A stretch of DNA of 64,000 nt, taken from the IMG/VR virus record IMGVR_UViG_3300033388_007730, positions 124,001 through 188,000 of that record; one strand, given 5' to 3'. Positions within the stretch are counted from its first letter, which is position 1; every line of letters begins with the position of its first letter. The notes beneath the pieces are model-generated. The model ran no database searches. It was not told the DNA's origin and was given only the letters and a program-made list of their open reading frames with translations. Positions 1 through 64,000 of this stretch are shown here, in pieces. The position numbers were made by a program, and so were the translations under genes.

Positions 1-498
1 AAAGTAGATTTAACAAAAGTCTATTACCAATATAGACCTGGTGTCGATTATGATAGAATTCTTACTAACTCTCCTCACTTTGAATTAGCTCAACATTACT
101 ATAATAAGGGATTGAAATGGTTGAATGCAAATTTTAAAAATACAAAATATTTTATATTTCAAAAAGATATACTAAAAATCACTCCCTACGTTCCTGTGAA
201 GAAAATGAGGTTGTTTGACTCTTTAAAAAAGGGTTATTTAGGGAAGGGATATGAGAATGACCGTATAGTTATTTTAAATGATCCATTTATTTGTACTAGA
301 TATGCATTAAATTTGTCACTGCCTTCTCCAGAGGTTTTTATGGGGCATCATAGAGCAGGAGCGATGTTGGCTTTAGGGCAAAAAAATGTAGAAGTTATTG
401 TGGCTGTTGACGATATGATAGGAACTAAGAATTGTTATGGTAGACTCCATGATATTTATAGTTTGGAGAAGGTTCAAAAAATGAGGTATAACTTATGA
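1..498 (+). CDS. Hypothetical protein, 5'-truncated by the window edge
   Basis: Frame 1 is open from base 1 (KVDLTKVYYQYRPG...) into the listed 112..498 ORF; contains MGHHRAGAM, loosely ParB/Srx-like. Confidence 0.6.
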   Translation, partial: KVDLTKVYYQYRPGVDYDRILTNSPHFELAQHYYNKGLKWLNANFKNTKYFIFQKDILKITPYVPVKKMRLFDSLKKGYLGKGYENDRIVILNDPFICTRYALNLSLPSPEVFMGHHRAGAMLALGQKNVEVIVAVDDMIGTKNCYGRLHDIYSLEKVQKMRYNL

Positions 499-2504
499 GT
501 ATTTTGATTACAGGTATAACTGGTTTTGTGGGAAGTCATTTAGCAGATTATCTTTTGGAAGAAACAGATGATATCATTCATGGGTTAACAAGGTGGAGAT
601 CTCCAAAAGAAAATGTTTTACATCTTATAGATGATAGCTCAATTCGTTTTGAATATGGTGATTTAACAGATTTTTCATCTTTGTATAATATTATTAATCT
701 TAATCGTCCAAGAGTTATATTTCATTTAGCTGCTCAATCTTATGTTCCATATAGTTTTGATGTACCTGCTGCTACTCTTGATTCTAATGTAATAGGAACT
801 TGTAATCTACTGGAGGCTGTTAAACTTTTGAAAGACGATAAAGGATATGATCCTATTGTTCATATTTGTTCTTCATCAGAAGTTTACGGACAGGTTTCAG
901 AAGACAATGTTCCAATCACAGAAGATTGTCCTTTTGCTCCAGCTTCTCCATATGCTGTTTCTAAAGTTGGTGAGGATATGCTGGGGTTTCAGTATTGGAC
1001 ATCTTGGGGTGTAAAAACTATTAGGACTAGAATGTTTACTCATAGTGTAAGTAAATGGACTCCTGTTATTTTAAAAGATACATTAAGTGAATTGATAGAT
1101 ATAAAATATATTTCAGAAATAAGAAAAAAAGGGAAAGAAGGGGGATATTTTTCGGGAAAAATGTTAGAAGATAATACTCAAATATGGGATATGAATAGAT
1201 CTAATTTAGAAGTGTGGAATGATGAAAAATGGACAAAAATAAAACATATATCTTGTCACTCTATTAATAATTGTAAAATGTTAGAAATAATTAGTAGAGG
1301 TGGGGTTATCTGTGCTACAGATAATCATTCTATAATTGATGAAAAATCAAAAGAAATTTTAGCTTCAGATTTAAAATGTGGAGATAAGATAAAGATAACT
1401 TCTTTGCCAAATATTGAGATTACTGATATTTCAGAAGATTTAGCTTGGTTATATGGATTTTTTGTAGCTGAAGGGACAGTAACTGGAGGAAGATTAAAAA
1501 TTTCTAACAAGAATATTGATTTGTTAGAAAAATCAAAAGTTATTTTTTTAAAATATTTGGCAATTGATGGAACTATAGACCAGTATAAAGACATTTATAC
1601 TTTAAGATTAAGAAAGCCATTTTGTATAGCAAAAAGATTTTATGAAGATTGTTATGCAACTGACAAAAATAAAAAAATACCAAAAATTATTTTAAACGCT
1701 AATAAAAAATCAAAAATTTCTTTTTTACGGGGGTATAATTGTGGAGATGGAAACTTAAAAAATAATGTAAAAAGTGATTTTTATAGATTTAAAACAAAAT
1801 CTCCTATTTTAGCTATGGGATTATGTTATTTTATAGAAAGTGTTTTAAATGTAAAGTATAAAATTAATGTTGAACATAGAGATGATAAAAGATATTTTGA
1901 AATAAGATGTTTGTCTCAAAAAAATACAAAAAATGGGGAGTGGTTAAAAAAAGATAACAATGTTATTTTAAAAATAATGAAAATGGAATATGAAGATGAA
2001 GTTTGGGATTTTGAAACAGAGAATCATTGGTTCCATGCAGGTATAGGTGGGAATATTGTACATAATACTGGTCCACGTAGAGGTGATGTTTTTGTAGTAT
2101 CTGCTTTTGCTAAACAAATAGCAAAGATTGAAGTTGGATTGCAGAAGAACATTATTCACGTTGGCAATCTTGATAGTGTAAGAACTTTCGCTGATGTTAG
2201 AGATACTGTAAAAGCTTATTGGAAATTAGTTAATGAATGTGAGCCAGGAGAAGTTTATAATATTGGTGGAAATGTTACTATGACTATTGGAGAGATGCTA
2301 GATAAACTTATTGAAAAATCTACTATGGATAATATAGAGGTATTTGTAGATCCTAATCTGTTAAGACCCTCAGATGTCACACTTCAAATACCATGTACAG
2401 ATAAGTTTAAAAAAGCGACAGGTTGGGAACCAGGGATAGATTTTGACACAACATTAGAAGATACTCTTAATTTTTGGAGAGAATATTGGAGAAAAAATGG
2501 ATAA
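495..2504 (+). CDS. gmd: GDP-mannose 4,6-dehydratase-family SDR containing an intein
   Basis: TGITGFVGSHL Rossmann motif, HLAAQSYV, SSSEVYG, SPYAVSK (YxxxK), GNLDSVRTFADVRD, LLRPSDV. Confidence 0.9.
   Translation: MSILITGITGFVGSHLADYLLEETDDIIHGLTRWRSPKENVLHLIDDSSIRFEYGDLTDFSSLYNIINLNRPRVIFHLAAQSYVPYSFDVPAATLDSNVIGTCNLLEAVKLLKDDKGYDPIVHICSSSEVYGQVSEDNVPITEDCPFAPASPYAVSKVGEDMLGFQYWTSWGVKTIRTRMFTHSVSKWTPVILKDTLSELIDIKYISEIRKKGKEGGYFSGKMLEDNTQIWDMNRSNLEVWNDEKWTKIKHISCHSINNCKMLEIISRGGVICATDNHSIIDEKSKEILASDLKCGDKIKITSLPNIEITDISEDLAWLYGFFVAEGTVTGGRLKISNKNIDLLEKSKVIFLKYLAIDGTIDQYKDIYTLRLRKPFCIAKRFYEDCYATDKNKKIPKIILNANKKSKISFLRGYNCGDGNLKNNVKSDFYRFKTKSPILAMGLCYFIESVLNVKYKINVEHRDDKRYFEIRCLSQKNTKNGEWLKKDNNVILKIMKMEYEDEVWDFETENHWFHAGIGGNIVHNTGPRRGDVFVVSAFAKQIAKIEVGLQKNIIHVGNLDSVRTFADVRDTVKAYWKLVNECEPGEVYNIGGNVTMTIGEMLDKLIEKSTMDNIEVFVDPNLLRPSDVTLQIPCTDKFKKATGWEPGIDFDTTLEDTLNFWREYWRKNG
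1044..2066 (+). mobile_element. Intein (341 aa) with LAGLIDADG endonuclease in gmd
   Basis: Junctions MFTH|SVSKWTPV and NIVHN|TGPRRG; block B ATDNHS; LAWLYGFFVAEG and FLRGYNCGDG; removal restores RMFTHTGPRRG. Confidence 0.92.
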
Positions 2505-3453
2505 TTTTATAGATTTATATAAAAGAATGTATCTTATTAGAAAATCTGAAGATGTTATAATAGAATATTATTCTGAAGATGAAATGAAAACCCCTATGCA
2601 TATGTCTAAGGGATCAGAAGCTATATCGGTAGGAGTATGTTCTGCTATTAATGATGAAGATCAGGTATTTGGGACTTACAGATCTCATGCTTCATACCTG
2701 GCTAAGACAGGAGATTTGAATGGATTTTTTTCAGAAATGTATGGCAAGAAAACAGGAGCATGTGAAGGTAAATCTGGTTCTATGCACCTTTGTAATATAG
2801 ATAAAGGTTATGTATCTTCCTCTGCTATAGTCGCTAGTAATATACCAGTTGCTGTTGGCGCTGCCTTTGCTAATAAGATGAAAGGAAATGGTAAGAAGGT
2901 GGTTGTATTTTTTGGCGATGGTGCAATGGATGAAGGCATTTTTTGGGAGAGTATAAATATGGCTAGTTTGTGGTCTCTTCCAATATTGTTTGTATGTGAG
3001 GATAATAGATTAGCAGTTCATACTCATTCTAAATTTAGACAGGGTTATGAAAATATAATTGGTATTGTAGAAAATTTTAATATAATTACTGGATACAGTT
3101 TAGCAGTAGATGTGGAAGATGTTTATGATACAACAAAAACCGTTATAAGATGTATGGGAATATTTAGCGAACCAGGATTTATACAATTAGAATATTATAG
3201 ATATTTGGAACATGTCGGTATTGATTGCGATGAATATGAGGAATATAGAGAAAATGAAACTTGGAATACTAATGATGAAATAAATGATCCCGTTGTAGTA
3301 TTGAGAAAAAAATTAAAACATATTGATGTTGATGTAGAGGGTATAGAAATGGAAATAGCAAAAGATGTTTATACTGCTTTAGAGTGTGCTAAAGTTAGTA
3401 AATTTGCTCCAAATTGTGATTTATATAAGGATGTTTATTATGAGCAAAATTAA
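2497..3453 (+). CDS. TPP-dependent dehydrogenase E1 alpha-like subunit
   Basis: TYRSHA, GKSGSMH, FFGDGAMDEG TPP motif, CEDN, YRYLEHVG. Confidence 0.9.
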   Translation: MDNFIDLYKRMYLIRKSEDVIIEYYSEDEMKTPMHMSKGSEAISVGVCSAINDEDQVFGTYRSHASYLAKTGDLNGFFSEMYGKKTGACEGKSGSMHLCNIDKGYVSSSAIVASNIPVAVGAAFANKMKGNGKKVVVFFGDGAMDEGIFWESINMASLWSLPILFVCEDNRLAVHTHSKFRQGYENIIGIVENFNIITGYSLAVDVEDVYDTTKTVIRCMGIFSEPGFIQLEYYRYLEHVGIDCDEYEEYRENETWNTNDEINDPVVVLRKKLKHIDVDVEGIEMEIAKDVYTALECAKVSKFAPNCDLYKDVYYEQN

Positions 3454-4486
3454 TATGACATATGAAAGAGCTATTAATGAAGCTTTGTATCAAGAGATGG
3501 AAAGAGATGAAAACGTTTTCATATATGGGATAGGAGTTCCTGATCATAAAAAGATTTTTGGTACAACAAATAGACTGCTAGAAAAGTTTGGAAAAGATAG
3601 ATGTATAGATACGCCGTTAGCAGAAGATGGATTAACTGGATTTGCTCTAGGTGCAGCTGTTAATGGTATGAGACCAATACTAACACATATACGTGTTGAT
3701 TTTGCTCTACTATCGATTAATCAATTGTTTAATAACATTGCGGCTTATAGATATATGTCAGGAGGTCAATTAGAAGCTCCTATAGTTATTAGAATGATAA
3801 TTGGGAGAGGATGGGGGCAGGGTGCTCAACATAGTAAATCACTTCAATCTATATTTGCGCATATTCCTGGATTAAAGGTTGTTATGCCTACTACTCCAAA
3901 TGATGCTAAGGGAATGATGGCAGCAGCTATACGAGACAATAATCCAGTTATTGTATTAGAACATAGATGGCTGTATTGGCAAGAGGGAGAAGTAGAAGAA
4001 GAACCATTTATTATTCCTTTAGATAAGGCTAATAAATTAAGAGATGGAAATGATATAACTATTGTATCTACTTCATGGATGAATGTTGAGGCTATCAAGG
4101 CAGCTGATATTCTTGAGAAGAATGGCATAAGTGTAGAAATAATAGATCCACGTTGTATATCATCTATTGATATAGATCTTATTGTAGAGTCTGTTTTAAA
4201 AACAAAAAAATGTATAGTAGCTGATAATGATTGGATTTATTGTGGTTTTAGTGCTGAGTTATCGACACAGATATATGAGTGGTGCTTAGGAGATATTAAA
4301 ATCCCTATAAGGAGAATTGGATTTGCTCATACACCGTGTCCAACAGTTAGACATTTAGAAAATGAATTTTATTCTAATACTATAAATATTATAAAAGAAG
4401 TAGAGGGATTAATGGGAATAGATGAAATTGATCTTTCTGGGGAGGAATTTTATAGTCATGAGAATAAATTTAAAGGTCCATTTTGA
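3440..4486 (+). CDS. TPP-dependent dehydrogenase E1 beta-like subunit
   Basis: DTPLAEDG, GAQHSKSL, HIPGLKVVMP, NPVIVLEHR; start moved to ATG 3440, overlapping the alpha stop. Confidence 0.9.
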   Translation: MSKINMTYERAINEALYQEMERDENVFIYGIGVPDHKKIFGTTNRLLEKFGKDRCIDTPLAEDGLTGFALGAAVNGMRPILTHIRVDFALLSINQLFNNIAAYRYMSGGQLEAPIVIRMIIGRGWGQGAQHSKSLQSIFAHIPGLKVVMPTTPNDAKGMMAAAIRDNNPVIVLEHRWLYWQEGEVEEEPFIIPLDKANKLRDGNDITIVSTSWMNVEAIKAADILEKNGISVEIIDPRCISSIDIDLIVESVLKTKKCIVADNDWIYCGFSAELSTQIYEWCLGDIKIPIRRIGFAHTPCPTVRHLENEFYSNTINIIKEVEGLMGIDEIDLSGEEFYSHENKFKGPF

Positions 4487-4495
4487 GGAGATCGT

Positions 4496-5197
4496 ATGTG
4501 TTGGTTAGACAAAAAATCATTAGAGCAGATGTTGAAATTAAAAGATGAATATAATATCTCTACATTTATAGAAACGGGGGTATTTAGAGGAGTTAATATT
4601 AGGTATCATTCTTTTCACTGGGAGAAGGTTATGTCGTGTGATATATTAGATGAGTACATATCTATAGCTAAAGATTATAATAAGGATAGGGATAATGTAT
4701 CCATAGAGAAAATGTCAAGTCCTAATTTTTTGAGAAAGTTCATTAAAAAATATAATGAGCAAGGAAGAGATGATTATGTATTTTTATTCTTGGATGCTCA
4801 TTTCTATGATCCTGCTCTTTCTCCAGAAGAGAAGTGGGTAGTAGTAAATGAGATTAAAGCTCTTGAGGGATTTAATAAGGCTATTATTTGTTTGCATGAT
4901 TTTGATTGCAGCGGTTTAGGTCATTGTTGTTATGACGATCAGCCTTTGGGATTCCCCCTTGTGCTGGCAGATCTTTCAAAAGTTAATCCAAATTTTTACT
5001 ATTATGTCAACAATAAAGAAAATTGCGAGATACACGATGAGAAAAGTATATATGATGTTCCAGAGCTAATCGTAAATGAAGAAGTTCTAGATAATATTAG
5101 ATATGCTAACAGCTGTGATAGACTAAGATATAGAGGTATGTTGTATTGTACTCCAACTCCTATTGATTTAGACAAGTTTGATATTAGGAGATCATAA
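4496..5197 (+). CDS. Putative class I SAM-methyltransferase-like protein
   Basis: FIETGVFRG, FLFLDAH, ICLHDF resemble motifs I, IV and VI; lies in the sugar cluster. Confidence 0.5.
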   Translation: MCWLDKKSLEQMLKLKDEYNISTFIETGVFRGVNIRYHSFHWEKVMSCDILDEYISIAKDYNKDRDNVSIEKMSSPNFLRKFIKKYNEQGRDDYVFLFLDAHFYDPALSPEEKWVVVNEIKALEGFNKAIICLHDFDCSGLGHCCYDDQPLGFPLVLADLSKVNPNFYYYVNNKENCEIHDEKSIYDVPELIVNEEVLDNIRYANSCDRLRYRGMLYCTPTPIDLDKFDIRRS

Positions 5198-5198
5198 T

Positions 5199-5822
5199 GT
5201 GGAATTAGAACTGAGTAACAAGAGAGTTCTTGTAACTGGTGGTAGCAAAGGTATCGGCAAAGCAATTGTATCAGGATTAAAAGATGAAGGTTGTGCTGTA
5301 GATATTTGCTCCAGGACGGAAGGAATTATATTAGATGTCCTTGACAGAGACTACAAAAAGATTGATGGCAAATATGATATTTTAATAAATAATGTTGGAG
5401 GTGGCGGTAGATGGGGGGGCGATAATTATGAAGAATTTGATGAATGGGATGATATCTATGAGAAAAATGCAGGAGCAGCTAGAAAATTAACAATGAAATG
5501 TCTCCCGTATATGAAAGAAAAGTGGTGGGGAAGAGTTGTCACAATCTCTTCAATTTTTGGCAAAGAAGCAGGAGGCAGACCGTGGTTTAATATGGCGAAA
5601 GCAGCAGAAATAAGTTTAATGAAAAATCTAGCTGGAAAATATGAAGGTATTACTTTTAATACAGTTGCTCCAGGATATATAGATATTGGAGCTAAAGGAT
5701 TTATAGGATCTGGCAAACCAGATGATGTTGCTAATATAGTGGTTTTTTTATGCTCTGACAAGGCTAAGCATATAAATGGTGCGTGTATTACGGTAGATGG
5801 TGGCGAAAGTAGAAGTTTTTAA
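5199..5822 (+). CDS. Short-chain dehydrogenase/reductase
   Basis: VTGGSKGIG, NNVGG, FNMAK (Phe in place of the catalytic Tyr), VAPG, ITVDGG; GTG start after AGGAG. Confidence 0.85.
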   Translation: MELELSNKRVLVTGGSKGIGKAIVSGLKDEGCAVDICSRTEGIILDVLDRDYKKIDGKYDILINNVGGGGRWGGDNYEEFDEWDDIYEKNAGAARKLTMKCLPYMKEKWWGRVVTISSIFGKEAGGRPWFNMAKAAEISLMKNLAGKYEGITFNTVAPGYIDIGAKGFIGSGKPDDVANIVVFLCSDKAKHINGACITVDGGESRSF

Positions 5823-5836
5823 TTAAGGAACAAAAT

Positions 5837-6826
5837 ATGTTATCAAAAGAGTTTTTGAAAAATTTTGAAGGAAAAAAGTGCTTGGTAACTGGTGGAACTG
5901 GTCTTATAGGAAGACAAGTTGTTGAAATGCTTTGTGATGCAGGAGCAAGAGTCACAATTATATCTTTGGATAAGGGTATAGAAGTAGATGAAAGAGCGAT
6001 ATATTTATATGCGGATCTAACTGATTTCGATTCTTGTAAAAAGATGACGATTGATAAGGAATATGTTTTCCATATTGCGGGAATAAAAGGATCAGTGAAA
6101 GTAACTAAAGAGAAACCAGCAAGTTTCTTTGTACCTCTTCTTATGATGAATACCAATATATTAGAAGCTTGTCGCCTGAATAACGTAGAGAAGGTTGTCT
6201 ATACAAGTTCTGTTGGGGCATACTCAAGTGCAGAAGTGTTTAAGGAAGACGAGAACTTAACAGGTGAACCTATGGATATGTTCCCTGGTTGGGCTAAGAG
6301 GATGGCTGAGAAGCAAATAGAAGCATATGCTATTCAATATGGCATGAAGAATATTGCAATCGTAAGACCTGCTAATATTTATGGACCTGGGGATAACTTC
6401 GATCCTGAAAATGCTATGGTTATTCCTACTTTGATGCATAGGATATATAATAATGAAGACCCTGTTGTGATATGGGGAGATGGTTCTGCTATTAGGGACT
6501 TTGCATATAGTAGAGATGTGGCTGAGGGCATCGTACAGGCTCTGTATTATGGCACAGATGGCAAGTTTGTTAATCTTGGTAGTGGAACAGGTGTTTCTAT
6601 TAAAGAGCTTGTAGAAGCTCTGAGCAGTTTTCTCAATTTTAATTATGAGTTTGACACTACGAAACCACCTGGTTTTCCAAGAAGAGTAATGGATATTTCT
6701 CTTGCTAAAGAGATGATATGTTATGAACCTTCTACGTCTTTGGAGGATGGATTGAGGAAAACCTGGGAATGGTTTGTTGAAAATGTCGAAGAATATAAGA
6801 GTAGAAAAAATTATTTTACGGAATAA
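5837..6826 (+). CDS. NAD-dependent epimerase/reductase (GDP-L-fucose synthase-like)
   Basis: TGGTGLIG, GWAKR, RPANIYGPGDNF, WGDGSAIRDF. Confidence 0.85.
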   Translation: MLSKEFLKNFEGKKCLVTGGTGLIGRQVVEMLCDAGARVTIISLDKGIEVDERAIYLYADLTDFDSCKKMTIDKEYVFHIAGIKGSVKVTKEKPASFFVPLLMMNTNILEACRLNNVEKVVYTSSVGAYSSAEVFKEDENLTGEPMDMFPGWAKRMAEKQIEAYAIQYGMKNIAIVRPANIYGPGDNFDPENAMVIPTLMHRIYNNEDPVVIWGDGSAIRDFAYSRDVAEGIVQALYYGTDGKFVNLGSGTGVSIKELVEALSSFLNFNYEFDTTKPPGFPRRVMDISLAKEMICYEPSTSLEDGLRKTWEWFVENVEEYKSRKNYFTE

Positions 6827-6828
6827 TT

Positions 6829-8199
6829 ATGGATGTATTGTTTGTAATTCATAAAATAGAGTATGGTGATCTAATAGCTTTAAGTTATTTGTCATCTATA
6901 GCTAAAGTGAGGGGATTTAAAACACATTTATGTATTTTAAATACAAATAACATATTCGAAATGATGGATACAATATCTCCTTGTGTTGTGGCTTATTCTG
7001 CTAATATAGAGAATTTTGCTATTTTAGTTGATGCTAACAAAAGCATTAAAGATAAGTATGATTTTACATCTATAATGGGTGGTCCTCAACCAACTTTTAA
7101 ACCAGATTTATTTCAAGAAAGCTCTGTTGATGTATTTTGTGTAGGTGAAGGAGAGTTGGTTTTTGGTGATTTTCTAGACGCTTTGAAAAATAATTTGCCA
7201 TTTGATAATATAGACAATTTAATTACTAAAAATGGAGCTAATCCCGTCAGGCATTTGATTAAAAATTTGGATGATTTGCCTTTTCCTGATAGAGATCTGA
7301 CTTTGAGTAACTCTTATTTGAAGGAAGTTTCAAAAAAGTCATTCTATACTACCAGAGGATGTCCATTTACATGCTCTTATTGTTGCAATAGTTATTATAA
7401 AAAATTATATAAGGGTAAGGGTAAAGCAATAAGAAGATTTTCTGTTGATAGAATTATAAGTGAAATGAAATTTGTTAAAGATAGATATAGAATGGATTTT
7501 ATAAAAATTGGCGATGATTTATTTACTTCAAAGGCAGACGATTGGCTTAAAGAATTTGCAGAAAGGTATTCTAGAGAGATAAACTTACCTTTTAATTGTT
7601 ATTTAAGATTAGATATGATAGATGATGATTTGCTAATTTTATTGAAGAAGGCAGGATGTTATTCTGTTCATCTTTCTGTAGACAGTGTTTCCAAAAAAGT
7701 AAGAGAAGAAGTTTTCAATAGGAAGTGGAGAGAAGTTAATATAGAAGAAAATTTGAAGATGATTCATAGTTATGGGATTAATACTTGGGTTAATTTTATG
7801 CTGTCTGCTCCGGAGTCTACTTTAAATGATGATTTAGAATCTATTAGATTGAGTAGGAGGACAGGAATAACATATACTGCTTATAGCACAACTATTCCAA
7901 TACAAAATACTAAATTATTTGATTACTGCGTTGATACAGGATGTATTGATGAAAAATATAATGGTGAGATAGGAGATAGTTGGGGGGTCTCGCCTTTAAA
8001 TTGTTTTTCAGAAAAAGAAAAAGATATAAGATACAATATTTTTTGTTTGGGTGCTATTGCTGCCAAGATGCCCATACCTATTTATAAATTTTTATTATTT
8101 ATTATAAAACACTTTCCGTCAAATCGTTTGTTCAAAAAAATTCATGATAGATATCTAAAATATTCGATAAAAAATAATATATTTAAAATAGAGAGATAG
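6829..8199 (+). CDS. B12-binding radical SAM protein
   Basis: GGPQPT and GEGE cobalamin-domain motifs, LPFPDR, RGCPFTCSYC (CxxxCxxC). Confidence 0.9.
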   Translation: MDVLFVIHKIEYGDLIALSYLSSIAKVRGFKTHLCILNTNNIFEMMDTISPCVVAYSANIENFAILVDANKSIKDKYDFTSIMGGPQPTFKPDLFQESSVDVFCVGEGELVFGDFLDALKNNLPFDNIDNLITKNGANPVRHLIKNLDDLPFPDRDLTLSNSYLKEVSKKSFYTTRGCPFTCSYCCNSYYKKLYKGKGKAIRRFSVDRIISEMKFVKDRYRMDFIKIGDDLFTSKADDWLKEFAERYSREINLPFNCYLRLDMIDDDLLILLKKAGCYSVHLSVDSVSKKVREEVFNRKWREVNIEENLKMIHSYGINTWVNFMLSAPESTLNDDLESIRLSRRTGITYTAYSTTIPIQNTKLFDYCVDTGCIDEKYNGEIGDSWGVSPLNCFSEKEKDIRYNIFCLGAIAAKMPIPIYKFLLFIIKHFPSNRLFKKIHDRYLKYSIKNNIFKIER

Positions 8200-8203
8200 A
8201 AAA

Positions 8204-8737
8204 ATGCAGGTAGAAACAACAAAGTTGAAAAATGTTCTTTTATTCATCCACGAATGTTATGAAGATCACAGGGGAACTTACGAAGAGATTTATAACCAAG
8301 AAAAATTTGACAAAATATGTGAAGAGTATATTGGTCATATAATTGAATTTAAAGAAGATAATATAGCAGTATCCTCTAAACATGTGCTTAGAGGGTTGCA
8401 TGGAGACAATAGGACTTGGAAATATGTTACTTGTTTGAAAGGTAAATATTTTATTAATGTGTTGTGTTATGATTATGACTCTGAATTTTTTGGACAATAC
8501 CAGAGTTTTGTTTTAAGTGAACAGAATAAAAGTCAACTTCTTATTCCTCCTTTTCATGGTCATGGATATGTTGTTATGAGTGATGAGGCAATTTTCCATT
8601 ACAAACAATCTTGTATATATAAAGGTATGAAAGAGCAATTCACAATAAAGTATAATGATGATAGGTTTAACATGTGGTGGCCTATAAAAAATCCTATTTT
8701 ATCAAAAAGAGACGAGACAGGGATGCTAATAGTATAA
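8204..8737 (+). CDS. rmlC: dTDP-4-dehydrorhamnose 3,5-epimerase-family cupin
   Basis: DHRG, VLRGLH, IPPFHGHG, WPIKNPILSKRD. Confidence 0.88.
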   Translation: MQVETTKLKNVLLFIHECYEDHRGTYEEIYNQEKFDKICEEYIGHIIEFKEDNIAVSSKHVLRGLHGDNRTWKYVTCLKGKYFINVLCYDYDSEFFGQYQSFVLSEQNKSQLLIPPFHGHGYVVMSDEAIFHYKQSCIYKGMKEQFTIKYNDDRFNMWWPIKNPILSKRDETGMLIV

Positions 8738-8765
8738 AAGATATTTTTTAATAAGGAGTTATTTT

Positions 8766-9689
8766 ATGAGTTTGTTAAATTTTACAGTTTTCCATGTTGG
8801 GGGCAGGGGGGGGATAGGTGAAGCTAATAGGGTTTTACAGCTTTCCAGAAATAAAAAAAATAAATTTAAGTTGTATGTTTTTGAAGCCGATCTTAATGAC
8901 GAATCATCAGATGAAGAAAATAAAAAATTTATAAGGAAGGTGAAAAAAAGGAATGATGTTGATGCGGAAGTTTTAGAGTATTGTATACATGATCATAATG
9001 GAGAGGAAGATTTCTATATTAATGTAGATCCAAGATCAAGTAGTCTATTTAAGATGTCTCCTGGTATAGTCAATTATAGTTTTCCTAAAATGGGAGAGCC
9101 TATGTGGAAAAATCATGGTGCGGTTGATGAGATTAAAAAAGTTAAAGTAAGTACTTTTGATTCTATTCGAGAGAATGGTCTAGATGTCGTTCCAGATCTT
9201 CTAAGTATGGACGCTCAAGGATCGGAACTATCTATTATGAAAGGTAGTAGTCATATATTTGATAATGATTGCTTGGCGGTTTGCACTGAGGTAGAGTTTA
9301 GGGAGATTTATAAAAAACAACCATTATTTTCTGATCAAGATTCTTTTTTAAGAAAAAATGGTTTTATATTTGCTAATTTCCATACTGTTCAGGAGTGGTT
9401 CCCTTCAAAGTTGATGATAGGAAAGCCCTTTTACACAGTCGGAGAGGTAACGTTTTTGAAAGATTATGTATATCTAATGGATAAATATAAAAATGATTTA
9501 GAAACGTTGATACCATTAATGTTTAAATTGGCAGTAATATCGAAAGCTTTATTTTACACTTCTTATACTTTTATTGTATTAGATTCTTTGTATGAGATGA
9601 ATACGAAGGCATATAAATTGTTTGTTAAAAATAGTTCTGATAAAATAGTAATTGATGTAGATAAATTTTATAAGGAGAATTTAAAATAA
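8766..9689 (+). CDS. FkbM-family methyltransferase
   Basis: HVGGRGG, FEAD, MDAQGSEL, EVEFREIYKKQPLFSDQD. Confidence 0.8.
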   Translation: MSLLNFTVFHVGGRGGIGEANRVLQLSRNKKNKFKLYVFEADLNDESSDEENKKFIRKVKKRNDVDAEVLEYCIHDHNGEEDFYINVDPRSSSLFKMSPGIVNYSFPKMGEPMWKNHGAVDEIKKVKVSTFDSIRENGLDVVPDLLSMDAQGSELSIMKGSSHIFDNDCLAVCTEVEFREIYKKQPLFSDQDSFLRKNGFIFANFHTVQEWFPSKLMIGKPFYTVGEVTFLKDYVYLMDKYKNDLETLIPLMFKLAVISKALFYTSYTFIVLDSLYEMNTKAYKLFVKNSSDKIVIDVDKFYKENLK

Positions 9690-10660
9690 TGAGTTTTTAT
9701 AAAGATAAAAATGTTTTAGTTACAGGAGCAGCAGGTTTTACTGGAACTAACTTAATTAAAAGATTATTAGAAGAAGGTGCAAATGTTAGAGGAGTATTAC
9801 ACAGAAAAAGTCCACGAGTTGATTTTGATTATGATAGGATAAATTATATATGGGCAGATCTAACACATAAAGATGCTTGTGCAGAAGTTGTAAAAGATAT
9901 TGATTATGTTTTTATGTGTGCTGCTAATACCTCCGGTGCTGCTGTGATGGAAAAAACACCTTTAACTCATGTAACTCCCAATGTAATAATGAATTCTCTT
10001 ATGCTTGAAGCTGCTAATAAGGCTGGAGTAAAGAAATTTTTATTCATGAGTAGCACAACAGTTTATCCAATTTCTGAAGAGTCTTTAAAAGAGGATGATG
10101 TTAATGATGAATTTTTTGAGAAGTATTATTGTGTTGGATGGATGAAAAGATTCTCTGAAGTCATGTGTGAGATGTATTCAACGAAGATTAAAGAACCTAT
10201 GACGACAATTGTTGTAAGACCAGGTAATCTTTATGGTGATTTTGATGATTATGAGTGGGACACTTCTCATTCTACAGCGGCGTTAATAAGAAGAGTAGTA
10301 GAGAGGCATGATCCATTAGTTGTATGGGGAGATGGAAGTGATTTAAAGGATATCACATATATATCTGATTTAATTGATGGTATGATGTCTGCCATGGAAA
10401 AAATTGATAACTTTGAAATTATTAATATAGCTAGCGGAAAGTCGTATAGTATTAAAGAAACTTTAAATATGATTTTAGAAATTGATGGATATATAGATGC
10501 AAAAGTTGAATATGATTTAACTAAACCAACTATGATCTCAAAAAGATTGATAGATATAAGTAAAGCACAAAAATTATTAAATTTTGAACCTAAGCACGAT
10601 CTTAGGTTAGGAATAGAAAAAACTATTAAATATTATAAGGAGAAAGATAATAATGGTTAA
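9689..10660 (+). CDS. NAD-dependent epimerase/reductase (GDP-L-fucose synthase-like), second copy
   Basis: TGAAGFTG, GWMKR, RPGNLYG, WGDGSD. Confidence 0.85.
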   Translation: MSFYKDKNVLVTGAAGFTGTNLIKRLLEEGANVRGVLHRKSPRVDFDYDRINYIWADLTHKDACAEVVKDIDYVFMCAANTSGAAVMEKTPLTHVTPNVIMNSLMLEAANKAGVKKFLFMSSTTVYPISEESLKEDDVNDEFFEKYYCVGWMKRFSEVMCEMYSTKIKEPMTTIVVRPGNLYGDFDDYEWDTSHSTAALIRRVVERHDPLVVWGDGSDLKDITYISDLIDGMMSAMEKIDNFEIINIASGKSYSIKETLNMILEIDGYIDAKVEYDLTKPTMISKRLIDISKAQKLLNFEPKHDLRLGIEKTIKYYKEKDNNG

Positions 10661-11354
10661 GTTTAGCATTATAGGACCAGCTATAAAATCTCATTTATAC
10701 TCTCGTTTCTACCAGGGGCTAAATAAAAATAACACCAATTTTGAAGTTGTGTTTGTGGGAAATAAACCACTTACAGAATCAATGCCAGATAATTTTATTT
10801 ACATATATTCAGAAAGTTCTCCTGCGTGTTGTCTTGAAATAGCAGCTAGAAAAGCTCAAGGAGAGTATTTGATGATATCTCCTGATGATTATACTTTTTC
10901 AAATAATTTTTTAGATAATTTTAAAAAATATTTAGATTCATGTAGTGATGAAAAGATGATGATTGCAGGAAAATATAAAAGAGGAGGAGATATGAAGGAC
11001 GAATGGCTGGTTTTTGATCAGAAGATTAAAGGATCATCTCCGATAGGTCAATGCACAACATTAAAAAGAGAAGAATGGTTAAAGTTGGGTGGAATAGACA
11101 GAAGGTTTGAACATGGGTGTTGTGATATGGATATGATTATGAGGATGTATGAAATTGGTTATAAACTTCATATAGAGAAGAATACGTGGGTAGAAGAGGA
11201 TGTTATTAAGGATAAAAAAATAAGGAGAAAACGTCTGTGGAAAAAAACGGGCAAAGCCAGAAGAGCATTATTGAATTCTTTGTGGGTTAAGAATGGCAAA
11301 ATGTCCAAAAAAAGACTGGGCAAATTATATCCTTTTTCAGAAGATATAGTATGA
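10653..11354 (+). CDS. Glycosyltransferase family 2-like
   Basis: AQGEYLMISPDD, LGGIDRRF, CDMD. Confidence 0.7.
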   Translation: MVKFSIIGPAIKSHLYSRFYQGLNKNNTNFEVVFVGNKPLTESMPDNFIYIYSESSPACCLEIAARKAQGEYLMISPDDYTFSNNFLDNFKKYLDSCSDEKMMIAGKYKRGGDMKDEWLVFDQKIKGSSPIGQCTTLKREEWLKLGGIDRRFEHGCCDMDMIMRMYEIGYKLHIEKNTWVEEDVIKDKKIRRKRLWKKTGKARRALLNSLWVKNGKMSKKRLGKLYPFSEDIV

Positions 11355-11421
11355 AAAAAATATACTGGGATATGCTTAATAAAAAAATTGAATAATTTTT
11401 AAGAAAATAAAAGGAGACAAG

Positions 11422-11865
11422 ATGAGTAGACAATGGCAATATAATTTTTCAGAATTAATAGATAGATTAAGCATTCATCAGTTAAAAGAAGTATTTATTC
11501 CGGAGCAAAAAGAAAAATATTCTAATGATATGGATCTGATTGCTAGTGATTTAACTGAAATTGTGAAAGAAAAAAATATAGAGTTATCAGGTGAGATGAT
11601 AAGAGCTATAATTGTCATAGCTCAAATGAATACTCATATTTGGTATAATGAATCTAAAGCTAGGAGTGGAGAAGATCAAGATGTCAATTTGTTGAAGCTT
11701 ACACATGGAATAAATGGAATTAGAAATAGAGTAGGAAATTGCATATTAGAGATGATTGGTGACATTGATAAATTTGATTGGAAGACAGACTGTTTAGCAG
11801 CTGAGTTTAAGGATTGGGAAATAAGTTTATTTAAGAAAAATAAGGAGAATAAAGATGAAGAATAA
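11422..11865 (+). CDS. Hypothetical helical protein
   Basis: Good RBS (AGGAG); ELIDRLSI motif of small proteins seen in sugar clusters. Confidence 0.6.
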   Translation: MSRQWQYNFSELIDRLSIHQLKEVFIPEQKEKYSNDMDLIASDLTEIVKEKNIELSGEMIRAIIVIAQMNTHIWYNESKARSGEDQDVNLLKLTHGINGIRNRVGNCILEMIGDIDKFDWKTDCLAAEFKDWEISLFKKNKENKDEE

Positions 11866-12823
11866 AAAATATAGTTGTTTTATTGGAAGATGGCAACCAT
11901 TTCACAAGGGACATGATTATATCATAAAACAGGCATTGAATAAAGGTAAATCAGTATGGATAGCCGTTAGAGACACTCCGGTAACAGACTGGGACCCTTA
12001 TACCACACAAGAGCGTTTTGAAATGATAAGTGCTCATTATAAGAATGAAGATGTGATTGTTAGTATTGTTCCTGATATTGAATCGGTTAATATAGGAAGA
12101 AAAGTTGGTTATGAAGTTAACCGTTATGATGCTCCAGAAGATATAGAGGGTGTTTCTGCTACTCAGATTAGAAAAATGATGTCAGAAGGAGATTCTTCGT
12201 GGAAAGAAAAAGTTCCTAAACTCATTGCTGATTATTTAATAAGTAAAGGTAATTTGTCTCTTGCAACAGAGCAAGGAATGGTTATATGGTTCACAGGTTT
12301 ATCAGGAGCAGGAAAGAGCACAGTAGCAAATGCTCTTCTACCTGTATTAGGAAATAAGGGTAGAGGAGTCAAAATACTTGATGGAGATGAGGTAAGAAGA
12401 AACATAACATCTGATTTAGGATTTTCAAAAGAAGATCGTTCAGAGAATATAAAGAGAATTAGTTTTGTAGCTAAATCAATTGCTGATGTAGGTGGGATAG
12501 CTATTGTAGCAGCTATATCTCCATATGAAGAAGACAGAGAAAAAGCTAGATATTTAATTGGAGAGGATAGATTTTTTGAAGTTCATGCTGATTGTCACAT
12601 GGATATTTTGGTAGAAAGAGATGTCAAAGGATTATACAAAAAAGCTATTGCTGGAGAGATTCTTAATTTTACTGGTATTTCAGATCCATATGAAGCTCCT
12701 AAAAATCCTAATTGTACAGTCCATAGCGACTATATGTCTGTTTCTGAATCTGTTAACAAAATATTAAAAAAGGTAGAAGAGTTTCTAAATAAACCAAAAG
12801 AAGGAATGATGTTTTATATATAA
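11855..12823 (+). CDS. cysC: HxGH nucleotidyltransferase fused to adenylylsulfate (APS) kinase
   Basis: N-terminal GRWQPFHKGH and SATQIR; C-terminal WFTGLSGAGKST, LDGDEVR, RDVKGLY, FTGISDPYEAP. Confidence 0.9.
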   Translation: MKNKKYSCFIGRWQPFHKGHDYIIKQALNKGKSVWIAVRDTPVTDWDPYTTQERFEMISAHYKNEDVIVSIVPDIESVNIGRKVGYEVNRYDAPEDIEGVSATQIRKMMSEGDSSWKEKVPKLIADYLISKGNLSLATEQGMVIWFTGLSGAGKSTVANALLPVLGNKGRGVKILDGDEVRRNITSDLGFSKEDRSENIKRISFVAKSIADVGGIAIVAAISPYEEDREKARYLIGEDRFFEVHADCHMDILVERDVKGLYKKAIAGEILNFTGISDPYEAPKNPNCTVHSDYMSVSESVNKILKKVEEFLNKPKEGMMFYI

Positions 12824-12833
12824 TAGAGATTAG

Positions 12834-13655
12834 ATGCATTTCAATAGAAAAAAAACACCGCAAAAGAAGAGACTTAAGATACGCCCTAATACTATTGATA
12901 AGAGAAGTCCTACTGATGATGTGAAGCATATACCAAGAGTCAGAAACTCTAGAGTAAAAAAGAAGAAGTCTATTTCACATGATGTAATAATATCAAAGAG
13001 TATTAATAATAGCAAATATAAGAATATGTCGGAGTGGAAGGGCATTGTTGAAAATCAACCAGCATTTATTCTTGGTAATGCTCCTAGCATATTATCCAGA
13101 AATTTACATTTGTTGAATGATTATTTTACTATAGGTGTGAATAGAATTTTTTATATTTATGATCCAACAATTTTAATTTGGCAAGATCAAGAAGTATGGA
13201 TTAAAGATAAGAAAAAAATAATGAAACAAAAATCTATAAAGGTTTGTAGAGATAGAAGTGATCCTAGACAAAAATTTATAAATTTTGAATTGAATATGGG
13301 AAAATTTAAGTTTAATAGTAATCCTGGCAAGTTGCATGGAAGAGGAAATACAGGAGTTTTAGCAATACAGTTGGCAGTTTCTATGGGGTGCTCTTGTGTA
13401 GTTTTATTGGGGATGGATTGCCGATATGAAGGAAGAAGTAGAACTGATTTTTATGGGAAGAATAAAGATCATAAACATTATACATTAAAAATGTGCAAAA
13501 ATGCGATGAATTGGGTAGAAGGAAAATGTCCTGTTCCAATATATAATTGTGGTAATTCTGATGCATGGCCTAGAAGAGAGTTGGAAGATGTCATTGAAGA
13601 ATTAAATCCTCTAAAATTAGGAAGAAATTATTATTTGAGTGTGTTGGGAAAATGA
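12834..13655 (+). CDS. DUF115/MptE/Maf-like protein
   Basis: AFILGNAPS, TIGVNR, AIQLAVSMG, LLGMDC. Confidence 0.65.
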   Translation: MHFNRKKTPQKKRLKIRPNTIDKRSPTDDVKHIPRVRNSRVKKKKSISHDVIISKSINNSKYKNMSEWKGIVENQPAFILGNAPSILSRNLHLLNDYFTIGVNRIFYIYDPTILIWQDQEVWIKDKKKIMKQKSIKVCRDRSDPRQKFINFELNMGKFKFNSNPGKLHGRGNTGVLAIQLAVSMGCSCVVLLGMDCRYEGRSRTDFYGKNKDHKHYTLKMCKNAMNWVEGKCPVPIYNCGNSDAWPRRELEDVIEELNPLKLGRNYYLSVLGK

Positions 13656-13903
13656 AATACGTTGACTTAAGAGAAGAACTTAACGACTACTTAACAGATG
13701 AAAAGAGGAAGATATCAAAAGATCATCTTGATTCTGTATGTAAAATATATCATAAACATAAAACTTGTAAATATATATTCCTTTCTCCTATCGGATATGT
13801 ATGTATGAGAAATAGTCCTATGAAGAAAGAATTAGATAGATTATCTAATAGTAAGCAAATGGTTAGTAGAGCTGATAACTGCAAAGGATACGAAAAAATA
13901 TGA
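13652..13903 (+). CDS. Hypothetical Cys-containing small protein
   Basis: Start and stop overlap both neighbours (ATGA coupling). Confidence 0.6.
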   Translation: MKYVDLREELNDYLTDEKRKISKDHLDSVCKIYHKHKTCKYIFLSPIGYVCMRNSPMKKELDRLSNSKQMVSRADNCKGYEKI

Positions 13904-14367
13904 AGAAAAAGAAAAAAAAGACTACCAAAGTGAAAAAGAATAGTGTACAATGCAGGAAGAAGAAAAAGAAGAGTAAAAAGAAAACAGTTAAAAAATCTAC
14001 CAAGAAAAAAGTAGTTAAGAAAAAAGTAGTTAAGAAAAAAGTAGTTAAGAAAAAAGTTGTCAGGAAGAAAAAGAGAAGAAAAAAGAGAGTAACAAGAGAG
14101 AAGCTACTTATGGTTGATATTTATCCTATATTAAACAGAGTTCAATTGAAAAGAAAAACAGAGACCTTTGTTGCTAAAGCAGAAGAAGCTGATATTATAG
14201 AAAATACCATTAAAGATCTTGATCTTAGATATTCAAGAAGAGAAATGAAGAGACAAGTTGAATTCACTGTAAAGCCAAATAAAAATAATGTATTTGATGA
14301 TGAAGATTTGCTTGATATAGAATATTTAGACGATGAAATCCCCGAACCAGGACAAATATTCCCATAA
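13900..14367 (+). CDS. Lys-rich histone H1-like protein with an acidic C-terminus
   Basis: (KKKVV)x4 and poly-Lys N-terminal half; acidic tail DDEDLLDIEYLDDE. Confidence 0.65.
   Translation: MKKKKKKTTKVKKNSVQCRKKKKKSKKKTVKKSTKKKVVKKKVVKKKVVKKKVVRKKKRRKKRVTREKLLMVDIYPILNRVQLKRKTETFVAKAEEADIIENTIKDLDLRYSRREMKRQVEFTVKPNKNNVFDDEDLLDIEYLDDEIPEPGQIFP
14002..14061 (+). repeat. 15-bp coding tandem repeat AAGAAAAAAGTAGTT (3 exact + 1 degenerate)
   Basis: Read directly; encodes KKKVV. Confidence 0.9.
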
Positions 14368-14418
14368 GTCATTATCCAGCCTATATTTACGTTCTTCCAG
14401 AAAAATTATATTTTTTTG

Positions 14419-14447
14419 TTGAAAGTGAATTGCATTTATGTTATAAT
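14419..14447 (+). promoter_or_regulatory. AAAGTGA-box promoter
   Basis: TTGAAAGTGAATTGCATTTATGTTATAAT: -35, 17 nt, TG-n-TATAAT. Confidence 0.75.
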
Positions 14448-14482
14448 CTCTGTAATGGTATTTATATTTGTGAGATAAGAAA

Positions 14483-15373
14483 ATGAAAGCAGAAGAACAA
14501 TTAAAACTTTTAGTTAATGAGCCTGATTTCCTTTCAAAGTCTGGAAGTAGATTGTACGGAACGAGTACGCCTACATCAGATTATGATTTAAGAGGGTTTG
14601 TGTTGCCTCCATATGAGTACCTCGTTGGGCTGAAAACATTCAATGATATGGAACTCGAAGGTGATCATAAGGTTTATAGCGTAAAGAGATATTTGGAATT
14701 GGTGCTTCGTGGAGATCCGCAATGCACAGAGCTTTTGTTCGCAGATTATGATAGTATTGAATACATAAGTTCTGTTGGTGAAATTATCATGTCATTAAAA
14801 GATGATCTTGTTAGCAACGTTATTTATAATCGTATCATGGGATATAGCATTGGCGAATGGAGAAAAGCTATGGCTATTCGTTTAGTTTCTGTTGAACGAA
14901 ATAAGACTAAGAAAGAAATCATAAATGATGTGCGTAATCATTGGAAGCTTGATAAAGAAAAAATGGATAGCATTATAAAGATTTTTGATTCTGTAGATGA
15001 AAAGAAATGCATTTCTTCTATGGCTGGTCTTGGAGTGAAGAGGAAGAAAGAAGTTGAAGAGCATGGCTATTGCAGAAAAAGTGCGACTCATTCTATTCGC
15101 CTGGTTACTCAACTTACTGAACTTCTGCTCACTGGTAATATTATTTTTCCTAGACCCAATGCTGATTTTCTTCTTGACATTAGACATGGAAAATATAGTA
15201 AAGATGAATTAGAAGAAATTCACAATGAAGTTGATGCTATAGCTAAAGAAGCAAAAGAAAAATCTGTTCTTCCAGAAAAGCCTAATTCTGGTAAGGTATG
15301 GAAAGTGTATGAAAAAATCGTTGTAGATTTTTTGAATAAAGATGAAAGATTTAATAATTTAATTGGAGAGTAA
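14483..15373 (+). CDS. Pol-beta superfamily nucleotidyltransferase (YcgL/RlaP-like)
   Basis: SGSRLYGTSTPTSDYDLRG, HSIRL, LLDIRHG. Confidence 0.8.
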   Translation: MKAEEQLKLLVNEPDFLSKSGSRLYGTSTPTSDYDLRGFVLPPYEYLVGLKTFNDMELEGDHKVYSVKRYLELVLRGDPQCTELLFADYDSIEYISSVGEIIMSLKDDLVSNVIYNRIMGYSIGEWRKAMAIRLVSVERNKTKKEIINDVRNHWKLDKEKMDSIIKIFDSVDEKKCISSMAGLGVKRKKEVEEHGYCRKSATHSIRLVTQLTELLLTGNIIFPRPNADFLLDIRHGKYSKDELEEIHNEVDAIAKEAKEKSVLPEKPNSGKVWKVYEKIVVDFLNKDERFNNLIGE

Positions 15374-15374
15374 G

Positions 15375-15818
15375 ATGGCAAAGAACGGTAACAAAGGCAT
15401 GAAGAAGTATGAAGAAATCTTGAAAAAGATTTGTAATGTAGAAGATTTGCACTATCTAAGAGGTCCAGAGTGGGAAGGATGTCTTGGAGTTGCGATAGTC
15501 CTTGCCTTTATGGAAGGAGTCCCTGCCAATATACAGGCGATAGCCAGGTATTTGGATGTGTCTTCTTATAACCAAAGTTTAGTTTCTGCTTTTAGCCGTT
15601 TGAAGGTTAATGACATCTTTAATAAAGAATATGGTGTTAGAGAAGATGCTTCTCTGAAAGGGAAAGCAATTATTTCTCCTCAGCCTAAATTCATAACTCC
15701 GCAACATATGTCAGATTTAGACTGGTGTCATCTTGCAGGAATTGCTGGTGGATTTTCTGGCATTAGAATAGAGGAGAGGAAGAAGACAGAGGAAGTAGAA
15801 ACTGCTGGAAAAGAATAA
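15375..15818 (+). CDS. Hypothetical protein
   Basis: GGAGAG RBS then ATG 15375. Confidence 0.6.
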   Translation: MAKNGNKGMKKYEEILKKICNVEDLHYLRGPEWEGCLGVAIVLAFMEGVPANIQAIARYLDVSSYNQSLVSAFSRLKVNDIFNKEYGVREDASLKGKAIISPQPKFITPQHMSDLDWCHLAGIAGGFSGIRIEERKKTEEVETAGKE

Positions 15819-15993
15819 AGTGTGTAGATACGATCCATAAATTGTTATGCCAGGTTGTTAGCGGCCCTATAAGGGCTTAAAATCCTATAACAGGTGGATA
15901 GAGAGAACCATCTGGCGAGGCGTATGAGGTGGAGAATCGGGAATCCTCAATTTTATTCTTTTCATTTTTATTAAAAATATGGAGGAGGAGATT

Positions 15994-16518
15994 ATGTCAA
16001 AAGATATCATAGGTTTTTATAAGGGTGCAGCAACAAGTCAAAAAGGACTTTATGTATCAGATGTCGATGATATGACAAATGAGCAATTAGAGTCAGATTG
16101 TTATTATATTCAGTGGATTTTTCCTTTGCCAGAAGCTAGTAAAGCTGTTCCTGATACTCCTATTTTGCGGCAAGCTGATATAAATGAATTTCGTGAATCC
16201 TATGAGTTAAGAGGGGCTATGCTCAAAATGGCTCTAAAAATGTTTGATTTTTATGGGTTTAAAGTGAGAGATGGAGAATCAACAGGGAAGATAGTAAAAG
16301 CAGATAATTTTGATGAAAGATCTAAAGAATGGTTGACATCTCGCAATCATAATTTTCTTCGTTTAACTCGTATAGTCAGGTCTACGAAGCTTTTAGGATT
16401 AGAGGGTTTAGCTAAAAATTTCTATAATTGTTTATGCGAAATCTATGAAGAGAATAAGGGAATAGTAGGTCCATATACTAAACAATTCTGGGATGAAGCT
16501 ATTGAAAAAGATGTGTAA
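15994..16518 (+). CDS. Opioid growth factor receptor (OGFr) N-domain-like protein
   Basis: YIQWIFPLPEAS, MFDFYG, NHNFLRLTRI. Confidence 0.8.
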   Translation: MSKDIIGFYKGAATSQKGLYVSDVDDMTNEQLESDCYYIQWIFPLPEASKAVPDTPILRQADINEFRESYELRGAMLKMALKMFDFYGFKVRDGESTGKIVKADNFDERSKEWLTSRNHNFLRLTRIVRSTKLLGLEGLAKNFYNCLCEIYEENKGIVGPYTKQFWDEAIEKDV

Positions 16519-16535
16519 AAGATTTTATTTTATCA

Positions 16536-16564
16536 TTGAAAAGTGAAAGACAATATGATAAAAT
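16536..16564 (+). promoter_or_regulatory. AAAGTGA-box promoter
   Basis: TTGAAAAGTGAAAGACAATATGATAAAAT. Confidence 0.75.
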
Positions 16565-16573
16565 TATTAACTA

Positions 16574-16607
16574 TATTAATTTTATTTCATTATTAATTTT
16601 ATTTCAT
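16574..16607 (+). repeat. 17-bp tandem duplication TATTAATTTTATTTCAT x2 in a 5' leader
   Basis: Read directly, between the promoter and the RBS. Confidence 0.8.
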
Positions 16608-16624
16608 TTTCTTAGGAGAAAATT

Positions 16625-16837
16625 ATGAAGGTGACAAAAAGAGGTACAAACGTAAAAAGACACACTACTCATTATCTTGTTGGTGGTAAATGGAGAACTC
16701 GTAAAGAGTCTGTAAAGCTTGCCAAAGAAGGTAGAATTAATGGAGTGACAGTTTGTCGAGGAGAATATGGAGAATACATTCAATCACTACCATCTGCTAC
16801 CATAAAGCTATATGATATGCCAGAGGTAGTGAGATAA
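16625..16837 (+). CDS. Small basic protein (DUF3892-like)
   Basis: Strong RBS; pattern THYLV...TRKESV...YIQSLP...LYDMPE. Confidence 0.55.
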   Translation: MKVTKRGTNVKRHTTHYLVGGKWRTRKESVKLAKEGRINGVTVCRGEYGEYIQSLPSATIKLYDMPEVVR

Positions 16838-16868
16838 TTATTCGTTCTTTGTAATACGTTTCTAAGTT

Positions 16869-16901
16869 GGCACAGATGCATTGGATTGTGTGTTTGTGCC
16901 A
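16869..16901 (+). other. Long intergenic hairpin (possible terminator or processing site)
   Basis: GGCACAGATGCA pairs with TGTGTTTGTGCC using G-U pairs; no clear U-tract; coordinates approximate. Confidence 0.45.
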
Positions 16902-16939
16902 TCTAATTTAAGAGGGGGCATAGATTTTTCAATAAAAAT

Positions 16940-16969
16940 AAAGGTATCTCTTATCATAAATGGAATATA
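16940..16969 (+). promoter_or_regulatory. Candidate sigmaH-like promoter
   Basis: AAAGGT-N17-GAATATA upstream of HNH-topA. Confidence 0.4.
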
Positions 16970-17012
16970 GTTAATAGAAAATAAATTTTGTTAACACATC
17001 GGAGATATTATT

Positions 17013-17840
17013 GTGATTAAAGAAGATATTGAAAAATTAACAGTTAGGACACAAGTCACCAGGATATGTGATGAGTGTGGGAAAAAAGATAAATTAACAA
17101 TCCATACAATTTTATGTTCTAAAATTAGAAGAAAAACGGGCAAGGATTACTGTAAGAAATGTAGTTATAAGTTTAGAGAACATAACCAAAAAATAGGAAG
17201 TGCATCTCCGTATTGGAAGGGTGGAGTAAGTATTAACCCGACTAGTGGTTATTTAAGAATAAATAAAACAAAAGAGTATTTACATAAATATATTTATGGA
17301 GAATTTGTTGGAAGAAAAATTTCTAAAACAGAAAAAATTCACCATATAGATTTAGATAAATTGAATAATAATGTAGATAATTTATATTTATGTGAGAATA
17401 AAAGTTGTCATTCTAAAGTTCATAGTCAAATGGAAGAACTTGGCTATATCTTATTAGGCGAGTATATTTGGTTTTCTAGAGAAAAACATAAATATGTATT
17501 AGATAAAATTATAGAAAATAATATAATTTTCGAGGTAAAAGGTAAACCAACTTGTATTTTAAAAGATCATAATGGAAAAAGATATGCTTCGATATATATA
17601 GGATACAGAAAACATCAGAGATATCACAGGTATCTTATGGAGAGATTTTTAAATAGAAAATTAATGAAAAATGAACATGTTCATCATATTGATGGAGAAA
17701 TATTAAATAATGATATTAATAATCTTATAGTTGTGAGCAAATCTAATCATAAATATGTTCACAATTCTTTACAAAAATGTATTTCTGAGTTATATAAAAC
17801 AAATATGGTTAAATTTGAGAAGGGAATTTATTATGTTTAA
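17013..17840 (+). CDS. Free-standing HNH homing endonuclease with two HNH domains
   Basis: CDECG/CKKC zinc motif, YWKGG, IHHIDLDKLNNNVDNL and VHHIDGEILNNDINNL. Confidence 0.85.
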   Translation: MIKEDIEKLTVRTQVTRICDECGKKDKLTIHTILCSKIRRKTGKDYCKKCSYKFREHNQKIGSASPYWKGGVSINPTSGYLRINKTKEYLHKYIYGEFVGRKISKTEKIHHIDLDKLNNNVDNLYLCENKSCHSKVHSQMEELGYILLGEYIWFSREKHKYVLDKIIENNIIFEVKGKPTCILKDHNGKRYASIYIGYRKHQRYHRYLMERFLNRKLMKNEHVHHIDGEILNNDINNLIVVSKSNHKYVHNSLQKCISELYKTNMVKFEKGIYYV

Positions 17841-19842
17841 ATATTTATTTATAATAGAATCTCCTGGAAAACAGAAAAAAATACAATCTTTTTTGGGGAA
17901 GGATTTTTTAGTAATCCCTACATACGGGCATATAATGGATCTTCATCCAAAAAAAATAAGTGTTGATATTAAGAATGATTTTAAGCCTGCTTATGAAATT
18001 AATTCTGATAAAAAAGAAGTAGTTAAAAATATAAAAGGAAAAGCTAAAAAAGCAGAAATAGTTTATATAGCTACTGATTTAGACAGAGAAGGCAGTTTAA
18101 TTGCTAATGGAGTGGCTTCTATCCTTCCTAAAGAAACTGCTTATAAAAGAGTTAAATATAATGCGATAACTAAAAAAGATATTTTAAATGGTATTGAAAA
18201 TGCAGGAGAAATAGACGCTAAATTGGTACATAGTGCAGAATGTAGGCGTATACTTGATAGACTTGTTGGATGGAAATGCAGTTTCTTAACTAAACAAGCT
18301 ACTGGAGGATCATCTGCTGGTAGAGTTCAAAGTGCTGCTCTGAGAATCTTAGCAGAGAGAGAAAAAGAAATAAGAGATTTTGTGCCACAAGAATATTGGC
18401 CAATTGAAGTAACTCTTGAAAGAGAAAATGGTGAAACAGTTATAGCTAATATCAAGAAACCAAAACCTCTTGATATCAAAACAGAAAAAGATTCAAAAAC
18501 TATTTGTGATATATTAAAGAAAAGTGACTGGATAGTTTCTAAATATGAAACAAAAGAAAAATTTACAAGAGCATATGCTCCATTTACAACTTCTACATTA
18601 TATCAATCAGCATCATCTATCTTAGGATGGAGTTCATCTAAAGCATCTTCGGTAGCACAACAATTATATGAGTCTGGTGCTATAACATATATAAGAAGCG
18701 ATTCAACATATATTGTTCCAGATTTTGTAAGTACGATGAGAGATACAGCAGGAGTAAAATATGGGCAAAATTATGTTTCTTCTAAAGTTAATTTTTTCGC
18801 AAATAAAAAAGGTGCTCAACAAGCTCATGAAGCTATTCGAGTTACTGATGTAAATGCGGAGAATTGTGGTACTGGTGATGGGAATAGACTGTATAAGATA
18901 ATATGGAAAAGAACAATAGCATCTCAAATGGAGAAGTTGAAACAACTGGCTGGTTTAGCAGAGTTCAAGTGTAATAAGTATTTGTTTGGGGCTACAGGTA
19001 GTAAGGTTCTTTTTGATGGGTTCAGAAAGTGTTGGGATTATGGATCTTTAACAGATTCTGAGTTGCCAGAGTTTGAAGTTGGAGAGGAATTAAAATGTAT
19101 TGATGTGAAGACAGAACAAAAATTTACTGCTCCTCCACCTCATTATACAGAGTCATCAATCGTAAAAGAACTTGAGAAGAGAGGAATTGGAAGACCTAGT
19201 ACATTCGCATCTATTCCTGCAACTTTGCTGAAACGTAATTATATAGAAAAGAAGAAGAATACAATTTATACTACTGATATAGGGATAGGAGTTTCTGACT
19301 TCTTAGTTGAATCTGATTTCTGTTTTGTTAATTTGGATTTTACAGCAACACTTGAAACGGATTTAGATTGTATTGCTACTGGTGACTGTTGCAAGTTAGA
19401 TATTCTTAATGAGTTCTGGTGTAGATTAAAACATGATATAAATAATGCTAAGAATATTAGAGAATCTAAGTCTAAGACAGATTATGTTTGTAAAAAATGC
19501 GGTGGTTTTTTGATGTTAAAACACAGTAAATATGGTCCGTTTTTGACATGCGAGAATAGAACTAATAAAGATGCTCCTTGTGATTATAAGTGTGATGTAG
19601 GCGAGGGTGGAGTTCCAGTAGAGAAGAAGAAAAAAGAAAAGAATTATTCAACTGAGTATAAGTGCCCCAATTGTGATTCTTATTTATTGATTAGGACTAA
19701 TAAAAAAGGTGGTTTGTATCTTGGTTGTGAGAATTGGCAGCAGCCATCCTGCAAAGGATTCTATAATGCAGAAACTGGAGATAAAATAGCATTCAAGAAG
19801 AAAAAATATAAAAAATGGGGAAAAAAGAAGAAAAATGACTAG
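17833..19842 (+). CDS. topA: DNA topoisomerase IA with C-terminal zinc ribbons
   Basis: IESPGK, ATDLDREG, SAGRVQS, ITYIRSDS (catalytic Tyr), AHEAIR, GIGRPST, CKKCG/CPNCD. Confidence 0.95.
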   Translation: MFKYLFIIESPGKQKKIQSFLGKDFLVIPTYGHIMDLHPKKISVDIKNDFKPAYEINSDKKEVVKNIKGKAKKAEIVYIATDLDREGSLIANGVASILPKETAYKRVKYNAITKKDILNGIENAGEIDAKLVHSAECRRILDRLVGWKCSFLTKQATGGSSAGRVQSAALRILAEREKEIRDFVPQEYWPIEVTLERENGETVIANIKKPKPLDIKTEKDSKTICDILKKSDWIVSKYETKEKFTRAYAPFTTSTLYQSASSILGWSSSKASSVAQQLYESGAITYIRSDSTYIVPDFVSTMRDTAGVKYGQNYVSSKVNFFANKKGAQQAHEAIRVTDVNAENCGTGDGNRLYKIIWKRTIASQMEKLKQLAGLAEFKCNKYLFGATGSKVLFDGFRKCWDYGSLTDSELPEFEVGEELKCIDVKTEQKFTAPPPHYTESSIVKELEKRGIGRPSTFASIPATLLKRNYIEKKKNTIYTTDIGIGVSDFLVESDFCFVNLDFTATLETDLDCIATGDCCKLDILNEFWCRLKHDINNAKNIRESKSKTDYVCKKCGGFLMLKHSKYGPFLTCENRTNKDAPCDYKCDVGEGGVPVEKKKKEKNYSTEYKCPNCDSYLLIRTNKKGGLYLGCENWQQPSCKGFYNAETGDKIAFKKKKYKKWGKKKKND

Positions 19843-20278
19843 GAAAAATGAAGTTGTAAAATGTGGTGGGCATTGTTATGATGGCTGTGGGTGGCAAAGT
19901 TGTTATTTTTGGGATAGGGGAAGTACAAAGGACCCAAAATGTAGATGTTTATTATTTGGAGGGATAGACGGAGTAAAAAAATGCATGTCAAGATCTATTC
20001 CACAATGCAATAAAGTTTTTGGGACAGATTGTGAAAAGGTAATAGAAACATACGAGAAAAAACCAGGAGTAATAGTATCAAGAGGAGAGAAGTATCATGG
20101 TGAGTGGGTAGTGATGATTGATTTTAATAATACCACTGTAATAGCTCATGATAAGGATAGAGAAAAAGCGGTAGAAAAGGCTGGAAAGGTGGGCGTTCCA
20201 ATTGTTGGTAAGGTTGGGGATAATAAGAATCAAGGAGTACTTTTATATATGCCAAAAAAAATGTTTCAAAGTGATTAA
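19835..20278 (+). CDS. Hypothetical Cys-rich protein
   Basis: Coupled to the topA stop; multi-Cys N-terminal half. Confidence 0.6.
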   Translation: MTRKNEVVKCGGHCYDGCGWQSCYFWDRGSTKDPKCRCLLFGGIDGVKKCMSRSIPQCNKVFGTDCEKVIETYEKKPGVIVSRGEKYHGEWVVMIDFNNTTVIAHDKDREKAVEKAGKVGVPIVGKVGDNKNQGVLLYMPKKMFQSD

Positions 20279-20292
20279 CAAAATGTTATAAT
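20264..20292 (+). promoter_or_regulatory. AAAGTGA-box promoter
   Basis: TTTCAAAGTGATTAACAAAATGTTATAAT. Confidence 0.7.
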
Positions 20293-20322
20293 GCTAATTG
20301 AAGAATATTTTATTGAAGAGGG

Positions 20323-20874
20323 GTGGATATGAGTGGTATGATGAAGAATCTCGATGGGGCACAAATTTATCTCAGCGGTGGAATCGACAGGGTAGAGGAT
20401 GACGGTCTGGGGTGGAGAAAAGAATTTAGGAATAGATGTAACAGGGCAAAACTTCCTGTTGGATTTTTGGATCCAACGAATAAGCCAGATCATCTTGGAT
20501 CGGAGGTCGGAGAAGAGAAGAACAGGGTGAGGGTGCTATTAGAAGCTCATAAATGGGAACAAGCACAAAATCAAGCAAAATATTTTAGACATATAGATTT
20601 AAGAATGGTAGATAGTTGCCATTTGTTTGTAGTTTATATTGATATAACTAGTCATCTTTGTGGTACATATCAGGAGCTGTTTCTTGCTGAATCGCAGAGT
20701 AAGCCTATGTTCGTTATTATGGCTCCTGGTCAGAGTAAATGGGATATTCCTTCTTGGCTAGTCACTGTATTTGACGAAGATGATGTCTTCAATGATGTTA
20801 AATCTTGTGTGGAACATTTGAAATTGCTTCATTCTGGTAAAATTATTTTTGACGATAAATGGATTATGATATAA
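20323..20874 (+). CDS. Nucleoside 2-deoxyribosyltransferase-like protein
   Basis: IYLSGGID, WRK, LDPT, DLRMVD, GTYQEL. Confidence 0.75.
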   Translation: MDMSGMMKNLDGAQIYLSGGIDRVEDDGLGWRKEFRNRCNRAKLPVGFLDPTNKPDHLGSEVGEEKNRVRVLLEAHKWEQAQNQAKYFRHIDLRMVDSCHLFVVYIDITSHLCGTYQELFLAESQSKPMFVIMAPGQSKWDIPSWLVTVFDEDDVFNDVKSCVEHLKLLHSGKIIFDDKWIMI

Positions 20875-21040
20875 AAATAAAAAAGAATTTATTACATATG
20901 TCAGGATAGTTATTAATTATAATCAGATATAGGAGTATTTGATAAATCTCATTATTCTTTTCAAAGTTGTGCTGCTGAATTATTTAGAATGAGATTGGTT
21001 GATTTTGATAAGAATAAGAATAAGAAGGAATATTATGTAG

Positions 21041-21069
21041 TTGTAAAGTGAAAGATATTTTAGTATAAT
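21041..21069 (+). promoter_or_regulatory. AAAGTGA-box promoter
   Basis: TTGTAAAGTGAAAGATATTTTAGTATAAT. Confidence 0.7.
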
Positions 21070-21098
21070 AGAAGAAATTAAATTTTAGGAGAAGTAAA

Positions 21099-21545
21099 AT
21101 GGCAAAAGTAAGACCTGAATATGAAGTAAATGATGAGTTCAACACTATGGCTACTCAAGTTGTTGAAAAATATACAAACCTGTTTGCAGGTGTTAAAGTA
21201 GATCAAATTTGTTGTATGAATATTGTTAATAAAGAAAGACCAGAGAGCAAGAAGAAAGTGTGGCAGTTAGAGGCAGTTAAAATGCCTATGGCTCTTCATT
21301 GTACTTATGGTTGGTATGTAACTCTTTATTCATCTGATTGGGAAGCTTATTCACAAACCCAGAAATTATTGTTAATTGCTACTATTCTTCATGGTATGCC
21401 AACAGATGATTCAGATGATGGCAAGATTGTCCCTATGGATACTAAAGGATATTCTACTATGTTTAGAACCTTTAAGGGAATAGATTATATGGATGATACT
21501 AATGCCCCTAATATACTCGATGAAGATATTAAATGGGTAAAGTAA
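21099..21545 (+). CDS. Phage metallopeptidase-like protein with a degenerate HExxH
   Basis: WEAYSQTQKLLLIATILH resembles W..LS..Q...L..HELxH but lacks the first His and the Glu. Confidence 0.45.
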   Translation: MAKVRPEYEVNDEFNTMATQVVEKYTNLFAGVKVDQICCMNIVNKERPESKKKVWQLEAVKMPMALHCTYGWYVTLYSSDWEAYSQTQKLLLIATILHGMPTDDSDDGKIVPMDTKGYSTMFRTFKGIDYMDDTNAPNILDEDIKWVK

Positions 21546-21546
21546 T

Positions 21547-21756
21547 ATGTATAGAATAGATAAATTTTTAGAATATTATAATAGTTTGTCTGGTACACAA
21601 ACTTGTCTTGATGGGCACATATGGGTGAATGCTCGACCTCTTCCTTTCTATTATGGGTTCCTTACAAAAGGATATTGACGTGAAAAGAAACAAAGGAAGA
21701 AAGATGCTAAAGCTGTTCTGAAAGGGACAGCAATAGCAGTAACTTGGAAAGAATAA
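21547..21756 (+). pseudogene. Small phage-type ORF interrupted by an in-frame TGA (21676-21678)
   Basis: MYRIDK...WVNARPLPFYYGFLTKGY*REKKQRKKDAKAVLKGTAIAVTWKE fills the gap exactly; not in the ORF track. Confidence 0.55.
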
Positions 21757-21779
21757 TTAATGTAAAATAAGGAGAAATA

Positions 21780-22235
21780 ATGAGTAAATATCAATTATGG
21801 TCAAGAGATGAGTATGGTCAAGGAAGCATACTTTTTACTTCAGAAAATGTAGATGAAGTAATCAAGAGAGGTAAAGAAGAAGTTACAAAACTTAATGTAT
21901 CTAATGCTTTAACAGCAGATGATCGTGAAAGAAATTGGGAAGCATATATGGTTAGTATAACTTCTGAGAGTAAGAAGAAAACTAAGTATGTATATGGTGG
22001 ACCTTACGCCCAAGCAACTGATACTGTTTATGCTTTTGGAGCAAAGAATGAAGATACAGTTAAATTAGGAGAAGTTCCAAAGGCTGTTGTTAGGATTTAT
22101 CTTGGTAATATTTCTGTTGACAGACATAAAGAAGAAGATTGGTTCGCTTCTGATGTTGGTAGAAAACAAATCATTGATAAGATTGATCATCAAGATCTTA
22201 GTGGCAAGGCTATATTCTTTGTAAAAAAGGTGTAG
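21780..22235 (+). CDS. Hypothetical protein
   Basis: AAGGAG RBS, 151-aa ORF. Confidence 0.65.
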   Translation: MSKYQLWSRDEYGQGSILFTSENVDEVIKRGKEEVTKLNVSNALTADDRERNWEAYMVSITSESKKKTKYVYGGPYAQATDTVYAFGAKNEDTVKLGEVPKAVVRIYLGNISVDRHKEEDWFASDVGRKQIIDKIDHQDLSGKAIFFVKKV

Positions 22236-22237
22236 TT

Positions 22238-22951
22238 ATGGAAGATACTATTATTATAGGAATGTCTGGTAAGAAACAATCTGGTAAAACTCTTTCTTGC
22301 GAAGATATTCAGAGAAAATATGGTCTATCACAATCTGCCAATTATCCTGTTACAACTATTTCTGCTACAGTAGCTCTATATAGTTTTGCTGATATGCTTA
22401 AACAAAAAGTATGTATGGATACTATGGGATTAACATATGAGCAATGTAATGGAACTAATGAACAAAAGAGCACTCCTACCAAATATAAATGGGAAAATTT
22501 ACCACGACAGATAAGATATGATAATAAATTGGGATCTAAATATGCATCTAATGGAGAAGTGTATCAACACATCTTACCAGAAGGATTTATGACTGCTAGA
22601 GAGATTTTACAGATAGTTGGGACAGACATATTTAGAAAGTATTTTGATGATGATATTTGGGTGAATGCTACTTTCAGAAAAATAGAGAAAGAGAAACCTA
22701 AAGTAGCAATTATTACAGATGCCAGGTTTCCAGGTGAGATCGACGCAATAATGAATAATGGTGGTTGTGTAATTCGTCTGTTAAGAGATGTCTGCGAAAG
22801 TGATTTTCATGAAAGTGAAACAGCATTAGATGATTATGATTTTACAAAGTGGGGAAATAGAGTTTGTATTATTGATAATCAACATATGAGTATAGAAGAA
22901 AAAAATGTTGTTGTATTTAAGTATCTAGAGGGAATAATCAAATGTCAATAA
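22238..22951 (+). CDS. Deoxynucleoside monophosphate kinase (phage type)
   Basis: SGKKQSGKT, SFADMLK, TAREILQIVGTD, IITDARF, HESE. Confidence 0.85.
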   Translation: MEDTIIIGMSGKKQSGKTLSCEDIQRKYGLSQSANYPVTTISATVALYSFADMLKQKVCMDTMGLTYEQCNGTNEQKSTPTKYKWENLPRQIRYDNKLGSKYASNGEVYQHILPEGFMTAREILQIVGTDIFRKYFDDDIWVNATFRKIEKEKPKVAIITDARFPGEIDAIMNNGGCVIRLLRDVCESDFHESETALDDYDFTKWGNRVCIIDNQHMSIEEKNVVVFKYLEGIIKCQ

Positions 22952-25647
22952 ATGATTCATTAGCTGTAAAATATAGACCAGGTAAGTTGGATGATGTTAT
23001 CGGTCAACCAGTCGTTGTTAAAGCATTTAAAAATGCATTCAAATCTGAGACACTTCATCATGCTTATATTTTAGCGGGAAAATATGGTTGTGGGAAATGT
23101 GTAACAGGAGATACTCTTGTTTTAACCGATAAGGGATTGAAGCGTATCGATGATATTGTGCCGAAACAAACGGGTATATCTTCAATTGATGTTAAAATTG
23201 TAGATGAACAGGGAATGGGAAGAACTTTTTTTGGATATTACGAAGAAAATGTAGATACAAAAAGAGTTACAAATAATTTAGGAATAGAGATACAAGGGAC
23301 ATTAGAGCATCCTTTAAGAGTTTTTAATACTAATACTTGTAATATTGAGTGGAGGAATATTGGGGAGATTAAAAATGGAGATATCTTACCTATTTACAGA
23401 AATGAGTATTGTATAAAAAATAAAAAGACAGAGTTATTATCTAAAAGTAATATTTTGTTAGAACTTTATATGATAGACAAAACTAGAAATTTAAAAGATA
23501 AAGTTGTCTGTCCAATTTGTGAAAAAGAGTTTTTGCAGCTAAACACACATTTAAAAACACATGATATATCTCTAAGTAAATTCCGCAAAAAGTATGGAGA
23601 AGATTATCCTATTCATGGAAAGCAGTTTGCCATAAATAATATTAAGAAATCTATAAAATCTGTTACATTGCCAACTCACGTTAATGATGATTTCGCAAGA
23701 TTTATAGGATATTTATTATCAGAGGGTAACATTTATAATAATTCTATTATTTTTACCAATTCTGATAAAATAGTTTTAGACGATTACGAGAGAATTGTTT
23801 CGCGTTTATTCGGAGTTAAAATTGAAAAGAGCAAAGATAGTCGTAAAGAAAATTTGTATAACTATCGTATCCATTCGGCATTGTTAGTATTTTATCTGAA
23901 TAGAATAGGAGGCATTAATCTTGCATTAAAAGAGAAGTATATTCCTAAACAATTATTTAGCTGGGACCATAAATACATTGTTGAATTTTTAAAAGCTTTG
24001 TTTGAGGGGGATGGAGGGATCAACGGTAAAAGAGTATCTTATTATACAATAAGCAAAAGATTATCAAAAGAGATTCAGCAGCTATTGTTAAGTTTTGGGA
24101 TAGTGTCTTATTTAAGAAAAGAAACAAAAAAATATAATAACTGTGTGAGGAAGTTGGGGCATGTTGCTTATTCGGTTAATATTAGTGGTTTAGATTTAAA
24201 GAAATATTATGAAGTAATTAATTTTATTTCAAATATTAAAAAGAATAGTTTGTCATTAATAGCGAATAAAAATGAAACTAATAATGATACAATACCTGGA
24301 ATCGCAAAATTATCTCATAGTATTATTGATACTTTGGGCATTTCAAAAGCAGGTAAAATACAGGTGGGAGACAAATGGATAATCGCCCCGAAAAAGCCTA
24401 GTAATTTTTCTGTTATTGCTAAAAAAAATGGTAATATATCTTATAGTAAATTAAGAGAAATTATTTCATATTTAGAGAGTCTCAAAGATATTGTCTCTCA
24501 TAAGTATAGTGATAAAAAAACTTTTTATGAGTTTATAAGCATTATAGATATATGCAATGAATTGTATGATAAGAAATATTATTTTTCGAGAGTAACTTTT
24601 GTTGAAGGTGGGCTTAATACAAGTGTTTATGATATATGTAAAGATGGAGGAGACAAATCTTTTATAGCTAATGGATACATTAGCCACAATACAACAGTTG
24701 CCAGAATAATAGCTGCTATGGAAAATTGTGAGAAGAATGGAAAAGACCCTTGCGGTGAATGCAAAAATTGCAGAGATATATTGAGTGGTAATTCTATAGA
24801 GGTAATTGAACTTGATGCTGCTAGTCATGGTGGTGTTGATGATATAAGAGCAATACATAAAGATCTCTACCAAATGCCTATCTCTTGTAAAGTGAAATAT
24901 GTTATCATTGATGAGGCTCATTCATTAACTAAACAAAGTGCTGAAGCAGCATTAAAGATGATTGAAGAGCCTCCTGAGTTTGTGAGATTTGTACTATGTA
25001 CAACAGAACCACAATCATTTAAACCAACTATTCATAGCAGGTGTATAACTTGGAAATTCAATAGTGTCAGTTGGATGGAGATGATACCGCTATTAGAAAC
25101 TATTTGTTCAGAAGAGGGTATCTCTTTTGATCGTGAATCTTTATCTATAATTACGAAAGCTTCAAAGGGTTCTGTCAGGAATTCATTACAGAATTTACAG
25201 ACAGTTATGAATTACACTGGAACTAAGAAACTCTCTCCAGAAGAATGTAGGGAAGCATTAGGAGTAGTCAATTCTAAGCTGTATTCTGATTTGATTGATG
25301 GGATAATTGAAGTAAAGATAATGAATTGTTATAAAGTAATTGAAGAGATTTTGAAAGATGGAAAAGATATTGGTTTGATTATAGATGGTGTATATGAATA
25401 TTTGAATAATATTCTTGTGGTAAGAGCCTGCAAGAATGATTTATCACATTTCAATTTCAGTGATGCAGAGATTAAAAAATACATTAGTCAAGCAGCAGGG
25501 ATGGAAGGTGATATGGTTCTTAGAACAATGAATTTGATGAATAATTTAGCTTTTGGTGTTGAATATGGACTTAACCCTCAAGTGTTACTCAATAAATTTG
25601 TTACTGAAGCTATGCTTACTAATAAGAGGTTCATGAAAAAGAGATAA
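22942..25647 (+). CDS. dnaX: DNA polymerase III clamp-loader gamma/tau subunit containing an intein
   Basis: KYRP, IGQ, HAYILAG..GCGK|TT, CGECKNC, ELDAAS, IIDEAH, LKMIEEPP, TIHSRC. Confidence 0.93.
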   Translation: MSINDSLAVKYRPGKLDDVIGQPVVVKAFKNAFKSETLHHAYILAGKYGCGKCVTGDTLVLTDKGLKRIDDIVPKQTGISSIDVKIVDEQGMGRTFFGYYEENVDTKRVTNNLGIEIQGTLEHPLRVFNTNTCNIEWRNIGEIKNGDILPIYRNEYCIKNKKTELLSKSNILLELYMIDKTRNLKDKVVCPICEKEFLQLNTHLKTHDISLSKFRKKYGEDYPIHGKQFAINNIKKSIKSVTLPTHVNDDFARFIGYLLSEGNIYNNSIIFTNSDKIVLDDYERIVSRLFGVKIEKSKDSRKENLYNYRIHSALLVFYLNRIGGINLALKEKYIPKQLFSWDHKYIVEFLKALFEGDGGINGKRVSYYTISKRLSKEIQQLLLSFGIVSYLRKETKKYNNCVRKLGHVAYSVNISGLDLKKYYEVINFISNIKKNSLSLIANKNETNNDTIPGIAKLSHSIIDTLGISKAGKIQVGDKWIIAPKKPSNFSVIAKKNGNISYSKLREIISYLESLKDIVSHKYSDKKTFYEFISIIDICNELYDKKYYFSRVTFVEGGLNTSVYDICKDGGDKSFIANGYISHNTTVARIIAAMENCEKNGKDPCGECKNCRDILSGNSIEVIELDAASHGGVDDIRAIHKDLYQMPISCKVKYVIIDEAHSLTKQSAEAALKMIEEPPEFVRFVLCTTEPQSFKPTIHSRCITWKFNSVSWMEMIPLLETICSEEGISFDRESLSIITKASKGSVRNSLQNLQTVMNYTGTKKLSPEECREALGVVNSKLYSDLIDGIIEVKIMNCYKVIEEILKDGKDIGLIIDGVYEYLNNILVVRACKNDLSHFNFSDAEIKKYISQAAGMEGDMVLRTMNLMNNLAFGVEYGLNPQVLLNKFVTEAMLTNKRFMKKR
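23098..24690 (+). mobile_element. Intein (531 aa) in the DnaX Walker A motif, with LAGLIDADG and C2H2 zinc finger
   Basis: GCGK|CVTGDTLV ... FIANGYISHN|TTVAR; GTLEHP; FIGYLLSEG and FLKALFEGDG. Confidence 0.95.
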
Positions 25648-25654
25648 AGATTAT

Positions 25655-25682
25655 TAAACACTTTTTTGATATGTGTCGATAT
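25655..25682 (+). promoter_or_regulatory. Candidate sigma28/SigD-like promoter upstream of the sigH-like gene
   Basis: TAAA-N16-GTCGATAT versus consensus TAAA-N15/16-GCCGATAW. Confidence 0.45.
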
Positions 25683-25714
25683 AAATAACGCAATATGACA
25701 CATGCGAAAGGAGT

Positions 25715-26434
25715 GTGAATATGGATAAATCCAAGAATGATGGAAAAATCAGTAACTTGGATTATCAGGGTTTAGTAGATATAGTGAGAAGTGGCAGAAA
25801 TAAGAAGCAGAATCAAGCATATAATGAAATAGAAAATAGGATAAGACCAAAGATATATTTTATTATAAGGCAATTTTATATACCAGGATGTAATTATGAT
25901 GATATTTTACAAGAGGCATTATTCGCTTTAAGATATAAAGCTATTCCGGATTATGATGGTAGTCGTGGCAGAGGCGATACCATTTATCCATTTGATAATT
26001 TTGCAGTTCTTTGTATAAGAAGACATTTATCTACATTATTGAAATCTAGCTTCCAAAATAAAAGAAAAGCACTAAATACAAGTTTGTCCTTAGACCAAGA
26101 TAGAAATAATGTTTCAGATGATAGTTTATTTTTATCAGATATAATTCCGAGAACGGAAGGTAGTGTCGTAGGTGATTTGGGAGAAAAAGAATATTATCAA
26201 AAACTATTTAGCAGCTTATACGCAGAGTTGTCTATATTAGAGAAAAGAGTATTTAGTTTATATTCTAAAAGATATTCTTATGGTGAAATTTCTATAAAGA
26301 TAAATAAATATTACAGGAAAAATAAGATAAAGAAAAAGACGAATATTAAATCCATAGATAATGCTCTTTCGAGGATAAAACAAAAAGCAAAAGAAGTTTA
26401 TGAGAGATATGGATTAGAGGAAGAGAATGAGTAA
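25715..26434 (+). CDS. Sigma-70 family factor, SigH/Spo0H-like
   Basis: DDILQEA, FAVLCIRRHL, ALNTSLSLD, LSILEKRV, SYGEIS, KSIDNALSRIKQK. Confidence 0.85.
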   Translation: MNMDKSKNDGKISNLDYQGLVDIVRSGRNKKQNQAYNEIENRIRPKIYFIIRQFYIPGCNYDDILQEALFALRYKAIPDYDGSRGRGDTIYPFDNFAVLCIRRHLSTLLKSSFQNKRKALNTSLSLDQDRNNVSDDSLFLSDIIPRTEGSVVGDLGEKEYYQKLFSSLYAELSILEKRVFSLYSKRYSYGEISIKINKYYRKNKIKKKTNIKSIDNALSRIKQKAKEVYERYGLEEENE

Positions 26435-26501
26435 TAAAATTAGAGAAGATCTTCACTCATCCTGTAAAAAATAATATGTAGTTGTAATAATTAGGTGACG
26501 T

Positions 26502-27404
26502 ATGAACAAAGTAGCATTTTTATTTCCTGGACAGGGATCTCAATTCATTGGTATGGCAGAAGATAGTTATCTGTATGATACTGCAAATGATATATTGGGA
26601 TATGATATAAAAGACATATGTAATAATGGTCCTTTAGAAAAACTCAATTCTACTATAGTTTCACAACCTGCTATATTCATCGCTTCTGCTGTAATGTTAG
26701 AAATATTTGATACGATGATGCCAGAAATTTTCCCCTCTTTTGTGGCTGGATTAAGTTTAGGAGAATATACTGCTTTATATGCCGCAGGAGTGATAAATTT
26801 TGAGACTGGTCTTATGTTAGTTCAGGAAAGAGCAGAGTGGATGCAAGGAGCAGTTGATCGTTCAAAAGGTGGTATGGTTAGTATCATAGGATTAGATGAA
26901 GAAAAAGTTAGAGAATTGTGTAAAGTGGCAGCAGAAGATGAGTATTTAACATTAGCTATTTTCAATTGTCCATCTCAAATAGTTATTAGTGGAGATATTG
27001 TGGCTTGCTATCGTGTTGTATTATTAGCTAAAGAGTGTGGAGCTATCAAAGCTATTAAATTAGATGTTGCGGGAGCTTTTCATTCAAAAATGATGAGATA
27101 TGCTGTCAGTGGATTAAAAGATGTTTTGTGGCATCACATAGATCAAGATTATCAAATTCCTTCTGATGTAAAAATAATATCTAATGTAGATGCTGAGTAT
27201 TATGTTGATGATAATAACATCAGGAATAATCTTGCTGTTCAACTTATTCAACCTATTTTGTGGCAAAAGTGTATGGAGAGATTAATTAGAGATGGAGCAG
27301 ATGAATTTTATGAAATAGGACCAGGGAGAACTCTTACGGGATTAATGAAGAGAATAGACAGAAAACAAAAAATATTTCATGTTTTAGATGTATTAAAAAA
27401 ATAG
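26502..27404 (+). CDS. fabD: Malonyl-CoA:ACP transacylase
   Basis: FLFPGQGSQ, SQPAI, AGLSLGEY (catalytic Ser), GAFHS, EIGPG. Confidence 0.93.
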   Translation: MNKVAFLFPGQGSQFIGMAEDSYLYDTANDILGYDIKDICNNGPLEKLNSTIVSQPAIFIASAVMLEIFDTMMPEIFPSFVAGLSLGEYTALYAAGVINFETGLMLVQERAEWMQGAVDRSKGGMVSIIGLDEEKVRELCKVAAEDEYLTLAIFNCPSQIVISGDIVACYRVVLLAKECGAIKAIKLDVAGAFHSKMMRYAVSGLKDVLWHHIDQDYQIPSDVKIISNVDAEYYVDDNNIRNNLAVQLIQPILWQKCMERLIRDGADEFYEIGPGRTLTGLMKRIDRKQKIFHVLDVLKK

Positions 27405-27415
27405 GAGAATTAAAG

Positions 27416-27493
27416 ATGGTAACAATATTTAATTCAATAGCAATAATATTATTGTGTATTGCTCCTTATACTCATCTTAATAATAATCATTGA
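27416..27493 (+). CDS. Possible 25-aa hydrophobic peptide
   Basis: AGGAG then MVTIFNSIAIILLCIAPYTHLNNNH*. Confidence 0.3.
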   Translation: MVTIFNSIAIILLCIAPYTHLNNNH

Positions 27494-27518
27494 AAAGTGA
27501 AAAGCAATATGCTATAAT
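27490..27518 (+). promoter_or_regulatory. AAAGTGA-box promoter
   Basis: TTGAAAAGTGAAAAGCAATATGCTATAAT. Confidence 0.8.
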
Positions 27519-27557
27519 AAGTAATGTAAATAAAGTTGAAATATAGGAGATGAAGTA

Positions 27558-28823
27558 ATGAAGTTTAAAATTAATGCAGGAGAGTTCGTTAGGTCTTTAA
27601 ATGCCACTTTTGATGTAGCTACAAAATGCATTGCGCCAGGTGTTGATACAGAGAATATGATAACTATTAAATCAGATAAAGATAAGATAGTGGCAACATC
27701 TTATGGTGGAAGTGCCAGTGTTATTACTAAAATAAGTAATGATTTTTCTACGGAGATGTCTTATGAGAGTGAAGAATCTGGTGAGGCTACATTCAATGCA
27801 ATTATAATGATGAAATCATTACAGGTGTTCAAGGGATCTGATATCAACGTTGGACTAGACTCTAATCAAGTAATTCTTTCTCTTTGCGATGATGAGGATT
27901 TTATACAATGTGTTCCTACATACGATGGTTCTATATCTATTCCCCCAGTTGCTGATAAATTCACAAAAGAATTATCTGTTAATAGAGAAATTTTGATTGA
28001 AGGTATAAAAAAGGTTCAATTTGCTGTTGGATTTGCAGAAACACAAAGAAAATATTTATGTCTGATTCTAAGAACTACAAAAACAGGTATGAGATTTATA
28101 GCTGGTTCTGGTGGGGAATTTGCGATATCTGATATTACAGGAAAGGGTATATCTACTGGTAAAGGGGAGATTATTTTTCCTCATTTAAATTTATCTAATA
28201 TAACTGCTATACTATCCAATTCATCTGATAAAAATGTAGAAATTAAATGCGCTAAGAAAAATGATGCTAATAATATCCCAGCGCAAATAGTTTTAAAACT
28301 TAAACATTCTACTATATGTTTGTTTAAGATAGATGCAGCTATCAATTATCCAGATATTGATTCTGTGTTAGACTTTGATTATCCTAATAAGATTAGCAGT
28401 AACATTCTTGAGTGGAAAAGGTCAATAGCAGGAATTGATGCTGCTGATTTAGGGAATAAAGGATCAGACAAAGTTCCTAATACGGAAGTAAAGATTGATA
28501 AGAAGAATGAAATACTTCGTATTGAGACAAAGGGAGAATTAAAGTCTAAAAGTAAAGTATGTATTAAGAGTGGTGATAGCTCGATATCTGATAAGGAACC
28601 TTGGTTCAAGTGTAATTCTAAATATCTTAAAAACATAACTACCAAGTGTGGCATAGATAGTGGAGACATAGTAATCAACTTTGAGAACCAGCAGCCTCCT
28701 ACTGGCGTGAATGGCAAGTCTCATAGTATAAAACCTATTCTAATTAATTTTCCTGATAATGTTAATGCTGGTAAAAGTACTACTGAGAGTTTTAAGTTAT
28801 TTTTCATTGCTTCAACACTATAA
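27558..28823 (+). CDS. dnaN: Divergent DNA polymerase III beta sliding clamp
   Basis: MKFKIN start, LIEGIKKVQFAV, NYPDIDSVL, FKCNSKYL, C-terminal KPIL; lies near dnaX and holA. Confidence 0.7.
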   Translation: MKFKINAGEFVRSLNATFDVATKCIAPGVDTENMITIKSDKDKIVATSYGGSASVITKISNDFSTEMSYESEESGEATFNAIIMMKSLQVFKGSDINVGLDSNQVILSLCDDEDFIQCVPTYDGSISIPPVADKFTKELSVNREILIEGIKKVQFAVGFAETQRKYLCLILRTTKTGMRFIAGSGGEFAISDITGKGISTGKGEIIFPHLNLSNITAILSNSSDKNVEIKCAKKNDANNIPAQIVLKLKHSTICLFKIDAAINYPDIDSVLDFDYPNKISSNILEWKRSIAGIDAADLGNKGSDKVPNTEVKIDKKNEILRIETKGELKSKSKVCIKSGDSSISDKEPWFKCNSKYLKNITTKCGIDSGDIVINFENQQPPTGVNGKSHSIKPILINFPDNVNAGKSTTESFKLFFIASTL

Positions 28824-28833
28824 TCAGGATAAT

Positions 28834-30006
28834 ATGAAAAGAATATTTTTATTAGAAGGTTGTTGGTTCTATCGTAATGATGCTCTTTCTAAATTGAAAG
28901 AGGTTGTTGGGGATCATGACTTATATTCTTTTGATAACAAATGTAGTTATGAGTATGTTAAACAAATTATAATGGAGTTATCTTGTTTCGGCAATCGTAA
29001 GTTAATTATTATAAATGAATTGCCATTTGTTAAAGCTCCTAATAAATCTCAAGCTAAGACAAAAGTGACTAATTATTTTCAGAAATTGATTCCAAAAATG
29101 CCAGATGGTAGTATTGTTGTTTTTAATGGTTGTATATCTGAAAGAAATAAGAAGTTTAAAGCTGTTGTCAAGGAACACGGTAAAATATATTCTTCCGAAA
29201 AGAAGAAGAATAAGAATGAGGCTACTAAATTTGTAGTTGGTTTTTTTGAGGGAATTAATAAAGAAATATCATTTGATGATGCATTTATTATAGCTAATTC
29301 TTTGAATTTAGATGTTGATACAGTTGATATGGATAATTTAATTCTGCTGTGCTATAAGGTAAGAGATTATATTGGGGTTAAGAAGAAAGTATCTAATGCT
29401 GATATATTGTTAGTGTGTAATCAGTCCAGAGAGTTCGTGACCTGGAACTTGTTTAATAGTTTTGACGATAAGGATTTTTGTCATGCTATGGAGTTATTGA
29501 ATATACTGTTGAATTCTGCTAAGAGTGTAGAGGGTGAGATAATTAAGTTGATGGCTAGTATCAGGTGGAAGTATAATTTGTTGTTTATGGCTAAGGATGG
29601 TGTTTTTCATGAAATGTCAAAAAAGGAGATAGTTGATAAAATCTCGAAATTAAATAAAATGGAAAGAAGTGGTAGAGGGAAAAAGATTAAAATGAATCTT
29701 AAAGAAGAGAGTGGGAAGACGACTCCTGCCTATTCTAATGCTATGATTAATTCTGTTTTTAATGGTAGAAATGGAAGAAAACCATCATTGTCTTGTTATA
29801 CGCATGATCAATTGATTCTAATTAATTACGCTATAAATAAGTCACTTATAAAGGTTAGATCTGGATGTACAAAGCATGAAATACTTATACCGATAGAGTT
29901 TTTGTTTTTAACTATTTGCGGCAAAATTAAAAAAATAGAGTCTTTGAGAATTTTAGAGAGTAAGAATTTGATAACTTTAGAGGATTATTATGACATCTCT
30001 TGCTGA
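28834..30006 (+). CDS. holA: DNA polymerase III delta subunit-like
   Basis: ELSCFGNRKLIII (cf. SLF..RKLV), VTWNLFNSF...AMELL helical domain; follows dnaN. Confidence 0.65.
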   Translation: MKRIFLLEGCWFYRNDALSKLKEVVGDHDLYSFDNKCSYEYVKQIIMELSCFGNRKLIIINELPFVKAPNKSQAKTKVTNYFQKLIPKMPDGSIVVFNGCISERNKKFKAVVKEHGKIYSSEKKKNKNEATKFVVGFFEGINKEISFDDAFIIANSLNLDVDTVDMDNLILLCYKVRDYIGVKKKVSNADILLVCNQSREFVTWNLFNSFDDKDFCHAMELLNILLNSAKSVEGEIIKLMASIRWKYNLLFMAKDGVFHEMSKKEIVDKISKLNKMERSGRGKKIKMNLKEESGKTTPAYSNAMINSVFNGRNGRKPSLSCYTHDQLILINYAINKSLIKVRSGCTKHEILIPIEFLFLTICGKIKKIESLRILESKNLITLEDYYDISC

Positions 30007-30244
30007 AAATGTAGGTAATTTAATGATGGCTGTGGCAAAAATCCCCGATATTTGCTCAGAATTCCAGAAAACACCGTCTGACGAGAATGGTGAAAAAATT
30101 ATTGAAATAATTGAAGAATCTGAAAAAAAACTATTGACAATTAAGAAGAATATTGTTATAATAGTCAATGACATGAAGGAAGAAGAAAGCTTCAGTGTAG
30201 AAGCAACACTTTCAAATAATGGTTTTATTATTAAGAATGAATAG
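29990..30244 (+). CDS. Hypothetical protein
   Basis: GAGG RBS, 84-aa ORF. Confidence 0.5.
   Translation: MTSLAENVGNLMMAVAKIPDICSEFQKTPSDENGEKIIEIIEESEKKLLTIKKNIVIIVNDMKEEESFSVEATLSNNGFIIKNE
30134..30162 (+). promoter_or_regulatory. Consensus sigma70 promoter without the AAAGTGA box
   Basis: TTGACA-N17-TATAAT with extended TG. Confidence 0.7.
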
Positions 30245-30253
30245 GGAGTAGTA

Positions 30254-30451
30254 ATGGCAAAGAATCAAAAAGAAGTCGAATTTACAATCAAAAATGGTGG
30301 CATTGTAGAGGCAGATCAGCAAGGTTATGAGGGCAAGGGTTGTGCAGGTGACATTAAGGTTATCTTAGATGCTCTTGGCGGAAAAGCGAAAACAACAAAG
30401 AAGCAAGAATATCGCAAAGGCAAAGAGGTTCATATTACACAAAAGAGATAA
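30254..30451 (+). CDS. DUF2997-like small protein
   Basis: VEFTIKNGGIVEAD..GYEGKGC...LDALG...KQEY. Confidence 0.7.
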   Translation: MAKNQKEVEFTIKNGGIVEADQQGYEGKGCAGDIKVILDALGGKAKTTKKQEYRKGKEVHITQKR

Positions 30452-30464
30452 TGGGGGGAAAGTT

Positions 30465-30809
30465 ATGGGTTTTAAGAAACATATGCGTTCTGATGCTCCT
30501 CTTGTGATAGGGAACAGTACAGGTGATTCTGAATTATTTAGACCAGGATTTTCTTATCAAATAGAGGATGTGATTTACACTGTTATTTCAGATCCTACTC
30601 AAGACGTTACGGCTCCTATGAGAAAAGTGCTGTTAGCTGACGGGACATTTGAGATAATGACTGTTGAGAGTATTAGAAAAGATCTCAAGAGTTATGGAGC
30701 GAAAAGACTTCCAGATGTTCAGAGGTACGTTAAAGAGAAGCCTGTAGCGAAAGAGCTAGAAGCTCCTGTGAAAAAGAAAAAGAAAGCAACCAAAAAAAAG
30801 GGTAAATAA
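30465..30809 (+). CDS. Hypothetical protein with a Lys-rich tail
   Basis: GGGGGA RBS before ATG 30465. Confidence 0.6.
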   Translation: MGFKKHMRSDAPLVIGNSTGDSELFRPGFSYQIEDVIYTVISDPTQDVTAPMRKVLLADGTFEIMTVESIRKDLKSYGAKRLPDVQRYVKEKPVAKELEAPVKKKKKATKKKGK

Positions 30810-30810
30810 G

Positions 30811-31008
30811 ATGCAAGATAGTGAAGTATCATTACAAATTCTTCCATCAGGTGAAGTTCGTTTCAAAAGAGGCGATGTCGAGCATAATGCGGCCCTTATG
30901 TCAGTTTTGTCTGAAATGTATCCTGAGAGAATTTCTGAGTTTGAGGAATTCTTTAGGGGATCTGAGGATATTATTGTATTAGAGGGAGACACTATCTTCT
31001 GCGGTTAA
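30811..31008 (+). CDS. Hypothetical protein ending in -CG
   Basis: 65-aa ORF followed by a terminator. Confidence 0.55.
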   Translation: MQDSEVSLQILPSGEVRFKRGDVEHNAALMSVLSEMYPERISEFEEFFRGSEDIIVLEGDTIFCG

Positions 31009-31039
31009 GCGTTTTCGTGATAGCCTTTATCATATGACT

Positions 31040-31071
31040 AAGAGTCGCATCCTTTGATGCGGCTCTTTTTT
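31040..31071 (+). terminator. Rho-independent terminator
   Basis: AAGAGTCGCATC / GATGCGGCTCTT stem with a short loop, then a T-tract. Confidence 0.8.
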
Positions 31072-31134
31072 CATATCTAATGGCTCTTTAAGTCGATATA
31101 TAATATATATTAATATCGATTTAAGGAGAGTATT

Positions 31135-31746
31135 ATGGCTAAAGTAATTGTAGGAGTTGATGTAGGTCTAACAGGTGGAATTTCAATTTTAATTGGCAAA
31201 AAAACACCTTTAGTTTATAAGATTCCAGTAAAAAAAATTGTGGTAAACAAGAAAAATAAAAATACTTATGATATGCCAAGTATTGTAAATATCTTAAAAA
31301 AATATAAAGATGATAATGTGCTATTCTATATTGAGAGGCAATCTACAAGACCTGGTGAAGGAGCCGTTTCAGCAATGACTATTGGGAAGGGATATGGACA
31401 ACTTTTAGGAGTAGCGTATGCTTTTGCTTTTAATATTGTTATAGTTTCTCCTCGAACTTGGAAAAAATGTTTTCCAGAATTAACAACTGATGAGATGTTA
31501 GACATTAAAGCGGGAATGAAGAAGTCGCGGCTGTTTGGCAAAACTTTAGAGGATAAAGACCAGAAAAAAGAGAATAAGAGGTATATTGAAAAATTAGGTA
31601 GAAATTTTAAGTCTTTAGCCAAAAATGAGGCTAGAAAATTAGTTTCTACAAAATATCCTGGGCTTTCCGATTTATTCAAAAAAAAGAATTCAGATGGGTT
31701 AGCTGAATCTTTGTTGATTGCGATATATGGAAGATCACAGGATTAA
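31135..31746 (+). CDS. RuvC-like Holliday junction resolvase
   Basis: VGVDVGLTGG, YIERQ, GKGYG, VSPRTWKK, DGLAESLLIA. Confidence 0.85.
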   Translation: MAKVIVGVDVGLTGGISILIGKKTPLVYKIPVKKIVVNKKNKNTYDMPSIVNILKKYKDDNVLFYIERQSTRPGEGAVSAMTIGKGYGQLLGVAYAFAFNIVIVSPRTWKKCFPELTTDEMLDIKAGMKKSRLFGKTLEDKDQKKENKRYIEKLGRNFKSLAKNEARKLVSTKYPGLSDLFKKKNSDGLAESLLIAIYGRSQD

Positions 31747-31779
31747 CATTAATAGCCTTATACGGGAGAAAAAATCAAA

Positions 31780-32142
31780 ATGAGTTGGTATAAATATTCA
31801 AAAGATTTTGATAAGAGAAATATTATAAATCATAAAATAATGTATTTGGAAGAAGTCAAAGAAACATTGAAGAAACTAGCTAAATTAATCTTCCAAAGTG
31901 CTACTATGGCTAAGCAAAATAACGTGGATATTATGAGTTCTAAAAAGATGACATCGTATCCTATGTTGCATAATATTTTAATAGAGGCTGATACAATAGC
32001 TCTAGATAGCCCCTGGAAGTTTGCATCGCTTTGCGAAGAGGCTGTTATGAGTATAAATAATCAGATAGAAACATTAAAATCTGAGAGAAAAAAAATAACA
32101 AGTGTTGAAAATAAGAATGTTGTGGAGAAAGGCTGGGTTTAG
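31780..32142 (+). CDS. Hypothetical protein (MSWYK N-terminus)
   Basis: GGAG RBS, 120-aa ORF. Confidence 0.65.
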   Translation: MSWYKYSKDFDKRNIINHKIMYLEEVKETLKKLAKLIFQSATMAKQNNVDIMSSKKMTSYPMLHNILIEADTIALDSPWKFASLCEEAVMSINNQIETLKSERKKITSVENKNVVEKGWV

Positions 32143-32796
32143 ATGGCTAAAAAAGAGATAACAGTTACGCAGAAAATTGATTCTAGTTTAAAAGTTCCAT
32201 ATGAATTTAATTCAGATAGAACAACTAGGAAGAATTGTAAATTATGTCAGTGTGAGTTCCGAGATGAAGTAGAAGGATGGTATGAAGAACAAAGAAGAAA
32301 AAATTATAGCGCAATTAAAACTAAGTTAAATGAAGAAAAAGAATTGAAAATATCTGTTAATGCTATAAAGAATCATATGCTCTATCATTATAAAGCAACA
32401 GAAAGAAAATCGACGTTAACAGAGTATATGACCGATGTGCAGAGTTGGGTTTTGATGCAGACTAATAAAGTAGCAGCATTAAAAACTAGAATTGCTATAC
32501 TAGAAAGAGAAATGATGGTAATAGCTTCTGAGGGAGAAGATCTTGATCTTGCAGAAAGAAGAAAAAATGCTGAAACTATTAAAAAGATTGCTGATACTCT
32601 TTTAACTTACGATGCTAAACTCAAAGAGTATGAAAAAGATATGGAACCTGTAAGAATAGTATTTAATCAATTAAAAGTTATTGTTAAAGATGAGATGGAA
32701 GGTATTGAGGATGTGAAAGCTAGAAATATTATCTATAATGTGATGGGTAGATTAAAAGATAATGTTGGTGATATGATTATTGAAAGCGGGAATTAA
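32143..32796 (+). CDS. Hypothetical CxxC/His and coiled-coil protein (terminase small subunit-like?)
   Basis: CKLCQ, ISVNAIKNHMLYH, helical C-terminal half; function speculative. Confidence 0.45.
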   Translation: MAKKEITVTQKIDSSLKVPYEFNSDRTTRKNCKLCQCEFRDEVEGWYEEQRRKNYSAIKTKLNEEKELKISVNAIKNHMLYHYKATERKSTLTEYMTDVQSWVLMQTNKVAALKTRIAILEREMMVIASEGEDLDLAERRKNAETIKKIADTLLTYDAKLKEYEKDMEPVRIVFNQLKVIVKDEMEGIEDVKARNIIYNVMGRLKDNVGDMIIESGN

Positions 32797-32800
32797 TATT

Positions 32801-32950
32801 ATGAAAGAATATAAAAGCAAAAAATACATTAAGATGAATGCTAAAGTTGGCAGCTCTAAGAACAATAATATAAAGCCAATCAAAATAGAACCGAAAAAAA
32901 CAAAGCGAGTTAAATCCAGTTGTGGTGGATGCTCTAGAAGGACAAGATAA
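32801..32950 (+). CDS. Small basic protein ending CGGCSRRTR (49 aa)
   Basis: MKEYKSKKYIKMNAK...SSCGGCSRRTR* fills the gap; below the ORF-track cutoff. Confidence 0.5.
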   Translation: MKEYKSKKYIKMNAKVGSSKNNNIKPIKIEPKKTKRVKSSCGGCSRRTR

Positions 32951-35588
32951 ATTGGATAGACCTACTATAATCAAAATTTTATCTAAGTTTAGATATTTAT
33001 TCCAAGATTTATCTTATGGAGAAGATGCGGTTATGCAAAAGATAACTAACTATCTTCCTTCTAATCATATGGTATTTCCATGCGATGTAATAGATTTGAG
33101 AAAAATACTTATAGATGAAGAAATAAAATTTGATGATTATATACCATTGTTCTCTAAAAGATTTGCTGAGAGTTTTTTAAAAAGATATGCTCTGTTTCTG
33201 GTGATTGATATAAGAAAGATTGATAAGGATAGTTTTAAATATGGTGGTTTGTGTATTTTAAGAGACAATGAGTTAGATATTAGTGACTCTTTAATAAGGA
33301 TAGTAGTTAACAAACAGGCAGCTAATAATACTTTTAATGTGGTGCAAAATATGATGCAAGAATTGAACAAATATGTAGAATGTGTGGTAGAGAATAGTGT
33401 TCCTGGAATGAGTTCTCCTGCCCCTATATTATCATCTAGGAAGATAGTATTTAAAGCAGCTCAGAATGTTGAGTCTGAATTGTCTTTAGACCCGAAAGAA
33501 AAAAATATATTTGATTTTCTTAGAAGGGTTAAAAAAGATTATAATCTTCCTGTTCAGATGAGAGTAGCTGGTGGATGGGTTAGAGATAAATTGCTTGGCA
33601 AAGAAAGTGATGATATAGACATAGCTGTTAATATGCCAGGTTATGATTTTGCTAAGATAGTAGCAGATGCTGCTGTTAAATATAATGTAACGCATGACCC
33701 TAAAGCATACAAGGTTAGTTTAGAAAAATCAAAAGATCCTAGTGAAAAGACTCCTAATGATAGTCTTTTAGTAGGTGCAGTTTATCTTTTCGGGCAGAAA
33801 ATAGAATTTGTTCCTATGAGAACAGAACATTATCCTGATCCTGATAGCAGGCAACCAGAAATAACTAATACTAATGATCCTAGAGAAGATGTTAAAAGAA
33901 GAGATTTAACTATAAATTCTCTTTACTACAATGTTGATACTGGCAAAGTAGAAGATTATGTTGGTGGAAGAAAAGATTTGGGAGTAGACGGAAATGGAAC
34001 TATACTTCTAAGGACTCCTGATGATGCTTATAAAACATTTCATGAAGATCCTTTGAGATTATTGAGAGTTTTGAGATTCCACAGCCGTTATCCTAATAGC
34101 GTAATAGATCCTTCAGTCGTAGAAGCTATGAAAAATCCAGAAGTGCAAGCTTCTTATGCTAGAAAAGTTTCTACAGAGAGAGCTGGACCAGAATTGATAA
34201 AAATGTTATCAGGAGCAAATCCTGTAGATTCTTTAAGATTGTTATTTGAGAGTGGTTTATACAAACAGGTTTTTGATGTTCCTTCTATGAAGAATATAAA
34301 TGAAGAAGGAATAATGATGGATCAAAGAAGTCCTTATCATGAAAAAAGTTTGTCAGATCATACTCTAGACGTTGTGAAGTACTTGAATGAGAAAATGAGT
34401 AATGAGGGTGAAAGTGATTTAATGAGAGGATTGATGAATTTTGCTGCTATGTTCCATGATTTTGGGAAAATGAGTAACAAGGTTGCAAGACCACATAAAA
34501 ATCCAAGATTCGAAGGTCATACTACTTATGTAGGTCATGAAAATGAATCTGAAACTATGGCAGAAGAAATAATGAATTCTATAGGACTTAAGGATTATCA
34601 AAAAAAGATAGTTAAAGCAGTCGTTAAATCCCATATGTTCCCTCATAAGTTCACTGGTTGGGCTGATTCTTGGGCTAAGAAGAAAAAAATATGGAAAGGC
34701 AATGAGGGTCCAGGTAAATTTATGGAGAATCTAAAATTAAAAGGTTTAGATCAAAAGACTAGAGGATTAGAAGAAGATGATGAAGAAGTTATAGATAAGT
34801 CTGCTGACCTTTGGAAGTATGTTCATTATCATGCTGAGGCTGATTCTAAGGCTGGTAAAACTGGGAAGCATGATGAAGGGGAAACAGAGAGAGGTAGACA
34901 GTGGTTTGAAAATTATTACAATGATCCAGCTATAGAATTCACCAGAACGAGAGGTTCTGTCATAGATGGCAATACGATAAAAAATCTTGTTGAAGAAATT
35001 AGTGGATTAGAACAGCAAAAAAGGGATCCTACTCGAACTAAATTGAAAGTTGAAATAACACCTAATGTTATATCATTTGTGCAAAAAAGAATAGCTGATA
35101 TGCAATATAGGCGTTTGATACCTCTTGATTTCGCGGCTATGGAAGAGGGTCCAGAGAAAGAGTCGTCTTTAATAAATTCTCAAAATAGAGCTGCTAATCA
35201 AGCTAGGCAAATAATCAAAAGTAATTTAGATAAATATTTAAAAATAACTCCAATTGAAGGAGAGACTACAATGAGTACTAGTTGGTATGATAAAATAAAA
35301 ACATCTAATACGATATCTAAACCTTTGCCAGTTCCTCAGGAAGAAGATCCTGAAGTTCATAAGGGGCCACAACCCATGGAGGCAAAATATCAAAAAGGCA
35401 TGAGGGTTAGAGATAGAAGAAAGGGTTTGGTAGTCCCTCAGGATTTTGGAGTTGTTTATTCTATTAATAATAATACTAATATTATGATAATACTATGGAA
35501 TCCTGATAATAAAGAAAAGAAAAGAGAAGAGAAATTTGATATGGTTGAAGATACCGAAAAGTTGTCATTGATAGTGGCGGAGGTTTAA
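32922..35588 (+). CDS. cca: Class II CCA-adding / poly(A) polymerase-family nucleotidyltransferase with HD domain and long extensions
   Basis: RVAGGWVRDKLLG, DDIDIA, RRDLTINSL, EDPLRLLRVLRF, STER; HD domain HTLDVV...FHDFGK...GHE; real start may be TTG 32952. Confidence 0.85.
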   Translation: MVDALEGQDKLDRPTIIKILSKFRYLFQDLSYGEDAVMQKITNYLPSNHMVFPCDVIDLRKILIDEEIKFDDYIPLFSKRFAESFLKRYALFLVIDIRKIDKDSFKYGGLCILRDNELDISDSLIRIVVNKQAANNTFNVVQNMMQELNKYVECVVENSVPGMSSPAPILSSRKIVFKAAQNVESELSLDPKEKNIFDFLRRVKKDYNLPVQMRVAGGWVRDKLLGKESDDIDIAVNMPGYDFAKIVADAAVKYNVTHDPKAYKVSLEKSKDPSEKTPNDSLLVGAVYLFGQKIEFVPMRTEHYPDPDSRQPEITNTNDPREDVKRRDLTINSLYYNVDTGKVEDYVGGRKDLGVDGNGTILLRTPDDAYKTFHEDPLRLLRVLRFHSRYPNSVIDPSVVEAMKNPEVQASYARKVSTERAGPELIKMLSGANPVDSLRLLFESGLYKQVFDVPSMKNINEEGIMMDQRSPYHEKSLSDHTLDVVKYLNEKMSNEGESDLMRGLMNFAAMFHDFGKMSNKVARPHKNPRFEGHTTYVGHENESETMAEEIMNSIGLKDYQKKIVKAVVKSHMFPHKFTGWADSWAKKKKIWKGNEGPGKFMENLKLKGLDQKTRGLEEDDEEVIDKSADLWKYVHYHAEADSKAGKTGKHDEGETERGRQWFENYYNDPAIEFTRTRGSVIDGNTIKNLVEEISGLEQQKRDPTRTKLKVEITPNVISFVQKRIADMQYRRLIPLDFAAMEEGPEKESSLINSQNRAANQARQIIKSNLDKYLKITPIEGETTMSTSWYDKIKTSNTISKPLPVPQEEDPEVHKGPQPMEAKYQKGMRVRDRRKGLVVPQDFGVVYSINNNTNIMIILWNPDNKEKKREEKFDMVEDTEKLSLIVAEV

Positions 35589-35589
35589 G

Positions 35590-36459
35590 ATGTATCAAGC
35601 TGCGTTAGGTGGATATGATTTAGTATTTACTGATGCCCCTGTTTATTACGAACCAGGATTTACTATTATGTATCCTTTGGAGTTAGAAGTTCCTCAGTGT
35701 GACATATATTACATTCTTATAAGAAAAAGAAGTGATAGTGGTGGAGTAATATTTGACACTTTATCTATTTCCAATATGAGTATAAGTGTTAAAGATGCTA
35801 CTAACGGAGAAGATATACCTGCTTATTTGACAGCAACTTTGACTAATACTTTTTGGGATGATGATCCAGCTTTTACTCCAATAGTTTTGGTAGTGGAGAA
35901 TAATCTCAGTGTTGGTAATGCCACAACAAGAGTAGTATCTTTAGATATATCTATATCAGATAATAATGATAATACTTTTATAAATTTAAGAACATCTATT
36001 GTAGATACTGGGAGGTTCTTTTATTTTATCCCTCTATCTACTAATGAGCTGAGCGGTAGAAATAAAAATACTGCTGTTGGCACACAATATTATTTATCGG
36101 TTGGAGCTAGTGGCGATAGATATTTATTATTCTCCCCTTATTCTTTTTTTAGTGAAGTTGAGAAAGGAAGCGATGGTATATCTTTCTCTTATCCAGTGGG
36201 ATCTATTTTTTATAAAAGACAAAAATCTTACAATGATGAGGATTTTGATTTTAGTATATTATCTTCTAGTCATGCATTTGTGCCAGATAACATTTCTTTA
36301 ATTAATATTCCAGGTTATAGAAAGGTTGCAGCTTTGCACGTAGATGCTAATATGCACAGTGAGTTATCTCATATCACAACAAATGCTTTTGTTGATATAG
36401 AATCAGTTGGTACTTTAAGCGGTGTGACTGACACTTTTAGAGTTAATCTTACAAGGTAA
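35590..36459 (+). CDS. Hypothetical beta-rich protein, possibly structural
   Basis: 289-aa S/T/D/aromatic-rich ORF. Confidence 0.55.
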   Translation: MYQAALGGYDLVFTDAPVYYEPGFTIMYPLELEVPQCDIYYILIRKRSDSGGVIFDTLSISNMSISVKDATNGEDIPAYLTATLTNTFWDDDPAFTPIVLVVENNLSVGNATTRVVSLDISISDNNDNTFINLRTSIVDTGRFFYFIPLSTNELSGRNKNTAVGTQYYLSVGASGDRYLLFSPYSFFSEVEKGSDGISFSYPVGSIFYKRQKSYNDEDFDFSILSSSHAFVPDNISLINIPGYRKVAALHVDANMHSELSHITTNAFVDIESVGTLSGVTDTFRVNLTR

Positions 36460-36468
36460 TGGTGAAAA

Positions 36469-36987
36469 ATGAATTGGTTTAAAGAGTCAAGTAATAATGA
36501 TTTCATAGTTAAAATTAAAAAAATTCTCAAAGCACATCCGTTTACTAAGGCTTTAACAGAATATTACAATATTTCACCATCTGATATAGATAGTCATTTA
36601 GAGATAGAGATAGCAGATTTAGATGGAAAATATGCTGAGGGGAATGGTAGGATTATAAGGTTAAATAAAAAAATGATAAATGAAGATTTTTTCACTGGTA
36701 ATTTCCATTTTGTGATACATGAATTTTTTCATTGGCTAAAACGTAGATCTGAAGATAAGTTCTATTTTAATGATCCAGAAGAGATTCAAAGTTTCGTTCT
36801 TCAAATGGCGTGGGAAATTGTGTCTGGTAGAAGTGCTGAAGAAGTTAAGTGTAAGATGCATCCAGTTATAAAAAGTCATTTTAAGAATAATGAACAAAAA
36901 TTTAATATGGTTTTTAAGGAGATGTTAGAAAAAGCCATATATTTGGCTAACATTTATGAGAAAGAAAAGAATTTTTCAATGATATAA
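36469..36987 (+). CDS. Putative zinc metallopeptidase (HExxH), MNWFK N-terminus
   Basis: VIHEFFHWL with downstream PEEIQS. Confidence 0.6.
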   Translation: MNWFKESSNNDFIVKIKKILKAHPFTKALTEYYNISPSDIDSHLEIEIADLDGKYAEGNGRIIRLNKKMINEDFFTGNFHFVIHEFFHWLKRRSEDKFYFNDPEEIQSFVLQMAWEIVSGRSAEEVKCKMHPVIKSHFKNNEQKFNMVFKEMLEKAIYLANIYEKEKNFSMI

Positions 36988-37012
36988 TTGAATTATTAAT
37001 TTAGGAGATATT

Positions 37013-37714
37013 ATGAAGCGATTGAAGGTTACTCATTTCCGATCAGATCCTGCTTATTGTGTGGCAGGAGCTTGTTCGGTTGTTGCCAACTATTATAATC
37101 CCGAAATAGATTATAATTTTGTAAAAAAAGAAGCATATAAAGTATCAAAAGATATAGCAGAAATAGGATTAGATAGTGGTCAAATGGGGTTACTTCTTAA
37201 TAGATTAGGATTTTATAAGGTTACTTTAGTTTCTAGTGTTATGCATTGTTTCGATTATTCTTGGCGAAATTATGGGAAAAAAAGACTGTTAAGAGAACTA
37301 GAAACTGCGACAAAAAAGAAAAAAGACGCAGGAGCAAGAGCAGAAATAAGAAGTATTTATAAATGGTACAAACAAAGTGATTTTGATAACAATATTATAA
37401 TAAGTTATGATTTTGGCAAGTATATAAGGCAATATCTTAATAAAGGAAAACCACTTATTCTCACTTTTAATTGGACTATGTTTTTTAAATTTGAAAAACA
37501 GAACAGCAAAGAAGAAGAAGATCCTATTAATGGTAATTATGAAGAACATGCCGTGGTAGCTAATGGTTATGATGATAAAGGAGTCTGGATAGTAGATTCT
37601 CATCATCAATATTATAAGTACAAAAGAAAAAAGTATAGAAGAGGATTCTATAAAATTTCTTGGGAAAATTTAATGACAATAATGGGAGAAGGAGATCTCA
37701 TTTTGCCAGAATAA
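37013..37714 (+). CDS. Papain-fold (C39-like) cysteine peptidase
   Basis: AYCVAGAC, GKPLIL, HAVVANGYDDKGVWIVDS. Confidence 0.75.
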   Translation: MKRLKVTHFRSDPAYCVAGACSVVANYYNPEIDYNFVKKEAYKVSKDIAEIGLDSGQMGLLLNRLGFYKVTLVSSVMHCFDYSWRNYGKKRLLRELETATKKKKDAGARAEIRSIYKWYKQSDFDNNIIISYDFGKYIRQYLNKGKPLILTFNWTMFFKFEKQNSKEEEDPINGNYEEHAVVANGYDDKGVWIVDSHHQYYKYKRKKYRRGFYKISWENLMTIMGEGDLILPE

Positions 37715-37735
37715 TATATTTAATAGAGAAAAATA

Positions 37736-39403
37736 ATGGTAGATCAATTTACAAATATAGTAGGCGGATTTGAACAGTGTGAGCCACCTTTTTGTTCGCA
37801 AGATTTTCAAGTAGATGTTACGCAATTTGAGTGTAGTGGTGATATAGTTTATGTGAGCTGGATAATTACAGATCAATACAACAGAGGTATATCACCATCT
37901 TCAAATGTTGTTCAATATTCTTTGAATAGTAAAAATTTTAATAGTTCTCAACAAGTTGCTGTTAATAGTTTTAGTGGTAATTACTATAGTACTTATTTTG
38001 ATAAACCAGGAGAAGGATTGCTTTATATAAAAATAAAAGCACAAATAAATTTTATTTTTATAGAAGGTTATCCTGAAAACCATATTCCTCTAAATATGGA
38101 TACATGTGTAGATATAGCATCCGTAGCTGTGCCAGTTGGATTTTGTTCACAAACTCCATATGATGGTGTCCCTGTGTATATGGTAAAAAATATTTTGCCA
38201 ACGATAACTGACGACCCTGCTACTACATTTTATTTTGCAAGAGGAAATTATTGTTGGTTTGTAGATAAAAATCTTTATGATACTGAAATATCAATTGATG
38301 ATATTGATTATCCTAATTTGGCTGTTCTATGGGATGCTACAACTTCTATAGAAATTAAAAATAGTTGTGAAGCGTGTGATTTAACACTATCATGTCCATC
38401 ACCAGTTTGGACACCTGATCCTCTGTATCCCGGTGATTCTGGAAAAGATCAAGCAGAAATTTATTTGGAGTATAGCACTTGGACTGAGCGTGATGAAGTT
38501 ATAATTTATGGACCAGATCCACTTGGAGATTGTAGTAGAAATCAAATATGGAATTCTACTTGTGTAGGAACATGCAGAGGATATCAAGACTCTAGACAAG
38601 ATGATTGTGGTAATCCTGCTATTGATTGTGAAGATGGAGGAGAAGGACCAGGATTGTATTTAAGAAGACCGTCTCAATTTATAGTAACTGGATGTGATGG
38701 TTTTCACGACTATTATAATGGCACAGATTTTTGTGTAAAACAACTTTGTATTACTTTAAGAAAAGAGCAGATACCTATATCTGTACAAGTTATAGGAAAA
38801 TGCGATGACGCTAGTAGAACATATTGGTGTGCGTATGTAGAAGGACCTGATTTTACATATTGTAGATGTGGTAACGGAACTGATTGCGGAGCTATCATAG
38901 GTAGTTCTAGTAGTTCTAAGAGTTCAAGCTCAAGTTCTAAGAGTTCAAGCTCAAGTTCTTCTAAGAGTAGCTCAAGTTCTTCTAAGATTAGCTCATCAAG
39001 TAGTTCTAAAAGCAGCAGTTCTAGCTCGAAAAGTTCTAGCAGCTCTAGCTCGAAAAGTTCTAGCAGTTCTAGTTCAAATAGTTCTAGCTCAAGCTCTTCT
39101 AAGAGTAGTTCTTCAAGTAGTTCAAAGAGTTCTAGTAGCTCATCAAAGAGTAGTTCTTCTAGCAGTTCAGAGAGTTCAAGCAGCGATGAATCAGGTTCTG
39201 CCGCTGCTTTTCTGATCAATGATATGACCAATAAAGAGATAGAAGATATAATTAGTAAATTTTATAATGATAATCCTGGGATATTTGATGGTAAAACTCT
39301 TAGCGAAAAAGAAGATATTATTTTAGAATTTGTTGGGTCAGGTGAGATGATAGCGGAGGTGGCTCTTAGAATAGCGATTCGTGAGGGCATAGAAATAGCA
39401 TAG
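37736..39403 (+). CDS. Cys-rich protein with a long poly-Ser tract (probable virion or surface protein)
   Basis: Many Cys in an acidic domain, then about 94 aa of S/K repeat. Confidence 0.7.
   Translation: MVDQFTNIVGGFEQCEPPFCSQDFQVDVTQFECSGDIVYVSWIITDQYNRGISPSSNVVQYSLNSKNFNSSQQVAVNSFSGNYYSTYFDKPGEGLLYIKIKAQINFIFIEGYPENHIPLNMDTCVDIASVAVPVGFCSQTPYDGVPVYMVKNILPTITDDPATTFYFARGNYCWFVDKNLYDTEISIDDIDYPNLAVLWDATTSIEIKNSCEACDLTLSCPSPVWTPDPLYPGDSGKDQAEIYLEYSTWTERDEVIIYGPDPLGDCSRNQIWNSTCVGTCRGYQDSRQDDCGNPAIDCEDGGEGPGLYLRRPSQFIVTGCDGFHDYYNGTDFCVKQLCITLRKEQIPISVQVIGKCDDASRTYWCAYVEGPDFTYCRCGNGTDCGAIIGSSSSSKSSSSSSKSSSSSSSKSSSSSSKISSSSSSKSSSSSSKSSSSSSSKSSSSSSSNSSSSSSSKSSSSSSSKSSSSSSKSSSSSSSESSSSDESGSAAAFLINDMTNKEIEDIISKFYNDNPGIFDGKTLSEKEDIILEFVGSGEMIAEVALRIAIREGIEIA
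38903..39184 (+). repeat. Coding poly-Ser (SSSSSK)n low-complexity tract
   Basis: Mixed Ser codons AGT/TCT/TCA/AGC/TCG. Confidence 0.9.
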
Positions 39404-39407
39404 AAAT

Positions 39408-40220
39408 ATGAATTTTACAGATAAAGTGTATAAAAGATATAGTGATGCTAACGATATGGAAAGATATAGTGGGAAGATATATCTTAACTGTTGTGTTGGT
39501 GTTGAATATGATTTGGATTTATTAGAATACTCTATTAATTATTATAAAGAATTAGGAGTAGATGAATTTTTTATAATATTAAACACAGAAGATGAGAATA
39601 GTTTTAACCTCAAAAGAGCTATGAAAATATTAGACAAATATCCAGATATTCATAGGAGCATCTGGATAGGAGAGTATTATGGTTATATTAAAGGGGAAAA
39701 AGAGAAAAGTGTTGTTGAAAAAGTTATGGGAGAGGATGATTGGATAATTACTACTGATGTTGATGAATTTTTTGATTTTCCCATAGATTTAAGAAAATTA
39801 ATTGCCATTTGTGAAGATCAGGAGTGTCAAGTGGTTTATGGAAAAATAGTAGATAGGATTTCTTCAGATTATAAATTAAAAAAAGTAGATAAAACAAAAT
39901 CTCTGTGGGAACAATTCCCGATAAATGCTAAAATATATAACCAATTAAAAAGTAAAATATTATTACGCAGAAAAAAAATAGATATATATCATGGAGGTAA
40001 ATCTGGAGGACATCATTCATTTGTTGATCCAATGAGTGTTAAGATATATCCAGATATTTTAAAAGTGTATCATTTTCACTGGACAAATACTTTATTAGGG
40101 AAACTAGAAGAGAGAGTAGAAGTATGGAAAAAATATGGTAGGAATGATTGGAAGAGCCTTCAAGAAGTAATAGATGATTATAAAAAATATGGAATGTTAG
40201 TAGAGTCACAAAAATATTAA
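39408..40220 (+). CDS. Glycosyltransferase family 2-like (GT-A)
   Basis: YYKELGVDEF, WIITTDVDEF, VYHFHW. Confidence 0.75.
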   Translation: MNFTDKVYKRYSDANDMERYSGKIYLNCCVGVEYDLDLLEYSINYYKELGVDEFFIILNTEDENSFNLKRAMKILDKYPDIHRSIWIGEYYGYIKGEKEKSVVEKVMGEDDWIITTDVDEFFDFPIDLRKLIAICEDQECQVVYGKIVDRISSDYKLKKVDKTKSLWEQFPINAKIYNQLKSKILLRRKKIDIYHGGKSGGHHSFVDPMSVKIYPDILKVYHFHWTNTLLGKLEERVEVWKKYGRNDWKSLQEVIDDYKKYGMLVESQKY

Positions 40221-40277
40221 AGGTTATTAATTATTGATAATAGATATGATATTTTTTTTGTATTAAATTCAGGTTAT

Positions 40278-41009
40278 ATGGAGTTCGGCAAAATACTTTT
40301 AGGGTCTATTTTTGACAATTGCGATTTATCTAAAATAAATTGTATACATATTTCTGATACAGGATTAAAAGAATGCGATATAAGATATATTAAGAGTAAA
40401 TATAATAAAGTAAAGATTGTTAAAACTAATGTTATAACAGAATTTGAAACTGGAGGTAGATGGGGAGGAGATTGGCAGAAAAACATTAATAATAAAACAG
40501 AAGAATACTTAAAAGTTCTTGAATACAATATATACCCAGTAATTATGATTGATGCTGATTGTATGATTCTAAAGGATTTATATTGTTTAATAGATATTAA
40601 TTATGATATTCAATTATGTGTAAGGTATTCCGATAGCAGAAAAATTCCAAATTGTTTAGCATCATTTTTTATATGTAATAATGCTAAATCAGTAGAATTT
40701 ATAAAGAAATGGAGAAAAATTTATAAGCATTTAACATTAGCTTATAATAATAATCCTGTAGAAAGTAAATCTTTAGAAATTGCGAGAGATATATACTGTA
40801 AGAAGTATAAGTTTAAAAGTCATTGTGTCCAAGAAGTTGCTGGTGAACCGGATAATTATTTTGAAGATGAAGAATACCAAAAAAAAGTAAGTATTGTTCA
40901 TTTTAAGGCTAGAGGCGGATTTAATTCAGGACTAAAAAATAAGAGGATTATATTTGAGACGAGAACGAAACATTTTAGAGACGATATCCAAAAGTATTTA
41001 AAGGACTAA
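40278..41009 (+). CDS. Nucleotide-diphospho-sugar transferase (GT-A)
   Basis: SDTGL, VIMIDADC (DxD), ASFF, IVHFK. Confidence 0.7.
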   Translation: MEFGKILLGSIFDNCDLSKINCIHISDTGLKECDIRYIKSKYNKVKIVKTNVITEFETGGRWGGDWQKNINNKTEEYLKVLEYNIYPVIMIDADCMILKDLYCLIDINYDIQLCVRYSDSRKIPNCLASFFICNNAKSVEFIKKWRKIYKHLTLAYNNNPVESKSLEIARDIYCKKYKFKSHCVQEVAGEPDNYFEDEEYQKKVSIVHFKARGGFNSGLKNKRIIFETRTKHFRDDIQKYLKD

Positions 41010-41012
41010 TTA

Positions 41013-41405
41013 ATGAATTTTAAAGATATAATAAAAAAATATAGAGACAGGAATAAAAGCACAATATCTTCTGACAATGTGTCTCATGAGATGAATGCCA
41101 TTGTGCTTTATTCAACGTCTAATGCTCTATTTGATTTTAATGGTGTTATGATTGATGATGTTATGTCTTATGGCAAATCTAAGGGATACAACATAGATAA
41201 AATTGTTTTTCTTACCTCATATGATATAGAATTTACTGATGAGAATAAAGGTGTTAAAAAAGTAGACGATAATTCAATTAGGATTAGTCAGAATTATAGG
41301 ATGAAAAGTGATGCCAAAATAAGTATTATAGAAGAAGATGGAAAAGTAATTGCCAGGGTTTTTATGGGATCTTATATTATTGTAGGTAAAATACGTGAAA
41401 AATAA
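41013..41405 (+). CDS. Hypothetical protein
   Basis: 130-aa ORF overlapping the kinase start. Confidence 0.55.
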   Translation: MNFKDIIKKYRDRNKSTISSDNVSHEMNAIVLYSTSNALFDFNGVMIDDVMSYGKSKGYNIDKIVFLTSYDIEFTDENKGVKKVDDNSIRISQNYRMKSDAKISIIEEDGKVIARVFMGSYIIVGKIREK

Positions 41406-42861
41406 AATATCAAAAAAACGGTGGTTTTCTGAGGTAGTTCTGTATAATATGCGGGAGTCTATAATAATTACGAATGTCGATGGAGTAATAATTTATGTGA
41501 ACAAAGCAACAGAAAAATTATTTGGTTATACTGAAAAAGAAATGATAAATCAGAAACCAATAATGGTTAATGCTGAACCTGATGCAGAGAAAATCCAGGA
41601 ATCTATTTTAGAGGCTATGCTATGTGATGGGGAATGGAAAGGGCAGTTGCTTAATAGGAAAAAAAATGGTGATTTATTCACAGTTGAATTAACAATATGT
41701 CTTCTAAAAGATCTATATGATAACTTAGTTGGTTTTATAGGATATCAAAAAGATGTGACAAAAGCACTTAAGGCATCCAAGAAGATAAAAGAGAGTGAAG
41801 AGAAGTTTAGAAAAATTTTTCAAAATTCTCCTATGGGTATGCACTTGTATCAATTAAACATGGATGATGAGTTAGTTTTAATAGACTCTAATCCTGCTGC
41901 TGATGATTTTACAGGTATTAACACTGTTGATTTTATCGGAAAAACTCTCGAAGAAGCTTTTCCAGTTTTAATCGGTACAGAGATTCATGAAAGATACAAA
42001 ATGGCAGCTTCTAAAGGTATCTCTTGGAATACATCTTCTTTTACATACAAAGATGAAAGAATAAATGGTATTTATGATATATGGGCATATCAAATTTCAC
42101 GTAATCGTGTATTAGTACAGTTTGTTGAAGTAGTTAAGAGAGAACACGTTGAAGAGGAATTAAGAAATAGAAATCAAGAGTTAGAACAATTCGCATATGT
42201 AGCTTCTCATGACCTACAAGAACCATTGAGAGTAGTATCTAATTATTGTGAGATGTTGAGTGATAAATGCAAAACTTGTCCAAGAAGAGATAAAGATACT
42301 GAAAAGTGGTTGGAATATATAACGGAAGCTATTGATAGAATGAAAAATTTAATAAGGGAGTTATTGGATTTTTCTAGGGTAGGAAGAAAAGATAAATCAT
42401 TTGAGAGTTGTAATATAGGAGACATAATAGAAGATGTTAAAGATGATTTCAAGATATTGATAAAAGAGACTGATGCTGTTATAAAAGTAGAAGAGAACAT
42501 GCCATCAATAAATTGTATCGAATTCAGAATTAGACAATTATTTTATAATTTGATAAGTAATGCTATAAAATTTAGGGGAAAGAAAAAACCGCATATAGAT
42601 ATAAGCTTTTATAAAGAAGATGACGAATATGTATTTTGTGTTAAAGATAATGGGATAGGAATTTCACCAAAATATTTTGATAGAATCTTTGGAATATTTA
42701 AGAGATTGTATTCTAGAGAAGAATATCCTGGTACAGGAATAGGTCTTGCTTTATGTAAGAAAATAGTAGAAACTCATAATGGCAGAATATGGGTTGATTC
42801 TAAAGAGAATAAAGGGGCTTCTTTTTATTTTACCCTTTCTACAGTATTAGAAAGTGATTAA
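41395..42861 (+). CDS. Cytoplasmic PAS-PAS sensor histidine kinase
   Basis: Two PAS domains; H box FAYVASHDLQEPLR; N box NLISNAIKF; G1 DNGIGI; G2 GTGIGLALC. Confidence 0.93.
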   Translation: MKNKISKKRWFSEVVLYNMRESIIITNVDGVIIYVNKATEKLFGYTEKEMINQKPIMVNAEPDAEKIQESILEAMLCDGEWKGQLLNRKKNGDLFTVELTICLLKDLYDNLVGFIGYQKDVTKALKASKKIKESEEKFRKIFQNSPMGMHLYQLNMDDELVLIDSNPAADDFTGINTVDFIGKTLEEAFPVLIGTEIHERYKMAASKGISWNTSSFTYKDERINGIYDIWAYQISRNRVLVQFVEVVKREHVEEELRNRNQELEQFAYVASHDLQEPLRVVSNYCEMLSDKCKTCPRRDKDTEKWLEYITEAIDRMKNLIRELLDFSRVGRKDKSFESCNIGDIIEDVKDDFKILIKETDAVIKVEENMPSINCIEFRIRQLFYNLISNAIKFRGKKKPHIDISFYKEDDEYVFCVKDNGIGISPKYFDRIFGIFKRLYSREEYPGTGIGLALCKKIVETHNGRIWVDSKENKGASFYFTLSTVLESD

Positions 42862-42879
42862 AAAATATTATTTTTTTCT

Positions 42880-42907
42880 TTGAAAGTGATTATGAATATG
42901 GTATATT
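42880..42907 (+). promoter_or_regulatory. AAAGTGA-box promoter
   Basis: TTGAAAGTGATTATGAATATGGTATATT. Confidence 0.65.
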
Positions 42908-42935
42908 AAAGATTAATTGCTTATTTTATCGATAA

Positions 42936-42993
42936 GTTTAGTAGTGTAGAGTAGAGTTTAGTAAAGCAAAGTTTAGTAAAGTTTAGAGTTTAG
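42936..42993 (+). repeat. Five AGTTTAG heptamers in a 5' leader
   Basis: agtttag-tagtgtagagtag-agtttag-taaagcaa-agtttag-taa-agtttag-agtttag, running into the AGGAG RBS. Confidence 0.75.
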
Positions 42994-43003
42994 GAGATTC
43001 AAA

Positions 43004-43873
43004 ATGAGTTATGATCAAAAGATCAAGTCCGCGCGTCAAATCGTAGAAACCCACAATGAGAACGTAGATAATTTACATCAAGTGAATTTCGATCTGTTCA
43101 TCGCGACATTGAAAGAAATGGGTGGCACTTCCGAAGAAACCCTTAAAGCTTGTAGCTGGGAAGACTTGCAGGAATGTGGAGTTCCAAAACTTCTTGCAAG
43201 AAAATTCGCACATCTTTTCAGACAAGATAGCGACAAGGGTTTAACAAAGTCTGTTTATGTTTCTGATAAGAAAGCTAAGTCAATGACTATCAGTGAATTA
43301 TTGGAAAGATATAATCCAAGAGATATTAAAAATGCTGTTGGAAAAAGATTGGTAGATGTTTCTGATGGTAAGAGATGTATTGTTTTTGGTGACAATGGTA
43401 AAGTTAATGTAGCTGTTTCAGAAGGTCTTATCAATGATTCAATTGATGGTCACGATGAATTGACAAGTACATTCATCGATGGTATTCCAACTCCTGTTTA
43501 CAAAGTTGGAGAACGTCCTGATTGTTACACTGATGAAAATCCACTTTATCCTACAAGAGCATTAAGGTCTGGTGAGAACTGTGATCAGACTGGTCGCTCT
43601 TGGGATGGTATAGCTGTTGTTGTTCGTCAACTTCTTTATATAGCCAGGTCGCGAACAAATGAGTTGAAGATTAATTCTCTCGACGATGCTCATTCTGCTT
43701 TTGATAAAGCAGTGAGTGATAATGCTGAAAAGACAATCCGTCAGAGATATCCAAAAGCTTCATTGAAGTATGATGAATTATCATCAATTGGCAAACTTCC
43801 TGTCTTAAAGTTGAAGATTGGCAAAGAGTGTAGTCAAGCGAATGCACCTTTTGGTAAAAACAGAACTTTTTAA
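43004..43873 (+). CDS. Hypothetical protein with a SAM/HhH-like N-terminal segment
   Basis: SWEDLQECGVPKLLARK; has its own promoter and terminator. Confidence 0.65.
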   Translation: MSYDQKIKSARQIVETHNENVDNLHQVNFDLFIATLKEMGGTSEETLKACSWEDLQECGVPKLLARKFAHLFRQDSDKGLTKSVYVSDKKAKSMTISELLERYNPRDIKNAVGKRLVDVSDGKRCIVFGDNGKVNVAVSEGLINDSIDGHDELTSTFIDGIPTPVYKVGERPDCYTDENPLYPTRALRSGENCDQTGRSWDGIAVVVRQLLYIARSRTNELKINSLDDAHSAFDKAVSDNAEKTIRQRYPKASLKYDELSSIGKLPVLKLKIGKECSQANAPFGKNRTF

Positions 43874-43886
43874 TGATATTAACTGT

Positions 43887-43917
43887 AGAGTAGGCGGAGA
43901 AAATCCGTCTACTCTTT
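43887..43917 (+). terminator. Rho-independent terminator or attenuator hairpin
   Basis: AGAGTAGGCGGA-GAAAA-TCCGTCTACTCT then TT. Confidence 0.7.
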
Positions 43918-43935
43918 ATCTTTGGAGAAAACAAA

Positions 43936-45138
43936 ATGAGCACAATAATGTCAGTAAATAATTTAGAAATGGATTTGCGTATTGCCCCCAAGTTGAGTAA
44001 AGTTACAGATGCAGCTGGAGAAGAGGTTGCTCAAGGATTACCATTTGGAGTACAAACAAAGGTAAATGCTGTTGATGAGTATCCTGGTTGTCCTGATAAT
44101 TGGATGAATGGCTCAAATATAGTTAGTAGCTATTTCCTTGGAGTGGAAGAAGAAAAAGGTATGTGGTTAAATTTTAATACTTGTACTTCTCACACTCACG
44201 ATGTAGCAGTAATTGTCAGTGTTCAGGGTATCAATCCTGTAACTGGTCAAAAGATGGTTGGGGAAAATTCTTTGAGGCTAGAGAAGTATCAGAGTAAATG
44301 TCCTATTCATGATATTGATTTTAAGCAGGACAGGTTCTGTGAAGAGTGTGGATACAAATGGCCTGCCCAGAATTATATAGCTACTACTGGGACTCCGTGG
44401 GGATTATTCTGGTTAGATGGATTTAGAAACTCAGATGGAGTTGTGAGACAATATATCTTTACAGAAGAAGAGATAAAAGGAGTTGCTTCTCAGATGATAG
44501 GAGATGATAGGGTATTCGCTATTGGAATTGCTTTTTATCTTAGTAAGGAACCTAAGCCTGTACCAGAGAGAAGAAGCATGATGAGAAGCATAATGAGAAG
44601 CAGTGATCCTTGTGGGCAGAGTATCAGCAACTATGCAGGTTCTCCACCAGCATATATGGGGTATATAGATGAATCTAATTTAACCCAAAAATGTTCAAAA
44701 ATTGGTAGTCAAGTACCTGCAGTAAATTTTAGTTGTTCTGTCGGTGCTAGTGCTAATGATGATTTAGAACCCGTCGCTGGTAATCTTTGTTCTCTTCAAG
44801 GAGTTATTACTCCAGATGCTGCTGTTGAAGAACAAACAGCTGGAGATATCATAACTTCTAATCTTTATACTACTAATATAGATGTTGTTGAAGAAGTAGT
44901 AGCAGATGAATCAGTTGAACCTGTGATCCCTGTTAAGAAGTTAGAGGTTGGTGCTGGAGCAATGATTAATCAAAAGATTTATGTTGATACCAAAGAGATG
45001 GATCATTGGGAAGATAAACCTGCTGGAATGATTTATATGAATTACTGTGATAAAGAAATTTTGAAAAACATTTTGGCAAAAGGTAGAAGGAAAGAGAAAA
45101 AAGAAGGGTTCATGGAAGAGATTAAAGTTGGTAGTTAA
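43936..45138 (+). CDS. Conserved hypothetical protein (WLDG..DG.VRQ family) with an inserted Cys/His zinc ribbon
   Basis: GMWLNFN, GINPVTG, QNYI, WLDGFRNSDGVVRQY, GAGAMINQKIY; CPIH...CEECG insert. Confidence 0.65.
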   Translation: MSTIMSVNNLEMDLRIAPKLSKVTDAAGEEVAQGLPFGVQTKVNAVDEYPGCPDNWMNGSNIVSSYFLGVEEEKGMWLNFNTCTSHTHDVAVIVSVQGINPVTGQKMVGENSLRLEKYQSKCPIHDIDFKQDRFCEECGYKWPAQNYIATTGTPWGLFWLDGFRNSDGVVRQYIFTEEEIKGVASQMIGDDRVFAIGIAFYLSKEPKPVPERRSMMRSIMRSSDPCGQSISNYAGSPPAYMGYIDESNLTQKCSKIGSQVPAVNFSCSVGASANDDLEPVAGNLCSLQGVITPDAAVEEQTAGDIITSNLYTTNIDVVEEVVADESVEPVIPVKKLEVGAGAMINQKIYVDTKEMDHWEDKPAGMIYMNYCDKEILKNILAKGRRKEKKEGFMEEIKVGS

Positions 45139-45142
45139 TTAT

Positions 45143-45185
45143 AATATCCCCCAACATTCATTGTGATATTGGGGGATATTTTTTT
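45143..45185. terminator. Probable bidirectional terminator between convergent genes
   Basis: AATATCCCCCAA / TTGGGGGATATT stem followed by a T-tract. Confidence 0.75.
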
Positions 45186-45597
45186 ATATAGCTTTAAGTG
45201 TTTTTACTCTTTTTCTGCCATAAGTGGCACATCTTATGGCTCTTGTTAAGTCTTCATGTTTAACTTCATCTTTGATAAGGAAATCTTTTATTCCTAATGA
45301 GAATGCTTTTATTCCTAGACTATAATCTTCTAATCCGGTAAGAATTATTATAGGTATTTTTTTATTTTTTTGTTCTAAGAATTTATTAACTTCATTAATA
45401 GTATCTAATCCGTCTGTTTCAGGAAGGACTAAATCTAATATAATAACATCATATTCATTTTTTCCCAATTTTTCTAATGCTGCTTTTAAACAATCGCTTT
45501 CATCAGCAGTCATATCTGGAATTAGATTGGTTTGATTAATCCTTGTTATTGCTATATCTCTGTCTTCTTTACTATCATCTATAACTAGTACTTTCAT
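45184..45597 (-). CDS. Single-domain response regulator
   Basis: VLVIDDS, ILDLVLPETDG (phospho-Asp), IILTG, FLIK. Confidence 0.9.
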   Translation of the reverse strand: MKVLVIDDSKEDRDIAITRINQTNLIPDMTADESDCLKAALEKLGKNEYDVIILDLVLPETDGLDTINEVNKFLEQKNKKIPIIILTGLEDYSLGIKAFSLGIKDFLIKDEVKHEDLTRAIRCATYGRKRVKTLKAI

Positions 45598-45607
45598 TTT
45601 ACTCTCA

Positions 45608-46081
45608 CTATTTTATGTTGTCATTTTTTATGATATATAAATTTCCAGCGTTTGGGAGAACGGATGTTTTAAGCCAATACTCACCCATAGTTGCTATTTT
45701 TTCAAATAAGTTTTTAGTGCTAAAACTTTTTACTATGTATGAATTAGCATAAGCATCATATGATTTTTGGATATCTTCTTCTTCGCTAGAGTTACTGAAC
45801 ATTATAACTGGAATTACTTTATATTTTTTATCATTTTTTATTTTTTTTAATAGTTCATAACCGCCTATTTTTGGGAGATTTATATCTAGTATTATAAGAT
45901 CAGGGGTTTTTGCTTCTTTAAATTTATTTTTCTTAAATATGTATTCTAGGGCAGTTTGTCCATTTGAAATGTTAGTTATCTCTAATTTTATATCAGGGAT
46001 TCTGTGGAGAGCAGTATCTAATAAGGTGAAATCTGGCTCGTTATCTTCTATAGAAAGTATATTAAATGTAGTGTCTGTCAT
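45608..46081 (-). CDS. Single-domain response regulator, Rcp1-like
   Basis: IEDNEPD, PDLIILDINLP, IPVIMFSNS, ANSYIVK, EYWL. Confidence 0.9.
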   Translation of the reverse strand: MTDTTFNILSIEDNEPDFTLLDTALHRIPDIKLEITNISNGQTALEYIFKKNKFKEAKTPDLIILDINLPKIGGYELLKKIKNDKKYKVIPVIMFSNSSEEEDIQKSYDAYANSYIVKSFSTKNLFEKIATMGEYWLKTSVLPNAGNLYIIKNDNIK

Positions 46082-46123
46082 TGTTTATCCTTTATAGACG
46101 CAAAAAAAATAGCATTATATATA

Positions 46124-46153
46124 TATATTATGAATTTATTTTCTATTTCCTTT
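46124..46153 (-). promoter_or_regulatory. Candidate sigmaH-like promoter for the receiver pair
   Basis: Minus strand AAAGGA-N17-TAATATA. Confidence 0.35.
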
Positions 46154-46154
46154 G

Positions 46155-46183
46155 TGGAAAAGTGAAAAATAATATGGTAAAAT
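46155..46183 (+). promoter_or_regulatory. AAAGTGA-box promoter
   Basis: TGGAAAAGTGAAAAATAATATGGTAAAAT. Confidence 0.7.
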
Positions 46184-46226
46184 AGCGGTATGATTGTAAA
46201 AAGAGATTATTTTTGGAGAAAAGTAG

Positions 46227-47117
46227 ATGAAAGATGTTATTTTTGAGAAGTATGGGGCTTATGAGCCACAAATTGAATGTTTAGATATGGGATTTGTAAA
46301 ACTGTTAGATTGTATGCCAAGAGTATTGAGAGAAGAGGAAGATACTGCTGATTATGCGATAGGAGAAGCAGCCAGGCAAAGTTATAAAAGAGAGACAAAG
46401 ACAGTAGCAGATGATAAGACACTAATAAGATATTTAATGAGGCATACTCACACAAGCCCATTGGAGATGATAGAGTTTAAGTTCCATTGTAAATTACCTA
46501 TTTTTGTGGCGAGAGAAATGATACGTCATAGAACTGCTAATGTGAATGAGCTTAGTGGTAGATATTCTGAGATGCCAGAAGAATATTATATTCCAGGGGA
46601 GCTTAGAGTACAATCTTTAATAAATACACAAGGCTCTGAAGGATCTATTAGTGAAGGTTCAGTAGAGATGACAAAGGGTTTTATGAGATTACAATCTCAA
46701 GATGCTTTTAAATTCTATTATAGACTATTAGAGCAAGGTGTGGCAAGAGAACAGGCAAGAATAGTTTTGCCTCTTTCAACTTATACTGAGTGGTACTGGA
46801 AGATTGATTTACACAATTTACTTCATTTCCTTAATTTAAGATGTGATCACCATGCTCAACAGGAGATTAGAGTTTATGCTGATGCTATTCTGGATCTAAT
46901 TAAGCCTATAGTTCCTTGGACTGTATCAGCCTGGGAAGATTATAGTCCTTATCGCGGTGGAATGATATTAACCAGATTTGAGGTAGAGGCTATAAGGAAA
47001 AGGTGCTATAATACTAATACCATCGTTTCGGATATTGAGTCTTCAAATAAATTAGAACAGAGGGAATGGCAAGAAAAGGCTAAAAGACTGGGATTGGATG
47101 ATAATAGTCATCCATAG
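46227..47117 (+). CDS. thyX: Flavin-dependent thymidylate synthase
   Basis: HTSPLEM, RHRTANVNELSGRY signature, AREQARIVLP, HAQQEIR. Confidence 0.95.
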   Translation: MKDVIFEKYGAYEPQIECLDMGFVKLLDCMPRVLREEEDTADYAIGEAARQSYKRETKTVADDKTLIRYLMRHTHTSPLEMIEFKFHCKLPIFVAREMIRHRTANVNELSGRYSEMPEEYYIPGELRVQSLINTQGSEGSISEGSVEMTKGFMRLQSQDAFKFYYRLLEQGVAREQARIVLPLSTYTEWYWKIDLHNLLHFLNLRCDHHAQQEIRVYADAILDLIKPIVPWTVSAWEDYSPYRGGMILTRFEVEAIRKRCYNTNTIVSDIESSNKLEQREWQEKAKRLGLDDNSHP

Positions 47118-47132
47118 TAAAGGCATAGTTAT

Positions 47133-48221
47133 ATGAAAATATTAGATTTTTCTAATAGTCGTAGAAGTTTTTTAATGTCCAAAAGAATGCCTGCTAAAGA
47201 TTATTTTTTCTTTTTAAACGGAGAGAAAATGAATTTTTTTAGAGAAAGGGAATCTCATGTTGAAGATATTAAATATTTTTGTCCAGAAATCCTTAAGAAC
47301 AAAATAAATACAATGAATGAAATAGAGAGACATTCTGATGCTGATATTTTGTTATTAAACGATATGACAATTATAAATAAAAAACATAGTAATGATATAG
47401 TTAATTTTTTAAATAAATTTAAAGGCAAAATAGTTGCTATAGGTTATTCTTGGGATTTTGTTATTGATTGCCCTCAAAATAATAATCAACTAAAAAGAGA
47501 AATCGATGCTCTAGCCGTAGCTGGTCCATCTTCTTTATGTAAAGTGCAAGCATTTCCTTATAGCCAATCAGAATTAGATGTTCTGCATAGAGATGTCAAC
47601 AATGTTTTTGTAAATAAAAATGATGTTATAAAAAAATATAAATTGCCTAGTAATAAAAAATATGTATTAATAACAGTTGCATTTCAGAGAGAACATGAAA
47701 ATTATCTTAAAGATCTTAGACTATTTGAAAAAAAAATAGTGAAATTCATTAAATATATAAAAAATTATGATAACATTTATACTATATGGAAGATAAAAGA
47801 AAAACAAAAAGATTTTGTTAAAATTGTAAAAATTATTTTAAAAAGTCAAAAATTTGATAATTTTTTTGTATTCTCAAATGTTTACGATGACGGGTATGAA
47901 AGGTGGCATCGTCGTTTTATTTCTCCAATTAATGAATTATCTTCTGTGATATCTTGTCATATTAATTTATCTTCAATATCTTTTTCACATATAGAAATAG
48001 CAGTTGCTGGCATACCAACTTATTCTTTTAATGGAGATAATGTTGAAATGCCTTATAATCCAGAATGTATTAAAGACATGTTTAATACATTTTGGGATAA
48101 AAAGTCTATTAGCAATTGTTATGGAAATAAAGATATTTGTATAGATAGGTCTTTAATAATGCCTATTATTGATAGAAATTTTTTCACTGACAACCTAATA
48201 AAAAATCTATTGACATTATAG
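47133..48221 (+). CDS. Hypothetical protein, possibly GT-B fold
   Basis: 362-aa very AT-rich ORF; SHIEIAVAGIP resembles EA...G.P. Confidence 0.45.
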   Translation: MKILDFSNSRRSFLMSKRMPAKDYFFFLNGEKMNFFRERESHVEDIKYFCPEILKNKINTMNEIERHSDADILLLNDMTIINKKHSNDIVNFLNKFKGKIVAIGYSWDFVIDCPQNNNQLKREIDALAVAGPSSLCKVQAFPYSQSELDVLHRDVNNVFVNKNDVIKKYKLPSNKKYVLITVAFQREHENYLKDLRLFEKKIVKFIKYIKNYDNIYTIWKIKEKQKDFVKIVKIILKSQKFDNFFVFSNVYDDGYERWHRRFISPINELSSVISCHINLSSISFSHIEIAVAGIPTYSFNGDNVEMPYNPECIKDMFNTFWDKKSISNCYGNKDICIDRSLIMPIIDRNFFTDNLIKNLLTL

Positions 48222-48237
48222 AAATATGTGGTATAAT
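48210..48237 (+). promoter_or_regulatory. Sigma70 promoter, probably giving a leaderless transcript
   Basis: TTGACA-N16-TATAAT ending 7 nt before ATG 48245; no RBS. Confidence 0.65.
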
Positions 48238-48244
48238 ATCTGAT

Positions 48245-48571
48245 ATGAGTGATACGTATGGAATAAATGAAGGAATATCTCGTTTTGAGATAATGGATCT
48301 CTGGACTGATGAAGAAAGAGAAAAATTAGAGTCAGATAGAGAAGAAAAAAGAGAAAAGTTACAATCAGACAGAGAAGAAGCAGGTTGTTGCGAGTATTGT
48401 GGATCTAAAAATAACCCACATTGGGTTCCATCTATGACGAGATATCATTGGGATAAGTACAAAAAATTGGAAGATCCTAACAGAGACTTATTTTATTGTG
48501 ATGAGTGTGAAGAGTATCATATGGAGTATTGGAATAACATGTGGGAAGAGTATAGTGCTTCGAGGTGGTGA
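48245..48571 (+). CDS. Small zinc-finger protein with RFEIMDL motif
   Basis: CEYCG...CDEC. Confidence 0.65.
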   Translation: MSDTYGINEGISRFEIMDLWTDEEREKLESDREEKREKLQSDREEAGCCEYCGSKNNPHWVPSMTRYHWDKYKKLEDPNRDLFYCDECEEYHMEYWNNMWEEYSASRW

Positions 48572-48572
48572 A

Positions 48573-48791
48573 ATGGATAAAATAATAGTTGTACATGATA
48601 AAAATTCAGAATATGATGCATCACCGTTTCATGATGTTCCATATGAGAAATTAAATTTTTCTGTTAAAATTAATGCTCATTTGATAGTATATGTTTCTGA
48701 ACAGAATCAAGAAGTGACTATAATTAAAAATAGATGGGGATCGAATGATGATCCTAAGATAATTAGTTTTTTGAAAATTTTTACGAGATAG
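48573..48791 (+). CDS. Hypothetical protein; possible -1 frameshift extension to 48868
   Basis: GAGGTGG RBS; IIKNRWG; T6 run at 48767-48772. Confidence 0.55.
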   Translation: MDKIIVVHDKNSEYDASPFHDVPYEKLNFSVKINAHLIVYVSEQNQEVTIIKNRWGSNDDPKIISFLKIFTR

Positions 48792-48864
48792 AAAATTCTC
48801 CTCCGATTGAAGAAGAGATAGAACCAGAAATTCCAGTTAATAGATTTGAGATGATGGATTTTGA

Positions 48865-49227
48865 ATGAGTAAACATAATGAACAATTTAGATTTGATATA
48901 ATAGATTTTGGAGATGATATAGAAAATGCTTATCAGGCAAAATTAGAGAGAGAAGAGAAAAAGAGAGTAGAGAAAGTTGTTAGATTAGCAACGGATTGTA
49001 AACGCAAGGTAGAAGAAAAAGGAGTTTGTGAGGGTTGTGGCGGGAAAGAGAAATTGAGATGGGTTTGTAACGAAGAAGCCTACTTATGTTATGATTGTTA
49101 TTATAAAGGTATGCGACAGTGGGAAGATCTTTGTTGCTCTCATGGTCGTAGCGCCGAAGATATTCCTGGTTTTATATATGATGATGAATGGGAGTATCTT
49201 TGGGAAAAAGAGCAAAAAAAAACTTAA
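48865..49227 (+). CDS. Small zinc-finger protein with RFDIIDF motif
   Basis: CEGCG...CYDC; architecture similar to 48245. Confidence 0.65.
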   Translation: MSKHNEQFRFDIIDFGDDIENAYQAKLEREEKKRVEKVVRLATDCKRKVEEKGVCEGCGGKEKLRWVCNEEAYLCYDCYYKGMRQWEDLCCSHGRSAEDIPGFIYDDEWEYLWEKEQKKT

Positions 49228-49280
49228 AAAGAGTTAAGTATACTTGACGCATTTGAAGTATTTGAAAAGGATCTAGGAAT

Positions 49281-49511
49281 ATGAGTAAAATAGAAGAAAT
49301 AGAAAAAGAGAATGTAGCTTTAAGAGGATGTATAGATTCTGCTTTAATGACATTAGCAGATTATGATGGATACAGAGAAGCAGAAGGTTTGATGGGACTT
49401 ATAGATGATGTTGTTGAGACTTTACAATCTGGTTGTTCAAATAGAATAGTAGATTTTGAGAGCAGGAAAGTTTGTCCTTTGTGTTTTCAAAGATTAAAGA
49501 AAGAAGAGTAA
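49281..49511 (+). CDS. Hypothetical protein
   Basis: DYDGY...GLMGLID, C-terminal CPLC. Confidence 0.6.
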   Translation: MSKIEEIEKENVALRGCIDSALMTLADYDGYREAEGLMGLIDDVVETLQSGCSNRIVDFESRKVCPLCFQRLKKEE

Positions 49512-49512
49512 A

Positions 49513-50559
49513 ATGTTACTTACAAGAGAACAATTTAGAAATGGAGTACTTGAGAGAGATAACAATCAGTGTGTTATCTGCGGAAGCTCTACAGATCTTG
49601 TGGCACATCACATTATGGAGAGAAGATTATTTGAAGATGGTGGATACTACATTTCAAATGGTAGCACACTCTGCGAAGAACATCATATTCTTGCTGAGCA
49701 AACTGTTTTGTCTTGTGAAGAGATTAGAGAAGCAGCAGGAATTACAGATATTGTTTTACCTCCTCATCTGTATCAAGATACTAAGTATGAAAAATGGAGT
49801 AACATCATACTCTCTGATGGTCGTAGGTTAAAAGGTGAGTTGTTCTTTGATGAGTCTGTTCAGAAGATACTTAAAGCAGGCGATGTATTAAAGCATTTTT
49901 GCAAATATGTCAAATATCCAAGAACCTGGCATCTCTCACACAGTCATAAGGTTCATCGTAATGATATGCAGTTAGATTCTAATAAACAGTTTAATGGCAA
50001 GAAAGTAGTAGTCACTATTAAGATGGATGGTGAAAACACCACAATGTATAATAACTATCTTCATGCTCGTTCAGTTGATAGTGCTAATCACCCTACAAGA
50101 GGTTGGGTTAAAAGAATACATGCTGAGATGGGATGGAATATTCCTGAAGGTTGGAGAGTCTGTGCTGAGAATATGTATGCTAAACACACTGTTGAATATG
50201 AGAACCTTGAATCTTATCTTCTTGTTTTTTCTATATGGAATGAAAAGAATGAGTGTTTGTCATGGGATGATACTATTGAATGGGCAGAACTGTTAGAACT
50301 TTCTATGACTCCTGTTCTTTATGTGGGAGAATGGGATGAAAAAAAGATTCATTCTTTATGCCCAAAAGAATATAATGGAGATAAAGTTGAAGGATATGTG
50401 GTCCGTTTATTTGAATCTTTTACATATGGGGATTTCAGAAAATCAGTAGCCAAATATGTGAAGCCAGAATTTGCAGATCAACTCGGAACTGGGAGCAGCC
50501 ACTGGAAGTATAAAAAGATAATTCCCAACAAATTACAAAAGAAAGTTGTTGAAAAGTGA
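49513..50559 (+). CDS. HNH domain fused to an ATP-dependent RNA ligase
   Basis: RDNNQCVICG..AHHI..NGSTLCEEHH; KYPRTWHL, KMDGEN (motif I), CAEN, EGYVVR, AKYV. Confidence 0.85.
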   Translation: MLLTREQFRNGVLERDNNQCVICGSSTDLVAHHIMERRLFEDGGYYISNGSTLCEEHHILAEQTVLSCEEIREAAGITDIVLPPHLYQDTKYEKWSNIILSDGRRLKGELFFDESVQKILKAGDVLKHFCKYVKYPRTWHLSHSHKVHRNDMQLDSNKQFNGKKVVVTIKMDGENTTMYNNYLHARSVDSANHPTRGWVKRIHAEMGWNIPEGWRVCAENMYAKHTVEYENLESYLLVFSIWNEKNECLSWDDTIEWAELLELSMTPVLYVGEWDEKKIHSLCPKEYNGDKVEGYVVRLFESFTYGDFRKSVAKYVKPEFADQLGTGSSHWKYKKIIPNKLQKKVVEK

Positions 50560-50577
50560 TTAAAGCTATGTTAGAAT
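50549..50577 (+). promoter_or_regulatory. AAAGTGA-box promoter overlapping a gene junction
   Basis: TTGAAAAGTGATTAAAGCTATGTTAGAAT. Confidence 0.55.
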
Positions 50578-50813
50578 TAGAGCTAGTGTATCCTTATAAC
50601 AGGTCAATGGGTACTTTAGCTGACTTTTGTGGTTTATGGGATTGTGGCATACTTGGTGGCGGGACTAATAGTGTAAAAGCTTTAATATCCATGCCTTCTT
50701 TTCATTTTAAAAAGATATTTGGTACAAATCCAAGAGTTGGAAATTATGGTATCCCTAGTGGAATGGAAAAATTTATAGCAGGTGTGAAAGTTAAAGAAAT
50801 AATAACAATTTAA
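50556..50813 (+). CDS. Hypothetical protein
   Basis: 85-aa ORF; start uncertain because it overlaps a promoter match. Confidence 0.5.
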   Translation: MIKAMLELELVYPYNRSMGTLADFCGLWDCGILGGGTNSVKALISMPSFHFKKIFGTNPRVGNYGIPSGMEKFIAGVKVKEIITI

Positions 50814-50824
50814 GAGAGAAAGAA

Positions 50825-51430
50825 ATGATTAAGATTAAAGATCCAAAAAGAATTATTACAGCAAAGAGAAAAAAGAACATAATCTGTTGGCTCGATTTGG
50901 ATGGCGTAATTTGCTATTGGTTAAAATCAGCTGCAAACACTCTGGGAATAGATTTGAGAAGGTCTGATATTAGACAACAGCTTAAAGATGGAAAGAGAAT
51001 GGAAAGTTTTGTAGGTGGTGATTCTAAAATGTGGACTAAGATTGATGCTGAAGGCGAAGCCTGGTGGGAAAATATAGAAAAACTTCCTTGGGCTGATGAC
51101 TTAATTAATCTTCTTAAGAAAGAAACAAAAGATTTATCATTTCTAAGTTCTCCTTCTAATAGTCCTACTTGTTATTCCGGAAAAATAAAATGGGTACAAA
51201 AGAATTACCCAAAGATGGATAGAGATGTATTTATTGGATGTAAAAAATATAGATGTGCTAGTTCTGATTCTCTTCTTATTGATGATACCGCAAAAGAGTG
51301 TAAGAAGTTTAGAGAAAATGGTGGGCATGTTTTTGAGTGGCCTAATGTTCTATCTATTATTGATGGAGAAATTAAGATAGAAGATGTATTAAGTGATTTG
51401 GCTAATGAAATAAATAAAATAAGATTATAA
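50825..51430 (+). CDS. HAD-family 5'(3')-deoxyribonucleotidase-like
   Basis: LDLDGVI, LSSP, GKIKWV, LLIDD. Confidence 0.8.
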   Translation: MIKIKDPKRIITAKRKKNIICWLDLDGVICYWLKSAANTLGIDLRRSDIRQQLKDGKRMESFVGGDSKMWTKIDAEGEAWWENIEKLPWADDLINLLKKETKDLSFLSSPSNSPTCYSGKIKWVQKNYPKMDRDVFIGCKKYRCASSDSLLIDDTAKECKKFRENGGHVFEWPNVLSIIDGEIKIEDVLSDLANEINKIRL

Positions 51431-51441
51431 GGGATGGATTT

Positions 51442-51756
51442 ATGAAGTATGTATTAGCTGGAAAATCAGAAACTTTTAATTTGTATTGTCATATAAATAA
51501 ACAGCAACCTGATAAAGATGTAATATATGCGAAAACAGAGAAAATATTTAATGACACAACTGACATTGATACGATAGTATTATTGTCTGGATGGTGGGGA
51601 AAAAGTTGGGCTAAAAAGGCTCTTAAAGGTATTCTTGAAGTATATCCTTGTATAGATATAGAGTATTTGGATGGGCAATTTGGAGAGAAAGAGAGAGAGG
51701 GTATTTCTGCTCAGAAGAGTACACTTACCCGATTTGATTTAATAGATTTGGAGTAA
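51442..51756 (+). CDS. Hypothetical protein with C-terminal RFDLIDLE
   Basis: 104-aa ORF with RBS. Confidence 0.6.
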   Translation: MKYVLAGKSETFNLYCHINKQQPDKDVIYAKTEKIFNDTTDIDTIVLLSGWWGKSWAKKALKGILEVYPCIDIEYLDGQFGEKEREGISAQKSTLTRFDLIDLE

Positions 51757-51800
51757 AAGTAGTGAAGAAATAGTTATGATAGCTGCTGAGGAGAATAGTG

Positions 51801-52133
51801 ATGAAAAGTAAATTGATTGAGTTGACAGATGAGAATTTTGAGGAAGAAGTTATAAATAGTTCCATTCCTGTAATGGTAGATTTTTATGCCGATTGGTGTG
51901 GGCCTTGCAGATCTATGACTCCAGCATTAGAAGATTTATCTGGGGAGATGGAAGGTAGTTTAAAGATTGGTAAAGTTAATATAGAAACAACATCTTTAGC
52001 TACAAAATATTCTGTTTCTAGCATTCCCTCCCTTTTTATGTTTAAAAATGGAGAGATAACAGAGAGAAAAACAGGACTACAAAACAAAAAGGCATTGATT
52101 AAGTTGGCATCTGGGGAGAATAACGATGAGTAG
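51801..52133 (+). CDS. trxA: Thioredoxin
   Basis: VDFYADWCGPC, VSSIPSL, FKNG. Confidence 0.93.
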   Translation: MKSKLIELTDENFEEEVINSSIPVMVDFYADWCGPCRSMTPALEDLSGEMEGSLKIGKVNIETTSLATKYSVSSIPSLFMFKNGEITERKTGLQNKKALIKLASGENNDE

Positions 52134-52452
52134 TTCCGAAGATAAATTTATTGAAGTTTGCAGAGTGAAGATGGCAGCAGAACTTGAGATGCCACCTGAT
52201 AACATTGATATGGTATCTATAATATCTTGTTGTAAAAGAGCAATTATAGAGGAATGTGGTAGAGATGATCAAAAAGGAATTATCATTAATCCACTAACGG
52301 AAGAGGAGAAAAAAGCTGTTTTTAGTGAATATGGCCCTATTGCTATCAGCAAGATATTTGCTAAGGAAGAGCCTTTTTGTGAGTGGGCTGATAAATTTGA
52401 AGAAGATTATGTAAGAATATTCTTGGAAAAAATAAATAAAAGAGAAGATTAA
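52126..52452 (+). CDS. Hypothetical acidic protein
   Basis: Coupled to trxA. Confidence 0.55.
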   Translation: MSSSEDKFIEVCRVKMAAELEMPPDNIDMVSIISCCKRAIIEECGRDDQKGIIINPLTEEEKKAVFSEYGPIAISKIFAKEEPFCEWADKFEEDYVRIFLEKINKRED

Positions 52453-52721
52453 ATAAATTGTTCTTCTCCATTTTCATCTATATAGAGTAATAATTTTCCA
52501 GCAGATGAGTCGAACCATCCTTTTATAGATATTAATCCAGAATGATGGCTTCTGTGACACTTAGTACAGATACAGACACAATTAGAGTTATTATATTTTC
52601 CACCTGCAAAAATTCTATGAACATCGAGGAGTTCATATTTTTCTTCCCCGCAAATGCGACAAGATCTATGTCTTCTTTTGAAGGCTTTTTTGCTAACAAA
52701 TGGAGTTTTAAAATTTTTCAT
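52449..52721 (-). CDS. Small HNH endonuclease
   Basis: CRICG...DVHRI..GGKY..SNCVCICTKCHRSHH. Confidence 0.8.
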   Translation of the reverse strand: MKNFKTPFVSKKAFKRRHRSCRICGEEKYELLDVHRIFAGGKYNNSNCVCICTKCHRSHHSGLISIKGWFDSSAGKLLLYIDENGEEQFI

Positions 52722-52728
52722 TTTGTAC

Positions 52729-52757
52729 TTTCAAAGTGAAAGATAATTATGTATAAT
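52729..52757 (+). promoter_or_regulatory. AAAGTGA-box promoter
   Basis: TTTCAAAGTGAAAGATAATTATGTATAAT. Confidence 0.7.
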
Positions 52758-52797
52758 TATCGTAATAAATGTTATTTTTTAATTAGGAGAACTTAGT

Positions 52798-53271
52798 ATG
52801 ATGAATTACAATCGGGTTATGTTGATGGGCAGACTCACTGCCAATCCAATTCTCAGGGTTTTTGATGACGGTAATAAAGTTGTGAACTTTTCTATCGCTA
52901 CTAATAGAACTTGGAAGGGTGCTGATAACCAAAGAAGAGAAGAAACGTGTTTTGTGGCTTGCAAGGCTTTTGGAACAAGAGCACAGGCAATTAACGACTA
53001 TTTCTCAAAGGGAAGACCTTTATTTATTGAGGGTCATCTTTACCAGGAAAAGTGGGTAAATAAGGATACTCAAAAAAATATGACTAAGTTGCGTGTAGTA
53101 GTCGATAATTTTGAATTTCTTGATAAGAAGAGTTCAACAGAAGATGGAATTCCAGCATCTGCTGGTAATTCGTTTATGTCTGGTTCCGCAGATGATTTTG
53201 ATGCTGTTGTAGATGATGCTGTTACTACAGAAGTTACTTCTACTAACAAAGATGTTGCTGACAGGAGTTAA
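52798..53271 (+). CDS. ssb: Single-stranded DNA-binding protein
   Basis: NRVMLMGRLTANP, FSIATNR, KGRPLFIEG; acidic tail without the usual IPF end. Confidence 0.92.
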   Translation: MMNYNRVMLMGRLTANPILRVFDDGNKVVNFSIATNRTWKGADNQRREETCFVACKAFGTRAQAINDYFSKGRPLFIEGHLYQEKWVNKDTQKNMTKLRVVVDNFEFLDKKSSTEDGIPASAGNSFMSGSADDFDAVVDDAVTTEVTSTNKDVADRS

Positions 53272-53273
53272 TT

Positions 53274-54137
53274 GTGATAAAGCTCAAAAGTATTAAATTA
53301 CGCAACTATTGTGGTTATAGAGATTTTGAGCTTGATTTGTCTGAGGGAGATGGAGTGAAAAAGTGGCAGATGTTCTACGGTCCTAATGGTAGTTTTAAAT
53401 CTACTTTTTTAAGGGCTGTAGAACTGTTGTCATCTCCTAGGATGATTCTGGGTAGAGTTAGTGCTAAGTTGTTTTTACGCAGATTAACTTATCATTCTAA
53501 TTATCAGCCTAGTTATATCGGCTTTGATAAATTAAGAACAAATTTGTATATGGAAGCTACTTTTTTAACTGATGATGGTGATAAAAGAATAGTGTTGGAA
53601 AATAATTGGGATGATAAAGTTGGGTTGACCACAAATGAGTTGCCATTAGATATAATATCGGCTGCTTCTTTTATCGATGCAGATAATCCTAATAATATGT
53701 ATAGTTTTCAGATACGTGATACCAATGAAGAAAGTTTTTTGGATATGGCGGAATCTGTTTACAATCTAAAATGTTATTTACCTGAAGAGTCATTAGTGAA
53801 AGAAAAAGATATATCTAATGGAAAAGATATTTTGCTTTATACAGATTTTGTTATTATTAAATATGGAGATACATTGGTCCATTATAAGAGTTTTTCTGAT
53901 GGAGAGAAGAAAATAGCAACTCTTCTTTCTGCTCTTTTTAGAAGAAGTAGAGAAGCCGATATTTTGCTTATTGATAATATTGCGCAACATATATATTTTA
54001 AGAGGCATATGGATCTTATATCTAAAATAGATAGGTTTTTTCCATCGACTCAAATTTTAGCTACTACACATTCTTCGACGATAATAAGTGGGATGAATGA
54101 AAAATATCTGGTAGATATGGAAAAAAATATTTTATAA
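53274..54137 (+). CDS. ABC/SMC-type ATPase
   Basis: LRNYCGY, GPNGSFKST (Walker A), FSDGEKK signature, ILLIDN (Walker B variant), ATTHS. Confidence 0.8.
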   Translation: MIKLKSIKLRNYCGYRDFELDLSEGDGVKKWQMFYGPNGSFKSTFLRAVELLSSPRMILGRVSAKLFLRRLTYHSNYQPSYIGFDKLRTNLYMEATFLTDDGDKRIVLENNWDDKVGLTTNELPLDIISAASFIDADNPNNMYSFQIRDTNEESFLDMAESVYNLKCYLPEESLVKEKDISNGKDILLYTDFVIIKYGDTLVHYKSFSDGEKKIATLLSALFRRSREADILLIDNIAQHIYFKRHMDLISKIDRFFPSTQILATTHSSTIISGMNEKYLVDMEKNIL

Positions 54138-54143
54138 ATTTTT

Positions 54144-54206
54144 ATGGAGGAAATGGAGGAAATGGAGGAAATGGAGGAAATGGAGGAAATGGAGGAAATG
54201 GAGGAG
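54144..54206 (+). repeat. 9-bp tandem repeat (ATGGAGGAA)x7, last unit ATGGAGGAG
   Basis: Read directly; can be translated (MEE)7-HQNVLLILKL* to 54239. Confidence 0.95.
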
Positions 54207-54312
54207 CATCAGAATGTGCTGCTGATTTTGAAACTTTGATAAGATTCGTGGAAAGACAAAAAGATGAGTAAAATTAAGAATGTAAATTAAAAATTAATAT
54301 AGGAGAAAAAAA

Positions 54313-54561
54313 ATGACAGCTACAGAAACAAGATTAAAAAACACAAGAATGAAATTGGATATTGAAGAAGCAAAAATAAGAGGTAAAAGAGCTAAGCTTG
54401 AATTGGATAAAGTAAAAGCTGAAATTGAAAAGATTAAAGCAGATACAGAGAGAAGCAAATTAGATTCTTTAAAAATGGAAATGGCAAAAGAAAAAATGGA
54501 ATTGGAAACAGAATTTATGAGACTTCAGATTCAGAAACTGGAGGCAGAAGTTGATAAATAA
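54313..54561 (+). CDS. Small coiled-coil protein
   Basis: AGGAG RBS; heptad-like K/E/L/M pattern. Confidence 0.65.
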   Translation: MTATETRLKNTRMKLDIEEAKIRGKRAKLELDKVKAEIEKIKADTERSKLDSLKMEMAKEKMELETEFMRLQIQKLEAEVDK

Positions 54562-54628
54562 GAAGAGTTTGCCTTATGGGTGGTCCATGTTCAGGATTCA
54601 TGTTAAAGTATTTGATTTTTAGGGAGGT

Positions 54629-54850
54629 ATAGGATATAAGAAAATTAGTGATATAAGGATAGCACGATCAGTATTGACAGATACAATTTATGCTGGATTT
54701 ATTGATAAAGATGGAGAATCGTGGATTGATAAAGTAGATGTTACGAAAGATTTTTGGAAAGCTGTAATAGAGACATTTGTTGATGATTCCAGAATAATAA
54801 CTTCTTCGAATGAAGAAAAATTTGAAGTAATCGTTAGAAAAGTGAAATAA
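54629..54850 (+). CDS. Small phage-type ORF lacking a canonical start codon
   Basis: 73 open codons (RSVLTDTIYAG...WIDKVDVTKDF) after GGAGG; first codon ATA. Confidence 0.45.
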   Translation: MGYKKISDIRIARSVLTDTIYAGFIDKDGESWIDKVDVTKDFWKAVIETFVDDSRIITSSNEEKFEVIVRKVK

Positions 54851-54925
54851 ATTAATTTTTTAGTAGTTGTATGAAGGGAAGATATAGAATATAAGTTATA
54901 ATGATATTTTTAATAGGAGAATATT

Positions 54926-55759
54926 ATGATTTATAGTAGAATATGCCCTCAGTGTAAAAAAGAAATAAAATATAAACACAAGGGGACTTGGAAGAGATTA
55001 GAGAAAAAGGGGTCTTTTTGTTTTAATTGTACTCGTAAAAATTTATGTAAGACAGATGAACAAAAAAAACAGATGGCTTCTCATTTTGGAGAACCTCGTA
55101 GAGGAAGGGATAATCCTTTTTATGGGAAAAAGCATTCTGATAAAACTAAGGCTATTTTAGCGAAAAAGTGCAGGAGGGTCGGGAAAGAGTGCGGGATGTA
55201 TGGTAGATCTTTTTATGATATTTGGTTGGAAAAATATGGTAAAAAAGAAGCTAATAAAAAGATGGTTGAATTTAAAAAGAAACAGTCAATACTTCATTCT
55301 GGTAAAAATAATCCTATGTATGGCAAACCTTCTCCTCAAGGATCTGGGAACGGTTGGAGTGGATGGTATAAAGGATGGTACTTTAGGAGTTTGAGAGAAT
55401 TATCTTATGTCATAAATTATTTAGAAAAGAATAATTTAGAATGGATATCTGCTGAGAAGAAAAAGTTTTCAATACCATACAAAGATTATGATGGAACAGA
55501 GAGAACTTACCGTCCTGATTTTTTTGTTGAAAATAGCATATTAGTAGAAATTAAACCCAACAGATTAAAAAAAGCTGTAACAAATAATTTAAAAAAAGCG
55601 GCAGCAGAAAAATTTTGTAAAAAAAATAATTATAAATATGAAGTGGTAGAACCTAAGAGAATGAAAGATAAGCAAATAGCCGATTTGTATAAGAAAAAGA
55701 AGATAAAATTTTTAGATAGATATGAGAAAAAATTTAAAGAAAGATATTTAAATGAGTAA
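54926..55759 (+). CDS. NUMOD3-containing homing endonuclease with a TnsA-like PD-(D/E)xK domain
   Basis: CPQC/CFNC, NPFYGKKHS, NNPMYGK, FRSLRE, TYRPDF...LVEIKP. Confidence 0.8.
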   Translation: MIYSRICPQCKKEIKYKHKGTWKRLEKKGSFCFNCTRKNLCKTDEQKKQMASHFGEPRRGRDNPFYGKKHSDKTKAILAKKCRRVGKECGMYGRSFYDIWLEKYGKKEANKKMVEFKKKQSILHSGKNNPMYGKPSPQGSGNGWSGWYKGWYFRSLRELSYVINYLEKNNLEWISAEKKKFSIPYKDYDGTERTYRPDFFVENSILVEIKPNRLKKAVTNNLKKAAAEKFCKKNNYKYEVVEPKRMKDKQIADLYKKKKIKFLDRYEKKFKERYLNE

Positions 55760-56306
55760 GAGGATAAGACGCATAAATTTAATTTCTGGTCCTGGAAGTG
55801 GAAAAAGTATTACTGCTACTAACATAAGAGCACAACTTGGTTTTAGAGGTTATGACATTGAGCTTGTTAATGAGGTGATTAAGGATTGGACATATATTCC
55901 GAGAATACCTACTAGTTGTGATGGTTTTTTTCTTCAGGCTTCTCAAGTAGAAAAAGAAGATATAAGATTGAGGGCGGGAGTCGAACTCATTGTTAGCGAC
56001 TCCCCTTTGATGCTCCAATATTTCTATGCTAAATGGCATAATGCTCCGTTACAAAAGCCTATGCTTCAAGCAGCTTTAGAGTTTGAGAAAATGTATCCTT
56101 CTATCCATATTTCTATGCAGCGTAATGATGAATTTTATTCAGAAGTAGGAAGATATGAAAAATTAGAAGAAGCTAAAGAGATTGATAAAGCTATTGAACA
56201 GGTTTTATTTAATAATGGTATAGACTATATTCCTTTTTCGTGCCTAGATCAAGATGGACTTATCAATGCTATAGTTTCAATAATAGGAGATAAAAATGTT
56301 GTTTGA
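55752..56306 (+). CDS. P-loop NTPase/kinase (NadR/AAA_28-like)
   Basis: INLISGPGSGKS, IVSDSPL, EVGRYE. Confidence 0.75.
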   Translation: MSKRIRRINLISGPGSGKSITATNIRAQLGFRGYDIELVNEVIKDWTYIPRIPTSCDGFFLQASQVEKEDIRLRAGVELIVSDSPLMLQYFYAKWHNAPLQKPMLQAALEFEKMYPSIHISMQRNDEFYSEVGRYEKLEEAKEIDKAIEQVLFNNGIDYIPFSCLDQDGLINAIVSIIGDKNVV

Positions 56307-56871
56307 TGAATTTGGAATAGATGAGTTGGGAAGACTGAGAAAAGAGACAGCATTTATGGAGATTTGTTTTGTATTAAGTAAATTATCAATGGATAACTCT
56401 TCAAAGTGTGGTTGTCTCGCAGTGCATGATGATGGAGCATTATTATCAGGAGGATATAACAATCCTGTTAGAGGATCTGATGATAAGAATGTACCAATAG
56501 ATGTGAGACCTGACAAATATTATTTCATGGAACATTCTGAAAGAAATGCAGTGTATAATGCAAGTAGACATGGTATTAAATTATTTGGTTGTACATTTTA
56601 TGTTACTGGATTTCCATGTGTGGATTGTTTGAGAGCAATGTTGCAATCAGGAGCAAAAAAGATTATATATGGTCCGAATCAAACCAGGATGTCTTTACCT
56701 ATAGATGTATATGCTCAGATGCTTAAAAATCAACCTGTTGTTATAGAGAGATTCAAACATGATAAAGAGTTGTATAAACAACAACCAAAAATCGAAGAAG
56801 AAATGAATAAAAAACTTCGAAATGGTATTGAAGATATTAACTTTGAATGGAATGTTAGAGAAGATGGTTAG
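56296..56871 (+). CDS. dCMP deaminase
   Basis: GYN, EHSERNA, FPCVDC zinc motif. Confidence 0.85.
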   Translation: MLFDEFGIDELGRLRKETAFMEICFVLSKLSMDNSSKCGCLAVHDDGALLSGGYNNPVRGSDDKNVPIDVRPDKYYFMEHSERNAVYNASRHGIKLFGCTFYVTGFPCVDCLRAMLQSGAKKIIYGPNQTRMSLPIDVYAQMLKNQPVVIERFKHDKELYKQQPKIEEEMNKKLRNGIEDINFEWNVREDG

Positions 56872-56938
56872 GCATAGAAATAAATAAAGGATTTTATACC
56901 ATTTATTTTTAATATAAAAGTTAATAATTAACCTAAAA

Positions 56939-57148
56939 ATGAGATTTGCTCAGGAATGGCCTGGGCAAATTTTTTCTATTTACAATGTGCCATCATTGAA
57001 AGAAAAAAATATGAGTATTCTAAAAAAGTTTTTTGTGTTCCGTTGGTTATATAATTTGAAAGTAGCTCGTAATGAAAAAAAACAAAGAGAGAGAATACGA
57101 TATTCTGAAAAAAGGTGGGAAATGAAATTAAGAGGATTAAAAAGGTAA
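56939..57148 (+). CDS. Hypothetical basic protein
   Basis: Short ORF; start may be the downstream MSIL. Confidence 0.35.
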   Translation: MRFAQEWPGQIFSIYNVPSLKEKNMSILKKFFVFRWLYNLKVARNEKKQRERIRYSEKRWEMKLRGLKR

Positions 57149-57195
57149 TATATGGAACATAAAGTAAAGAGAATTATTAAATATAAAGAGCAACT

Positions 57196-59568
57196 ATGGA
57201 AGATATAAATATCAAATCATTATTACAAGGTGGAATTCGTAAAGATCCAGAAGATGATAGAGATTTTATTTTTACAACACCACATATTCCTGATCATACT
57301 GTCTTGGGAAGTGCTGATTCTATTCCATTAAAAATAGATCATTCTAATAAGATGGGTTCGGTTAAGTTTCAAGGTGCGTTAGGATGCCATGATATTAGAA
57401 CAGAAATACTTACAGAAAAAGGTTGGAAACTATTTAAAGATTTGGATAAAGAAGAAAAAGTAGCTACCGTTAATCCTAATACCCATGAAATTGAATATCA
57501 AGAGCCAATTAATTATTTAGAATATGATTATGAAGGAGATATGTATTATTTTCACCATAAAAGTGGATTAGATGCTATGGTTACTCCTAATCATAAGATG
57601 TATGTCAAGAAATGGGATAATAAAAATATGACATTAAAAGAAGAATTTGAATTCATTGAAGCACAAAATATGGGTTGGTATTCTGGATTGTTGACAAAAA
57701 TTGATTGGGATGGGATCTCTCCCAAAACAATGAAAATGCCAGATGTTGAGATAGGACAAAGAAATGGAAGCAAAAAACAATCTATAAGAATAGGTAAAGA
57801 AATTGATACTACTAATTTCATTACATTTTTGGGATTATATTTAGCAGAGGGCTGTTGTTATCGTCCTGAGGGTAGTGGATCTTACAGAATTGAGATCGCC
57901 GCTAGTGACAATAATGATAGGAAAAATGAAGTTATTGAAATTATTGATGATTTGCCGTATAAATATACTATTTATCATGATAGGATAACAATATGGAATA
58001 AATCTTTATATACATTTCTTAAGCCTTTTGGGAATGTTTATACTAAGTCAGTACCAAGATTTGTTATGGATTTGAATAAAAAGGATATCGCTGCATTTAT
58101 GTATGGTTATTATTTAGGAGATGGATCTTTTCATGATAATGGGGCAAGGACAGGGTATTCGGTATCTGAACATTTAATTGATGATCTTCAAGAACTATCT
58201 TTGAAAATAGGGGTATATAGTAGGAAAAAAAGTAGATCACCTAGAATTGCATATATTAAAGGTAGAAAAATTTTTGGTAAAGAAAGTTATGAACTTCATG
58301 AAAGACAAATAGATACGAAGTTGTCGATAGATAGAAATAAATATTCATCCAAAGTTCCATATAATAATAAAGTATATTGTGTAGAAGTCCCTAATCACAT
58401 ACTTATTACTAGAAGGGGTGGTTGTATTCTAATTTCTGGCAATTCGTGCGTAGCGTTTGCAGCTTGTGCTTTAAAAGAGTGGCAAGAAACAATAGAACAT
58501 GAAAAGGAAGTTTTGGCAGGGAAAAAAGATCATAGAGAAGGTAAAGAATATAATTTGTCTGAACAGTGGATTTATTGGAATTGTAAAAAAATAGATCCAT
58601 GGCCTAATTCTGAAGGAACAAATCTGAGATCAGCTATGAGAGTATTAAATAAGATTGGAGTTCCTACCGAACAAGCTTGGGGTTACACTGATGATAAGGT
58701 GAACATTGGTGAACCTGAAAGCTGGGCATATATGATAGCAAGGTGGAATTTAATAGGGTCTTATTGGAGAATATCAGGATTAGATCAAATTAAAAAAGCA
58801 TTGATCGAGAGTCCTATTATTATTGGGATGGCTTGTTTTAGAGAAATGTATGGTAATTTAGAACATGGTTTAATACCTTATCCTGCTAATCCTGGAGAAG
58901 TAATGTCTCATCATGCTGTTTGTGTTGTTGGTTATGATGAAGAGAAAAAACTCTTAAAATTTAAAAATAGTTGGTCTAAGTTCTGGGGAGATGTTGGTTA
59001 TGGATATATACCTTATGATTATGTAAGAGATTTTGTATGGGATGCGTGGATTGCTAGAGATATTAGTGTAACTCATGAAATGCTTGAAGGTACTAGATTA
59101 TTGGTAGGTGCAGATGTACCAACAGTAATAGAGATAGCTGAGACACCACTTATACAAAAAGATACAGAAGAGAATTTTTCTTTTGTAGGATTTAAGTATC
59201 CTTCTCTTTTAGATACTTTTTCTATTATTAAAGATATTTTTGGAGTTCCAGAAATAGAGATATTTAGAGCTTCTAAAAAGGTGGGAGTTAAATTAGAAGA
59301 TTCTTCATCTATTAACTTATTCTGTAAAAAATATTTTGCTGAGTTTAGAAAAGAATCTGTAAAGAAATATGGATTTGAAGTCGATGTTATTAAAGTGGAT
59401 GATGAATATCCAATTATTGGTATTTGTTTGTGTGAAAAAGAAATTAGTGATAAATTTGATGAAAATCAGATAAAGATAGAAGATGTAATGAAAAAAGTGG
59501 TTGGCATGAGAGATATATTGGCTCTTGGCAAAGATATAATAATTTACAATGGTGTGAGAAAATATTAA
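57196..59568 (+). CDS. Papain-family (C1A) cysteine protease containing an intein
   Basis: Spliced motif QGALGSCVAFA, LSEQWIY, HAVCVVGYD, KNSWSKFWGDVGYG. Confidence 0.9.
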   Translation: MEDINIKSLLQGGIRKDPEDDRDFIFTTPHIPDHTVLGSADSIPLKIDHSNKMGSVKFQGALGCHDIRTEILTEKGWKLFKDLDKEEKVATVNPNTHEIEYQEPINYLEYDYEGDMYYFHHKSGLDAMVTPNHKMYVKKWDNKNMTLKEEFEFIEAQNMGWYSGLLTKIDWDGISPKTMKMPDVEIGQRNGSKKQSIRIGKEIDTTNFITFLGLYLAEGCCYRPEGSGSYRIEIAASDNNDRKNEVIEIIDDLPYKYTIYHDRITIWNKSLYTFLKPFGNVYTKSVPRFVMDLNKKDIAAFMYGYYLGDGSFHDNGARTGYSVSEHLIDDLQELSLKIGVYSRKKSRSPRIAYIKGRKIFGKESYELHERQIDTKLSIDRNKYSSKVPYNNKVYCVEVPNHILITRRGGCILISGNSCVAFAACALKEWQETIEHEKEVLAGKKDHREGKEYNLSEQWIYWNCKKIDPWPNSEGTNLRSAMRVLNKIGVPTEQAWGYTDDKVNIGEPESWAYMIARWNLIGSYWRISGLDQIKKALIESPIIIGMACFREMYGNLEHGLIPYPANPGEVMSHHAVCVVGYDEEKKLLKFKNSWSKFWGDVGYGYIPYDYVRDFVWDAWIARDISVTHEMLEGTRLLVGADVPTVIEIAETPLIQKDTEENFSFVGFKYPSLLDTFSIIKDIFGVPEIEIFRASKKVGVKLEDSSSINLFCKKYFAEFRKESVKKYGFEVDVIKVDDEYPIIGICLCEKEISDKFDENQIKIEDVMKKVVGMRDILALGKDIIIYNGVRKY
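57385..58443 (+). mobile_element. Intein (353 aa) with LAGLIDADG endonuclease at the protease active site
   Basis: QGALG|CHDIRTEILT ... VYCVEVPNH...ISGN|SCVAF; VTPNHKM; FLGLYLAEG and YYLGDG. Confidence 0.93.
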
Positions 59569-59576
59569 AAAAAGTG

Positions 59577-59604
59577 TTGATATTTGTATTTTTTCTGCTA
59601 TAAT
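59577..59604 (+). promoter_or_regulatory. Sigma70-like promoter for the tmRNA
   Basis: TTGATA-N16-TATAAT with TG-n extension. Confidence 0.55.
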
Positions 59605-59629
59605 ACGATAGTTCTTATAAAATTAAATA

Positions 59630-60011
59630 GGGGACGACAGGATTGACTGGATAGGTAGAAAATTGAATTGCATGTCAGAGATGGTAGTTGGCTCTGTAAA
59701 AAATCTACTAAAAAGTTTAATTGCAAACAGTTACGCAATGGCTGCTTAAGCAGCAGGAGGGTGGCATAGCCTACCTTCCACCGATGTCTGTAAGGGAGTT
59801 TCCTGCTGGAACTTACAGGCTAATTTAGGCAGGATAGCCGAGAAACATTTTCTCATGGTGTGATTGGCGACAAGTCCCGATAAGGGGATGAGATAGCGAA
59901 AGTTAGGGTTAGTCCGTTGTTCCTAACATAGTGAAAAAAAAACAACGGACTATACATGTAGATGTTTGATTTGAAATATCACAGGACGAGGCTTCAATGC
60001 CTCCGTCTCCA
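59630..60011 (+). ncRNA. ssrA: tmRNA; tag (A)ANSYAMAA at 59723-59749
   Basis: 5' GGGGACG pairs with 3' CGTCTCC-A with G3:U; T-arm GAGGC-TTCAAT-GCCTC; GCATGT/ACATGT helix; resume codon GCA; tag ends AA*. Confidence 0.92.
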
Positions 60012-60041
60012 TTATGATGAAGTTTTTTTAAGGATGTAATA

Positions 60042-60392
60042 ATGAGTAGAGTAGGATTATTAGTAATATTGTTTTTGACTTCTTTTCTCTTTTGTGGTTG
60101 TGATAAACCAGAACCAAGACCAAGACCGAAATTCGGTAAAGGTCAAAAAGTTATTCATAGAGCTACAAGTAAAGAGTGTTATGTAATTAACTCTACTTAT
60201 GATTATACCGAATCAGTTGGATGGACTTGTGCTGTATATTCTTATATGACATAAGAAGAGATTGAGACATTGGAAAAGTCTGTTACTGGTATTACTAAAA
60301 AATGTAATGTTGAAGCTGGACAAATACAATTGTGTGAACATGTTTATAAAAGTATGTTAGAACCTACAGAAGATGATTATAGAAAGGATTAA
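60042..60392 (+). pseudogene. Lipoprotein-like ORF with an in-frame TAA at 60252-60254
   Basis: Hydrophobic signal with a lipobox-like FCGC; the frame stays open 45 codons past the TAA, up to the next gene. Confidence 0.5.
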
Positions 60393-60394
60393 AA

Positions 60395-60565
60395 ATGAAA
60401 GCATATGGACGTAAAAATCCTATAAGGGATGGAGCAAGGAAGAATAGAAAACATTCTCGTAGAGGGAATGTTTGTTCTGTATGTAATAACACTAAAATTA
60501 GTAAAGGAAGTGCTAGGCAGAAAATGAAAAATATATTAGCAAATGGAGATATCGATTTCCTGTGA
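60395..60565 (+). CDS. Small basic CxxC protein (56 aa)
   Basis: AAGGA RBS; MKAYGRK...CSVC...KGSARQ. Confidence 0.55.
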   Translation: MKAYGRKNPIRDGARKNRKHSRRGNVCSVCNNTKISKGSARQKMKNILANGDIDFL

Positions 60566-60594
60566 TTTACTAACTAATTTATAGGAGACTGATA

Positions 60595-60966
60595 ATGAGT
60601 AGAACGTATCGAAGAGATGCAGTTGTATTAGACTGTAATTGTGGCGCACCTGTAGGATCTCATTGGAGATTTTTTTGGAGACCAGGATCTATTACTCCTA
60701 ATAGGGAAATAGATATAGAACTTAGAAGATCTCGTAGTAGAGGATTACCACCAGATAGAATGTGTCATTGTTGGACTAATAAACAATATGATTTTTATTC
60801 TAAAAGAAATTACAAGAGAGATCATAAATCTTGGCGTAAATGTAACAGAACTTGGAAAAAGATTTATCAAAAGAAACGTAGAGCCAGGATTAGAGCAGCA
60901 ATGAGTCATAAGGATTATGAGAATATTCCTAAATTCAGAAAGGAAAATGACTGGAATTGGATTTAA
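60595..60966 (+). CDS. Arg/Lys/Trp-rich hypothetical protein
   Basis: AGGAG RBS; MSRTYRR...RRARIRAAM...WNWI. Confidence 0.6.
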   Translation: MSRTYRRDAVVLDCNCGAPVGSHWRFFWRPGSITPNREIDIELRRSRSRGLPPDRMCHCWTNKQYDFYSKRNYKRDHKSWRKCNRTWKKIYQKKRRARIRAAMSHKDYENIPKFRKENDWNWI

Positions 60967-60988
60967 TTTTCACCCTTCTCTAGTCCCC

Positions 60989-61023
60989 TGCCTCTCATCT
61001 CTTGTAGATGGGAGGCATTTTTT
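60989..61023 (+). terminator. Rho-independent terminator
   Basis: TGCCTCTCATCT-CTTGT-AGATGGGAGGCA followed by T6. Confidence 0.85.
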
Positions 61024-61047
61024 ATTTATAAATTTTATGTTTTTTAG

Positions 61048-61076
61048 TTGAAAGTGATTATTTTTTATGGTATAAT
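61048..61076 (+). promoter_or_regulatory. AAAGTGA-box promoter, probably leaderless
   Basis: TTGAAAGTGATTATTTTTTATGGTATAAT ending 6 nt before ATG 61083. Confidence 0.75.
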
Positions 61077-61082
61077 ATCGTT

Positions 61083-61700
61083 ATGAAAGATGGAATAAAA
61101 AATGAAGAAGTTCTTTCAGAAGAACAACAAAAACTCATATCTAAAAATATGGGACTTTTAGATGCTTTTTACAAGACTGAGATAGGAAAAGGGTATATCC
61201 CTGATCAAAAAAAAGATGATTTTTTCAGTAATCTTCAACAGAGATTTTGTAATGCTGCTCTTAAATATAATGAAGATGCTGGGTTTAAGTTTAGTACTTT
61301 TGCTTATGGTAGTTTTATTTTTTGTGCAGCAGAAATGAAAAAAAAGCTTTTCAGAGACAGAAAAGTTTTTACTGGTAATGATAAGAAATTTGTTTCATAT
61401 GGAAAAAAATCTGTTTGGAATTCTATAAATGGATGGGATGTTGATTCTGTTATCAATTATGAAAAGGTAGTTAATCTTGTAAATAAAGTTCCTTTATCTG
61501 AAAAAGAAAGAACAGTAATTAATTTTTATTATTTTGAGGGTCTTACTCTTTTAGAAACAGGAAAAAAATTGGGACTCTCCAGACAAAGAATAAAACAAAT
61601 AACATTAGAAGCTATTTATAAAATTAAGAGATTTGCTGATAGAAGAGATTATAGAATAGGAGATTTTGTTAAGTATGGTGAAGGGTTTGTAAATGGCTAG
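61083..61700 (+). CDS. Alternative sigma-70 factor (SigF/FliA-like, regions 2 and 4)
   Basis: YNEDAGFKFSTFAY, LSEKERTVI..YYFEGLTLLETGKKLGLSRQRIKQI. Confidence 0.85.
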   Translation: MKDGIKNEEVLSEEQQKLISKNMGLLDAFYKTEIGKGYIPDQKKDDFFSNLQQRFCNAALKYNEDAGFKFSTFAYGSFIFCAAEMKKKLFRDRKVFTGNDKKFVSYGKKSVWNSINGWDVDSVINYEKVVNLVNKVPLSEKERTVINFYYFEGLTLLETGKKLGLSRQRIKQITLEAIYKIKRFADRRDYRIGDFVKYGEGFVNG

Positions 61701-62298
61701 ACCTTATGGAGGACACTATTTAACAGAAGAGCAGAAGAAATTAGCAGGAGATAATCTCCCTCTTGTCTGGTGGTTCATAAGTAAGTATGCATTGACAAAA
61801 GGAGTTATTCAAGTTCATGAAATAGATGAATGTTCTGGTTATTTGATTTGGCATCTGTGTATGTCTGCTGAAGCTTATGATCCTGATAGAGGCGTTAAAT
61901 TTAGTAGCTATGCTGTGAAAGGAATGTGGAGCGGATTACATATTTATTTAAATCTTAGAAATAAGCGTATTAATAGATTTATATCAACTGACTGGACTAT
62001 GCAGGGCAATGACGGAGCCATGTCTAATGAACCAGAATATAAGTCTAAAGCAGAGAGGACCATTAAGTGGAAAGATATTAAATCTTTATTTGATATCATA
62101 ACCATGAGTCCATTAGAAGAGCAAATTGTTTTCTTCACTTATGAGAAAAAATATTCTGCTAAACGGGTAGGAGACATTGTAGGTTTAACAGGAGAACGTA
62201 TCAGACAGCTTAAAGTAATAATAATTGATAAAATAAAAATTGCTGTTAAGGAAAATAATGTTTCGATAGAAGATTTTATTATGGATGATAAGGAATAG
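61693..62298 (+). CDS. Alternative sigma-70 factor (SigF/FliA-like), paralog of 61083
   Basis: LTEEQKKLAGDNLPLV, YDPDRGVKFSSYA, VGDIVGLTGERIRQL. Confidence 0.85.
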   Translation: MARPYGGHYLTEEQKKLAGDNLPLVWWFISKYALTKGVIQVHEIDECSGYLIWHLCMSAEAYDPDRGVKFSSYAVKGMWSGLHIYLNLRNKRINRFISTDWTMQGNDGAMSNEPEYKSKAERTIKWKDIKSLFDIITMSPLEEQIVFFTYEKKYSAKRVGDIVGLTGERIRQLKVIIIDKIKIAVKENNVSIEDFIMDDKE

Positions 62299-62299
62299 T

Positions 62300-63031
62300 A
62301 TGGTTAAAGGAAGTCCATTAATACATAAAGGTGTTAAAACAAAAATTGATACTATAGGAGAATTGATATATTCTTATAGGATAGCAAAGGGATTAACTCA
62401 GGTAGATTTAGGAAAAGCTATAGGAACATATATAAGAGTATATAAATTTGAAGAGTTTAGTCCAATGATACTTAAATATGAAAAAGGGTATGCCTTGCCA
62501 GGTTGTCACAATATTTATATGTTATCAGAAGTTCTTGGCATAGAAAAAGAACCTTTTTTTAATATGGTTCTTAAAGAACATTATAATAGATTTATCGAAA
62601 AACATCATGAGAAATTTTTTCAAGTTATTAGGATGATGGAAAAGGGAAAAGAGCTATCATCTATTGATACACTATGTAGATATGTTTTCTGCCATGAAGG
62701 AAAATTGAAACATAATTTTTCTAAATCTTCTAAGATATTAAAAAATGCTTTTTGGAAAAAAAAGATTACTGATAAGATTACTTATAAGTCAATGGCTATT
62801 GAATTGAATAGTCGTGATGGGACGCGATATTATGATTACCGCGATCTTTGTAATATAATGCATGGCAGAAGATTACTTAGTTTAAGAGTCTTATTTGAAA
62901 TATGCGATTATTTAGAAATAGAATCATTTAAATTACATAAAACAATAGTAGAAGAAAGAGCATTTGCTCATGCGGTAAATATGATGGAACAATGGGAAAT
63001 TTGTAAACAAGAAAGAAAAAATAATGGATAA
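62300..63031 (+). CDS. Tandem XRE-type HTH protein
   Basis: YRIAKGLTQVDLGKAIG...YEKG..LP; second unit TYKSMAIEL...ICDYLEI. Confidence 0.65.
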   Translation: MVKGSPLIHKGVKTKIDTIGELIYSYRIAKGLTQVDLGKAIGTYIRVYKFEEFSPMILKYEKGYALPGCHNIYMLSEVLGIEKEPFFNMVLKEHYNRFIEKHHEKFFQVIRMMEKGKELSSIDTLCRYVFCHEGKLKHNFSKSSKILKNAFWKKKITDKITYKSMAIELNSRDGTRYYDYRDLCNIMHGRRLLSLRVLFEICDYLEIESFKLHKTIVEERAFAHAVNMMEQWEICKQERKNNG

Positions 63032-63602
63032 AAAAATTACAATAATAAAAAAATTAACAGATTTCAAGTGGATTAATTTATTTAATGTGAAGTATACCAA
63101 CGCTAAAGGTAATTTAGTAGATTGGGTCTTTGCTTCTCGAAAAAAAGATCCACTGGATTATGATGGTGTTGATGCTGTAGTTATTGTGCCATTAATAGAT
63201 ACTCCTGAAGGCAGAAAAGTAGTTATTATTAAGGAGTATAGAGTTGCGATAAGTGGTTATGAATATGGGTTTCCAGCAGGATTGGTGGAGGATGGATTCA
63301 GTGTTGAAGAAACAGCAAGAAAAGAGTTGAGAGAGGAAACTGGATTTGTGATAAGAGATCTTATTAGTAGAACTAATAAGATATATACTTCTCCTGGTCT
63401 TAGCGATGAATCTTGTGTTATAGTTTTTGCAGAAGTAGTAGGAAATTTTAGTACAGATTATCAGGAAGCTACTGAAGATATAGAATCTATGTTAATGGGA
63501 GTTGAAGAAGTAAGAGATCTCCTTGATGATCCTGATAAGAAGATAGGATCTAAAGCTTGGGGAGTTCTTTACTATTATTCTCAAATAGGAGAGATTAAAT
63601 AA
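63024..63602 (+). CDS. NUDIX hydrolase (ADP-ribose pyrophosphatase-like)
   Basis: FPAGLVEDG...ETARKELREETG, SPGLSDE. Confidence 0.9.
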   Translation: MDKKITIIKKLTDFKWINLFNVKYTNAKGNLVDWVFASRKKDPLDYDGVDAVVIVPLIDTPEGRKVVIIKEYRVAISGYEYGFPAGLVEDGFSVEETARKELREETGFVIRDLISRTNKIYTSPGLSDESCVIVFAEVVGNFSTDYQEATEDIESMLMGVEEVRDLLDDPDKKIGSKAWGVLYYYSQIGEIK

Positions 63603-63609
63603 TGCCTCA

Positions 63610-64000
63610 TTATAATAAGGTTATATTATATTTTCTATCCAGATGAATTGTGCTATTTTGATAGAGCCAATTCGTGAGTTTGTGGCATTGTTTATTGCCA
63701 CCAATAGTTAATCCTTTAGCTTTGCCTTTATTTTGAAGTTTTTTATATTTTATATTTAGTTCTTTGAAAAATAAATACTGTAGAGAATTAAGAAATTTTT
63801 CTGTTCCGACAATAGTGATTTGAAGGTTTCTGCGATTTCCATTTTTTCGGTAGCATATACAGCCATCTCCATCGATATAACCTCTGATAAAGTGATGTTG
63901 AAGATTATAATCTATATTGGGGAATTTTAGGGTGAGGCTTTTTCTTGGAGTGCAACCTAATTTTATGAGATCGTTGCATAGTTTATTAGAATAATATCTT
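63610..64000 (-). CDS. LAGLIDADG homing endonuclease, 5'-truncated by the window edge
   Basis: Minus-strand frame LGCTPRKSLTLKFP...HFIRGYIDGDGC...LDRKYNITLL*; not in the ORF track. Confidence 0.85.
   Translation of the reverse strand, partial: RYYSNKLCNDLIKLGCTPRKSLTLKFPNIDYNLQHHFIRGYIDGDGCICYRKNGNRRNLQITIVGTEKFLNSLQYLFFKELNIKYKKLQNKGKAKGLTIGGNKQCHKLTNWLYQNSTIHLDRKYNITLL

What the first reader, a model, noticed from the sequence alone, without database searches (positions are those of the whole stretch)
495..13655. Large phage-borne pathway for a branched, methylated and possibly sulfated nucleotide sugar
Seen: a contiguous, largely coupled cluster of gmd, TPP E1 alpha and beta with no E2 or E3, a putative methyltransferase, an SDR, two fucose-synthase-like enzymes, a B12 radical SAM, RmlC, FkbM, GT2, an HxGH-CysC fusion and a DUF115/Maf-like protein. 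Known: E1-like pairs in sugar clusters (AviB1/AviB2 in avilamycin; YerE is the single-chain analogue) add a two-carbon branch to NDP-4-keto-6-deoxysugars; B12 radical SAMs often methylate; CysC makes PAPS. Inference: the cluster builds an unusual glycan for virion decoration, host-surface conversion or DNA hypermodification.
Basis: partly seen in the sequence, partly recalled or inferred. Interest (0 to 1): 0.68.

Follow-up and report, generated by a model that had tools for sequence, protein, structure and literature searches.

The report
Huge-phage branched-sugar glycan island
A very large uncultured phage carries a roughly 40-kb block of soluble sugar-building enzymes whose last third probably makes a carbon-branched, methylated deoxy-sugar using a pyruvate-dehydrogenase-like enzyme pair that has lost its usual partners; the same cassette is widespread in uncultured bacteria.

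Summary
The gene list is real and tightly coupled, at the stated coordinates. Corrections: FkbM precedes the second fucose-synthase-like gene, and a 147-aa ORF was missed.

The stretch is only the 3' third of a glycan island of at least 39 kb in a 219-kb virus record (CheckV 44% complete). The island holds 12 glycosyltransferase genes, 7 methyltransferases, two NeuB/CMP-transferase pairs and two MptE/Maf-like proteins.

The E1 pair has intact TPP and catalytic residues. It falls below NCBIfam's PDH cut-offs and has no E2 or lipoyl partner in the record. It sits in a well-supported clade of sugar-cluster E1 alpha, separate from E2-linked and annotated AcoA copies. The core (Gmd-like dehydratase, E1ab, fucose-synthase-like SDRs, RmlC) recurs in 7 other viral contigs and in many bacterial and archaeal MAGs. 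A two-carbon branching role is therefore well supported by inference, but not shown.

The "HxGH" domain is NMNAT-like, not an ATP sulfurylase. The kinase domain is a bona fide APS kinase. Relatives of the fusion sit beside sulfotransferases, but none is visible in this record, so sulfation stays open.

The "B12" radical SAM could equally be an AprD4-like deoxygenase. The short SDR lacks the catalytic Tyr. No membrane, export or DNA-hydroxylation genes were found, so I favour cytoplasmic protein (virion) glycosylation.

The parts
1..498 (+). 3' part of a 184-aa ORF (record 123944-124498) with no family hit; the last gene before the dehydratase
   Evidence: ORF; no Pfam hit; 36-49% identical ORFs in L004 and L008
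495..2504 (+). Gmd-like NDP-hexose 4,6-dehydratase, 669 aa, interrupted by an intein
   Evidence: Pfam GDP_Man_Dehyd 4.7e-72, in two stretches. The alignment with intein-free 328-aa orthologues is 92-93% identical to the L004 copy. That orthologue scores 179 bits against a cut-off of 415 for TIGR01472.
1044..2066 (+). 341-residue class-1 intein with a LAGLIDADG homing endonuclease (residues 184-524), inserted in the conserved ..FTH|TGPRRG.. motif
   Evidence: It begins with Ser, ends with His-Asn, and the +1 residue is Thr. It is absent from the orthologues in L004, L006 and L005. Pfam LAGLIDADG_3 and Intein_splicing hits.
2497..3453 (+). ThDP-dependent E1 alpha subunit of the sugar-cluster (alpha-KADH2-like) clade
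   Evidence: Pfam E1_dh 1.5e-47. 240 bits against a 394 cut-off for PDH_E1_alph_y. The GDG...N ThDP motif and the catalytic His are kept. Tree placement.
3440..4486 (+). E1 beta subunit. The start is probably the ATG at 3440, which follows an AAGGA; the listed ORF starts at a GTG at 3386.
   Evidence: Transket_pyr + Transketolase_C. 306 bits against a 321 cut-off. The conserved His in the QHS motif is kept. Sequence read.
4496..5197 (+). Putative class I SAM methyltransferase (Methyltransf_24/CmcI-like), 233 aa
   Evidence: No Pfam or NCBIfam hit. The nearest named clusters by language-model features are class I and CmcI methyltransferases, scoring 0.93-0.95. ETGxxxG and FLDAHF motifs are present. 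Orthologues occur in L004, L006, L009, L010 and L065.
5178..5822 (+). Shortened classical SDR with the catalytic Tyr replaced by Phe
   Evidence: adh_short_C2 5.6e-26. TGGSKGIGK and NNVG motifs are present, but Phe stands at the Tyr position in all four orthologues.
5837..6826 (+). Extended SDR, GDP-fucose-synthase-like; the gene most tightly linked to the E1 pair
   Evidence: NCBIfam GDPFucSynFcl 168 bits (cut-off 500). Best PDB hits are GDP-L-fucose synthases, 8e-34. 60-86% identical orthologues lie next to E1 in many loci.
6829..8199 (+). Radical SAM enzyme with an N-terminal B12-binding-like domain; either a C-methylase or an AprD4-like diol dehydratase
   Evidence: Radical_SAM 4.8e-16; B12-binding 28.2 bits, below the 32.1 cut-off. 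NCBIfam hits are spread over many B12-rSAM families. The best PDB hit is AprD4 6fd2 at 2.4e-12, ahead of TokK, OxsB and CysS.
8204..8737 (+). RmlC-like NDP-4-keto-6-deoxyhexose 3,5-epimerase
   Evidence: Pfam dTDP_sugar_isom 1.4e-37; TIGR01221 116.6 bits against a 155.75 cut-off
8766..9689 (+). FkbM-family methyltransferase
   Evidence: Methyltransf_21 9.2e-14
9689..10660 (+). Second GDP-fucose-synthase-like extended SDR
   Evidence: GDPFucSynFcl 131.6 bits (cut-off 500); orthologues
10653..11354 (+). GT-A fold glycosyltransferase of a family that travels with the cassette
   Evidence: Only a weak Pfam hit. The AF2 model has pLDDT 93.9. Foldseek matches: a Leptospira GT, the WrtF fucosyltransferase and the RmlT rhamnosyltransferase, TM 0.6-0.66. 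Tandem paralogues occur in L009 and L010, and the family is fused to E1 alpha in L008.
11422..11865 (+). 147-aa helical protein of unknown function, conserved in phage and bacterial versions of the cassette
   Evidence: No family hit. Homologues in L006, L008, L034, L051, L055, L058 and L063. 65% identical to the 142-aa ORF in L126.
11855..12823 (+). Fusion of an NMNAT-like HxGH adenylyltransferase (residues about 1-135) with an APS kinase (about 138-310)
   Evidence: APS_kinase 1.9e-59. TIGR00455 219 bits, above the 138.7 cut-off. The N-domain matches the NMNAT-like protein MJ0541 (1f9a) and solved archaeal NMNATs, with both signature motifs. The kinase is 59% identical to the PAPS-synthase kinase domain.
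12834..13655 (+). MptE-like/DUF115 protein with a sialyltransferase/Maf-type fold
   Evidence: Pfam 34.1 bits against a 34.6 cut-off. AF2 pLDDT 85.8. Foldseek matches: M. jannaschii HPPK, CstII, Maf 5mu5 and ST8SiaIII, probability 1.0, TM 0.34-0.46.
13652..15373 (+). Conserved backbone downstream (83-aa ORF, 155-aa ORF, RlaP nucleotidyltransferase), marking the right-hand end of the island
   Evidence: Pfam RlaP. The same order (fusion, MptE-like, two small ORFs, RlaP) is seen in related contigs.

Best explanation
The stretch is the 3' third of a glycan-biosynthesis island of at least 39 kb in a huge phage with a T4-like replication module.

Proposed chemistry of the cassette (inferred, not shown):
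- After protein splicing, the Gmd-like dehydratase turns an NDP-hexose (most likely GDP-mannose taken from the host) into an NDP-4-keto-6-deoxyhexose.
- The E1 alpha/beta pair works without E2 or E3. It decarboxylates pyruvate on ThDP and adds the resulting two-carbon acyl-anion to the sugar's keto carbon, giving a C-acetyl branched tertiary alcohol.
- The RmlC-like epimerase, the two fucose-synthase-like SDRs, the atypical SDR, two methyltransferases and the radical SAM enzyme tailor this sugar, and probably make an unbranched 6-deoxyhexose as a side product.
- GT-A transferases of the co-travelling family attach it.

The two last genes belong to a conserved right-hand end of the island. The NMNAT-like/APS-kinase fusion supplies PAPS. 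The MptE/Maf-like enzyme transfers the CMP-activated nonulosonic acid made by NeuB and cytidylyltransferase genes further upstream.

Every island protein is soluble, and the record has no flippase, polymerase, ABC exporter or initiating phosphoglycosyltransferase. The glycan is therefore most likely assembled in the cytoplasm on a protein acceptor, probably a virion protein.

What is shown: gene content, domain identities, conserved residues, synteny and phylogeny. What is inferred: every chemical step, the substrate nucleotide and the acceptor.
For: Gene families.

Intein: canonical boundaries, and absent from orthologues.

E1 pair:
- The ThDP motif and both catalytic His residues are conserved.
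- It scores below the PDH equivalog/subfamily cut-offs.
- No E2 or lipoyl domain occurs in the 219-kb record.
- No E2 was found by tblastn in 88 homologous loci (1.39 Mb), while positive controls cross-hit at 1e-39.
- In the tree, E2-adjacent paralogues from five bacterial genomes and an annotated acoA (whose neighbours are acoB, E2, E3 and lipA) fall outside a 99% SH-aLRT clade of 95 sugar-cluster E1 alpha. All 8 viral rows lie in a 100%-supported subclade of it.

Synteny:
- All 7 other viral loci carry the Gmd-like gene, E1 beta and the 329-aa SDR.
- In 23 of 44 loci the Gmd-like gene ends within 100 bp of the E1 alpha start.
- Of 36 bacterial or archaeal loci in the subclade with at least 5 kb on both sides, 36 have E1 beta, 16 the Gmd-like gene, 16 the 329-aa SDR and 14 RmlC.
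- In an Omnitrophota MAG the cassette lies in a Wzm/Wzt-type polysaccharide locus.

Literature: alpha/beta ThDP enzymes of the alpha-KADH2 superfamily install C2 branches at C3 or C4 of keto sugars, and KbDH was shown to do so in vitro (PMC12247030; PMC4753412).

Other parts:
- The GT-A fold resembles fucosyl- and rhamnosyltransferases.
- Upstream island content.
- No polytopic membrane protein, Bac_transf, Wzx or Wzm.
- APS kinase identity.
- The fusion lies next to Sulfotransfer_1 and Sulfotransfer_2 in a bacterial glycan locus, and next to TauE and Sulfotransfer_2 in a related contig.
- The two domains occur in both orders.
Against: - No enzyme was assayed.
- The characterised branching enzymes (AviB1/2, Pau11/12, KbDH) could not be fetched, so grouping with them is untested.
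- The dehydratase is below the gmd equivalog cut-off, with near-equal scores to LegB and RmlB models, so the nucleotide is uncertain.
- The SDR expected to reduce the acetyl branch has Phe in place of the catalytic Tyr.
- After a C4 branch is added there is no 4-keto group left for two fucose-synthase-like reductases. Part of the cassette must therefore do something else.
- The radical SAM enzyme may deoxygenate rather than methylate.
- No sulfotransferase is seen in the record.
- The fusion occurs in phages without sugar genes nearby.
- The record is estimated to be only 44% complete, so every absence is provisional.
- The acceptor is inferred only from absences.
Confidence: 0.6

Rival explanations
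1. The glycan is not for the virion. The phage makes nucleotide sugars and oligosaccharides that are built on host undecaprenyl-phosphate and exported by host machinery. This would remodel the infected cell's surface, for example for superinfection exclusion or receptor masking.
For: In bacteria the homologous cassette sits in an export-type polysaccharide locus with ABC2_membrane and ABC_tran genes. In another it sits in a locus with rhamnose genes and sulfotransferases. The phage record is only 44% complete, so membrane components could lie in the missing part.
Against: No polytopic membrane protein, initiating phosphoglycosyltransferase, Wzx or Wzm occurs in 219 kb. Twelve soluble GT genes plus two Maf/sialyltransferase-fold proteins are present; from my own knowledge, the known Maf acceptors are proteins. 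Related phage contigs show the same soluble-only make-up.
Confidence: 0.25
2. The E1 pair does ThDP chemistry on a sugar, but not C2 branching from pyruvate. It might use a longer or hydroxylated 2-oxo acid donor, as the ErwE and caryophyllose enzymes do. It might act on a 3-keto intermediate. Or it might cleave rather than form an acyloin. The SDR, RmlC and SDR genes would then simply make fucose-, rhamnose- or talose-like 6-deoxyhexoses.
For: The trio of dehydratase, RmlC and fucose-synthase-like reductase is by itself a complete 6-deoxyhexose pathway. L006 carries an extra split transketolase pair beside the E1 pair. The review notes branching at C3 as well as C4, and long-chain donors in YerE-like enzymes.
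Against: The same review states that alpha-KADH2 enzymes appear specialised for C2 branches from pyruvate. The E1 pair is adjacent to the 4,6-dehydratase in most close loci.
Confidence: 0.2
3. The NMNAT-like/APS-kinase fusion is not part of the sugar pathway. It could be a general sulfur-assimilation or nucleotide-cofactor auxiliary gene that merely abuts the island. Its N-domain could make something other than APS.
For: In L119 and L120 the fusion lies among translation and nucleotide genes with no sugar cluster. The N-domain matches NMN adenylyltransferases, not ATP sulfurylase. No sulfotransferase is found in this record.
Against: In five other contexts it sits at the 3' end of a glycan cassette. 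In two contexts it is near sulfotransferases, and in one of these also next to a TauE permease. The kinase domain passes the APS-kinase equivalog-domain cut-off and is 59% identical to PAPS-synthase kinase domains.
Confidence: 0.2
4. The E1 pair is an ordinary pyruvate or acetoin dehydrogenase E1 that works with host E2 and E3 to redirect central metabolism.
For: The best family names are PDH E1 alpha and beta. The catalytic His residues are conserved.
Against: It scores below the curated cut-offs. It is separated from E2-linked and AcoA sequences by 99%-supported branches. No E2 lies near any of 88 homologues. It is embedded in sugar genes in phages, CPR bacteria and archaea.
Confidence: 0.04
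5. The glycosyltransferases hypermodify the phage DNA with a glycan.
For: Phage GTs are known to put mono- to trisaccharides on 5hmC or 5hoC in DNA (bioRxiv 10.1101/2023.12.21.572611; PMC13326640).
Against: The record has no thymidylate-synthase homologue and no TET/JBP hit, although the TET control was uninformative. The scale and content of the island (12 GT genes, nonulosonic acid genes, a Maf-like fold) fit protein or polysaccharide glycans better.
Confidence: 0.04

Closest known systems
alpha-KADH2-type sugar C-branching enzymes of actinomycete antibiotic pathways (AviB1/AviB2 of avilamycin, Pau11/Pau12 of paulomycin, the aldgamycin enzyme, KbDH-alpha/beta of kibdelomycin)
   Same: A two-subunit E1-like ThDP enzyme without E2 or E3, encoded next to an NDP-hexose 4,6-dehydratase and tailoring SDRs and methyltransferases. 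The proposed reaction is the same: a pyruvate-derived C2 unit is added to a keto sugar, and the branch is then reduced or methylated.
   Different: Here the enzyme is in a phage and in glycan (not antibiotic) loci of uncultured Planctomycetota, Omnitrophota, Chloroflexota, CPR bacteria and archaea. It is paired with a Gmd-like dehydratase rather than an RmlB-type one. Sequence grouping with the characterised enzymes was not tested, and no product is known.
YerE/YerF of yersiniose biosynthesis and other YerE-like enzymes (ErwE, MMAR_2332)
   Same: They add a branch to a 4-keto-deoxy NDP-sugar destined for a cell-surface polysaccharide, and a ketoreduction follows.
   Different: YerE is a single-chain enzyme of the decarboxylase (AHAS-like) superfamily acting on CDP sugars. 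It is analogous to the E1 pair here, not homologous.
Virus-encoded glycosylation machineries (chlorovirus and mimivirus glycan clusters; mycobacteriophage capsid glycosylation)
   Same: Soluble viral GTs and nucleotide-sugar enzymes, including Gmd-type dehydratases, build glycans on virion proteins without host membrane pathways. This rests on my own knowledge; mycobacteriophage GTs are linked to capsid glycosylation in PMC11256854.
   Different: Those phage cases involve two or so GTs. This island has 12 GT genes, nonulosonic acid genes, a branching E1 pair and a PAPS-related fusion. No glycan or acceptor has been observed.
Bifunctional PAPS synthases (Sat-CysC, CysN-CysC, animal PAPSS)
   Same: A nucleotidyltransferase-superfamily domain is fused to an APS kinase. 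The kinase domain is 59% identical to the PAPS-synthase one, and both domain orders exist, as in PAPS synthases.
   Different: The partner domain is a 135-residue NMNAT-like module, not the PUA + ATP-sulfurylase unit of about 390 residues. It scores below the ATP-sulfurylase cut-off, and hhalign aligns only the kinase.
Maf flagellin nonulosonic-acid transferases and GT42 sialyltransferases (CstII)
   Same: The fold matches Maf 5mu5 and CstII, and the island encodes NeuB-type synthases and CMP-transferases.
   Different: The protein is much shorter than Maf (273 aa against more than 600). TM-scores are only 0.34-0.46, and the archaeal pterin pyrophosphokinase MptE matches equally well.
AprD4/AprD3 radical deoxygenation of aminoglycoside sugars
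   Same: The radical SAM enzyme has the same length as AprD4, which is its best solved match, and it lies beside SDR reductases (the function of AprD4 is from my own knowledge).
   Different: Only 50 bits over the radical SAM core. NCBIfam scores for several B12-dependent methylase and lipid families are higher.

Membership tests
Sugar C-branching alpha-KADH2 (E1 alpha/beta-like ThDP carboligase) | Separate alpha and beta subunits with an intact ThDP-binding motif and catalytic residues | tested here: met
   Pfam E1_dh, Transket_pyr and Transketolase_C. The GDG...N motif, the alpha His and the beta His are conserved in alignments to human and Geobacillus E1.
Sugar C-branching alpha-KADH2 (E1 alpha/beta-like ThDP carboligase) | No E2, E3 or lipoyl partner; encoded beside an NDP-hexose 4,6-dehydratase and sugar-tailoring genes | tested here: met
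   No PF00198 or PF00364 hit in the record. No E2 in 88 homologous loci. The dehydratase is adjacent in all viral and most close bacterial loci.
Sugar C-branching alpha-KADH2 (E1 alpha/beta-like ThDP carboligase) | Phylogenetic grouping with the characterised enzymes (AviB1, Pau11, KbDH-alpha) | not tested
Only separation from E2-linked E1s and from AcoA was shown.
Sugar C-branching alpha-KADH2 (E1 alpha/beta-like ThDP carboligase) | Carboligation of pyruvate-derived hydroxyethyl-ThDP to a keto sugar | not testable with these tools
   Needs an enzyme assay.
Pyruvate or acetoin dehydrogenase E1 (true 2-oxo acid dehydrogenase complex) | Reaches the curated NCBIfam cut-offs for PDH E1 alpha and beta | tested here: not met
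   Alpha: 240.2 bits against 393.85. Beta: 306 against 321 and 293.8 against 454.
Pyruvate or acetoin dehydrogenase E1 (true 2-oxo acid dehydrogenase complex) | Clusters with E2-linked E1 alpha in a tree, with E2 and E3 in the genome | tested here: not met
   It lies outside the E2-linked/AcoA group, across a 99% SH-aLRT branch. No E2 or lipoyl domain in the record. The record is incomplete.
GDP-mannose 4,6-dehydratase (TIGR01472) | Equivalog score cut-off | tested here: not met
   The 92%-identical intein-free orthologue scores 179.3 bits against a 415 cut-off. LegB (155) and RmlB (153) score close behind. The Pfam GDP_Man_Dehyd family hit is strong.
Class 1 intein with homing endonuclease | Nucleophile at residue 1, C-terminal His-Asn, nucleophilic +1 residue, insertion in a conserved host motif, endonuclease domain | tested here: met
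   Ser1, His-Asn, +1 Thr; clean 341-residue insertion relative to three orthologues; LAGLIDADG_3 hit. Splicing itself was not tested.
APS kinase (CysC) | Equivalog-domain cut-off and the P-loop and APS-binding motifs | tested here: met
   TIGR00455 219.1 bits against 138.7. 59% identity over 174 columns to PAPS-synthase kinase domains, with the signature motifs aligned. Best PDB hits are APS kinases at 5e-46.
ATP sulfurylase (PF01747) | Family score cut-off for the N-terminal domain | tested here: not met
   18.1 and 13.8 bits against a 24.3 cut-off. Best matches are the NMNAT-like protein MJ0541 (1f9a) and solved archaeal NMN adenylyltransferases. hhalign gives no alignment to the sulfurylase domain.
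PAPS-dependent glycan sulfation system | A sulfotransferase encoded with the PAPS-forming enzyme | tested here: not met
   No Sulfotransfer_1, _2 or _3 hit, though the _2 control was uninformative. No 5'-PSB-like motif. No tblastn hit with the two sulfotransferases of L125. The feature is met in relatives.
Cobalamin-dependent radical SAM methyltransferase | Radical SAM core plus a B12-binding domain above threshold; closest relatives are methylases | tested here: inconclusive
   Radical_SAM passes; B12-binding scores 28.2 against 32.1. NCBIfam hits are spread over lipid, RiPP, P-methylase and AprD4 models, all far below cut-off. The best solved relative is AprD4.
Maf/GT42-type nonulosonic acid transferase | MptE-like (DUF115) domain and sialyltransferase-like fold, with CMP-nonulosonate genes in the locus | tested here: inconclusive
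   Pfam 34.1 against 34.6. Fold matches to CstII, Maf and ST8SiaIII, but equally to MptE HPPK, TM 0.34-0.46. NeuB and CTP_transf_3 genes lie upstream.
Classical SDR ketoreductase | Ser-Tyr-Lys catalytic triad | tested here: not met
   Phe stands at the Tyr position in the window protein and in three orthologues. Ser, Lys and the cofactor motifs are present.

The most novel reading that the evidence does not exclude
The 135-residue NMNAT-like domain fused to the APS kinase is a new, minimal kind of sulfate adenylyltransferase. The 320-residue fusion would then be the smallest known PAPS synthase. It would be used by huge phages and some bacteria to sulfate glycans that also carry a C-branched deoxy-sugar and nonulosonic acids on virion proteins.
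Probability: 0.3. Interest if true: 0.75.

Novelty: new variant of a known kind. Interest (0 to 1): 0.62.

Why it matters
If the reading holds, three things follow.

1. ThDP-dependent C2 branching of sugars by E1-like pairs has so far been tied to actinomycete antibiotics. It would turn out to be a widespread trait of cell-surface glycans in uncultured phyla (Planctomycetota, Omnitrophota, Chloroflexota, CPR bacteria, DPANN archaea). That points to an undescribed branched 6-deoxy-sugar in the environment.

2. Huge phages would carry glycan factories on the scale of giant eukaryotic viruses. Here that means 12 glycosyltransferase genes, 7 methyltransferases, two nonulosonic acid routes and a PAPS-related enzyme, all soluble. 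This would make virion glycosylation in phages a much broader question than the mycobacteriophage cases.

3. The NMNAT-like/APS-kinase fusion is a testable candidate for a new sulfate-activating enzyme.

The cassette is compact and intein-free in relatives, so it can be reconstituted directly.

Tried and rejected
- Megablast of the 13 kb against GenBank phages gave no match. tblastn of E1 alpha against the same collection found only 31%-identical acoA genes in Acinetobacter 'phage' bins. These turned out to be full acetoin dehydrogenase operons and were used as an outgroup.
- PHROGs on seven large ORFs at the left end of the record gave nothing, so no candidate glycoprotein could be named.
- My first idea was that the fusion is the C. 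jejuni Cj1416/Cj1415 phosphoramidate pair. I did not pursue it further: the N-domain is NMNAT-like, and the kinase is closest to true APS kinases and sits beside sulfotransferases in relatives. It is not excluded biochemically.
- I considered the MptE-like protein as a hidden sulfotransferase. Its fold is MptE/sialyltransferase-like, not a sulfotransferase fold.
- The conserved E1 His residues do not distinguish a lipoyl acceptor from a sugar acceptor.
- The language-model atlas gave no lead for the 147-aa ORF beyond viral hypotheticals.
- No tRNA gene occurs in the window.
- The large representative-protein search and complex prediction were not used, because no claim rested on them.
- No alternative genetic code was needed.

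Full report
**Setting**

The window is bases 124001-188000 of a 219,188-bp IMG/VR virus record that CheckV rates 44% complete, which implies a genome near 0.5 Mb. G+C is about 31%, GC skew is strong, and almost all genes lie on one strand.

PHROG hits support a huge tailed phage with a T4-like replication module:
- a clamp loader;
- DnaB-like and other helicases;
- a DNA polymerase split over three ORFs, a UvsX-like recombinase and an Rnl1-like RNA ligase.

No close relative exists among GenBank phages.

**Observation**

Junctions are overlaps or short gaps, 12 of 13 at 28 nt or less.

- FkbM (8766-9689) precedes the second fucose-synthase-like SDR (9689-10660).
- A 147-aa ORF (11422-11865) was missed.
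- E1 beta most likely starts at the ATG at 3440.

The 669-aa "gmd" is a 328-aa dehydratase carrying a 341-residue intein. The intein starts with Ser1, ends with His-Asn, is followed by a +1 Thr, and holds a LAGLIDADG endonuclease. It is inserted in a strictly conserved motif and is absent from orthologues up to 92-93% identical.

**The stretch is the end of a much larger island**

Upstream, in record coordinates, the same strand carries:
- a fused GT4+GT2 (98512);
- a CMP-type cytidylyltransferase (100449);
- a NeuB-family synthase with a cupin tail (101132);
- a TylF/Methyltransf_24 enzyme;
- ten more GT genes (GT2 or GT4), a second MptE-like gene and four more class I methyltransferases;
- as outliers, a second NeuB, a second cytidylyltransferase and a KdsC/KDN-9-P-phosphatase-like HAD at 89.9-94.7 kb.

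From 98.5 to 137.7 kb I count 12 GT genes, 7 methyltransferases and two MptE-like proteins.

A hydropathy scan finds no protein with more than four predicted membrane segments anywhere in the record, and none of the few multi-segment ORFs exceeds 230 aa. Island proteins have at most one weak segment. Searches for Bac_transf, Wzx-type and ABC2_membrane families are negative while their controls ring. The record also has no NTP_transferase, so the starting nucleotide sugar must come from the host or from the missing part of the genome.

**The E1 pair**

Sequence features:
- Alpha and beta keep the ThDP motif and the two catalytic histidines of PDH and BCKDH E1. Decarboxylation of a 2-oxo acid on ThDP is therefore expected.
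- They fall below NCBIfam's cut-offs for PDH E1: alpha 240 against 394 bits, beta 306 against 321.

Missing partners:
- The record has no E2 catalytic domain and no lipoyl domain.

Distribution:
- A word search found 2705 relatives at E ≤ 1e-10. The closest, at 57-82% identity, lie on contigs of up to 387 kb.
- Seven other viral or virus-like loci carry the pair, on contigs of up to 548 kb.
The best 80 come from Planctomycetota, Omnitrophota, Chloroflexota, Desulfobacterota, Acidobacteriota, many CPR lineages, Nanoarchaeota and Thermoplasmata.

Synteny:
- All 7 viral loci have the Gmd-like gene, E1 beta and the 329-aa fucose-synthase-like SDR.
- Of 36 bacterial or archaeal loci of the close subclade with at least 5 kb on both sides, all have E1 beta, 16 the Gmd-like gene, 16 the 329-aa SDR, 14 RmlC and 13 the second SDR.
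- In 23 of 44 loci the dehydratase gene ends within 100 bp of E1 alpha.
- In an Omnitrophota MAG the cassette is part of a Wzm/Wzt polysaccharide locus.
- tblastn with two bona fide E2 proteins finds nothing in these 88 loci (1.39 Mb) or in the phage record, although the two controls detect each other at 1e-39.

Phylogeny:
- The tree has 105 rows and was built with IQ-TREE under LG+G4, with SH-aLRT support from a quick search.
- Housekeeping E1 alpha paralogues taken from five of the same bacterial genomes lie outside a 99%-supported clade of 95 sugar-cluster sequences. These include copies adjacent to E2 and an annotated acoA whose neighbours are acoB, E2, E3 and lipA.
- All eight viral rows lie in a 100%-supported subclade.
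- The window groups with four other viral or virus-like rows at 98%.

The characterised branching enzymes could not be fetched, so their position is untested.

Literature:
- Alpha/beta ThDP enzymes of the alpha-KADH2 superfamily install C2 branches at C3 or C4 of keto sugars in aldgamycin, avilamycin, paulomycin, kosinostatin and kibdelomycin.
- KbDH was shown to do this in vitro, and about 120 gene clusters are known.
- The known polysaccharide cases use the unrelated single-chain YerE type (PMC12247030; PMC4753412).

**Tailoring genes, with caveats**

- The 233-aa protein without a Pfam hit is probably a Methyltransf_24/CmcI-like methyltransferase.
- The dehydratase is Gmd-like but far below the gmd equivalog cut-off. 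LegB and RmlB models score nearly as well, so GDP-mannose is only the best guess.
- Both extended SDRs are closest to GDP-fucose synthase.
- The short classical SDR, which the branching model would use to reduce the acetyl branch, has Phe at the catalytic Tyr position. So do its phage and bacterial orthologues. A related phage has an aldo-keto reductase at the head of the cassette instead, the family of the paulomycin branch reductase Pau7.
- The radical SAM enzyme's B12-binding hit is below threshold. Its best solved relative is AprD4 (457 aa, 2.4e-12), ahead of the methylases TokK and CysS and of OxsB. Methylation and radical deoxygenation are about equally likely. The enzyme is an accessory part of the cassette, present at over 50% identity in only about six loci.
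- The weak "GT2" is a confident GT-A model (pLDDT 93.9). It is closest to a Leptospira GT, the GDP-fucose-dependent WrtF and the TDP-rhamnose-dependent RmlT. Its family travels with the cassette, is amplified to 7-8 tandem copies in two viral loci, and is fused in frame to E1 alpha in L008.

**The last two genes**

The fusion:
- Its kinase half passes the APS-kinase equivalog-domain cut-off (219 against 139 bits). It is 59% identical to the kinase domain of PAPS synthases.
- Its N-terminal 135 residues carry both signature motifs of archaeal NMN adenylyltransferases. They do not reach the ATP-sulfurylase threshold or align to that domain.
- The architecture is a family of dozens of distinct 90%-identity clusters among the 120 best hits listed. 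One member has the domains in the opposite order, which argues that the two halves act in one pathway.

Its contexts:
- In five related contigs the fusion sits at the 3' end of a glycan cassette. It is usually preceded by a PNK3P-type phosphatase and, where the contig reaches that far, followed by the same MptE-like gene, two small ORFs and RlaP. The cassettes themselves differ.
- One of these contigs adds a TauE permease and a Sulfotransfer_2.
- In a bacterial contig it lies between rhamnose genes and Sulfotransfer_2 and Sulfotransfer_1 genes.
- In two other phage contigs it has no sugar neighbours.

In this record I find:
- no sulfotransferase by three Pfam families, a motif scan, or tblastn with the L125 enzymes;
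- no PAPS reductase.

Sulfation is thus plausible for the lineage but unproven here.

The MptE-like protein folds (pLDDT 85.8) like the MptE pyrophosphokinase, CstII, Maf and ST8SiaIII, not like a sulfotransferase. With NeuB and CMP-transferase genes upstream, a nonulosonic-acid transferase is the best reading.

**Function of the glycan**

DNA hypermodification lacks its usual entry enzymes: there is no ThyA homologue and no TET/JBP hit, although the TET control was silent. Export-type polysaccharide synthesis lacks every membrane component. The remaining and preferred reading is cytoplasmic glycosylation of proteins, probably virion proteins. This rests on absences in a record estimated at 44% complete and has no direct support.

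**Verdict**

The cassette is a new variant of a known kind: E1-like sugar branching, now phage-borne and widespread in uncultured prokaryotes. The fusion is a candidate for new enzymology.

Noticed in passing
record 89.9-124 kb (loci L003:5879-20000 and L002:1-20000), upstream of the window: The island continues upstream. It holds two NeuB-family synthases (one fused to a cupin), two CMP-type cytidylyltransferases, a KdsC/KDN-9-P-phosphatase-like HAD, a fused GT4+GT2 of 645 aa, ten further GT genes, a second MptE-like gene and five methyltransferases. Peptide deformylase, NADAR, DUF1257 and an AmmeMemoRadiSam-like radical SAM gene are interspersed.
   Followed up: partly
L008:9110-10936 (IMGVR_UViG_3300033145_003233, 548 kb): In this huge-phage contig a GT-A domain of the cassette's glycosyltransferase family is fused in frame to E1 alpha, giving one 608-aa ORF. 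This links the transferase family directly to the branching enzyme.
   Followed up: partly
L009:12704-20082 and L010:13095-20683: Seven to eight tandem paralogues of the same small GT-A family follow the E1 cassette in two viral contigs.
   Followed up: no
L120:8001-8936: A relative of the fusion has the opposite domain order, with the APS kinase first and the NMNAT-like domain second. It lies among tRNA synthetase, EF-Ts and NADAR genes rather than sugar genes.
   Followed up: partly
window 5178-5822: The classical SDR of the cassette has Phe instead of the catalytic Tyr, conserved in phage and Omnitrophota orthologues. It also lacks about 40 residues relative to FabG-type enzymes.
   Followed up: partly
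window 22942-25647: The clamp-loader (DNA pol III gamma/tau-like) gene of 901 aa carries a second LAGLIDADG intein (Intein_splicing and LAGLIDADG_3 hits).
   Followed up: no
window 57196-59568: A 790-aa ORF combines a papain-family protease domain with a LAGLIDADG domain. Its N-terminal region hits unrelated PHROG families in the manner of an intein, so it is probably a third intein.
   Followed up: no
window 41395-42861: A phage-encoded PAS-domain histidine kinase (PAS, HisKA, HATPase_c) of 488 aa.
   Followed up: no
window 32922-35588 and 14483-16518: RNA-related genes sit next to the island: an 888-aa CCA-adding/poly(A) polymerase-like enzyme with an HD domain, an RlaP nucleotidyltransferase and an OGFr_N-domain protein. 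Relatives place a PNK3P 3'-phosphatase directly before the fusion.
   Followed up: no
record 66666-71152 (L016:6666-11152): The family B-type DNA polymerase (phrog_405) is split over three consecutive ORFs of 466, 349 and 466 aa.
   Followed up: no
L006:7380-9196: One virus-like contig has an additional split transketolase-like pair between the dehydratase and the E1 pair. This suggests a second ThDP-dependent C2 transfer in that version of the cassette.
   Followed up: no
L053 (Gemmatimonadota), L046, L059, L060: Several bacterial loci carry two different sugar-cluster E1 alpha genes within 10 kb of each other.
   Followed up: no

What the first reader, a model, noticed from the sequence alone, without database searches (positions are those of the whole stretch)
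14419..61076. Ten promoters share an AAAGTGA box 12-13 nt upstream of the -10 element
Seen: AAAGTGA followed by 12 nt (8 cases) or 13 nt (2 cases) and a TAnAnT -10 box, at promoters starting 14419, 16536, 20264, 21041, 27490, 42880, 46155, 50549, 52729 and 61048. The nominal -35 hexamer varies (TTGAAA, TTTCAA, TTGTAA, TGGAAA) while the box is invariant. Promoters at 30134, 48210 and 59577 lack it. Downstream genes include dnaN, ssb, thyX, nucleotide enzymes and the sigma pair. Known: T4 middle promoters use a MotA box at about this distance from a sigma70 -10. Inference: a distinct promoter class read by host RNA polymerase plus a phage activator or repressor, or by a phage sigma. The tandem XRE protein (62300) and the sigmas at 61083/61693, which sit behind one such promoter, are candidates.
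Basis: partly seen in the sequence, partly recalled or inferred. Interest (0 to 1): 0.75.

Follow-up and report, generated by a model that had tools for sequence, protein, structure and literature searches.

The report
Conserved AAGTGA-box promoters of huge phages
The ten sites are real promoters of a distinct class, shared by a small clade of uncultivated huge phages, in which a normal host-type -10 element is paired with an invariant AAGTGA box 12 bases upstream; the geometry copies phage T4's activator-dependent middle promoters, but the protein that reads the box is unknown.

Summary
Observation confirmed. AAAGTGA-N12/13-TAnAnT occurs 11 times in the window against 0.45 expected. The eleventh, at 13927, lies in coding sequence.

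The window is part of a 219-kb fragment of an uncultivated huge phage, with about 20 such promoters, all on the coding strand. Four related phage contigs of 298-548 kb carry 17-36 each, against 2-3 in controls. At 13 of 20 sites the box promoter also sits in front of the orthologous gene in a relative.

The core AAGTGA is all-or-none. It is fixed 12 nt (±1) from the -10, while an upstream TTG slides by one base. The -10 half is primary-sigma type (TRTGnTATAAT), as in the canonical TTGACA promoters of the same genome.

Box promoters drive replication and nucleotide genes and every phage sigma gene except the pair in G004.

Best reading (about 0.45): host primary-sigma polymerase plus a conserved, unidentified box-binding factor. 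This works like T4 MotA middle promoters, but no MotA or AsiA homologue is present.

A conserved SigH-like sigma is also unlikely.

The host is unknown and no transcript data could be listed.

The parts
14419..14447 (+). Box promoter: TTG, box 14422-14428, 13-nt spacer, -10 TATAAT 14442-14447. Drives the RlaP-type nucleotidyltransferase gene (14483-15373).
   Evidence: A box promoter also precedes the ortholog in G003 and G004.
16536..16564 (+). Box promoter: TTGA + AAAGTGA 16540-16546, N12, TAAAAT 16559-16564. Drives a 70-aa gene and then the gene at 17755-19842 (family phrog_13226).
   Evidence: A box promoter also precedes the ortholog in G002 and G004. A close relative, L374, has topoisomerase domains at the syntenic position.
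20264..20292 (+). Box promoter without TTG (TTTC + AAAGTGA 20268-20274, N12, TATAAT). Drives the 183-aa nucleoside deoxyribosyltransferase-like gene.
21041..21069 (+). Box promoter (TTGT + AAAGTGA 21045-21051, N12, TATAAT). Heads an operon: metallopeptidase-like gene, dNMP kinase, the 901-aa gene at 22942-25647 (its ortholog in a close relative is a 370-aa clamp-loader-like protein) and the SigH-like sigma.
   Evidence: A box promoter precedes the ortholog in G002, G003 and G004.
27490..27518 (+). Box promoter (TTGA + AAAGTGA 27494-27500, N12, TATAAT). Drives the DnaN-like clamp gene (27558-28823).
   Evidence: A box promoter precedes the ortholog in G002, G004, L374 and L378.
42880..42907 (+). 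Box promoter (TTTG + AAAGTGA 42883-42889, N12, TATATT). Drives the genes at 43004-43873 and 43936-45138.
   Evidence: A box promoter precedes the ortholog in G003 and G004.
46155..46183 (+). Box promoter (TGGA + AAAGTGA 46159-46165, N12, TAAAAT). Drives thyX (46227-47117).
   Evidence: A box promoter precedes the ortholog in G003.
50549..50577 (+). Box promoter (TTGA + AAAGTGA 50553-50559, N12, TAGAAT) at the end of the RNA ligase gene. Drives an 81-aa gene and the NT5C-like gene.
52729..52757 (+). Box promoter without TTG (TTTC + AAAGTGA 52733-52739, N12, TATAAT). Drives ssb (52798-53271).
   Evidence: A box promoter precedes the ortholog in G003 and G004.
61048..61076 (+). Box promoter (TTG + AAAGTGA 61051-61057, N13, TATAAT). 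Drives the tandem sigma pair, the XRE protein and a NUDIX gene.
   Evidence: A box promoter sits directly upstream of the sigma homologue in G001, G002 and G003.
30134..30162 (+). Canonical promoter without box: TTGACA-N17-TATAAT with TGn and an A-tract upstream.
48210..48237 (+). Canonical promoter without box: TTGACA-N16-TATAAT with TGn.
59577..59604 (+). Canonical promoter without box (TTGATA-N16-TATAAT). Drives the phage tmRNA.
25721..26434 (+).
61083..62298 (+). Tandem pair of sigma-70-family proteins of about 200 aa (61083-61700, 61693-62298). They are products of a box promoter and unlikely to be its readers.
62285..63031 (+). HTH_3 (XRE-type) protein. Poorly conserved in the clade and unlikely to read the box.

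Best explanation
The sites are genuine promoters of one class used by a clade of uncultivated huge phages, probably of Firmicutes-like hosts. The downstream half (TRTGnTATAAT) is read by the host primary sigma factor on host core polymerase, as at the canonical TTGACA promoters of the same genome. The invariant AAGTGA at -30 to -25 is set at a fixed distance from the -10. It abuts a weak, sliding TTG. It is most likely the docking site of a conserved, clade-specific protein that works in a fixed register with the polymerase, more likely as an activator or co-recognition factor than as a plain repressor. The class switches on replication and nucleotide-metabolism genes and the phage's own sigma genes. 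It therefore sits near the top of a multi-sigma cascade. Functionally it resembles T4 MotA-dependent middle promoters, without homology to them. What is shown: the motif, its spacing, its conservation and the genes it precedes. What is inferred: the host sigma as reader of the -10, and the existence of a box-binding factor.
For: Enrichment and strand bias: 11 matches against 0.45 expected in the window; 19 exact matches genome-wide, all on the + strand; 17-36 per related genome against 2-3 for the backwards control. De novo check: anchoring on TATAAT, the commonest upstream 6-mer at a fixed offset in all four genomes is AAGTGA at spacer 12, tied in G000 and second to the overlapping TTGAAA in G002 and G003. 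All-or-none core: at intergenic TA[TA]AAT sites there are 49 exact boxes against 16 with one mismatch, 8 of those only at the first A, with background 2 and 7. TTGACA in contrast shows 22 exact against 76 with one mismatch. Spacing peaks at 12, while TTG occupies -35..-33 or -34..-32 about equally. The spacer is otherwise variable, so these are not recent duplicates. Thirteen of 20 G000 box promoters have a box promoter before the ortholog in at least one genome whose proteins are only 30-65% identical. The extended -10 (T-17, R-16, T-15, G-14) is shared with the canonical class and rare in class-3 promoters. The sigma genes examined lie downstream of box promoters: the pair in G000-G003, the FliA-like gene in G003 and G004, and the SigH-like gene within a box-headed operon. 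Something present before any phage sigma is made must therefore read them. In a distant relative (L377) the orthologous promoters are canonical TTGACA-N17-TGcTATAAT or extended -10, so box promoters are positional equivalents of primary-sigma promoters. Five cultured large Firmicutes phages show no enrichment, so the box is not a generic feature of such promoters. The geometry equals that of the T4 MotA box, 12 +/- 1 bp from the -10 (PMC2988021).
Against: No box-binding protein was identified. Pfam scans of 20 conserved small proteins gave no DNA-binding candidate. There is no MotA or AsiA homologue. TTG is retained in about two thirds to three quarters of sites, and with TGn these promoters should work with primary sigma alone, so a factor may not be needed for activity. 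There are no transcript data. The host is unknown, so a host-specific polymerase contact cannot be excluded. G000 is only about 44% complete.
Confidence: 0.45

Rival explanations
1. Host primary sigma alone. The box promoters are simply the clade's early promoters (TTGAAA -35 plus extended -10). AAGTGA would be an extra contact for the host polymerase, or a lineage-specific optimisation, with no dedicated factor.
For: TTG at 16/17-bp spacing in most sites and a TRTGnTATAAT -10. Position at the top of the sigma cascade. The orthologous promoters are canonical in the relative L377. No factor was found.
Against: No known primary-sigma contact reads bases at -28 to -25 (own knowledge). The box is stricter than the -35 TTG itself, and it forces A where sigma prefers C (TTGAAA, never TTGACA). 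Canonical promoters without the box coexist in the same genomes. Five cultured Firmicutes phages, including SPO1 with its many primary-sigma early promoters, lack the box.
Confidence: 0.25
2. The box is an operator for a phage repressor that shuts these early or middle promoters off later in infection. Activity itself needs only host primary sigma.
For: The same evidence as for sigma alone, plus the all-or-none conservation that implies a sequence-specific binder.
Against: A repressor needs no fixed register with the -10, yet the spacing is 12 +/- 1. The site is a short asymmetric 6-7-mer in one orientation only, unlike typical dimeric operators.
Confidence: 0.13
3. A phage sigma reads the box as its -35 element. 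The best candidate is the conserved SigH-family sigma (window 25721-26434), with host sigma giving only a basal start (positive feedback).
For: The protein is 58-65% identical in four genomes, and the predicted 4.2 helix KS(I/V)DNALSR(I/V/M)K is invariant, also in 117 of 120 homologues. It belongs to the SigH family (3mzy E 3e-8; spore_sigH E 7e-20). The known -35 of that family, RWAGGAXXT (own knowledge), resembles AAAGTGAWW and lies at short spacing.
Against: The -10 is TATAAT with TRTG, not the family's GAAT hallmark (own knowledge). The geometry is 2-3 bp shorter than SigH promoters. The gene itself lies in a box-driven operon. A relative with the same helix (L377, 49% identity) has canonical promoters without the box at the orthologous positions, including the operon that holds this sigma. 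The GTCGATA element upstream of the gene in nine of the ten relatives examined (not found in L377) suggests a different cognate promoter type.
Confidence: 0.12
4. The first reader's candidates, the tandem sigma pair or the XRE protein encoded behind the promoter at 61051, read the box.
For: They are encoded directly behind a box promoter in G000-G003. Both sigmas have a region 4.
Against: The recognition helices differ in every phage while the box is identical. G004 has 36 box sites but only very divergent pair homologues, placed under a class-3 promoter. G001 and G002 show a single member. The XRE protein has one 26% homologue only.
Confidence: 0.05

Closest known systems
Phage T4 middle promoters (MotA box plus AsiA-remodelled sigma-70; sigma appropriation)
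   Same: An asymmetric box centred near -30 lies 12 +/- 1 bp upstream of an excellent sigma-70-type -10, often with TGn. The promoters drive replication and nucleotide genes and the next tier of transcription factors. They coexist with canonical early promoters (PMC2988021; PMC6755090).
   Different: The box sequence is AAAGTGA, not (a/t)3TGCTTtA. The core tolerates no substitution, whereas MotA boxes tolerate many. A -35-like TTG is mostly retained. No MotA (MotCF) or AsiA homologue is present. The phage lineage is unrelated and the host is probably Gram-positive.
Canonical primary-sigma promoters of Gram-positive bacteria and their phages (TTGACA-N17-TRTGnTATAAT)
   Same: The -10 is TATAAT, with a TRTG-type extended -10 and TTG at 16/17-bp spacing in most sites.
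   Different: An invariant AAGTGA occupies -30..-25. A replaces the consensus C of the -35. The box, not the TTG, is in fixed register with the -10. Canonical promoters without the box occur alongside.
SigH-type promoters (RWAGGAXXT-N14-HGAAT in Bacillus; own knowledge)
   Same: A purine-rich AAAG..GA upstream element and short spacing. A SigH-family sigma is encoded by the phage.
   Different: AGTGA instead of AGGA. The -10 is TATAAT, not GAAT. The geometry is 2-3 bp shorter. A relative with the same sigma helix lacks the box at the orthologous promoters.
Sigma cascades of Bacillus phage SPO1 (gp28, then gp33/gp34)
   Same: Host-sigma promoters drive phage sigma genes that redirect host core polymerase in later tiers. 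A tandem pair of small sigma-like proteins is present (own knowledge).
   Different: There is no match to the SPO1 consensus sequences. At least three sigma types are present (the tandem pair, SigH-like, FliA-like) and at least three to four promoter classes.

Membership tests
T4 MotA/AsiA sigma-appropriation middle promoters | Activator box centred about -30, 12 +/- 1 bp upstream of a sigma-70-type -10 | tested here: met
   The box occupies -31..-25 and the spacing peaks at 12. The T4 geometry is taken from PMC2988021.
T4 MotA/AsiA sigma-appropriation middle promoters | Box sequence (a/t)(a/t)(a/t)TGCTTtA | tested here: not met
   The box here is AAAGTGA.
T4 MotA/AsiA sigma-appropriation middle promoters | MotA homologue (DNA-binding MotCF domain, PF09158) | tested here: not met
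   No hit at E <= 1 in G000-G004, two of which are complete genomes. The activation domain PF09114 was not searched.
T4 MotA/AsiA sigma-appropriation middle promoters | AsiA homologue (PF09010) | tested here: not met
   No hit at E <= 1 in G000-G004.
T4 MotA/AsiA sigma-appropriation middle promoters | The box replaces the -35 element | tested here: inconclusive
   TTG is retained in about two thirds to three quarters of sites, but it slides by 1 bp and is absent from some sites, for example 20268 and 52733.
T4 MotA/AsiA sigma-appropriation middle promoters | Transcription depends on the activator and on a remodelled sigma | not testable with these tools
   No sequencing runs were listed. Biochemistry is needed.
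Canonical primary-sigma (sigma-70/sigma-A) promoter | -10 TATAAT, with or without the extended TGn/TRTG | tested here: met
   Position weight matrix: T-12, A-11 and T-7 fixed by the search pattern, A-9 and A-8 at 78%, T-17 64%, T-15 54%, G-14 42%.
Canonical primary-sigma (sigma-70/sigma-A) promoter | -35 TTGACA at 17 +/- 1 bp as the main upstream determinant | tested here: not met
   The upstream information peaks at GTGA (-28..-25). The -35-like hexamer is TTGAAA at 16 or 17 bp, or is missing.
SigH-type promoter | -35 RWAGGAXXT and -10 HGAAT about 14 bp apart (own knowledge) | tested here: not met
   AGTGA replaces AGGA, the -10 is TATAAT and the spacing is 2-3 bp shorter. The few strict SigH-type matches are separate sites and are not conserved at orthologs.
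Sigma-28/FliA-type promoter | TAAA(GTTT)-N11-GCCGATAA (own knowledge) | tested here: not met
   The -10 of box promoters lacks CGA. Separate GTCGATA(T/A) sites exist elsewhere, for example upstream of the SigH-like gene.

The most novel reading that the evidence does not exclude
A non-homologous counterpart of T4 sigma appropriation in huge phages of Gram-positive-type hosts. An unknown, conserved phage protein would bind the asymmetric AAGTGA box at -30..-25, next to or in place of sigma region 4. It would redirect host primary-sigma polymerase to about 20-40 phage promoters at the head of a cascade of three further phage sigma types.
Probability: 0.35. Interest if true: 0.8.

Novelty: new variant of a known kind. 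Interest (0 to 1): 0.62.

Why it matters
Huge phages are known almost only from metagenomes, and their gene-expression programmes are essentially unmapped. This clade shows a readable programme from sequence alone. It has canonical host-type promoters, a strict box class for replication genes and sigma genes, a third class in front of dozens of small genes, and three types of phage sigma factor. If the box is read by a new factor acting with the host polymerase, it would be only the second known case of a promoter architecture so far unique to T4, reached by unrelated proteins. It would also give a compact, portable regulatory part. Even if host sigma suffices, the motif is a practical marker for annotating promoters and operons in this phage group.

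Tried and rejected
- A home-made Gibbs sampler on intergenic regions, with box sites masked, returned only AT-rich noise and ribosome-binding sites. K-mer enrichment worked better.
- No close DNA or sigma relatives exist among cultured phages. IMG/VR holds only four close relatives.
- Literature searches for the motif found nothing relevant.
- Sequencing runs for mapping transcript starts: none was listed in two attempts.
- Host identification failed:
  - the phage carries no tRNAs;
  - the nearest bacterial ThyX homologues are Phycisphaerae and Ignavibacteria at about 50% identity, which is uninformative;
  - five such MAGs show no motif enrichment;
  - relatives cannot be drawn for a virus record;
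  - loci from the look-up of encoding contigs cannot serve as handles.
- A class of SigH-type promoters (AAAGGAWWW-N11/12-RNNGAAT) looked promising in G004 but is not conserved at orthologs, so it remains weak.
- The AlphaFold model of the SigH-like sigma was of low confidence (pLDDT 54), so no fold search was made.
- Enriched repeats such as CCAGTTCT and GTTAGTAG turned out to be tandem serine-rich repeat DNA, not promoters.
- A test for compensation between TTG and TGn was confounded by false positives.

Full report
**The observation**

The pattern AAAGTGA-N12/13-TAnAnT occurs 11 times in the window, always on the + strand. The expectation from 100 dinucleotide-preserving shuffles is 0.45, with a maximum of 3. 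The eleventh (13927) lies inside a lysine-rich coding stretch, has no TTG, and is probably chance.

The 7-mer alone is not enriched (28 against 20), so the signal is the pairing with a -10 element.

**Context**

The window is bases 124001-188000 of a 219,188-bp virus record. The record has 31.6% G+C, about 95% of its genes lie on one strand, and CheckV puts its completeness at about 44%. It has no close cultured relative.

Genome-wide there are 19 exact matches, none on the minus strand, and about 20 intergenic promoter-like sites once -10 variants and one CAAGTGA are allowed. AAAGTGA and GTATAAT are among the most intergenic-enriched 7-mers that are not plain A/T runs.

**The class is shared by a phage clade**

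An exact-pattern scan of IMG/VR found four contigs with several hits each. Whole-record scans of these contigs (298, 351, 461 and 548 kb) gave 17-36 sites each, against 2-3 for the pattern read backwards.

These phages are collinear relatives of the window's genome. Of 271 predicted proteins, 91 have homologues in all three relatives that were analysed in full, at 30-80% identity.

Anchoring only on TATAAT, the commonest upstream 6-mer at a fixed offset in all four genomes is AAGTGA at spacer 12. It is tied in G000 and second to the overlapping TTGAAA in G002 and G003. Spacing histograms peak sharply at 12.

Thirteen of the 20 promoters in the window's genome have a box promoter in front of the orthologous gene in at least one other genome. 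These genes include the RlaP-type nucleotidyltransferase, the DnaN-like clamp, ThyX, SSB, a UvrD-like helicase and the sigma gene. The rest of each promoter region has diverged. This is strong evidence of function.

**Anatomy**

Counting the first base of the -10 as -12:

- The box AAGTGA occupies -30 to -25, preceded by A at -31 in 90% of sites.
- T-35 and T-34 are at 74-83%. The G of TTG is at -33 in about half the sites and at -32 in the other half, so the -35-like TTGAAA slides by one base while the box keeps its register with the -10.
- The spacer carries little information apart from a preference for AAG or TT(A/T) after the box, so these are not recent duplications.
- The -10 side shows T-17, R-16, T-15 and G-14. 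This is the TRTG extended -10 typical of Gram-positive primary-sigma promoters (own knowledge), and it also occurs in the canonical class.

An unbiased count was made at intergenic TA[TA]AAT sites. It found 49 exact boxes and only 16 one-mismatch variants, eight of which differ only at the first A. The background was 2 and 7. TTGACA in contrast shows 22 exact and 76 one-mismatch sites. The core is therefore all-or-none, stricter than the -35 itself, and it imposes A where primary sigma prefers C.

**Other promoter classes and sigma factors**

The same genomes carry three other kinds of promoter:

- About ten canonical promoters per genome. Here they drive a phage tmRNA (Rfam, 108 bits, window 59630-60014), a Ro60-like Rsr protein and a QueE-like gene.
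- A very abundant third class. Its upstream element is TTCCAGAC in G002 and G003 and (T/C)GCCAGAGTG in G004 and G000, followed by an A/T tract and a TAGnnT-like -10 19-20 nt downstream. It stands in front of dozens of small genes: about 75 sites in G004, and four at the truncated end of the window's genome.
- A GTCGATA(T/A) element upstream of the SigH-like gene in nine of the ten relatives examined. It was not found in L377.

The phages encode at least three types of sigma factor:

- The tandem pair in the window.
- A conserved SigH-family sigma at window 25721-26434.
- A FliA/WhiG-family sigma, seen in the two complete genomes.

**Who reads the box**

*The tandem pair and the XRE protein are poor candidates.* The predicted recognition helices of the pair differ in every phage, although the box is identical. 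G004 has 36 box sites but only very divergent pair homologues, and these sit behind a class-3 promoter. The XRE protein has a single 26% homologue.

*The SigH-like sigma is a better candidate on conservation.* It is 58-65% identical across the genomes, and the helix KS(I/V)DNALSR(I/V/M)K is invariant, also in 117 of 120 homologues. Its family's -35 (RWAGGAXXT, own knowledge) resembles AAAGTGAWW. Several points count against it:

- The -10 of box promoters is TATAAT with TRTG, not GAAT.
- The geometry is 2-3 bp too short.
- The gene lies inside a box-driven operon.
- In a more distant relative with the same helix (L377, 49% identity), the orthologous promoters are canonical or extended -10 without a box. 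This includes the one heading the operon that contains this sigma.

Box promoters are thus positional equivalents of primary-sigma promoters.

*Position in the cascade.* All the sigma genes examined lie behind box promoters, except the divergent pair in G004, which is behind a class-3 promoter. The class must therefore be readable before any phage sigma exists. This points to host primary-sigma polymerase for the -10 half.

*The box itself.* An all-or-none, asymmetric 6-mer is held at 12 +/- 1 bp from the -10 across phages whose proteins have diverged to 30-60% identity. This calls for a sequence-specific reader in fixed register with the polymerase. No known primary-sigma contact covers -28 to -25 (own knowledge). 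Five cultured large Firmicutes phages lack the motif. I therefore favour a conserved, still unidentified phage factor, at confidence about 0.45.

**Comparison with known systems**

The architecture is that of T4 middle promoters. There, a MotA box is centred at -30, 12 +/- 1 bp from a stringent -10; half the promoters carry TGn; and they drive replication genes (PMC2988021). Membership fails, however:

- The box sequence differs.
- The core is far less tolerant of change.
- TTG is mostly kept.
- Neither MotCF nor AsiA domains occur in any of the five genomes, two of which are complete.

The finding is best filed as a new variant of a known kind of phage promoter logic.

**Limits**

- The host is unknown. 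Hints point to Firmicutes: strong Shine-Dalgarno sequences; SigH-like, SpoVS and receiver-only response regulators; and nearest cultured DnaE relatives in Moorella and Bacillus phages.
- No transcript data could be listed.
- Gene calls are my own crude ones.
- The genome is a fragment.

Noticed in passing
window 59630-60014 (+): A phage-encoded tmRNA (Rfam RF00023, 108 bits) is transcribed from the canonical promoter at 59577. ARAGORN missed it. The tag reading frame appears to end ...ANSYAMAA.
   Followed up: partly
G000 207049, 207647, 214388, 217036 (outside the window); G002, G003 and G004 genome-wide: A third, very abundant promoter-like class: TTCCAGAC or (T/C)GCCAGAGTG, then an A/T tract, then TAGnnT about 19-20 nt downstream. 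It stands in front of dozens of small genes (about 75 sites in G004). Its upstream element differs between phages, and its reader is unknown.
   Followed up: partly
window 25675-25690, and upstream of the orthologous gene in nine of the ten relatives examined (not found in L377): A conserved ATGTCGATATAAATA / GTCGATA(T/A) element lies 35-130 nt upstream of the SigH-like sigma gene, even in relatives at 41-57% identity. It could be a FliA-type or an autoregulatory -10.
   Followed up: partly
window 22942-28823, and L374, L376-L380: In most relatives examined the SigH-like sigma gene follows a clamp-loader-like gene (DNA_pol3_delta2), with the DnaN-like clamp gene downstream after zero to five further genes where the contig extends. 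This recalls the clamp-coupled late transcription of T4. In the window the clamp-loader ortholog is 901 aa against 370 aa in a close relative, apparently through an insertion; its tblastn hits fall on terminase and DNA polymerase genes, some annotated with inteins.
   Followed up: no
window 45184-46081 (-): Two receiver-only response-regulator proteins (137 and 157 aa) lie on the minus strand and are conserved in all four genomes (45-57% identity). A further cREC_REC receiver lies at G000 92824-93192.
   Followed up: no
G000 55214-55648, 76524-76847, 91716-92228, 205248-206987: Host-like accessory genes: an IF3 homologue, a SpoVS homologue, a NADAR domain protein, and a Ro60-like Rsr RNA-binding protein behind a canonical promoter that is conserved in three genomes. 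Together with the tmRNA, RNA ligase, RlaP and a CCA-adding-type enzyme they suggest an RNA-repair theme.
   Followed up: no
G000 78984-81962 and 66666-71152: The UvrD-like helicase (992 aa) carries an intein. The DnaE-like DNA polymerase is split into two ORFs with an intervening gene.
   Followed up: no
G004 1-1500 and 458800-459500; G003 (reverse-complemented coordinates) 491300-492300: Long tandem arrays of serine-codon-rich repeats (AGTTCT/AGCTCT units) lie at the terminal repeat of G004 and inside G003. They inflate k-mer statistics.
   Followed up: no
G003 original coordinates 44614-45459 (-); G004 47262-48107 (+): A FliA/WhiG-family sigma factor of 281 aa occurs in the two complete genomes, preceded by a box or box-like promoter. 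It was not seen in the fragments G000-G002.
   Followed up: partly
window 13927-13951: An eleventh match to the search pattern (AAAGTGA-N12-TACAAT) lies inside a Lys-rich coding region, with no TTG upstream. It is probably a chance match rather than a promoter.
   Followed up: partly

What the first reader, a model, noticed from the sequence alone, without database searches (positions are those of the whole stretch)
25655..62298. Possible three-step sigma cascade in which candidate promoters match the encoded sigma types
Seen: two tandem SigF/FliA-like sigma genes (61083, 61693) behind an AAAGTGA promoter; a TAAA-N16-GTCGATAT site directly upstream of the SigH-like gene (25655), with GTCGATAT again before the resolvase (31092) but no clear TAAA there; and AAAGG(A/T)-N17/18-(G/T)AATATA sites at 16940 (+), 46153 (-) and 56886 (+). 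Known: sigma28/SigD reads TAAA-N15/16-GCCGATAW, SigH reads AGGA-N17/18-GAAT, and phage SPO1 uses a sigma cascade. Inference: sigma28-like factors turn on the SigH-like factor, which drives a later class including topA, the receivers and the protease. The instances are few and the background is AT-rich, so this is tentative.
Basis: partly seen in the sequence, partly recalled or inferred. Interest (0 to 1): 0.65.

Follow-up and report, generated by a model that had tools for sequence, protein, structure and literature searches.

The report
Sigma-factor relay in a huge phage
This piece of an uncultivated huge phage carries three sigma-factor genes and at least four families of promoter-like sites, arranged and conserved in related phages in a way that fits a stepwise, SPO1-style transcription relay, though no step has been tested by experiment.

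Summary

- **Source.** The window is part of a 219-kb phage record, about 44% complete, with relatives up to 548 kb.
- **Sigma genes.** There is a SigH-like gene (25721-26434). Two tandem paralogous small sigma genes follow at 61083-62298; the first has a FliA-like region 4.
- **"AAAGTGA promoter".** It is a textbook sigma-70/SigA-type promoter (TTGAAA-GTGA-N-TGnTATAAT). There are about 20 copies in the record and 18-31 per related genome. It is conserved before the tandem sigma genes in at least four genomes.
- **TAAA-N16-GTCGATAT site.** It occurs once in the 219 kb. It is conserved at the same place before the SigH-like gene in 48 distinct relatives.
- **AAAGGw-N17-GAATAT sites.** These form a real family. 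A matrix trained only on a relative finds 6 intergenic hits here against 0.07 expected. The sites look like mapped C. difficile SigH promoters.

The inferred order is host sigma, then tandem sigmas, then SigH-like sigma, then the SigH-type class. It is consistent with the layout, but which sigma reads which promoter is inference. topA is not a conserved target; many SigH-type sites belong to homing endonuclease genes. A fourth family (TTCCAGAC…TAGAAT) was missed. This is a new member of a known kind, of moderate interest.

The parts
60989..61017 (+). Intrinsic-terminator-like hairpin with T-run, ahead of the tandem sigma operon
   Evidence: 12-bp stem followed by TTTTTT. It separates the operon from upstream transcription.
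61048..61076 (+). Class A promoter: TTGAAA(GTGA)-N17-TATAAT with TG, sigma-70/SigA type
   Evidence: 11 of 12 consensus matches plus TG. The same motif lies upstream of the sigma orthologues in G001, L018 and L020, and about 0.5 kb upstream in G004.
61083..61700 (+). Tandem sigma gene 1 (205 aa) with a FliA/WhiG-like region 4
   Evidence: Pfam Sigma70_r4 E 8e-13. The best NCBIfam hits are FliA/WhiG, E 5e-13, over region 4 only and far below cut-off. It is a paralogue of gene 2.
61693..62298 (+). Tandem sigma gene 2 (201 aa), regions 2 and 4
   Evidence: Sigma70_r4 E 1.4e-5, weak r2, and 41.3 bits against the sigma70-ECF superfamily model (cut-off 42.9). It is 44% identical to its G001 orthologue.
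62285..63031 (+). HTH_3 DNA-binding protein in the same operon; possible co-regulator
   Evidence: Pfam HTH_3 E 1e-6 and PHROG transcriptional repressor. Its role was not tested.
25654..25690 (+). Class D promoter: TTAAA-N16-GTCGATATAAAT (sigma28-like / SPO1-late-like), directly upstream of the SigH-like gene
   Evidence: Unique in the 219 kb. Conserved in 48 distinct orthologous sequences, with information peaks at TTAA, TTTTC and ATAT-GTCGATAT. It scores 29.4 bits with a matrix trained on other genomes.
25721..26434 (+).
   Evidence: NCBIfam SigH models match at E 5e-22 to 7e-20 over the full length, below cut-offs. The family profile hits only PDB 3mzy, a sigma-H factor, at E 5e-10. There are more than 400 homologues, on contigs up to 548 kb.
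31040..31067 (+). Terminator-like hairpin before the resolvase promoter
   Evidence: 12-bp stem plus T-run. An equivalent hairpin is present in the relatives.
31083..31105 (+). Class D variant with a -10 only: CTCTTTAAGTCGATATATAA
   Evidence: CTCyTAAGTCGATAw is conserved upstream of the orthologous gene in seven relatives. There is no TTAA/TAAA at -35, and it scores below 10 bits with the full two-block matrix.
31135..31746 (+). Holliday-junction-resolvase-like gene downstream of the class D variant
   Evidence: PHROG 1770, E 8e-18.
16940..16969 (+). Class H site: AAAGGT-N17-GAATATA, upstream of an HNH endonuclease gene (17013-17840) and topA
   Evidence: It scores 10.6 bits with the G001-trained matrix. 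The HNH orthologues in G001 and L006 also have class H sites, although the gene sits in a different place relative to topA.
56886..56916 (+). Class H site: AAAGGA-N18-TAATATA, upstream of a 69-aa ORF and the intein-bearing papain-like protease
   Evidence: 17.3 bits with the G001-trained matrix. AAAGGATTTT is conserved in G001, but the distance to the downstream TTAATAT block is three nt longer there.
46124..46153 (-). Weak class H-like site upstream of two receiver-domain genes (45184-46081, - strand)
Evidence: G001 has AAAGGT-N17-GAAGTTATA at the same place.
46152..46189 (+). Class A promoter (TGGAAAAGTGA…TGGTAAAAT) driving the thymidylate synthase gene, divergent from the receiver genes
   Evidence: 37.5 bits, the best class A score in the record. 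Conserved in G001.
16533..16570 (+). Class A promoter
   Evidence: 32.8 bits.
21038..21075 (+). Class A promoter heading the run of genes that ends at the clamp loader, just before the SigH-like gene
   Evidence: 32.0 bits. No terminator was found between 25647 and 25721, so read-through into the SigH-like gene is possible.
27487..27524 (+). Class A promoter before the sliding-clamp-like gene
   Evidence: 27.0 bits; TTGAAA-N17-TATAAT with TG.
42876..42913 (+). Class A promoter
   Evidence: 28.2 bits.
52726..52763 (+). Class A promoter
   Evidence: 31.1 bits.

Best explanation
The window belongs to a lytic-type huge phage that appears to run a stepwise transcription programme by swapping sigma factors on the host RNA polymerase, as Bacillus phage SPO1 does.

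**Step 1 (sequence shown, reader inferred).** About 20 sigma-70/SigA-type promoters (class A, TTGAAA-GTGA-N-TGnTATAAT) are read by the host housekeeping sigma. One of them drives the operon with two paralogous small sigma genes (61083-62298).

**Step 2 (inferred).** One of these sigmas reads a rare, highly conserved promoter (class D, TTAA-N17-GTCGATATAAAT). The likeliest is the first, whose region 4 is FliA-like. The main target of class D is the SigH-like sigma gene (25721-26434). A -10-only variant sits before the resolvase gene.

**Step 3 (inferred).** The SigH-like sigma reads class H promoters (AAAGGwTTT-N12-cGAATATA). These have the form of mapped clostridial SigH promoters. They precede about 8 genes in this record and about 30 in a complete relative. 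Their targets include many free-standing homing endonuclease genes, a Ro60-like gene, a tail-fibre-like gene and probably the protease.

**Fourth family (reader unknown).** Class C (TTCCAGAC-AAGTGA…TAGAAT) needs a further reader. It could be the second tandem sigma, or host sigma redirected by a phage factor.
For: **Sigma genes**
- Region 4 or full-length sigma matches for all three genes.
- The SigH-like family profile hits only a solved sigma-H factor, 3mzy.
- The tandem genes are paralogues.
- No other sigma gene is found in the 219 kb.

**Class A**
- 17-19 coding-strand hits, 16 of them intergenic, and none on the other strand.
- 18-31 coding-strand matches in each of G001-G004, against 0-4 for the control.
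- Conserved upstream of the tandem sigma genes in four genomes, behind a terminator.

**Class D**
- 61 of 70 metagenomic loci have yCGATA upstream of the SigH-like gene.
- 48 distinct sequences share TTAA / TTTTC / ATAT-GTCGATAT at fixed spacing, while the flanks vary.
- A matrix built from them finds only 1-5 sites per genome, and the SigH-like gene is always the best.
- The published SigD motif is TAAA-N15-GCCGATAT (PMC5200910). One relative has GCCGATAT.

**Class H**
- Spacing-specific intergenic excess in G001: 14 at N17 against a median near 3.
- The N17 versus N16 control across G001-G004 gives 33 versus 13 on the coding strand.
- Cross-genome matrix test: 6 hits against 0.07 expected.
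- The sites have the same form as experimentally assigned C. difficile SigH promoters, such as AAAAGAGGA…GTAGAATATA (PMC7438776, Table 3).

**Targets**
- Annotated.
Against: - No expression data exist, and no sequencing run was listed.
- The pairing of each sigma with a promoter class rests on family resemblance only. The tandem sigmas miss every family cut-off, and only region 4 of the first looks FliA-like.
- Class D spacing is one nt longer than the SigD consensus. The motif equally resembles the SPO1 late promoter CGTTAGA(N17-19)GATATT (PMC3601020).
- No terminator separates the SigH-like gene from the upstream class A-driven genes. It may therefore also be made early by read-through.
- If the host has its own SigD and SigH, host factors could read these sites.
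- The record is only 44% complete. Structural genes were not located, so "late" is not established.
- More distant relatives (about 50% identity) have the SigH-like gene with no intergenic gap and no class D site.
Confidence: 0.55

Rival explanations
1. The promoter families are real, but host alternative sigma factors read them (host SigD/FliA for class D, host SigH for class H). The phage sigma genes then serve another purpose, such as manipulating host stationary-phase or dormancy programmes, as proposed for sporulation-like sigmas of Bacillus phages.
For: Class H sites cannot be told apart in form from cellular SigH promoters (PMC7438776), and class D is close to the SigD motif (PMC5200910). 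Phage sigma homologues that alter host dormancy rather than drive phage genes have been described (bioRxiv 10.1101/2021.11.12.468384). The window also encodes a PAS histidine kinase and two receiver-only proteins, which points to signalling functions.
Against: A lytic huge phage that depended on host motility and stationary-phase sigmas would be hostage to the host's state. The SigH-like gene and its class D promoter are conserved together across hundreds of relatives. The phage sigmas are very diverged from cellular ones, as expected for dedicated phage factors. The host is unknown, so its sigma repertoire cannot be checked.
Confidence: 0.2
2. There is a cascade, but the pairing differs from the reader's. 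For example, the tandem sigmas read the large class C family, and class D is read by the SigH-like factor itself (autoregulation) or needs both tandem proteins, as SPO1 late transcription needs gp33 and gp34.
For: Class C is a large strand-specific family (21, 4 and 12 copies in G001-G003, control 0) with no assigned reader. Three phage sigmas and three non-housekeeping classes allow several pairings. Class D matches the SPO1 late consensus, which is read by gp34 together with gp33 (PMC3601020). The tandem genes are adjacent, as SPO1 genes 33 and 34 are (from my own knowledge).
Against: Class C shares the AAGTGA block and a TATAAT-like -10 with class A. That fits a redirected housekeeping sigma better than a new sigma. 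Class D (GTCGATAT) has none of the AGGA/GAAT features expected for a SigH-type reader.
Confidence: 0.17
3. GTCGATAT is the binding site of a repressor or activator (for example the HTH_3 protein at 62285-63031), not a -10 element.
For: In this genome the site before the resolvase gene lies in an inverted repeat, TCGATAT…ATATCGA. A DNA-binding protein is encoded in the sigma operon.
Against: The inverted repeat is not kept in relatives, whereas the one-sided CTCyTAAGTCGATA is. The conserved block before the SigH-like gene is asymmetric. It has a partner element (TTAA) at fixed promoter-like spacing, and it lies about 40-45 nt before the start codon. At the resolvase gene it follows a terminator, so transcription has to restart there.
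Confidence: 0.06

Closest known systems
Bacillus phage SPO1 sigma cascade (host SigA early, then gp28 middle, then gp33/gp34 late)
   Same: Host-type early promoters drive a phage sigma gene, and later classes have their own -35/-10 motifs. The phage sigmas are small, about 200 aa. Class D resembles the SPO1 late consensus CGTTAGA(N17-19)GATATT (PMC3601020). The class H -35 (AGGA) recalls the SPO1 middle -35 (from my own knowledge).
   Different: No sequence relation to SPO1 sigmas was detected; there are no hits in GenBank phages. The order of motif types is reversed: the GATAT-type comes before the AGGA-type. There are three sigma genes and at least four promoter families. The genome is two to four times larger and uncultivated. 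Nothing has been tested experimentally.
Cellular SigH (Spo0H) regulon of Bacillus and Clostridioides
   Same: The phage protein matches SigH models over its full length, and a solved sigma-H is its only PDB relative. Class H sites have the form of mapped C. difficile SigH promoters (PMC7438776).
   Different: Scores are far below the equivalog cut-offs (71 against 295 bits). The targets are phage genes, mostly homing endonucleases, not sporulation or transition-phase genes.
SigD/FliA (sigma-28) promoters, TAAA-N15-GCCGATAT
   Same: There is a TAA(A) -35 and a G(T/C)CGATAT -10. Region 4 of the first tandem sigma scores best against FliA/WhiG models (PMC5200910).
   Different: The spacer is 16 nt, not 15, and T usually replaces the first C. 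There is an additional conserved TTTTC in the spacer. The sigma lacks a detectable FliA-type region 2/3 and misses the family cut-off.
Sporulation-like sigma factors of Firmicutes phages (Schwartz et al.)
   Same: One phage carries several sigma genes that resemble host alternative sigmas.
   Different: Those are SigF/G-like and thought to act on host dormancy. Here, cognate promoter families lie in the phage genome itself, including in front of another phage sigma gene.
Free-standing homing endonuclease genes of T4-like phages with their own middle or late promoters (from my own knowledge)
   Same: HNH, LAGLIDADG and GIY-YIG genes here each carry a class H promoter that travels with the gene.
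   Different: The promoter type is different, and expression has not been shown.

Membership tests
Sigma-70 family sigma factor (the three genes) | Detectable region 2 (core and -10 binding) and region 4 (-35 binding) | tested here: met
   The SigH-like gene aligns over its full length to SigH models and has a weak Sigma70_r2 hit. Gene 2 has a weak r2 and an r4 above cut-off. Gene 1 has a strong r4 and aligns end to end with gene 2 at 26% identity.
SigH (Spo0H) equivalog, TIGR02859 / PRK08295 | Score above the curated cut-off | tested here: not met
   71-78 bits against cut-offs of 208-414.
SigH (Spo0H) equivalog, TIGR02859 / PRK08295 | SigH is the best and full-length match among sigma families, including solved structures | tested here: met
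   E 5e-22 against 7e-7 for the general model. The only PDB hit is 3mzy, a sigma-H factor, at E 5e-10.
SigH (Spo0H) equivalog, TIGR02859 / PRK08295 | Cognate promoters of the form AGGA-N17-GAAT present and enriched | tested here: met
   compared with PMC7438776. That the phage protein reads them has not been shown.
FliA/WhiG (sigma-28), TIGR02479 | Score above cut-off with regions 2, 3 and 4 aligned | tested here: not met
   47 bits against a cut-off of 189.6, and only region 4 aligns (residues 137-183).
FliA/WhiG (sigma-28), TIGR02479 | Cognate promoter TAAA-N15-GCCGATAT | tested here: inconclusive
   Class D is TAA(A)-N16-G(T/C)CGATAT (PMC5200910). It is close but not identical, and it equally resembles the SPO1 late motif.
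Phage sigma cascade of the SPO1 type | The first phage sigma gene lies behind a host-type promoter | tested here: met
   Class A promoter at 61048-61076, conserved in G001, L018 and L020 and nearby in G004.
Phage sigma cascade of the SPO1 type | A later phage sigma gene lies behind a promoter of a different, non-host-housekeeping class | tested here: met
   Class D upstream of the SigH-like gene in 48 distinct orthologous sequences.
Phage sigma cascade of the SPO1 type | Each class is transcribed in turn and depends on the preceding sigma | not testable with these tools
   No RNA run was listed. This needs time-course RNA data or in vitro transcription.
Phage sigma cascade of the SPO1 type | The last class drives virion (late) genes | tested here: inconclusive
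   One tail-fibre-like gene in G001 has a strong class H site. Terminase was not found with PF03237, and capsid and portal genes were not searched for. Most annotated class H targets are homing endonucleases.

The most novel reading that the evidence does not exclude
A widespread clade of environmental huge phages (up to about 550 kb) runs a four-tier transcription programme with three of its own sigma factors. One tier is little more than a dedicated sigma-to-sigma relay: class D exists mainly to switch on the SigH-like factor. Mobile homing endonuclease genes have adopted the last-tier promoter as a portable expression cassette.
Probability: 0.35. Interest if true: 0.6.

Novelty: new member of a known kind. 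Interest (0 to 1): 0.5.

Why it matters
Almost nothing is known about how uncultivated huge phages schedule hundreds of genes. This analysis reads a promoter grammar of four families directly from sequence, and conservation across many relatives supports it. The three sigma genes are placed as a relay would require.

That gives concrete reagents for in vitro transcription or reporter tests without needing to culture the phage. It also gives a way to sort genes of unknown function into temporal classes. If host sigmas read these sites instead, the finding would link the phage's development to the host's motility or stationary-phase state.

Tried and rejected
- **Close relatives.** Searches with single sigma proteins in IMG/VR found nothing. 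An alignment query was needed.
- **GenBank phages.** There are only remote hits for the SigH-like protein and none for the tandem sigmas.
- **Lak megaphage idea.** I considered whether this is a Lak megaphage of Prevotella with TAG recoding. I set it aside for three reasons. Reading TAG or TGA as sense hardly raises coding density. Genes have strong Shine-Dalgarno sites. Relatives come from sediment, lake and marine metagenomes.
- **First motif finder.** A zero-order-background finder was swamped by A/T-rich noise. Dyad enumeration and matrices tested across genomes worked instead.
- **Spacing error.** One pattern search was sent with the wrong spacer (N16). I kept it as a negative control.
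- **RNA evidence.** No sequencing run was listed for the SigH-like region, so no reads were laid.
- **Late genes.** Terminase was not found with PF03237, so I could not tie any class to packaging genes.
- **Operator reading.** I judged a palindromic-operator reading of GTCGATAT unlikely, because the palindrome is not conserved.
- **Extra sigma hit.** A weak Sigma70_r4 hit at genome position 83766 belongs to a LAGLIDADG/HTH endonuclease-like protein, not a fourth sigma.

Full report
**What the window is.** The window is bases 124001-188000 of a 219,188-bp IMG/VR virus record. CheckV estimates the record at 44% complete. It has 31.6% G+C, and about 94% of its ORFs lie on one strand. Reading TAG or TGA as sense hardly raises coding density, so the standard code is used here. 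Homologues of its SigH-like protein number more than 400. They lie on contigs of up to 548 kb. IMG/VR holds relatives of 298-548 kb. One of these, G001 (547,943 bp, complete, 33.6% G+C), is syntenic with the window, and I fetched it whole for comparison. The 80 metagenomic loci come largely from sediment, lake and marine data sets. The Lak/Prevotella idea that I first considered is therefore not supported.

**The sigma genes.**
- The ORF at 25715-26434 most likely starts at the ATG at 25721, which gives the family's conserved MxKS N-terminus.
- It matches NCBIfam SigH models over its full length (E 5e-22 to 7e-20). The scores are far below the equivalog cut-offs.
- A profile of its family hits a single solved structure, the sigma-H factor 3mzy, at E 5e-10.
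- The two overlapping ORFs at 61083-61700 and 61693-62298 both carry Sigma70 region 4. They are full-length paralogues at 26% identity, E 9e-12.
- Only region 4 of the first scores best against FliA/WhiG models, at E 5e-13. Neither gene reaches any family cut-off, so "SigF/FliA-like" overstates the case.
- They have no detectable relatives in GenBank phages.
- G001 has the same tandem pair. G002 and G003 show one copy, and G004 has a weakly similar pair.
- No further sigma gene is seen in the 219 kb. A weak region-4 hit at genome position 83766 belongs to a LAGLIDADG/HTH endonuclease-like protein.

**Class A, the "AAAGTGA promoter".**
- The site before the tandem sigma genes reads TTGAAA-N17-TATAAT with a TG, at 61048-61076. 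It follows a strong terminator at 60989-61017.
- It belongs to a family with the consensus TTGAAAGTGAww-N-TGnTATAAT.
- A matrix finds 17-19 copies on the coding strand of the record. Sixteen are intergenic, and none lies on the other strand.
- The pattern AAGTGA-N11-13-TAWAAT occurs 31, 21, 18 and 24 times on the coding strand of G001-G004. The control pattern gives 0-4.
- The motif is conserved upstream of the tandem sigma orthologues in G001, L018 and L020. A copy also lies about 0.5 kb upstream in G004.
- This is a housekeeping sigma-70/SigA-type promoter with an extended -10. The tandem sigma operon therefore looks like an early, host-transcribed unit.

**Class D, the sigma28-like site.**
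- TAAA-N16-GTCGATAT at 25655-25682 is the only such site in the 219 kb. Counting within this genome therefore cannot test it.
- Comparison can. The element is present at the same position in L006, L008 (where it reads GCCGATAT), L009-L013 and others.
- Among 70 metagenomic loci with enough upstream sequence, 61 have yCGATA.
- Forty-eight distinct sequences give a profile of TTAA at -21 to -18, TTTTC at -13 to -9, and ATAT directly before GTCGATAT. The positions between these blocks vary.
- A matrix built from these sequences finds the SigH-like gene's site as by far the best hit, at 29.4 bits here and 32.9 in G001. Only two weaker sites appear here and four in G001. The class is therefore very small.
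- A -10-only variant, CTCyTAAGTCGATAw, is conserved in seven relatives. It lies between a terminator and the gene at 31135-31746, which PHROG 1770 identifies as a Holliday junction resolvase.
- The published SigD motif is TAAA-N15-GCCGATAT (PMC5200910). Class D differs by one spacer base and usually a T for the first C.
- Class D equally resembles the SPO1 late consensus CGTTAGA(N17-19)GATATT (PMC3601020).
- The conserved block is not palindromic. The inverted repeat seen at 31092 in this genome is not conserved either. A promoter reading is therefore preferred to an operator.
- Relatives at about 50% identity have the SigH-like gene with no intergenic gap and no such site.

**Class H, the SigH-type sites.**
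- In G001, AAGG[AT]-N17-[GT]AAT[AT] gives 14 intergenic coding-strand hits. The median for other spacers is about 3. AGG[AT]-N18-AATATA gives 10+4 against 0-3.
- In G001-G004 the N17 pattern gives 33 coding-strand matches, against 13 for N16.
- A matrix trained only on G001 intergenic sites finds 6 hits of at least 14 bits in this record's 25 kb of intergenic DNA. Sixty Markov simulations give 0.07 on average and at most 1. Reversed sequence gives 0 and the reverse complement gives 1.
- The consensus aAAAGGwTTT-N12-cGAATATA has the form of experimentally assigned C. difficile SigH promoters (PMC7438776, Table 3).
- The 16940 site precedes an HNH endonuclease gene rather than topA itself. In G001 that endonuclease lies downstream of topA and has its own class H site, and topA there has no upstream gap. 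L006 also has a class H-like site before its HNH gene.
- Annotated class H targets are dominated by free-standing homing endonucleases (HNH, LAGLIDADG, GIY-YIG). Others are a Ro60/TROVE gene and a collagen-like tail-fibre gene in G001.

**Class C, a fourth family.**
- Dyad counting in G001 revealed TTCCAGAC(A)AgTGAttttt-N-(G)ATAGAAT.
- Copy numbers are 21, 4 and 12 on the coding strand of G001-G003. G004 and G005 have none, and the control pattern gives none.
- In G001 the sites cluster in a 33-kb stretch of small genes, and many abut an ATG.
- This record has three variants, TTCCnCCAGAGTGAA, at genome positions 207049, 214388 and 217036.
- Class C shares the AAGTGA block and a TATAAT-like -10 with class A. 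Its reader is unknown.

**Interpretation.** The layout is what a sigma relay requires:
- a host-type promoter before the first phage sigma genes;
- a different, rare and strongly conserved promoter before the next sigma gene;
- a third family, matching that sigma's type, before a set of other genes.

What is shown is that the sites exist, are conserved, are strand- and spacing-specific, and are placed as described. What is inferred is who reads them and in what order.

Several caveats apply.
- No RNA data could be found.
- The SigH-like gene may also be reached by read-through from the class A promoter at 21038, because no terminator intervenes.
- Host SigD or SigH could read the sites.
- Three phage sigmas and three non-housekeeping families allow other pairings.
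- Virion genes were not located, so calling class H "late" is tentative.

**Comparison and novelty.** Phage sigma cascades are a known kind, with SPO1 as the model. Multiple sigma genes in Firmicutes phages have also been described. I found no report of this clade's promoter grammar in the searchable library. The finding is best filed as a new member of a known kind. Its unusual details are a near-dedicated promoter for the SigH-like gene, homing endonucleases that carry the SigH-type promoter, and an unassigned fourth family.

Noticed in passing
window 59630-60014 (+), promoter 59577-59604: A phage-encoded tmRNA (Rfam RF00023, 108 bits, full length) has its own TTGATA-N16-TATAAT promoter with a TG. 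ARAGORN did not report it.
   Followed up: partly
window 22942-25647 and 57196-59568: Two genes carry inteins with LAGLIDADG endonuclease domains. One is the clamp-loader gene (901 aa here against about 370 aa in relatives). The other is a papain-family cysteine protease.
   Followed up: partly
window 41395-42861 (+) and 45184-46081 (-): The phage encodes a PAS-HisKA-HATPase histidine kinase and two receiver-only response-regulator proteins. This resembles a phosphorelay, and it sits in a phage that also carries a SigH-like sigma. The receiver genes are conserved in G001.
   Followed up: no
G001 (oriented) 360-393 kb; this record at 207049, 214388, 217036 (outside the window): A large fourth promoter-like family, TTCCAGAC-AAGTGA…TAGAAT, is present. 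In G001 it often abuts the ATG directly, which suggests leaderless or very short-leader transcripts.
   Followed up: partly
record positions 6784, 83736, 141013 (= window 17013), 211130; G001 204299, 241910, 377886: Free-standing homing endonuclease genes (HNH, LAGLIDADG, GIY-YIG) each carry a class H promoter. Two in G001 (109234, 394118) carry class D-type sites. The promoter moves with the gene.
   Followed up: partly
window 56941-56973 (+): A strong terminator-like hairpin (14-bp stem plus T-run) lies only about 25 nt downstream of the class H site at 56886, inside the start of the 69-aa ORF. This may be a short RNA or an attenuator ahead of the protease gene. The ORF itself is conserved in G001.
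   Followed up: no
window 32922-35588; record 205248-206987 and 209058-210257 (outside the window): RNA repair or tRNA maintenance genes are present: a CCA-adding/poly(A)-polymerase-HD protein, a Ro60/TROVE protein and a T4-type RNA ligase. I did not look for a partner Y-like RNA for Ro60.
   Followed up: no
window 30134-30162 (+): A perfect 12-of-12 TTGACA-N17-TATAAT with a TG lies inside or at the end of the small ORF 29990-30244, ahead of the gene at 30369. It lacks the GTGA block of class A.
   Followed up: no
window 26502-27404 (+): An acyltransferase (malonyl-CoA:ACP transacylase-like, Pfam Acyl_transf_1) lies next to the SigH-like gene. It is conserved in the closest relative but absent at that position in G001 and L008.
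   Followed up: no
record 71155-71195 (outside the window): Here a class A promoter's TATAAT is directly followed by GTCGATATA. This may be an overlapping dual promoter before a small zinc-ribbon (NrdR-like) gene.
   Followed up: no
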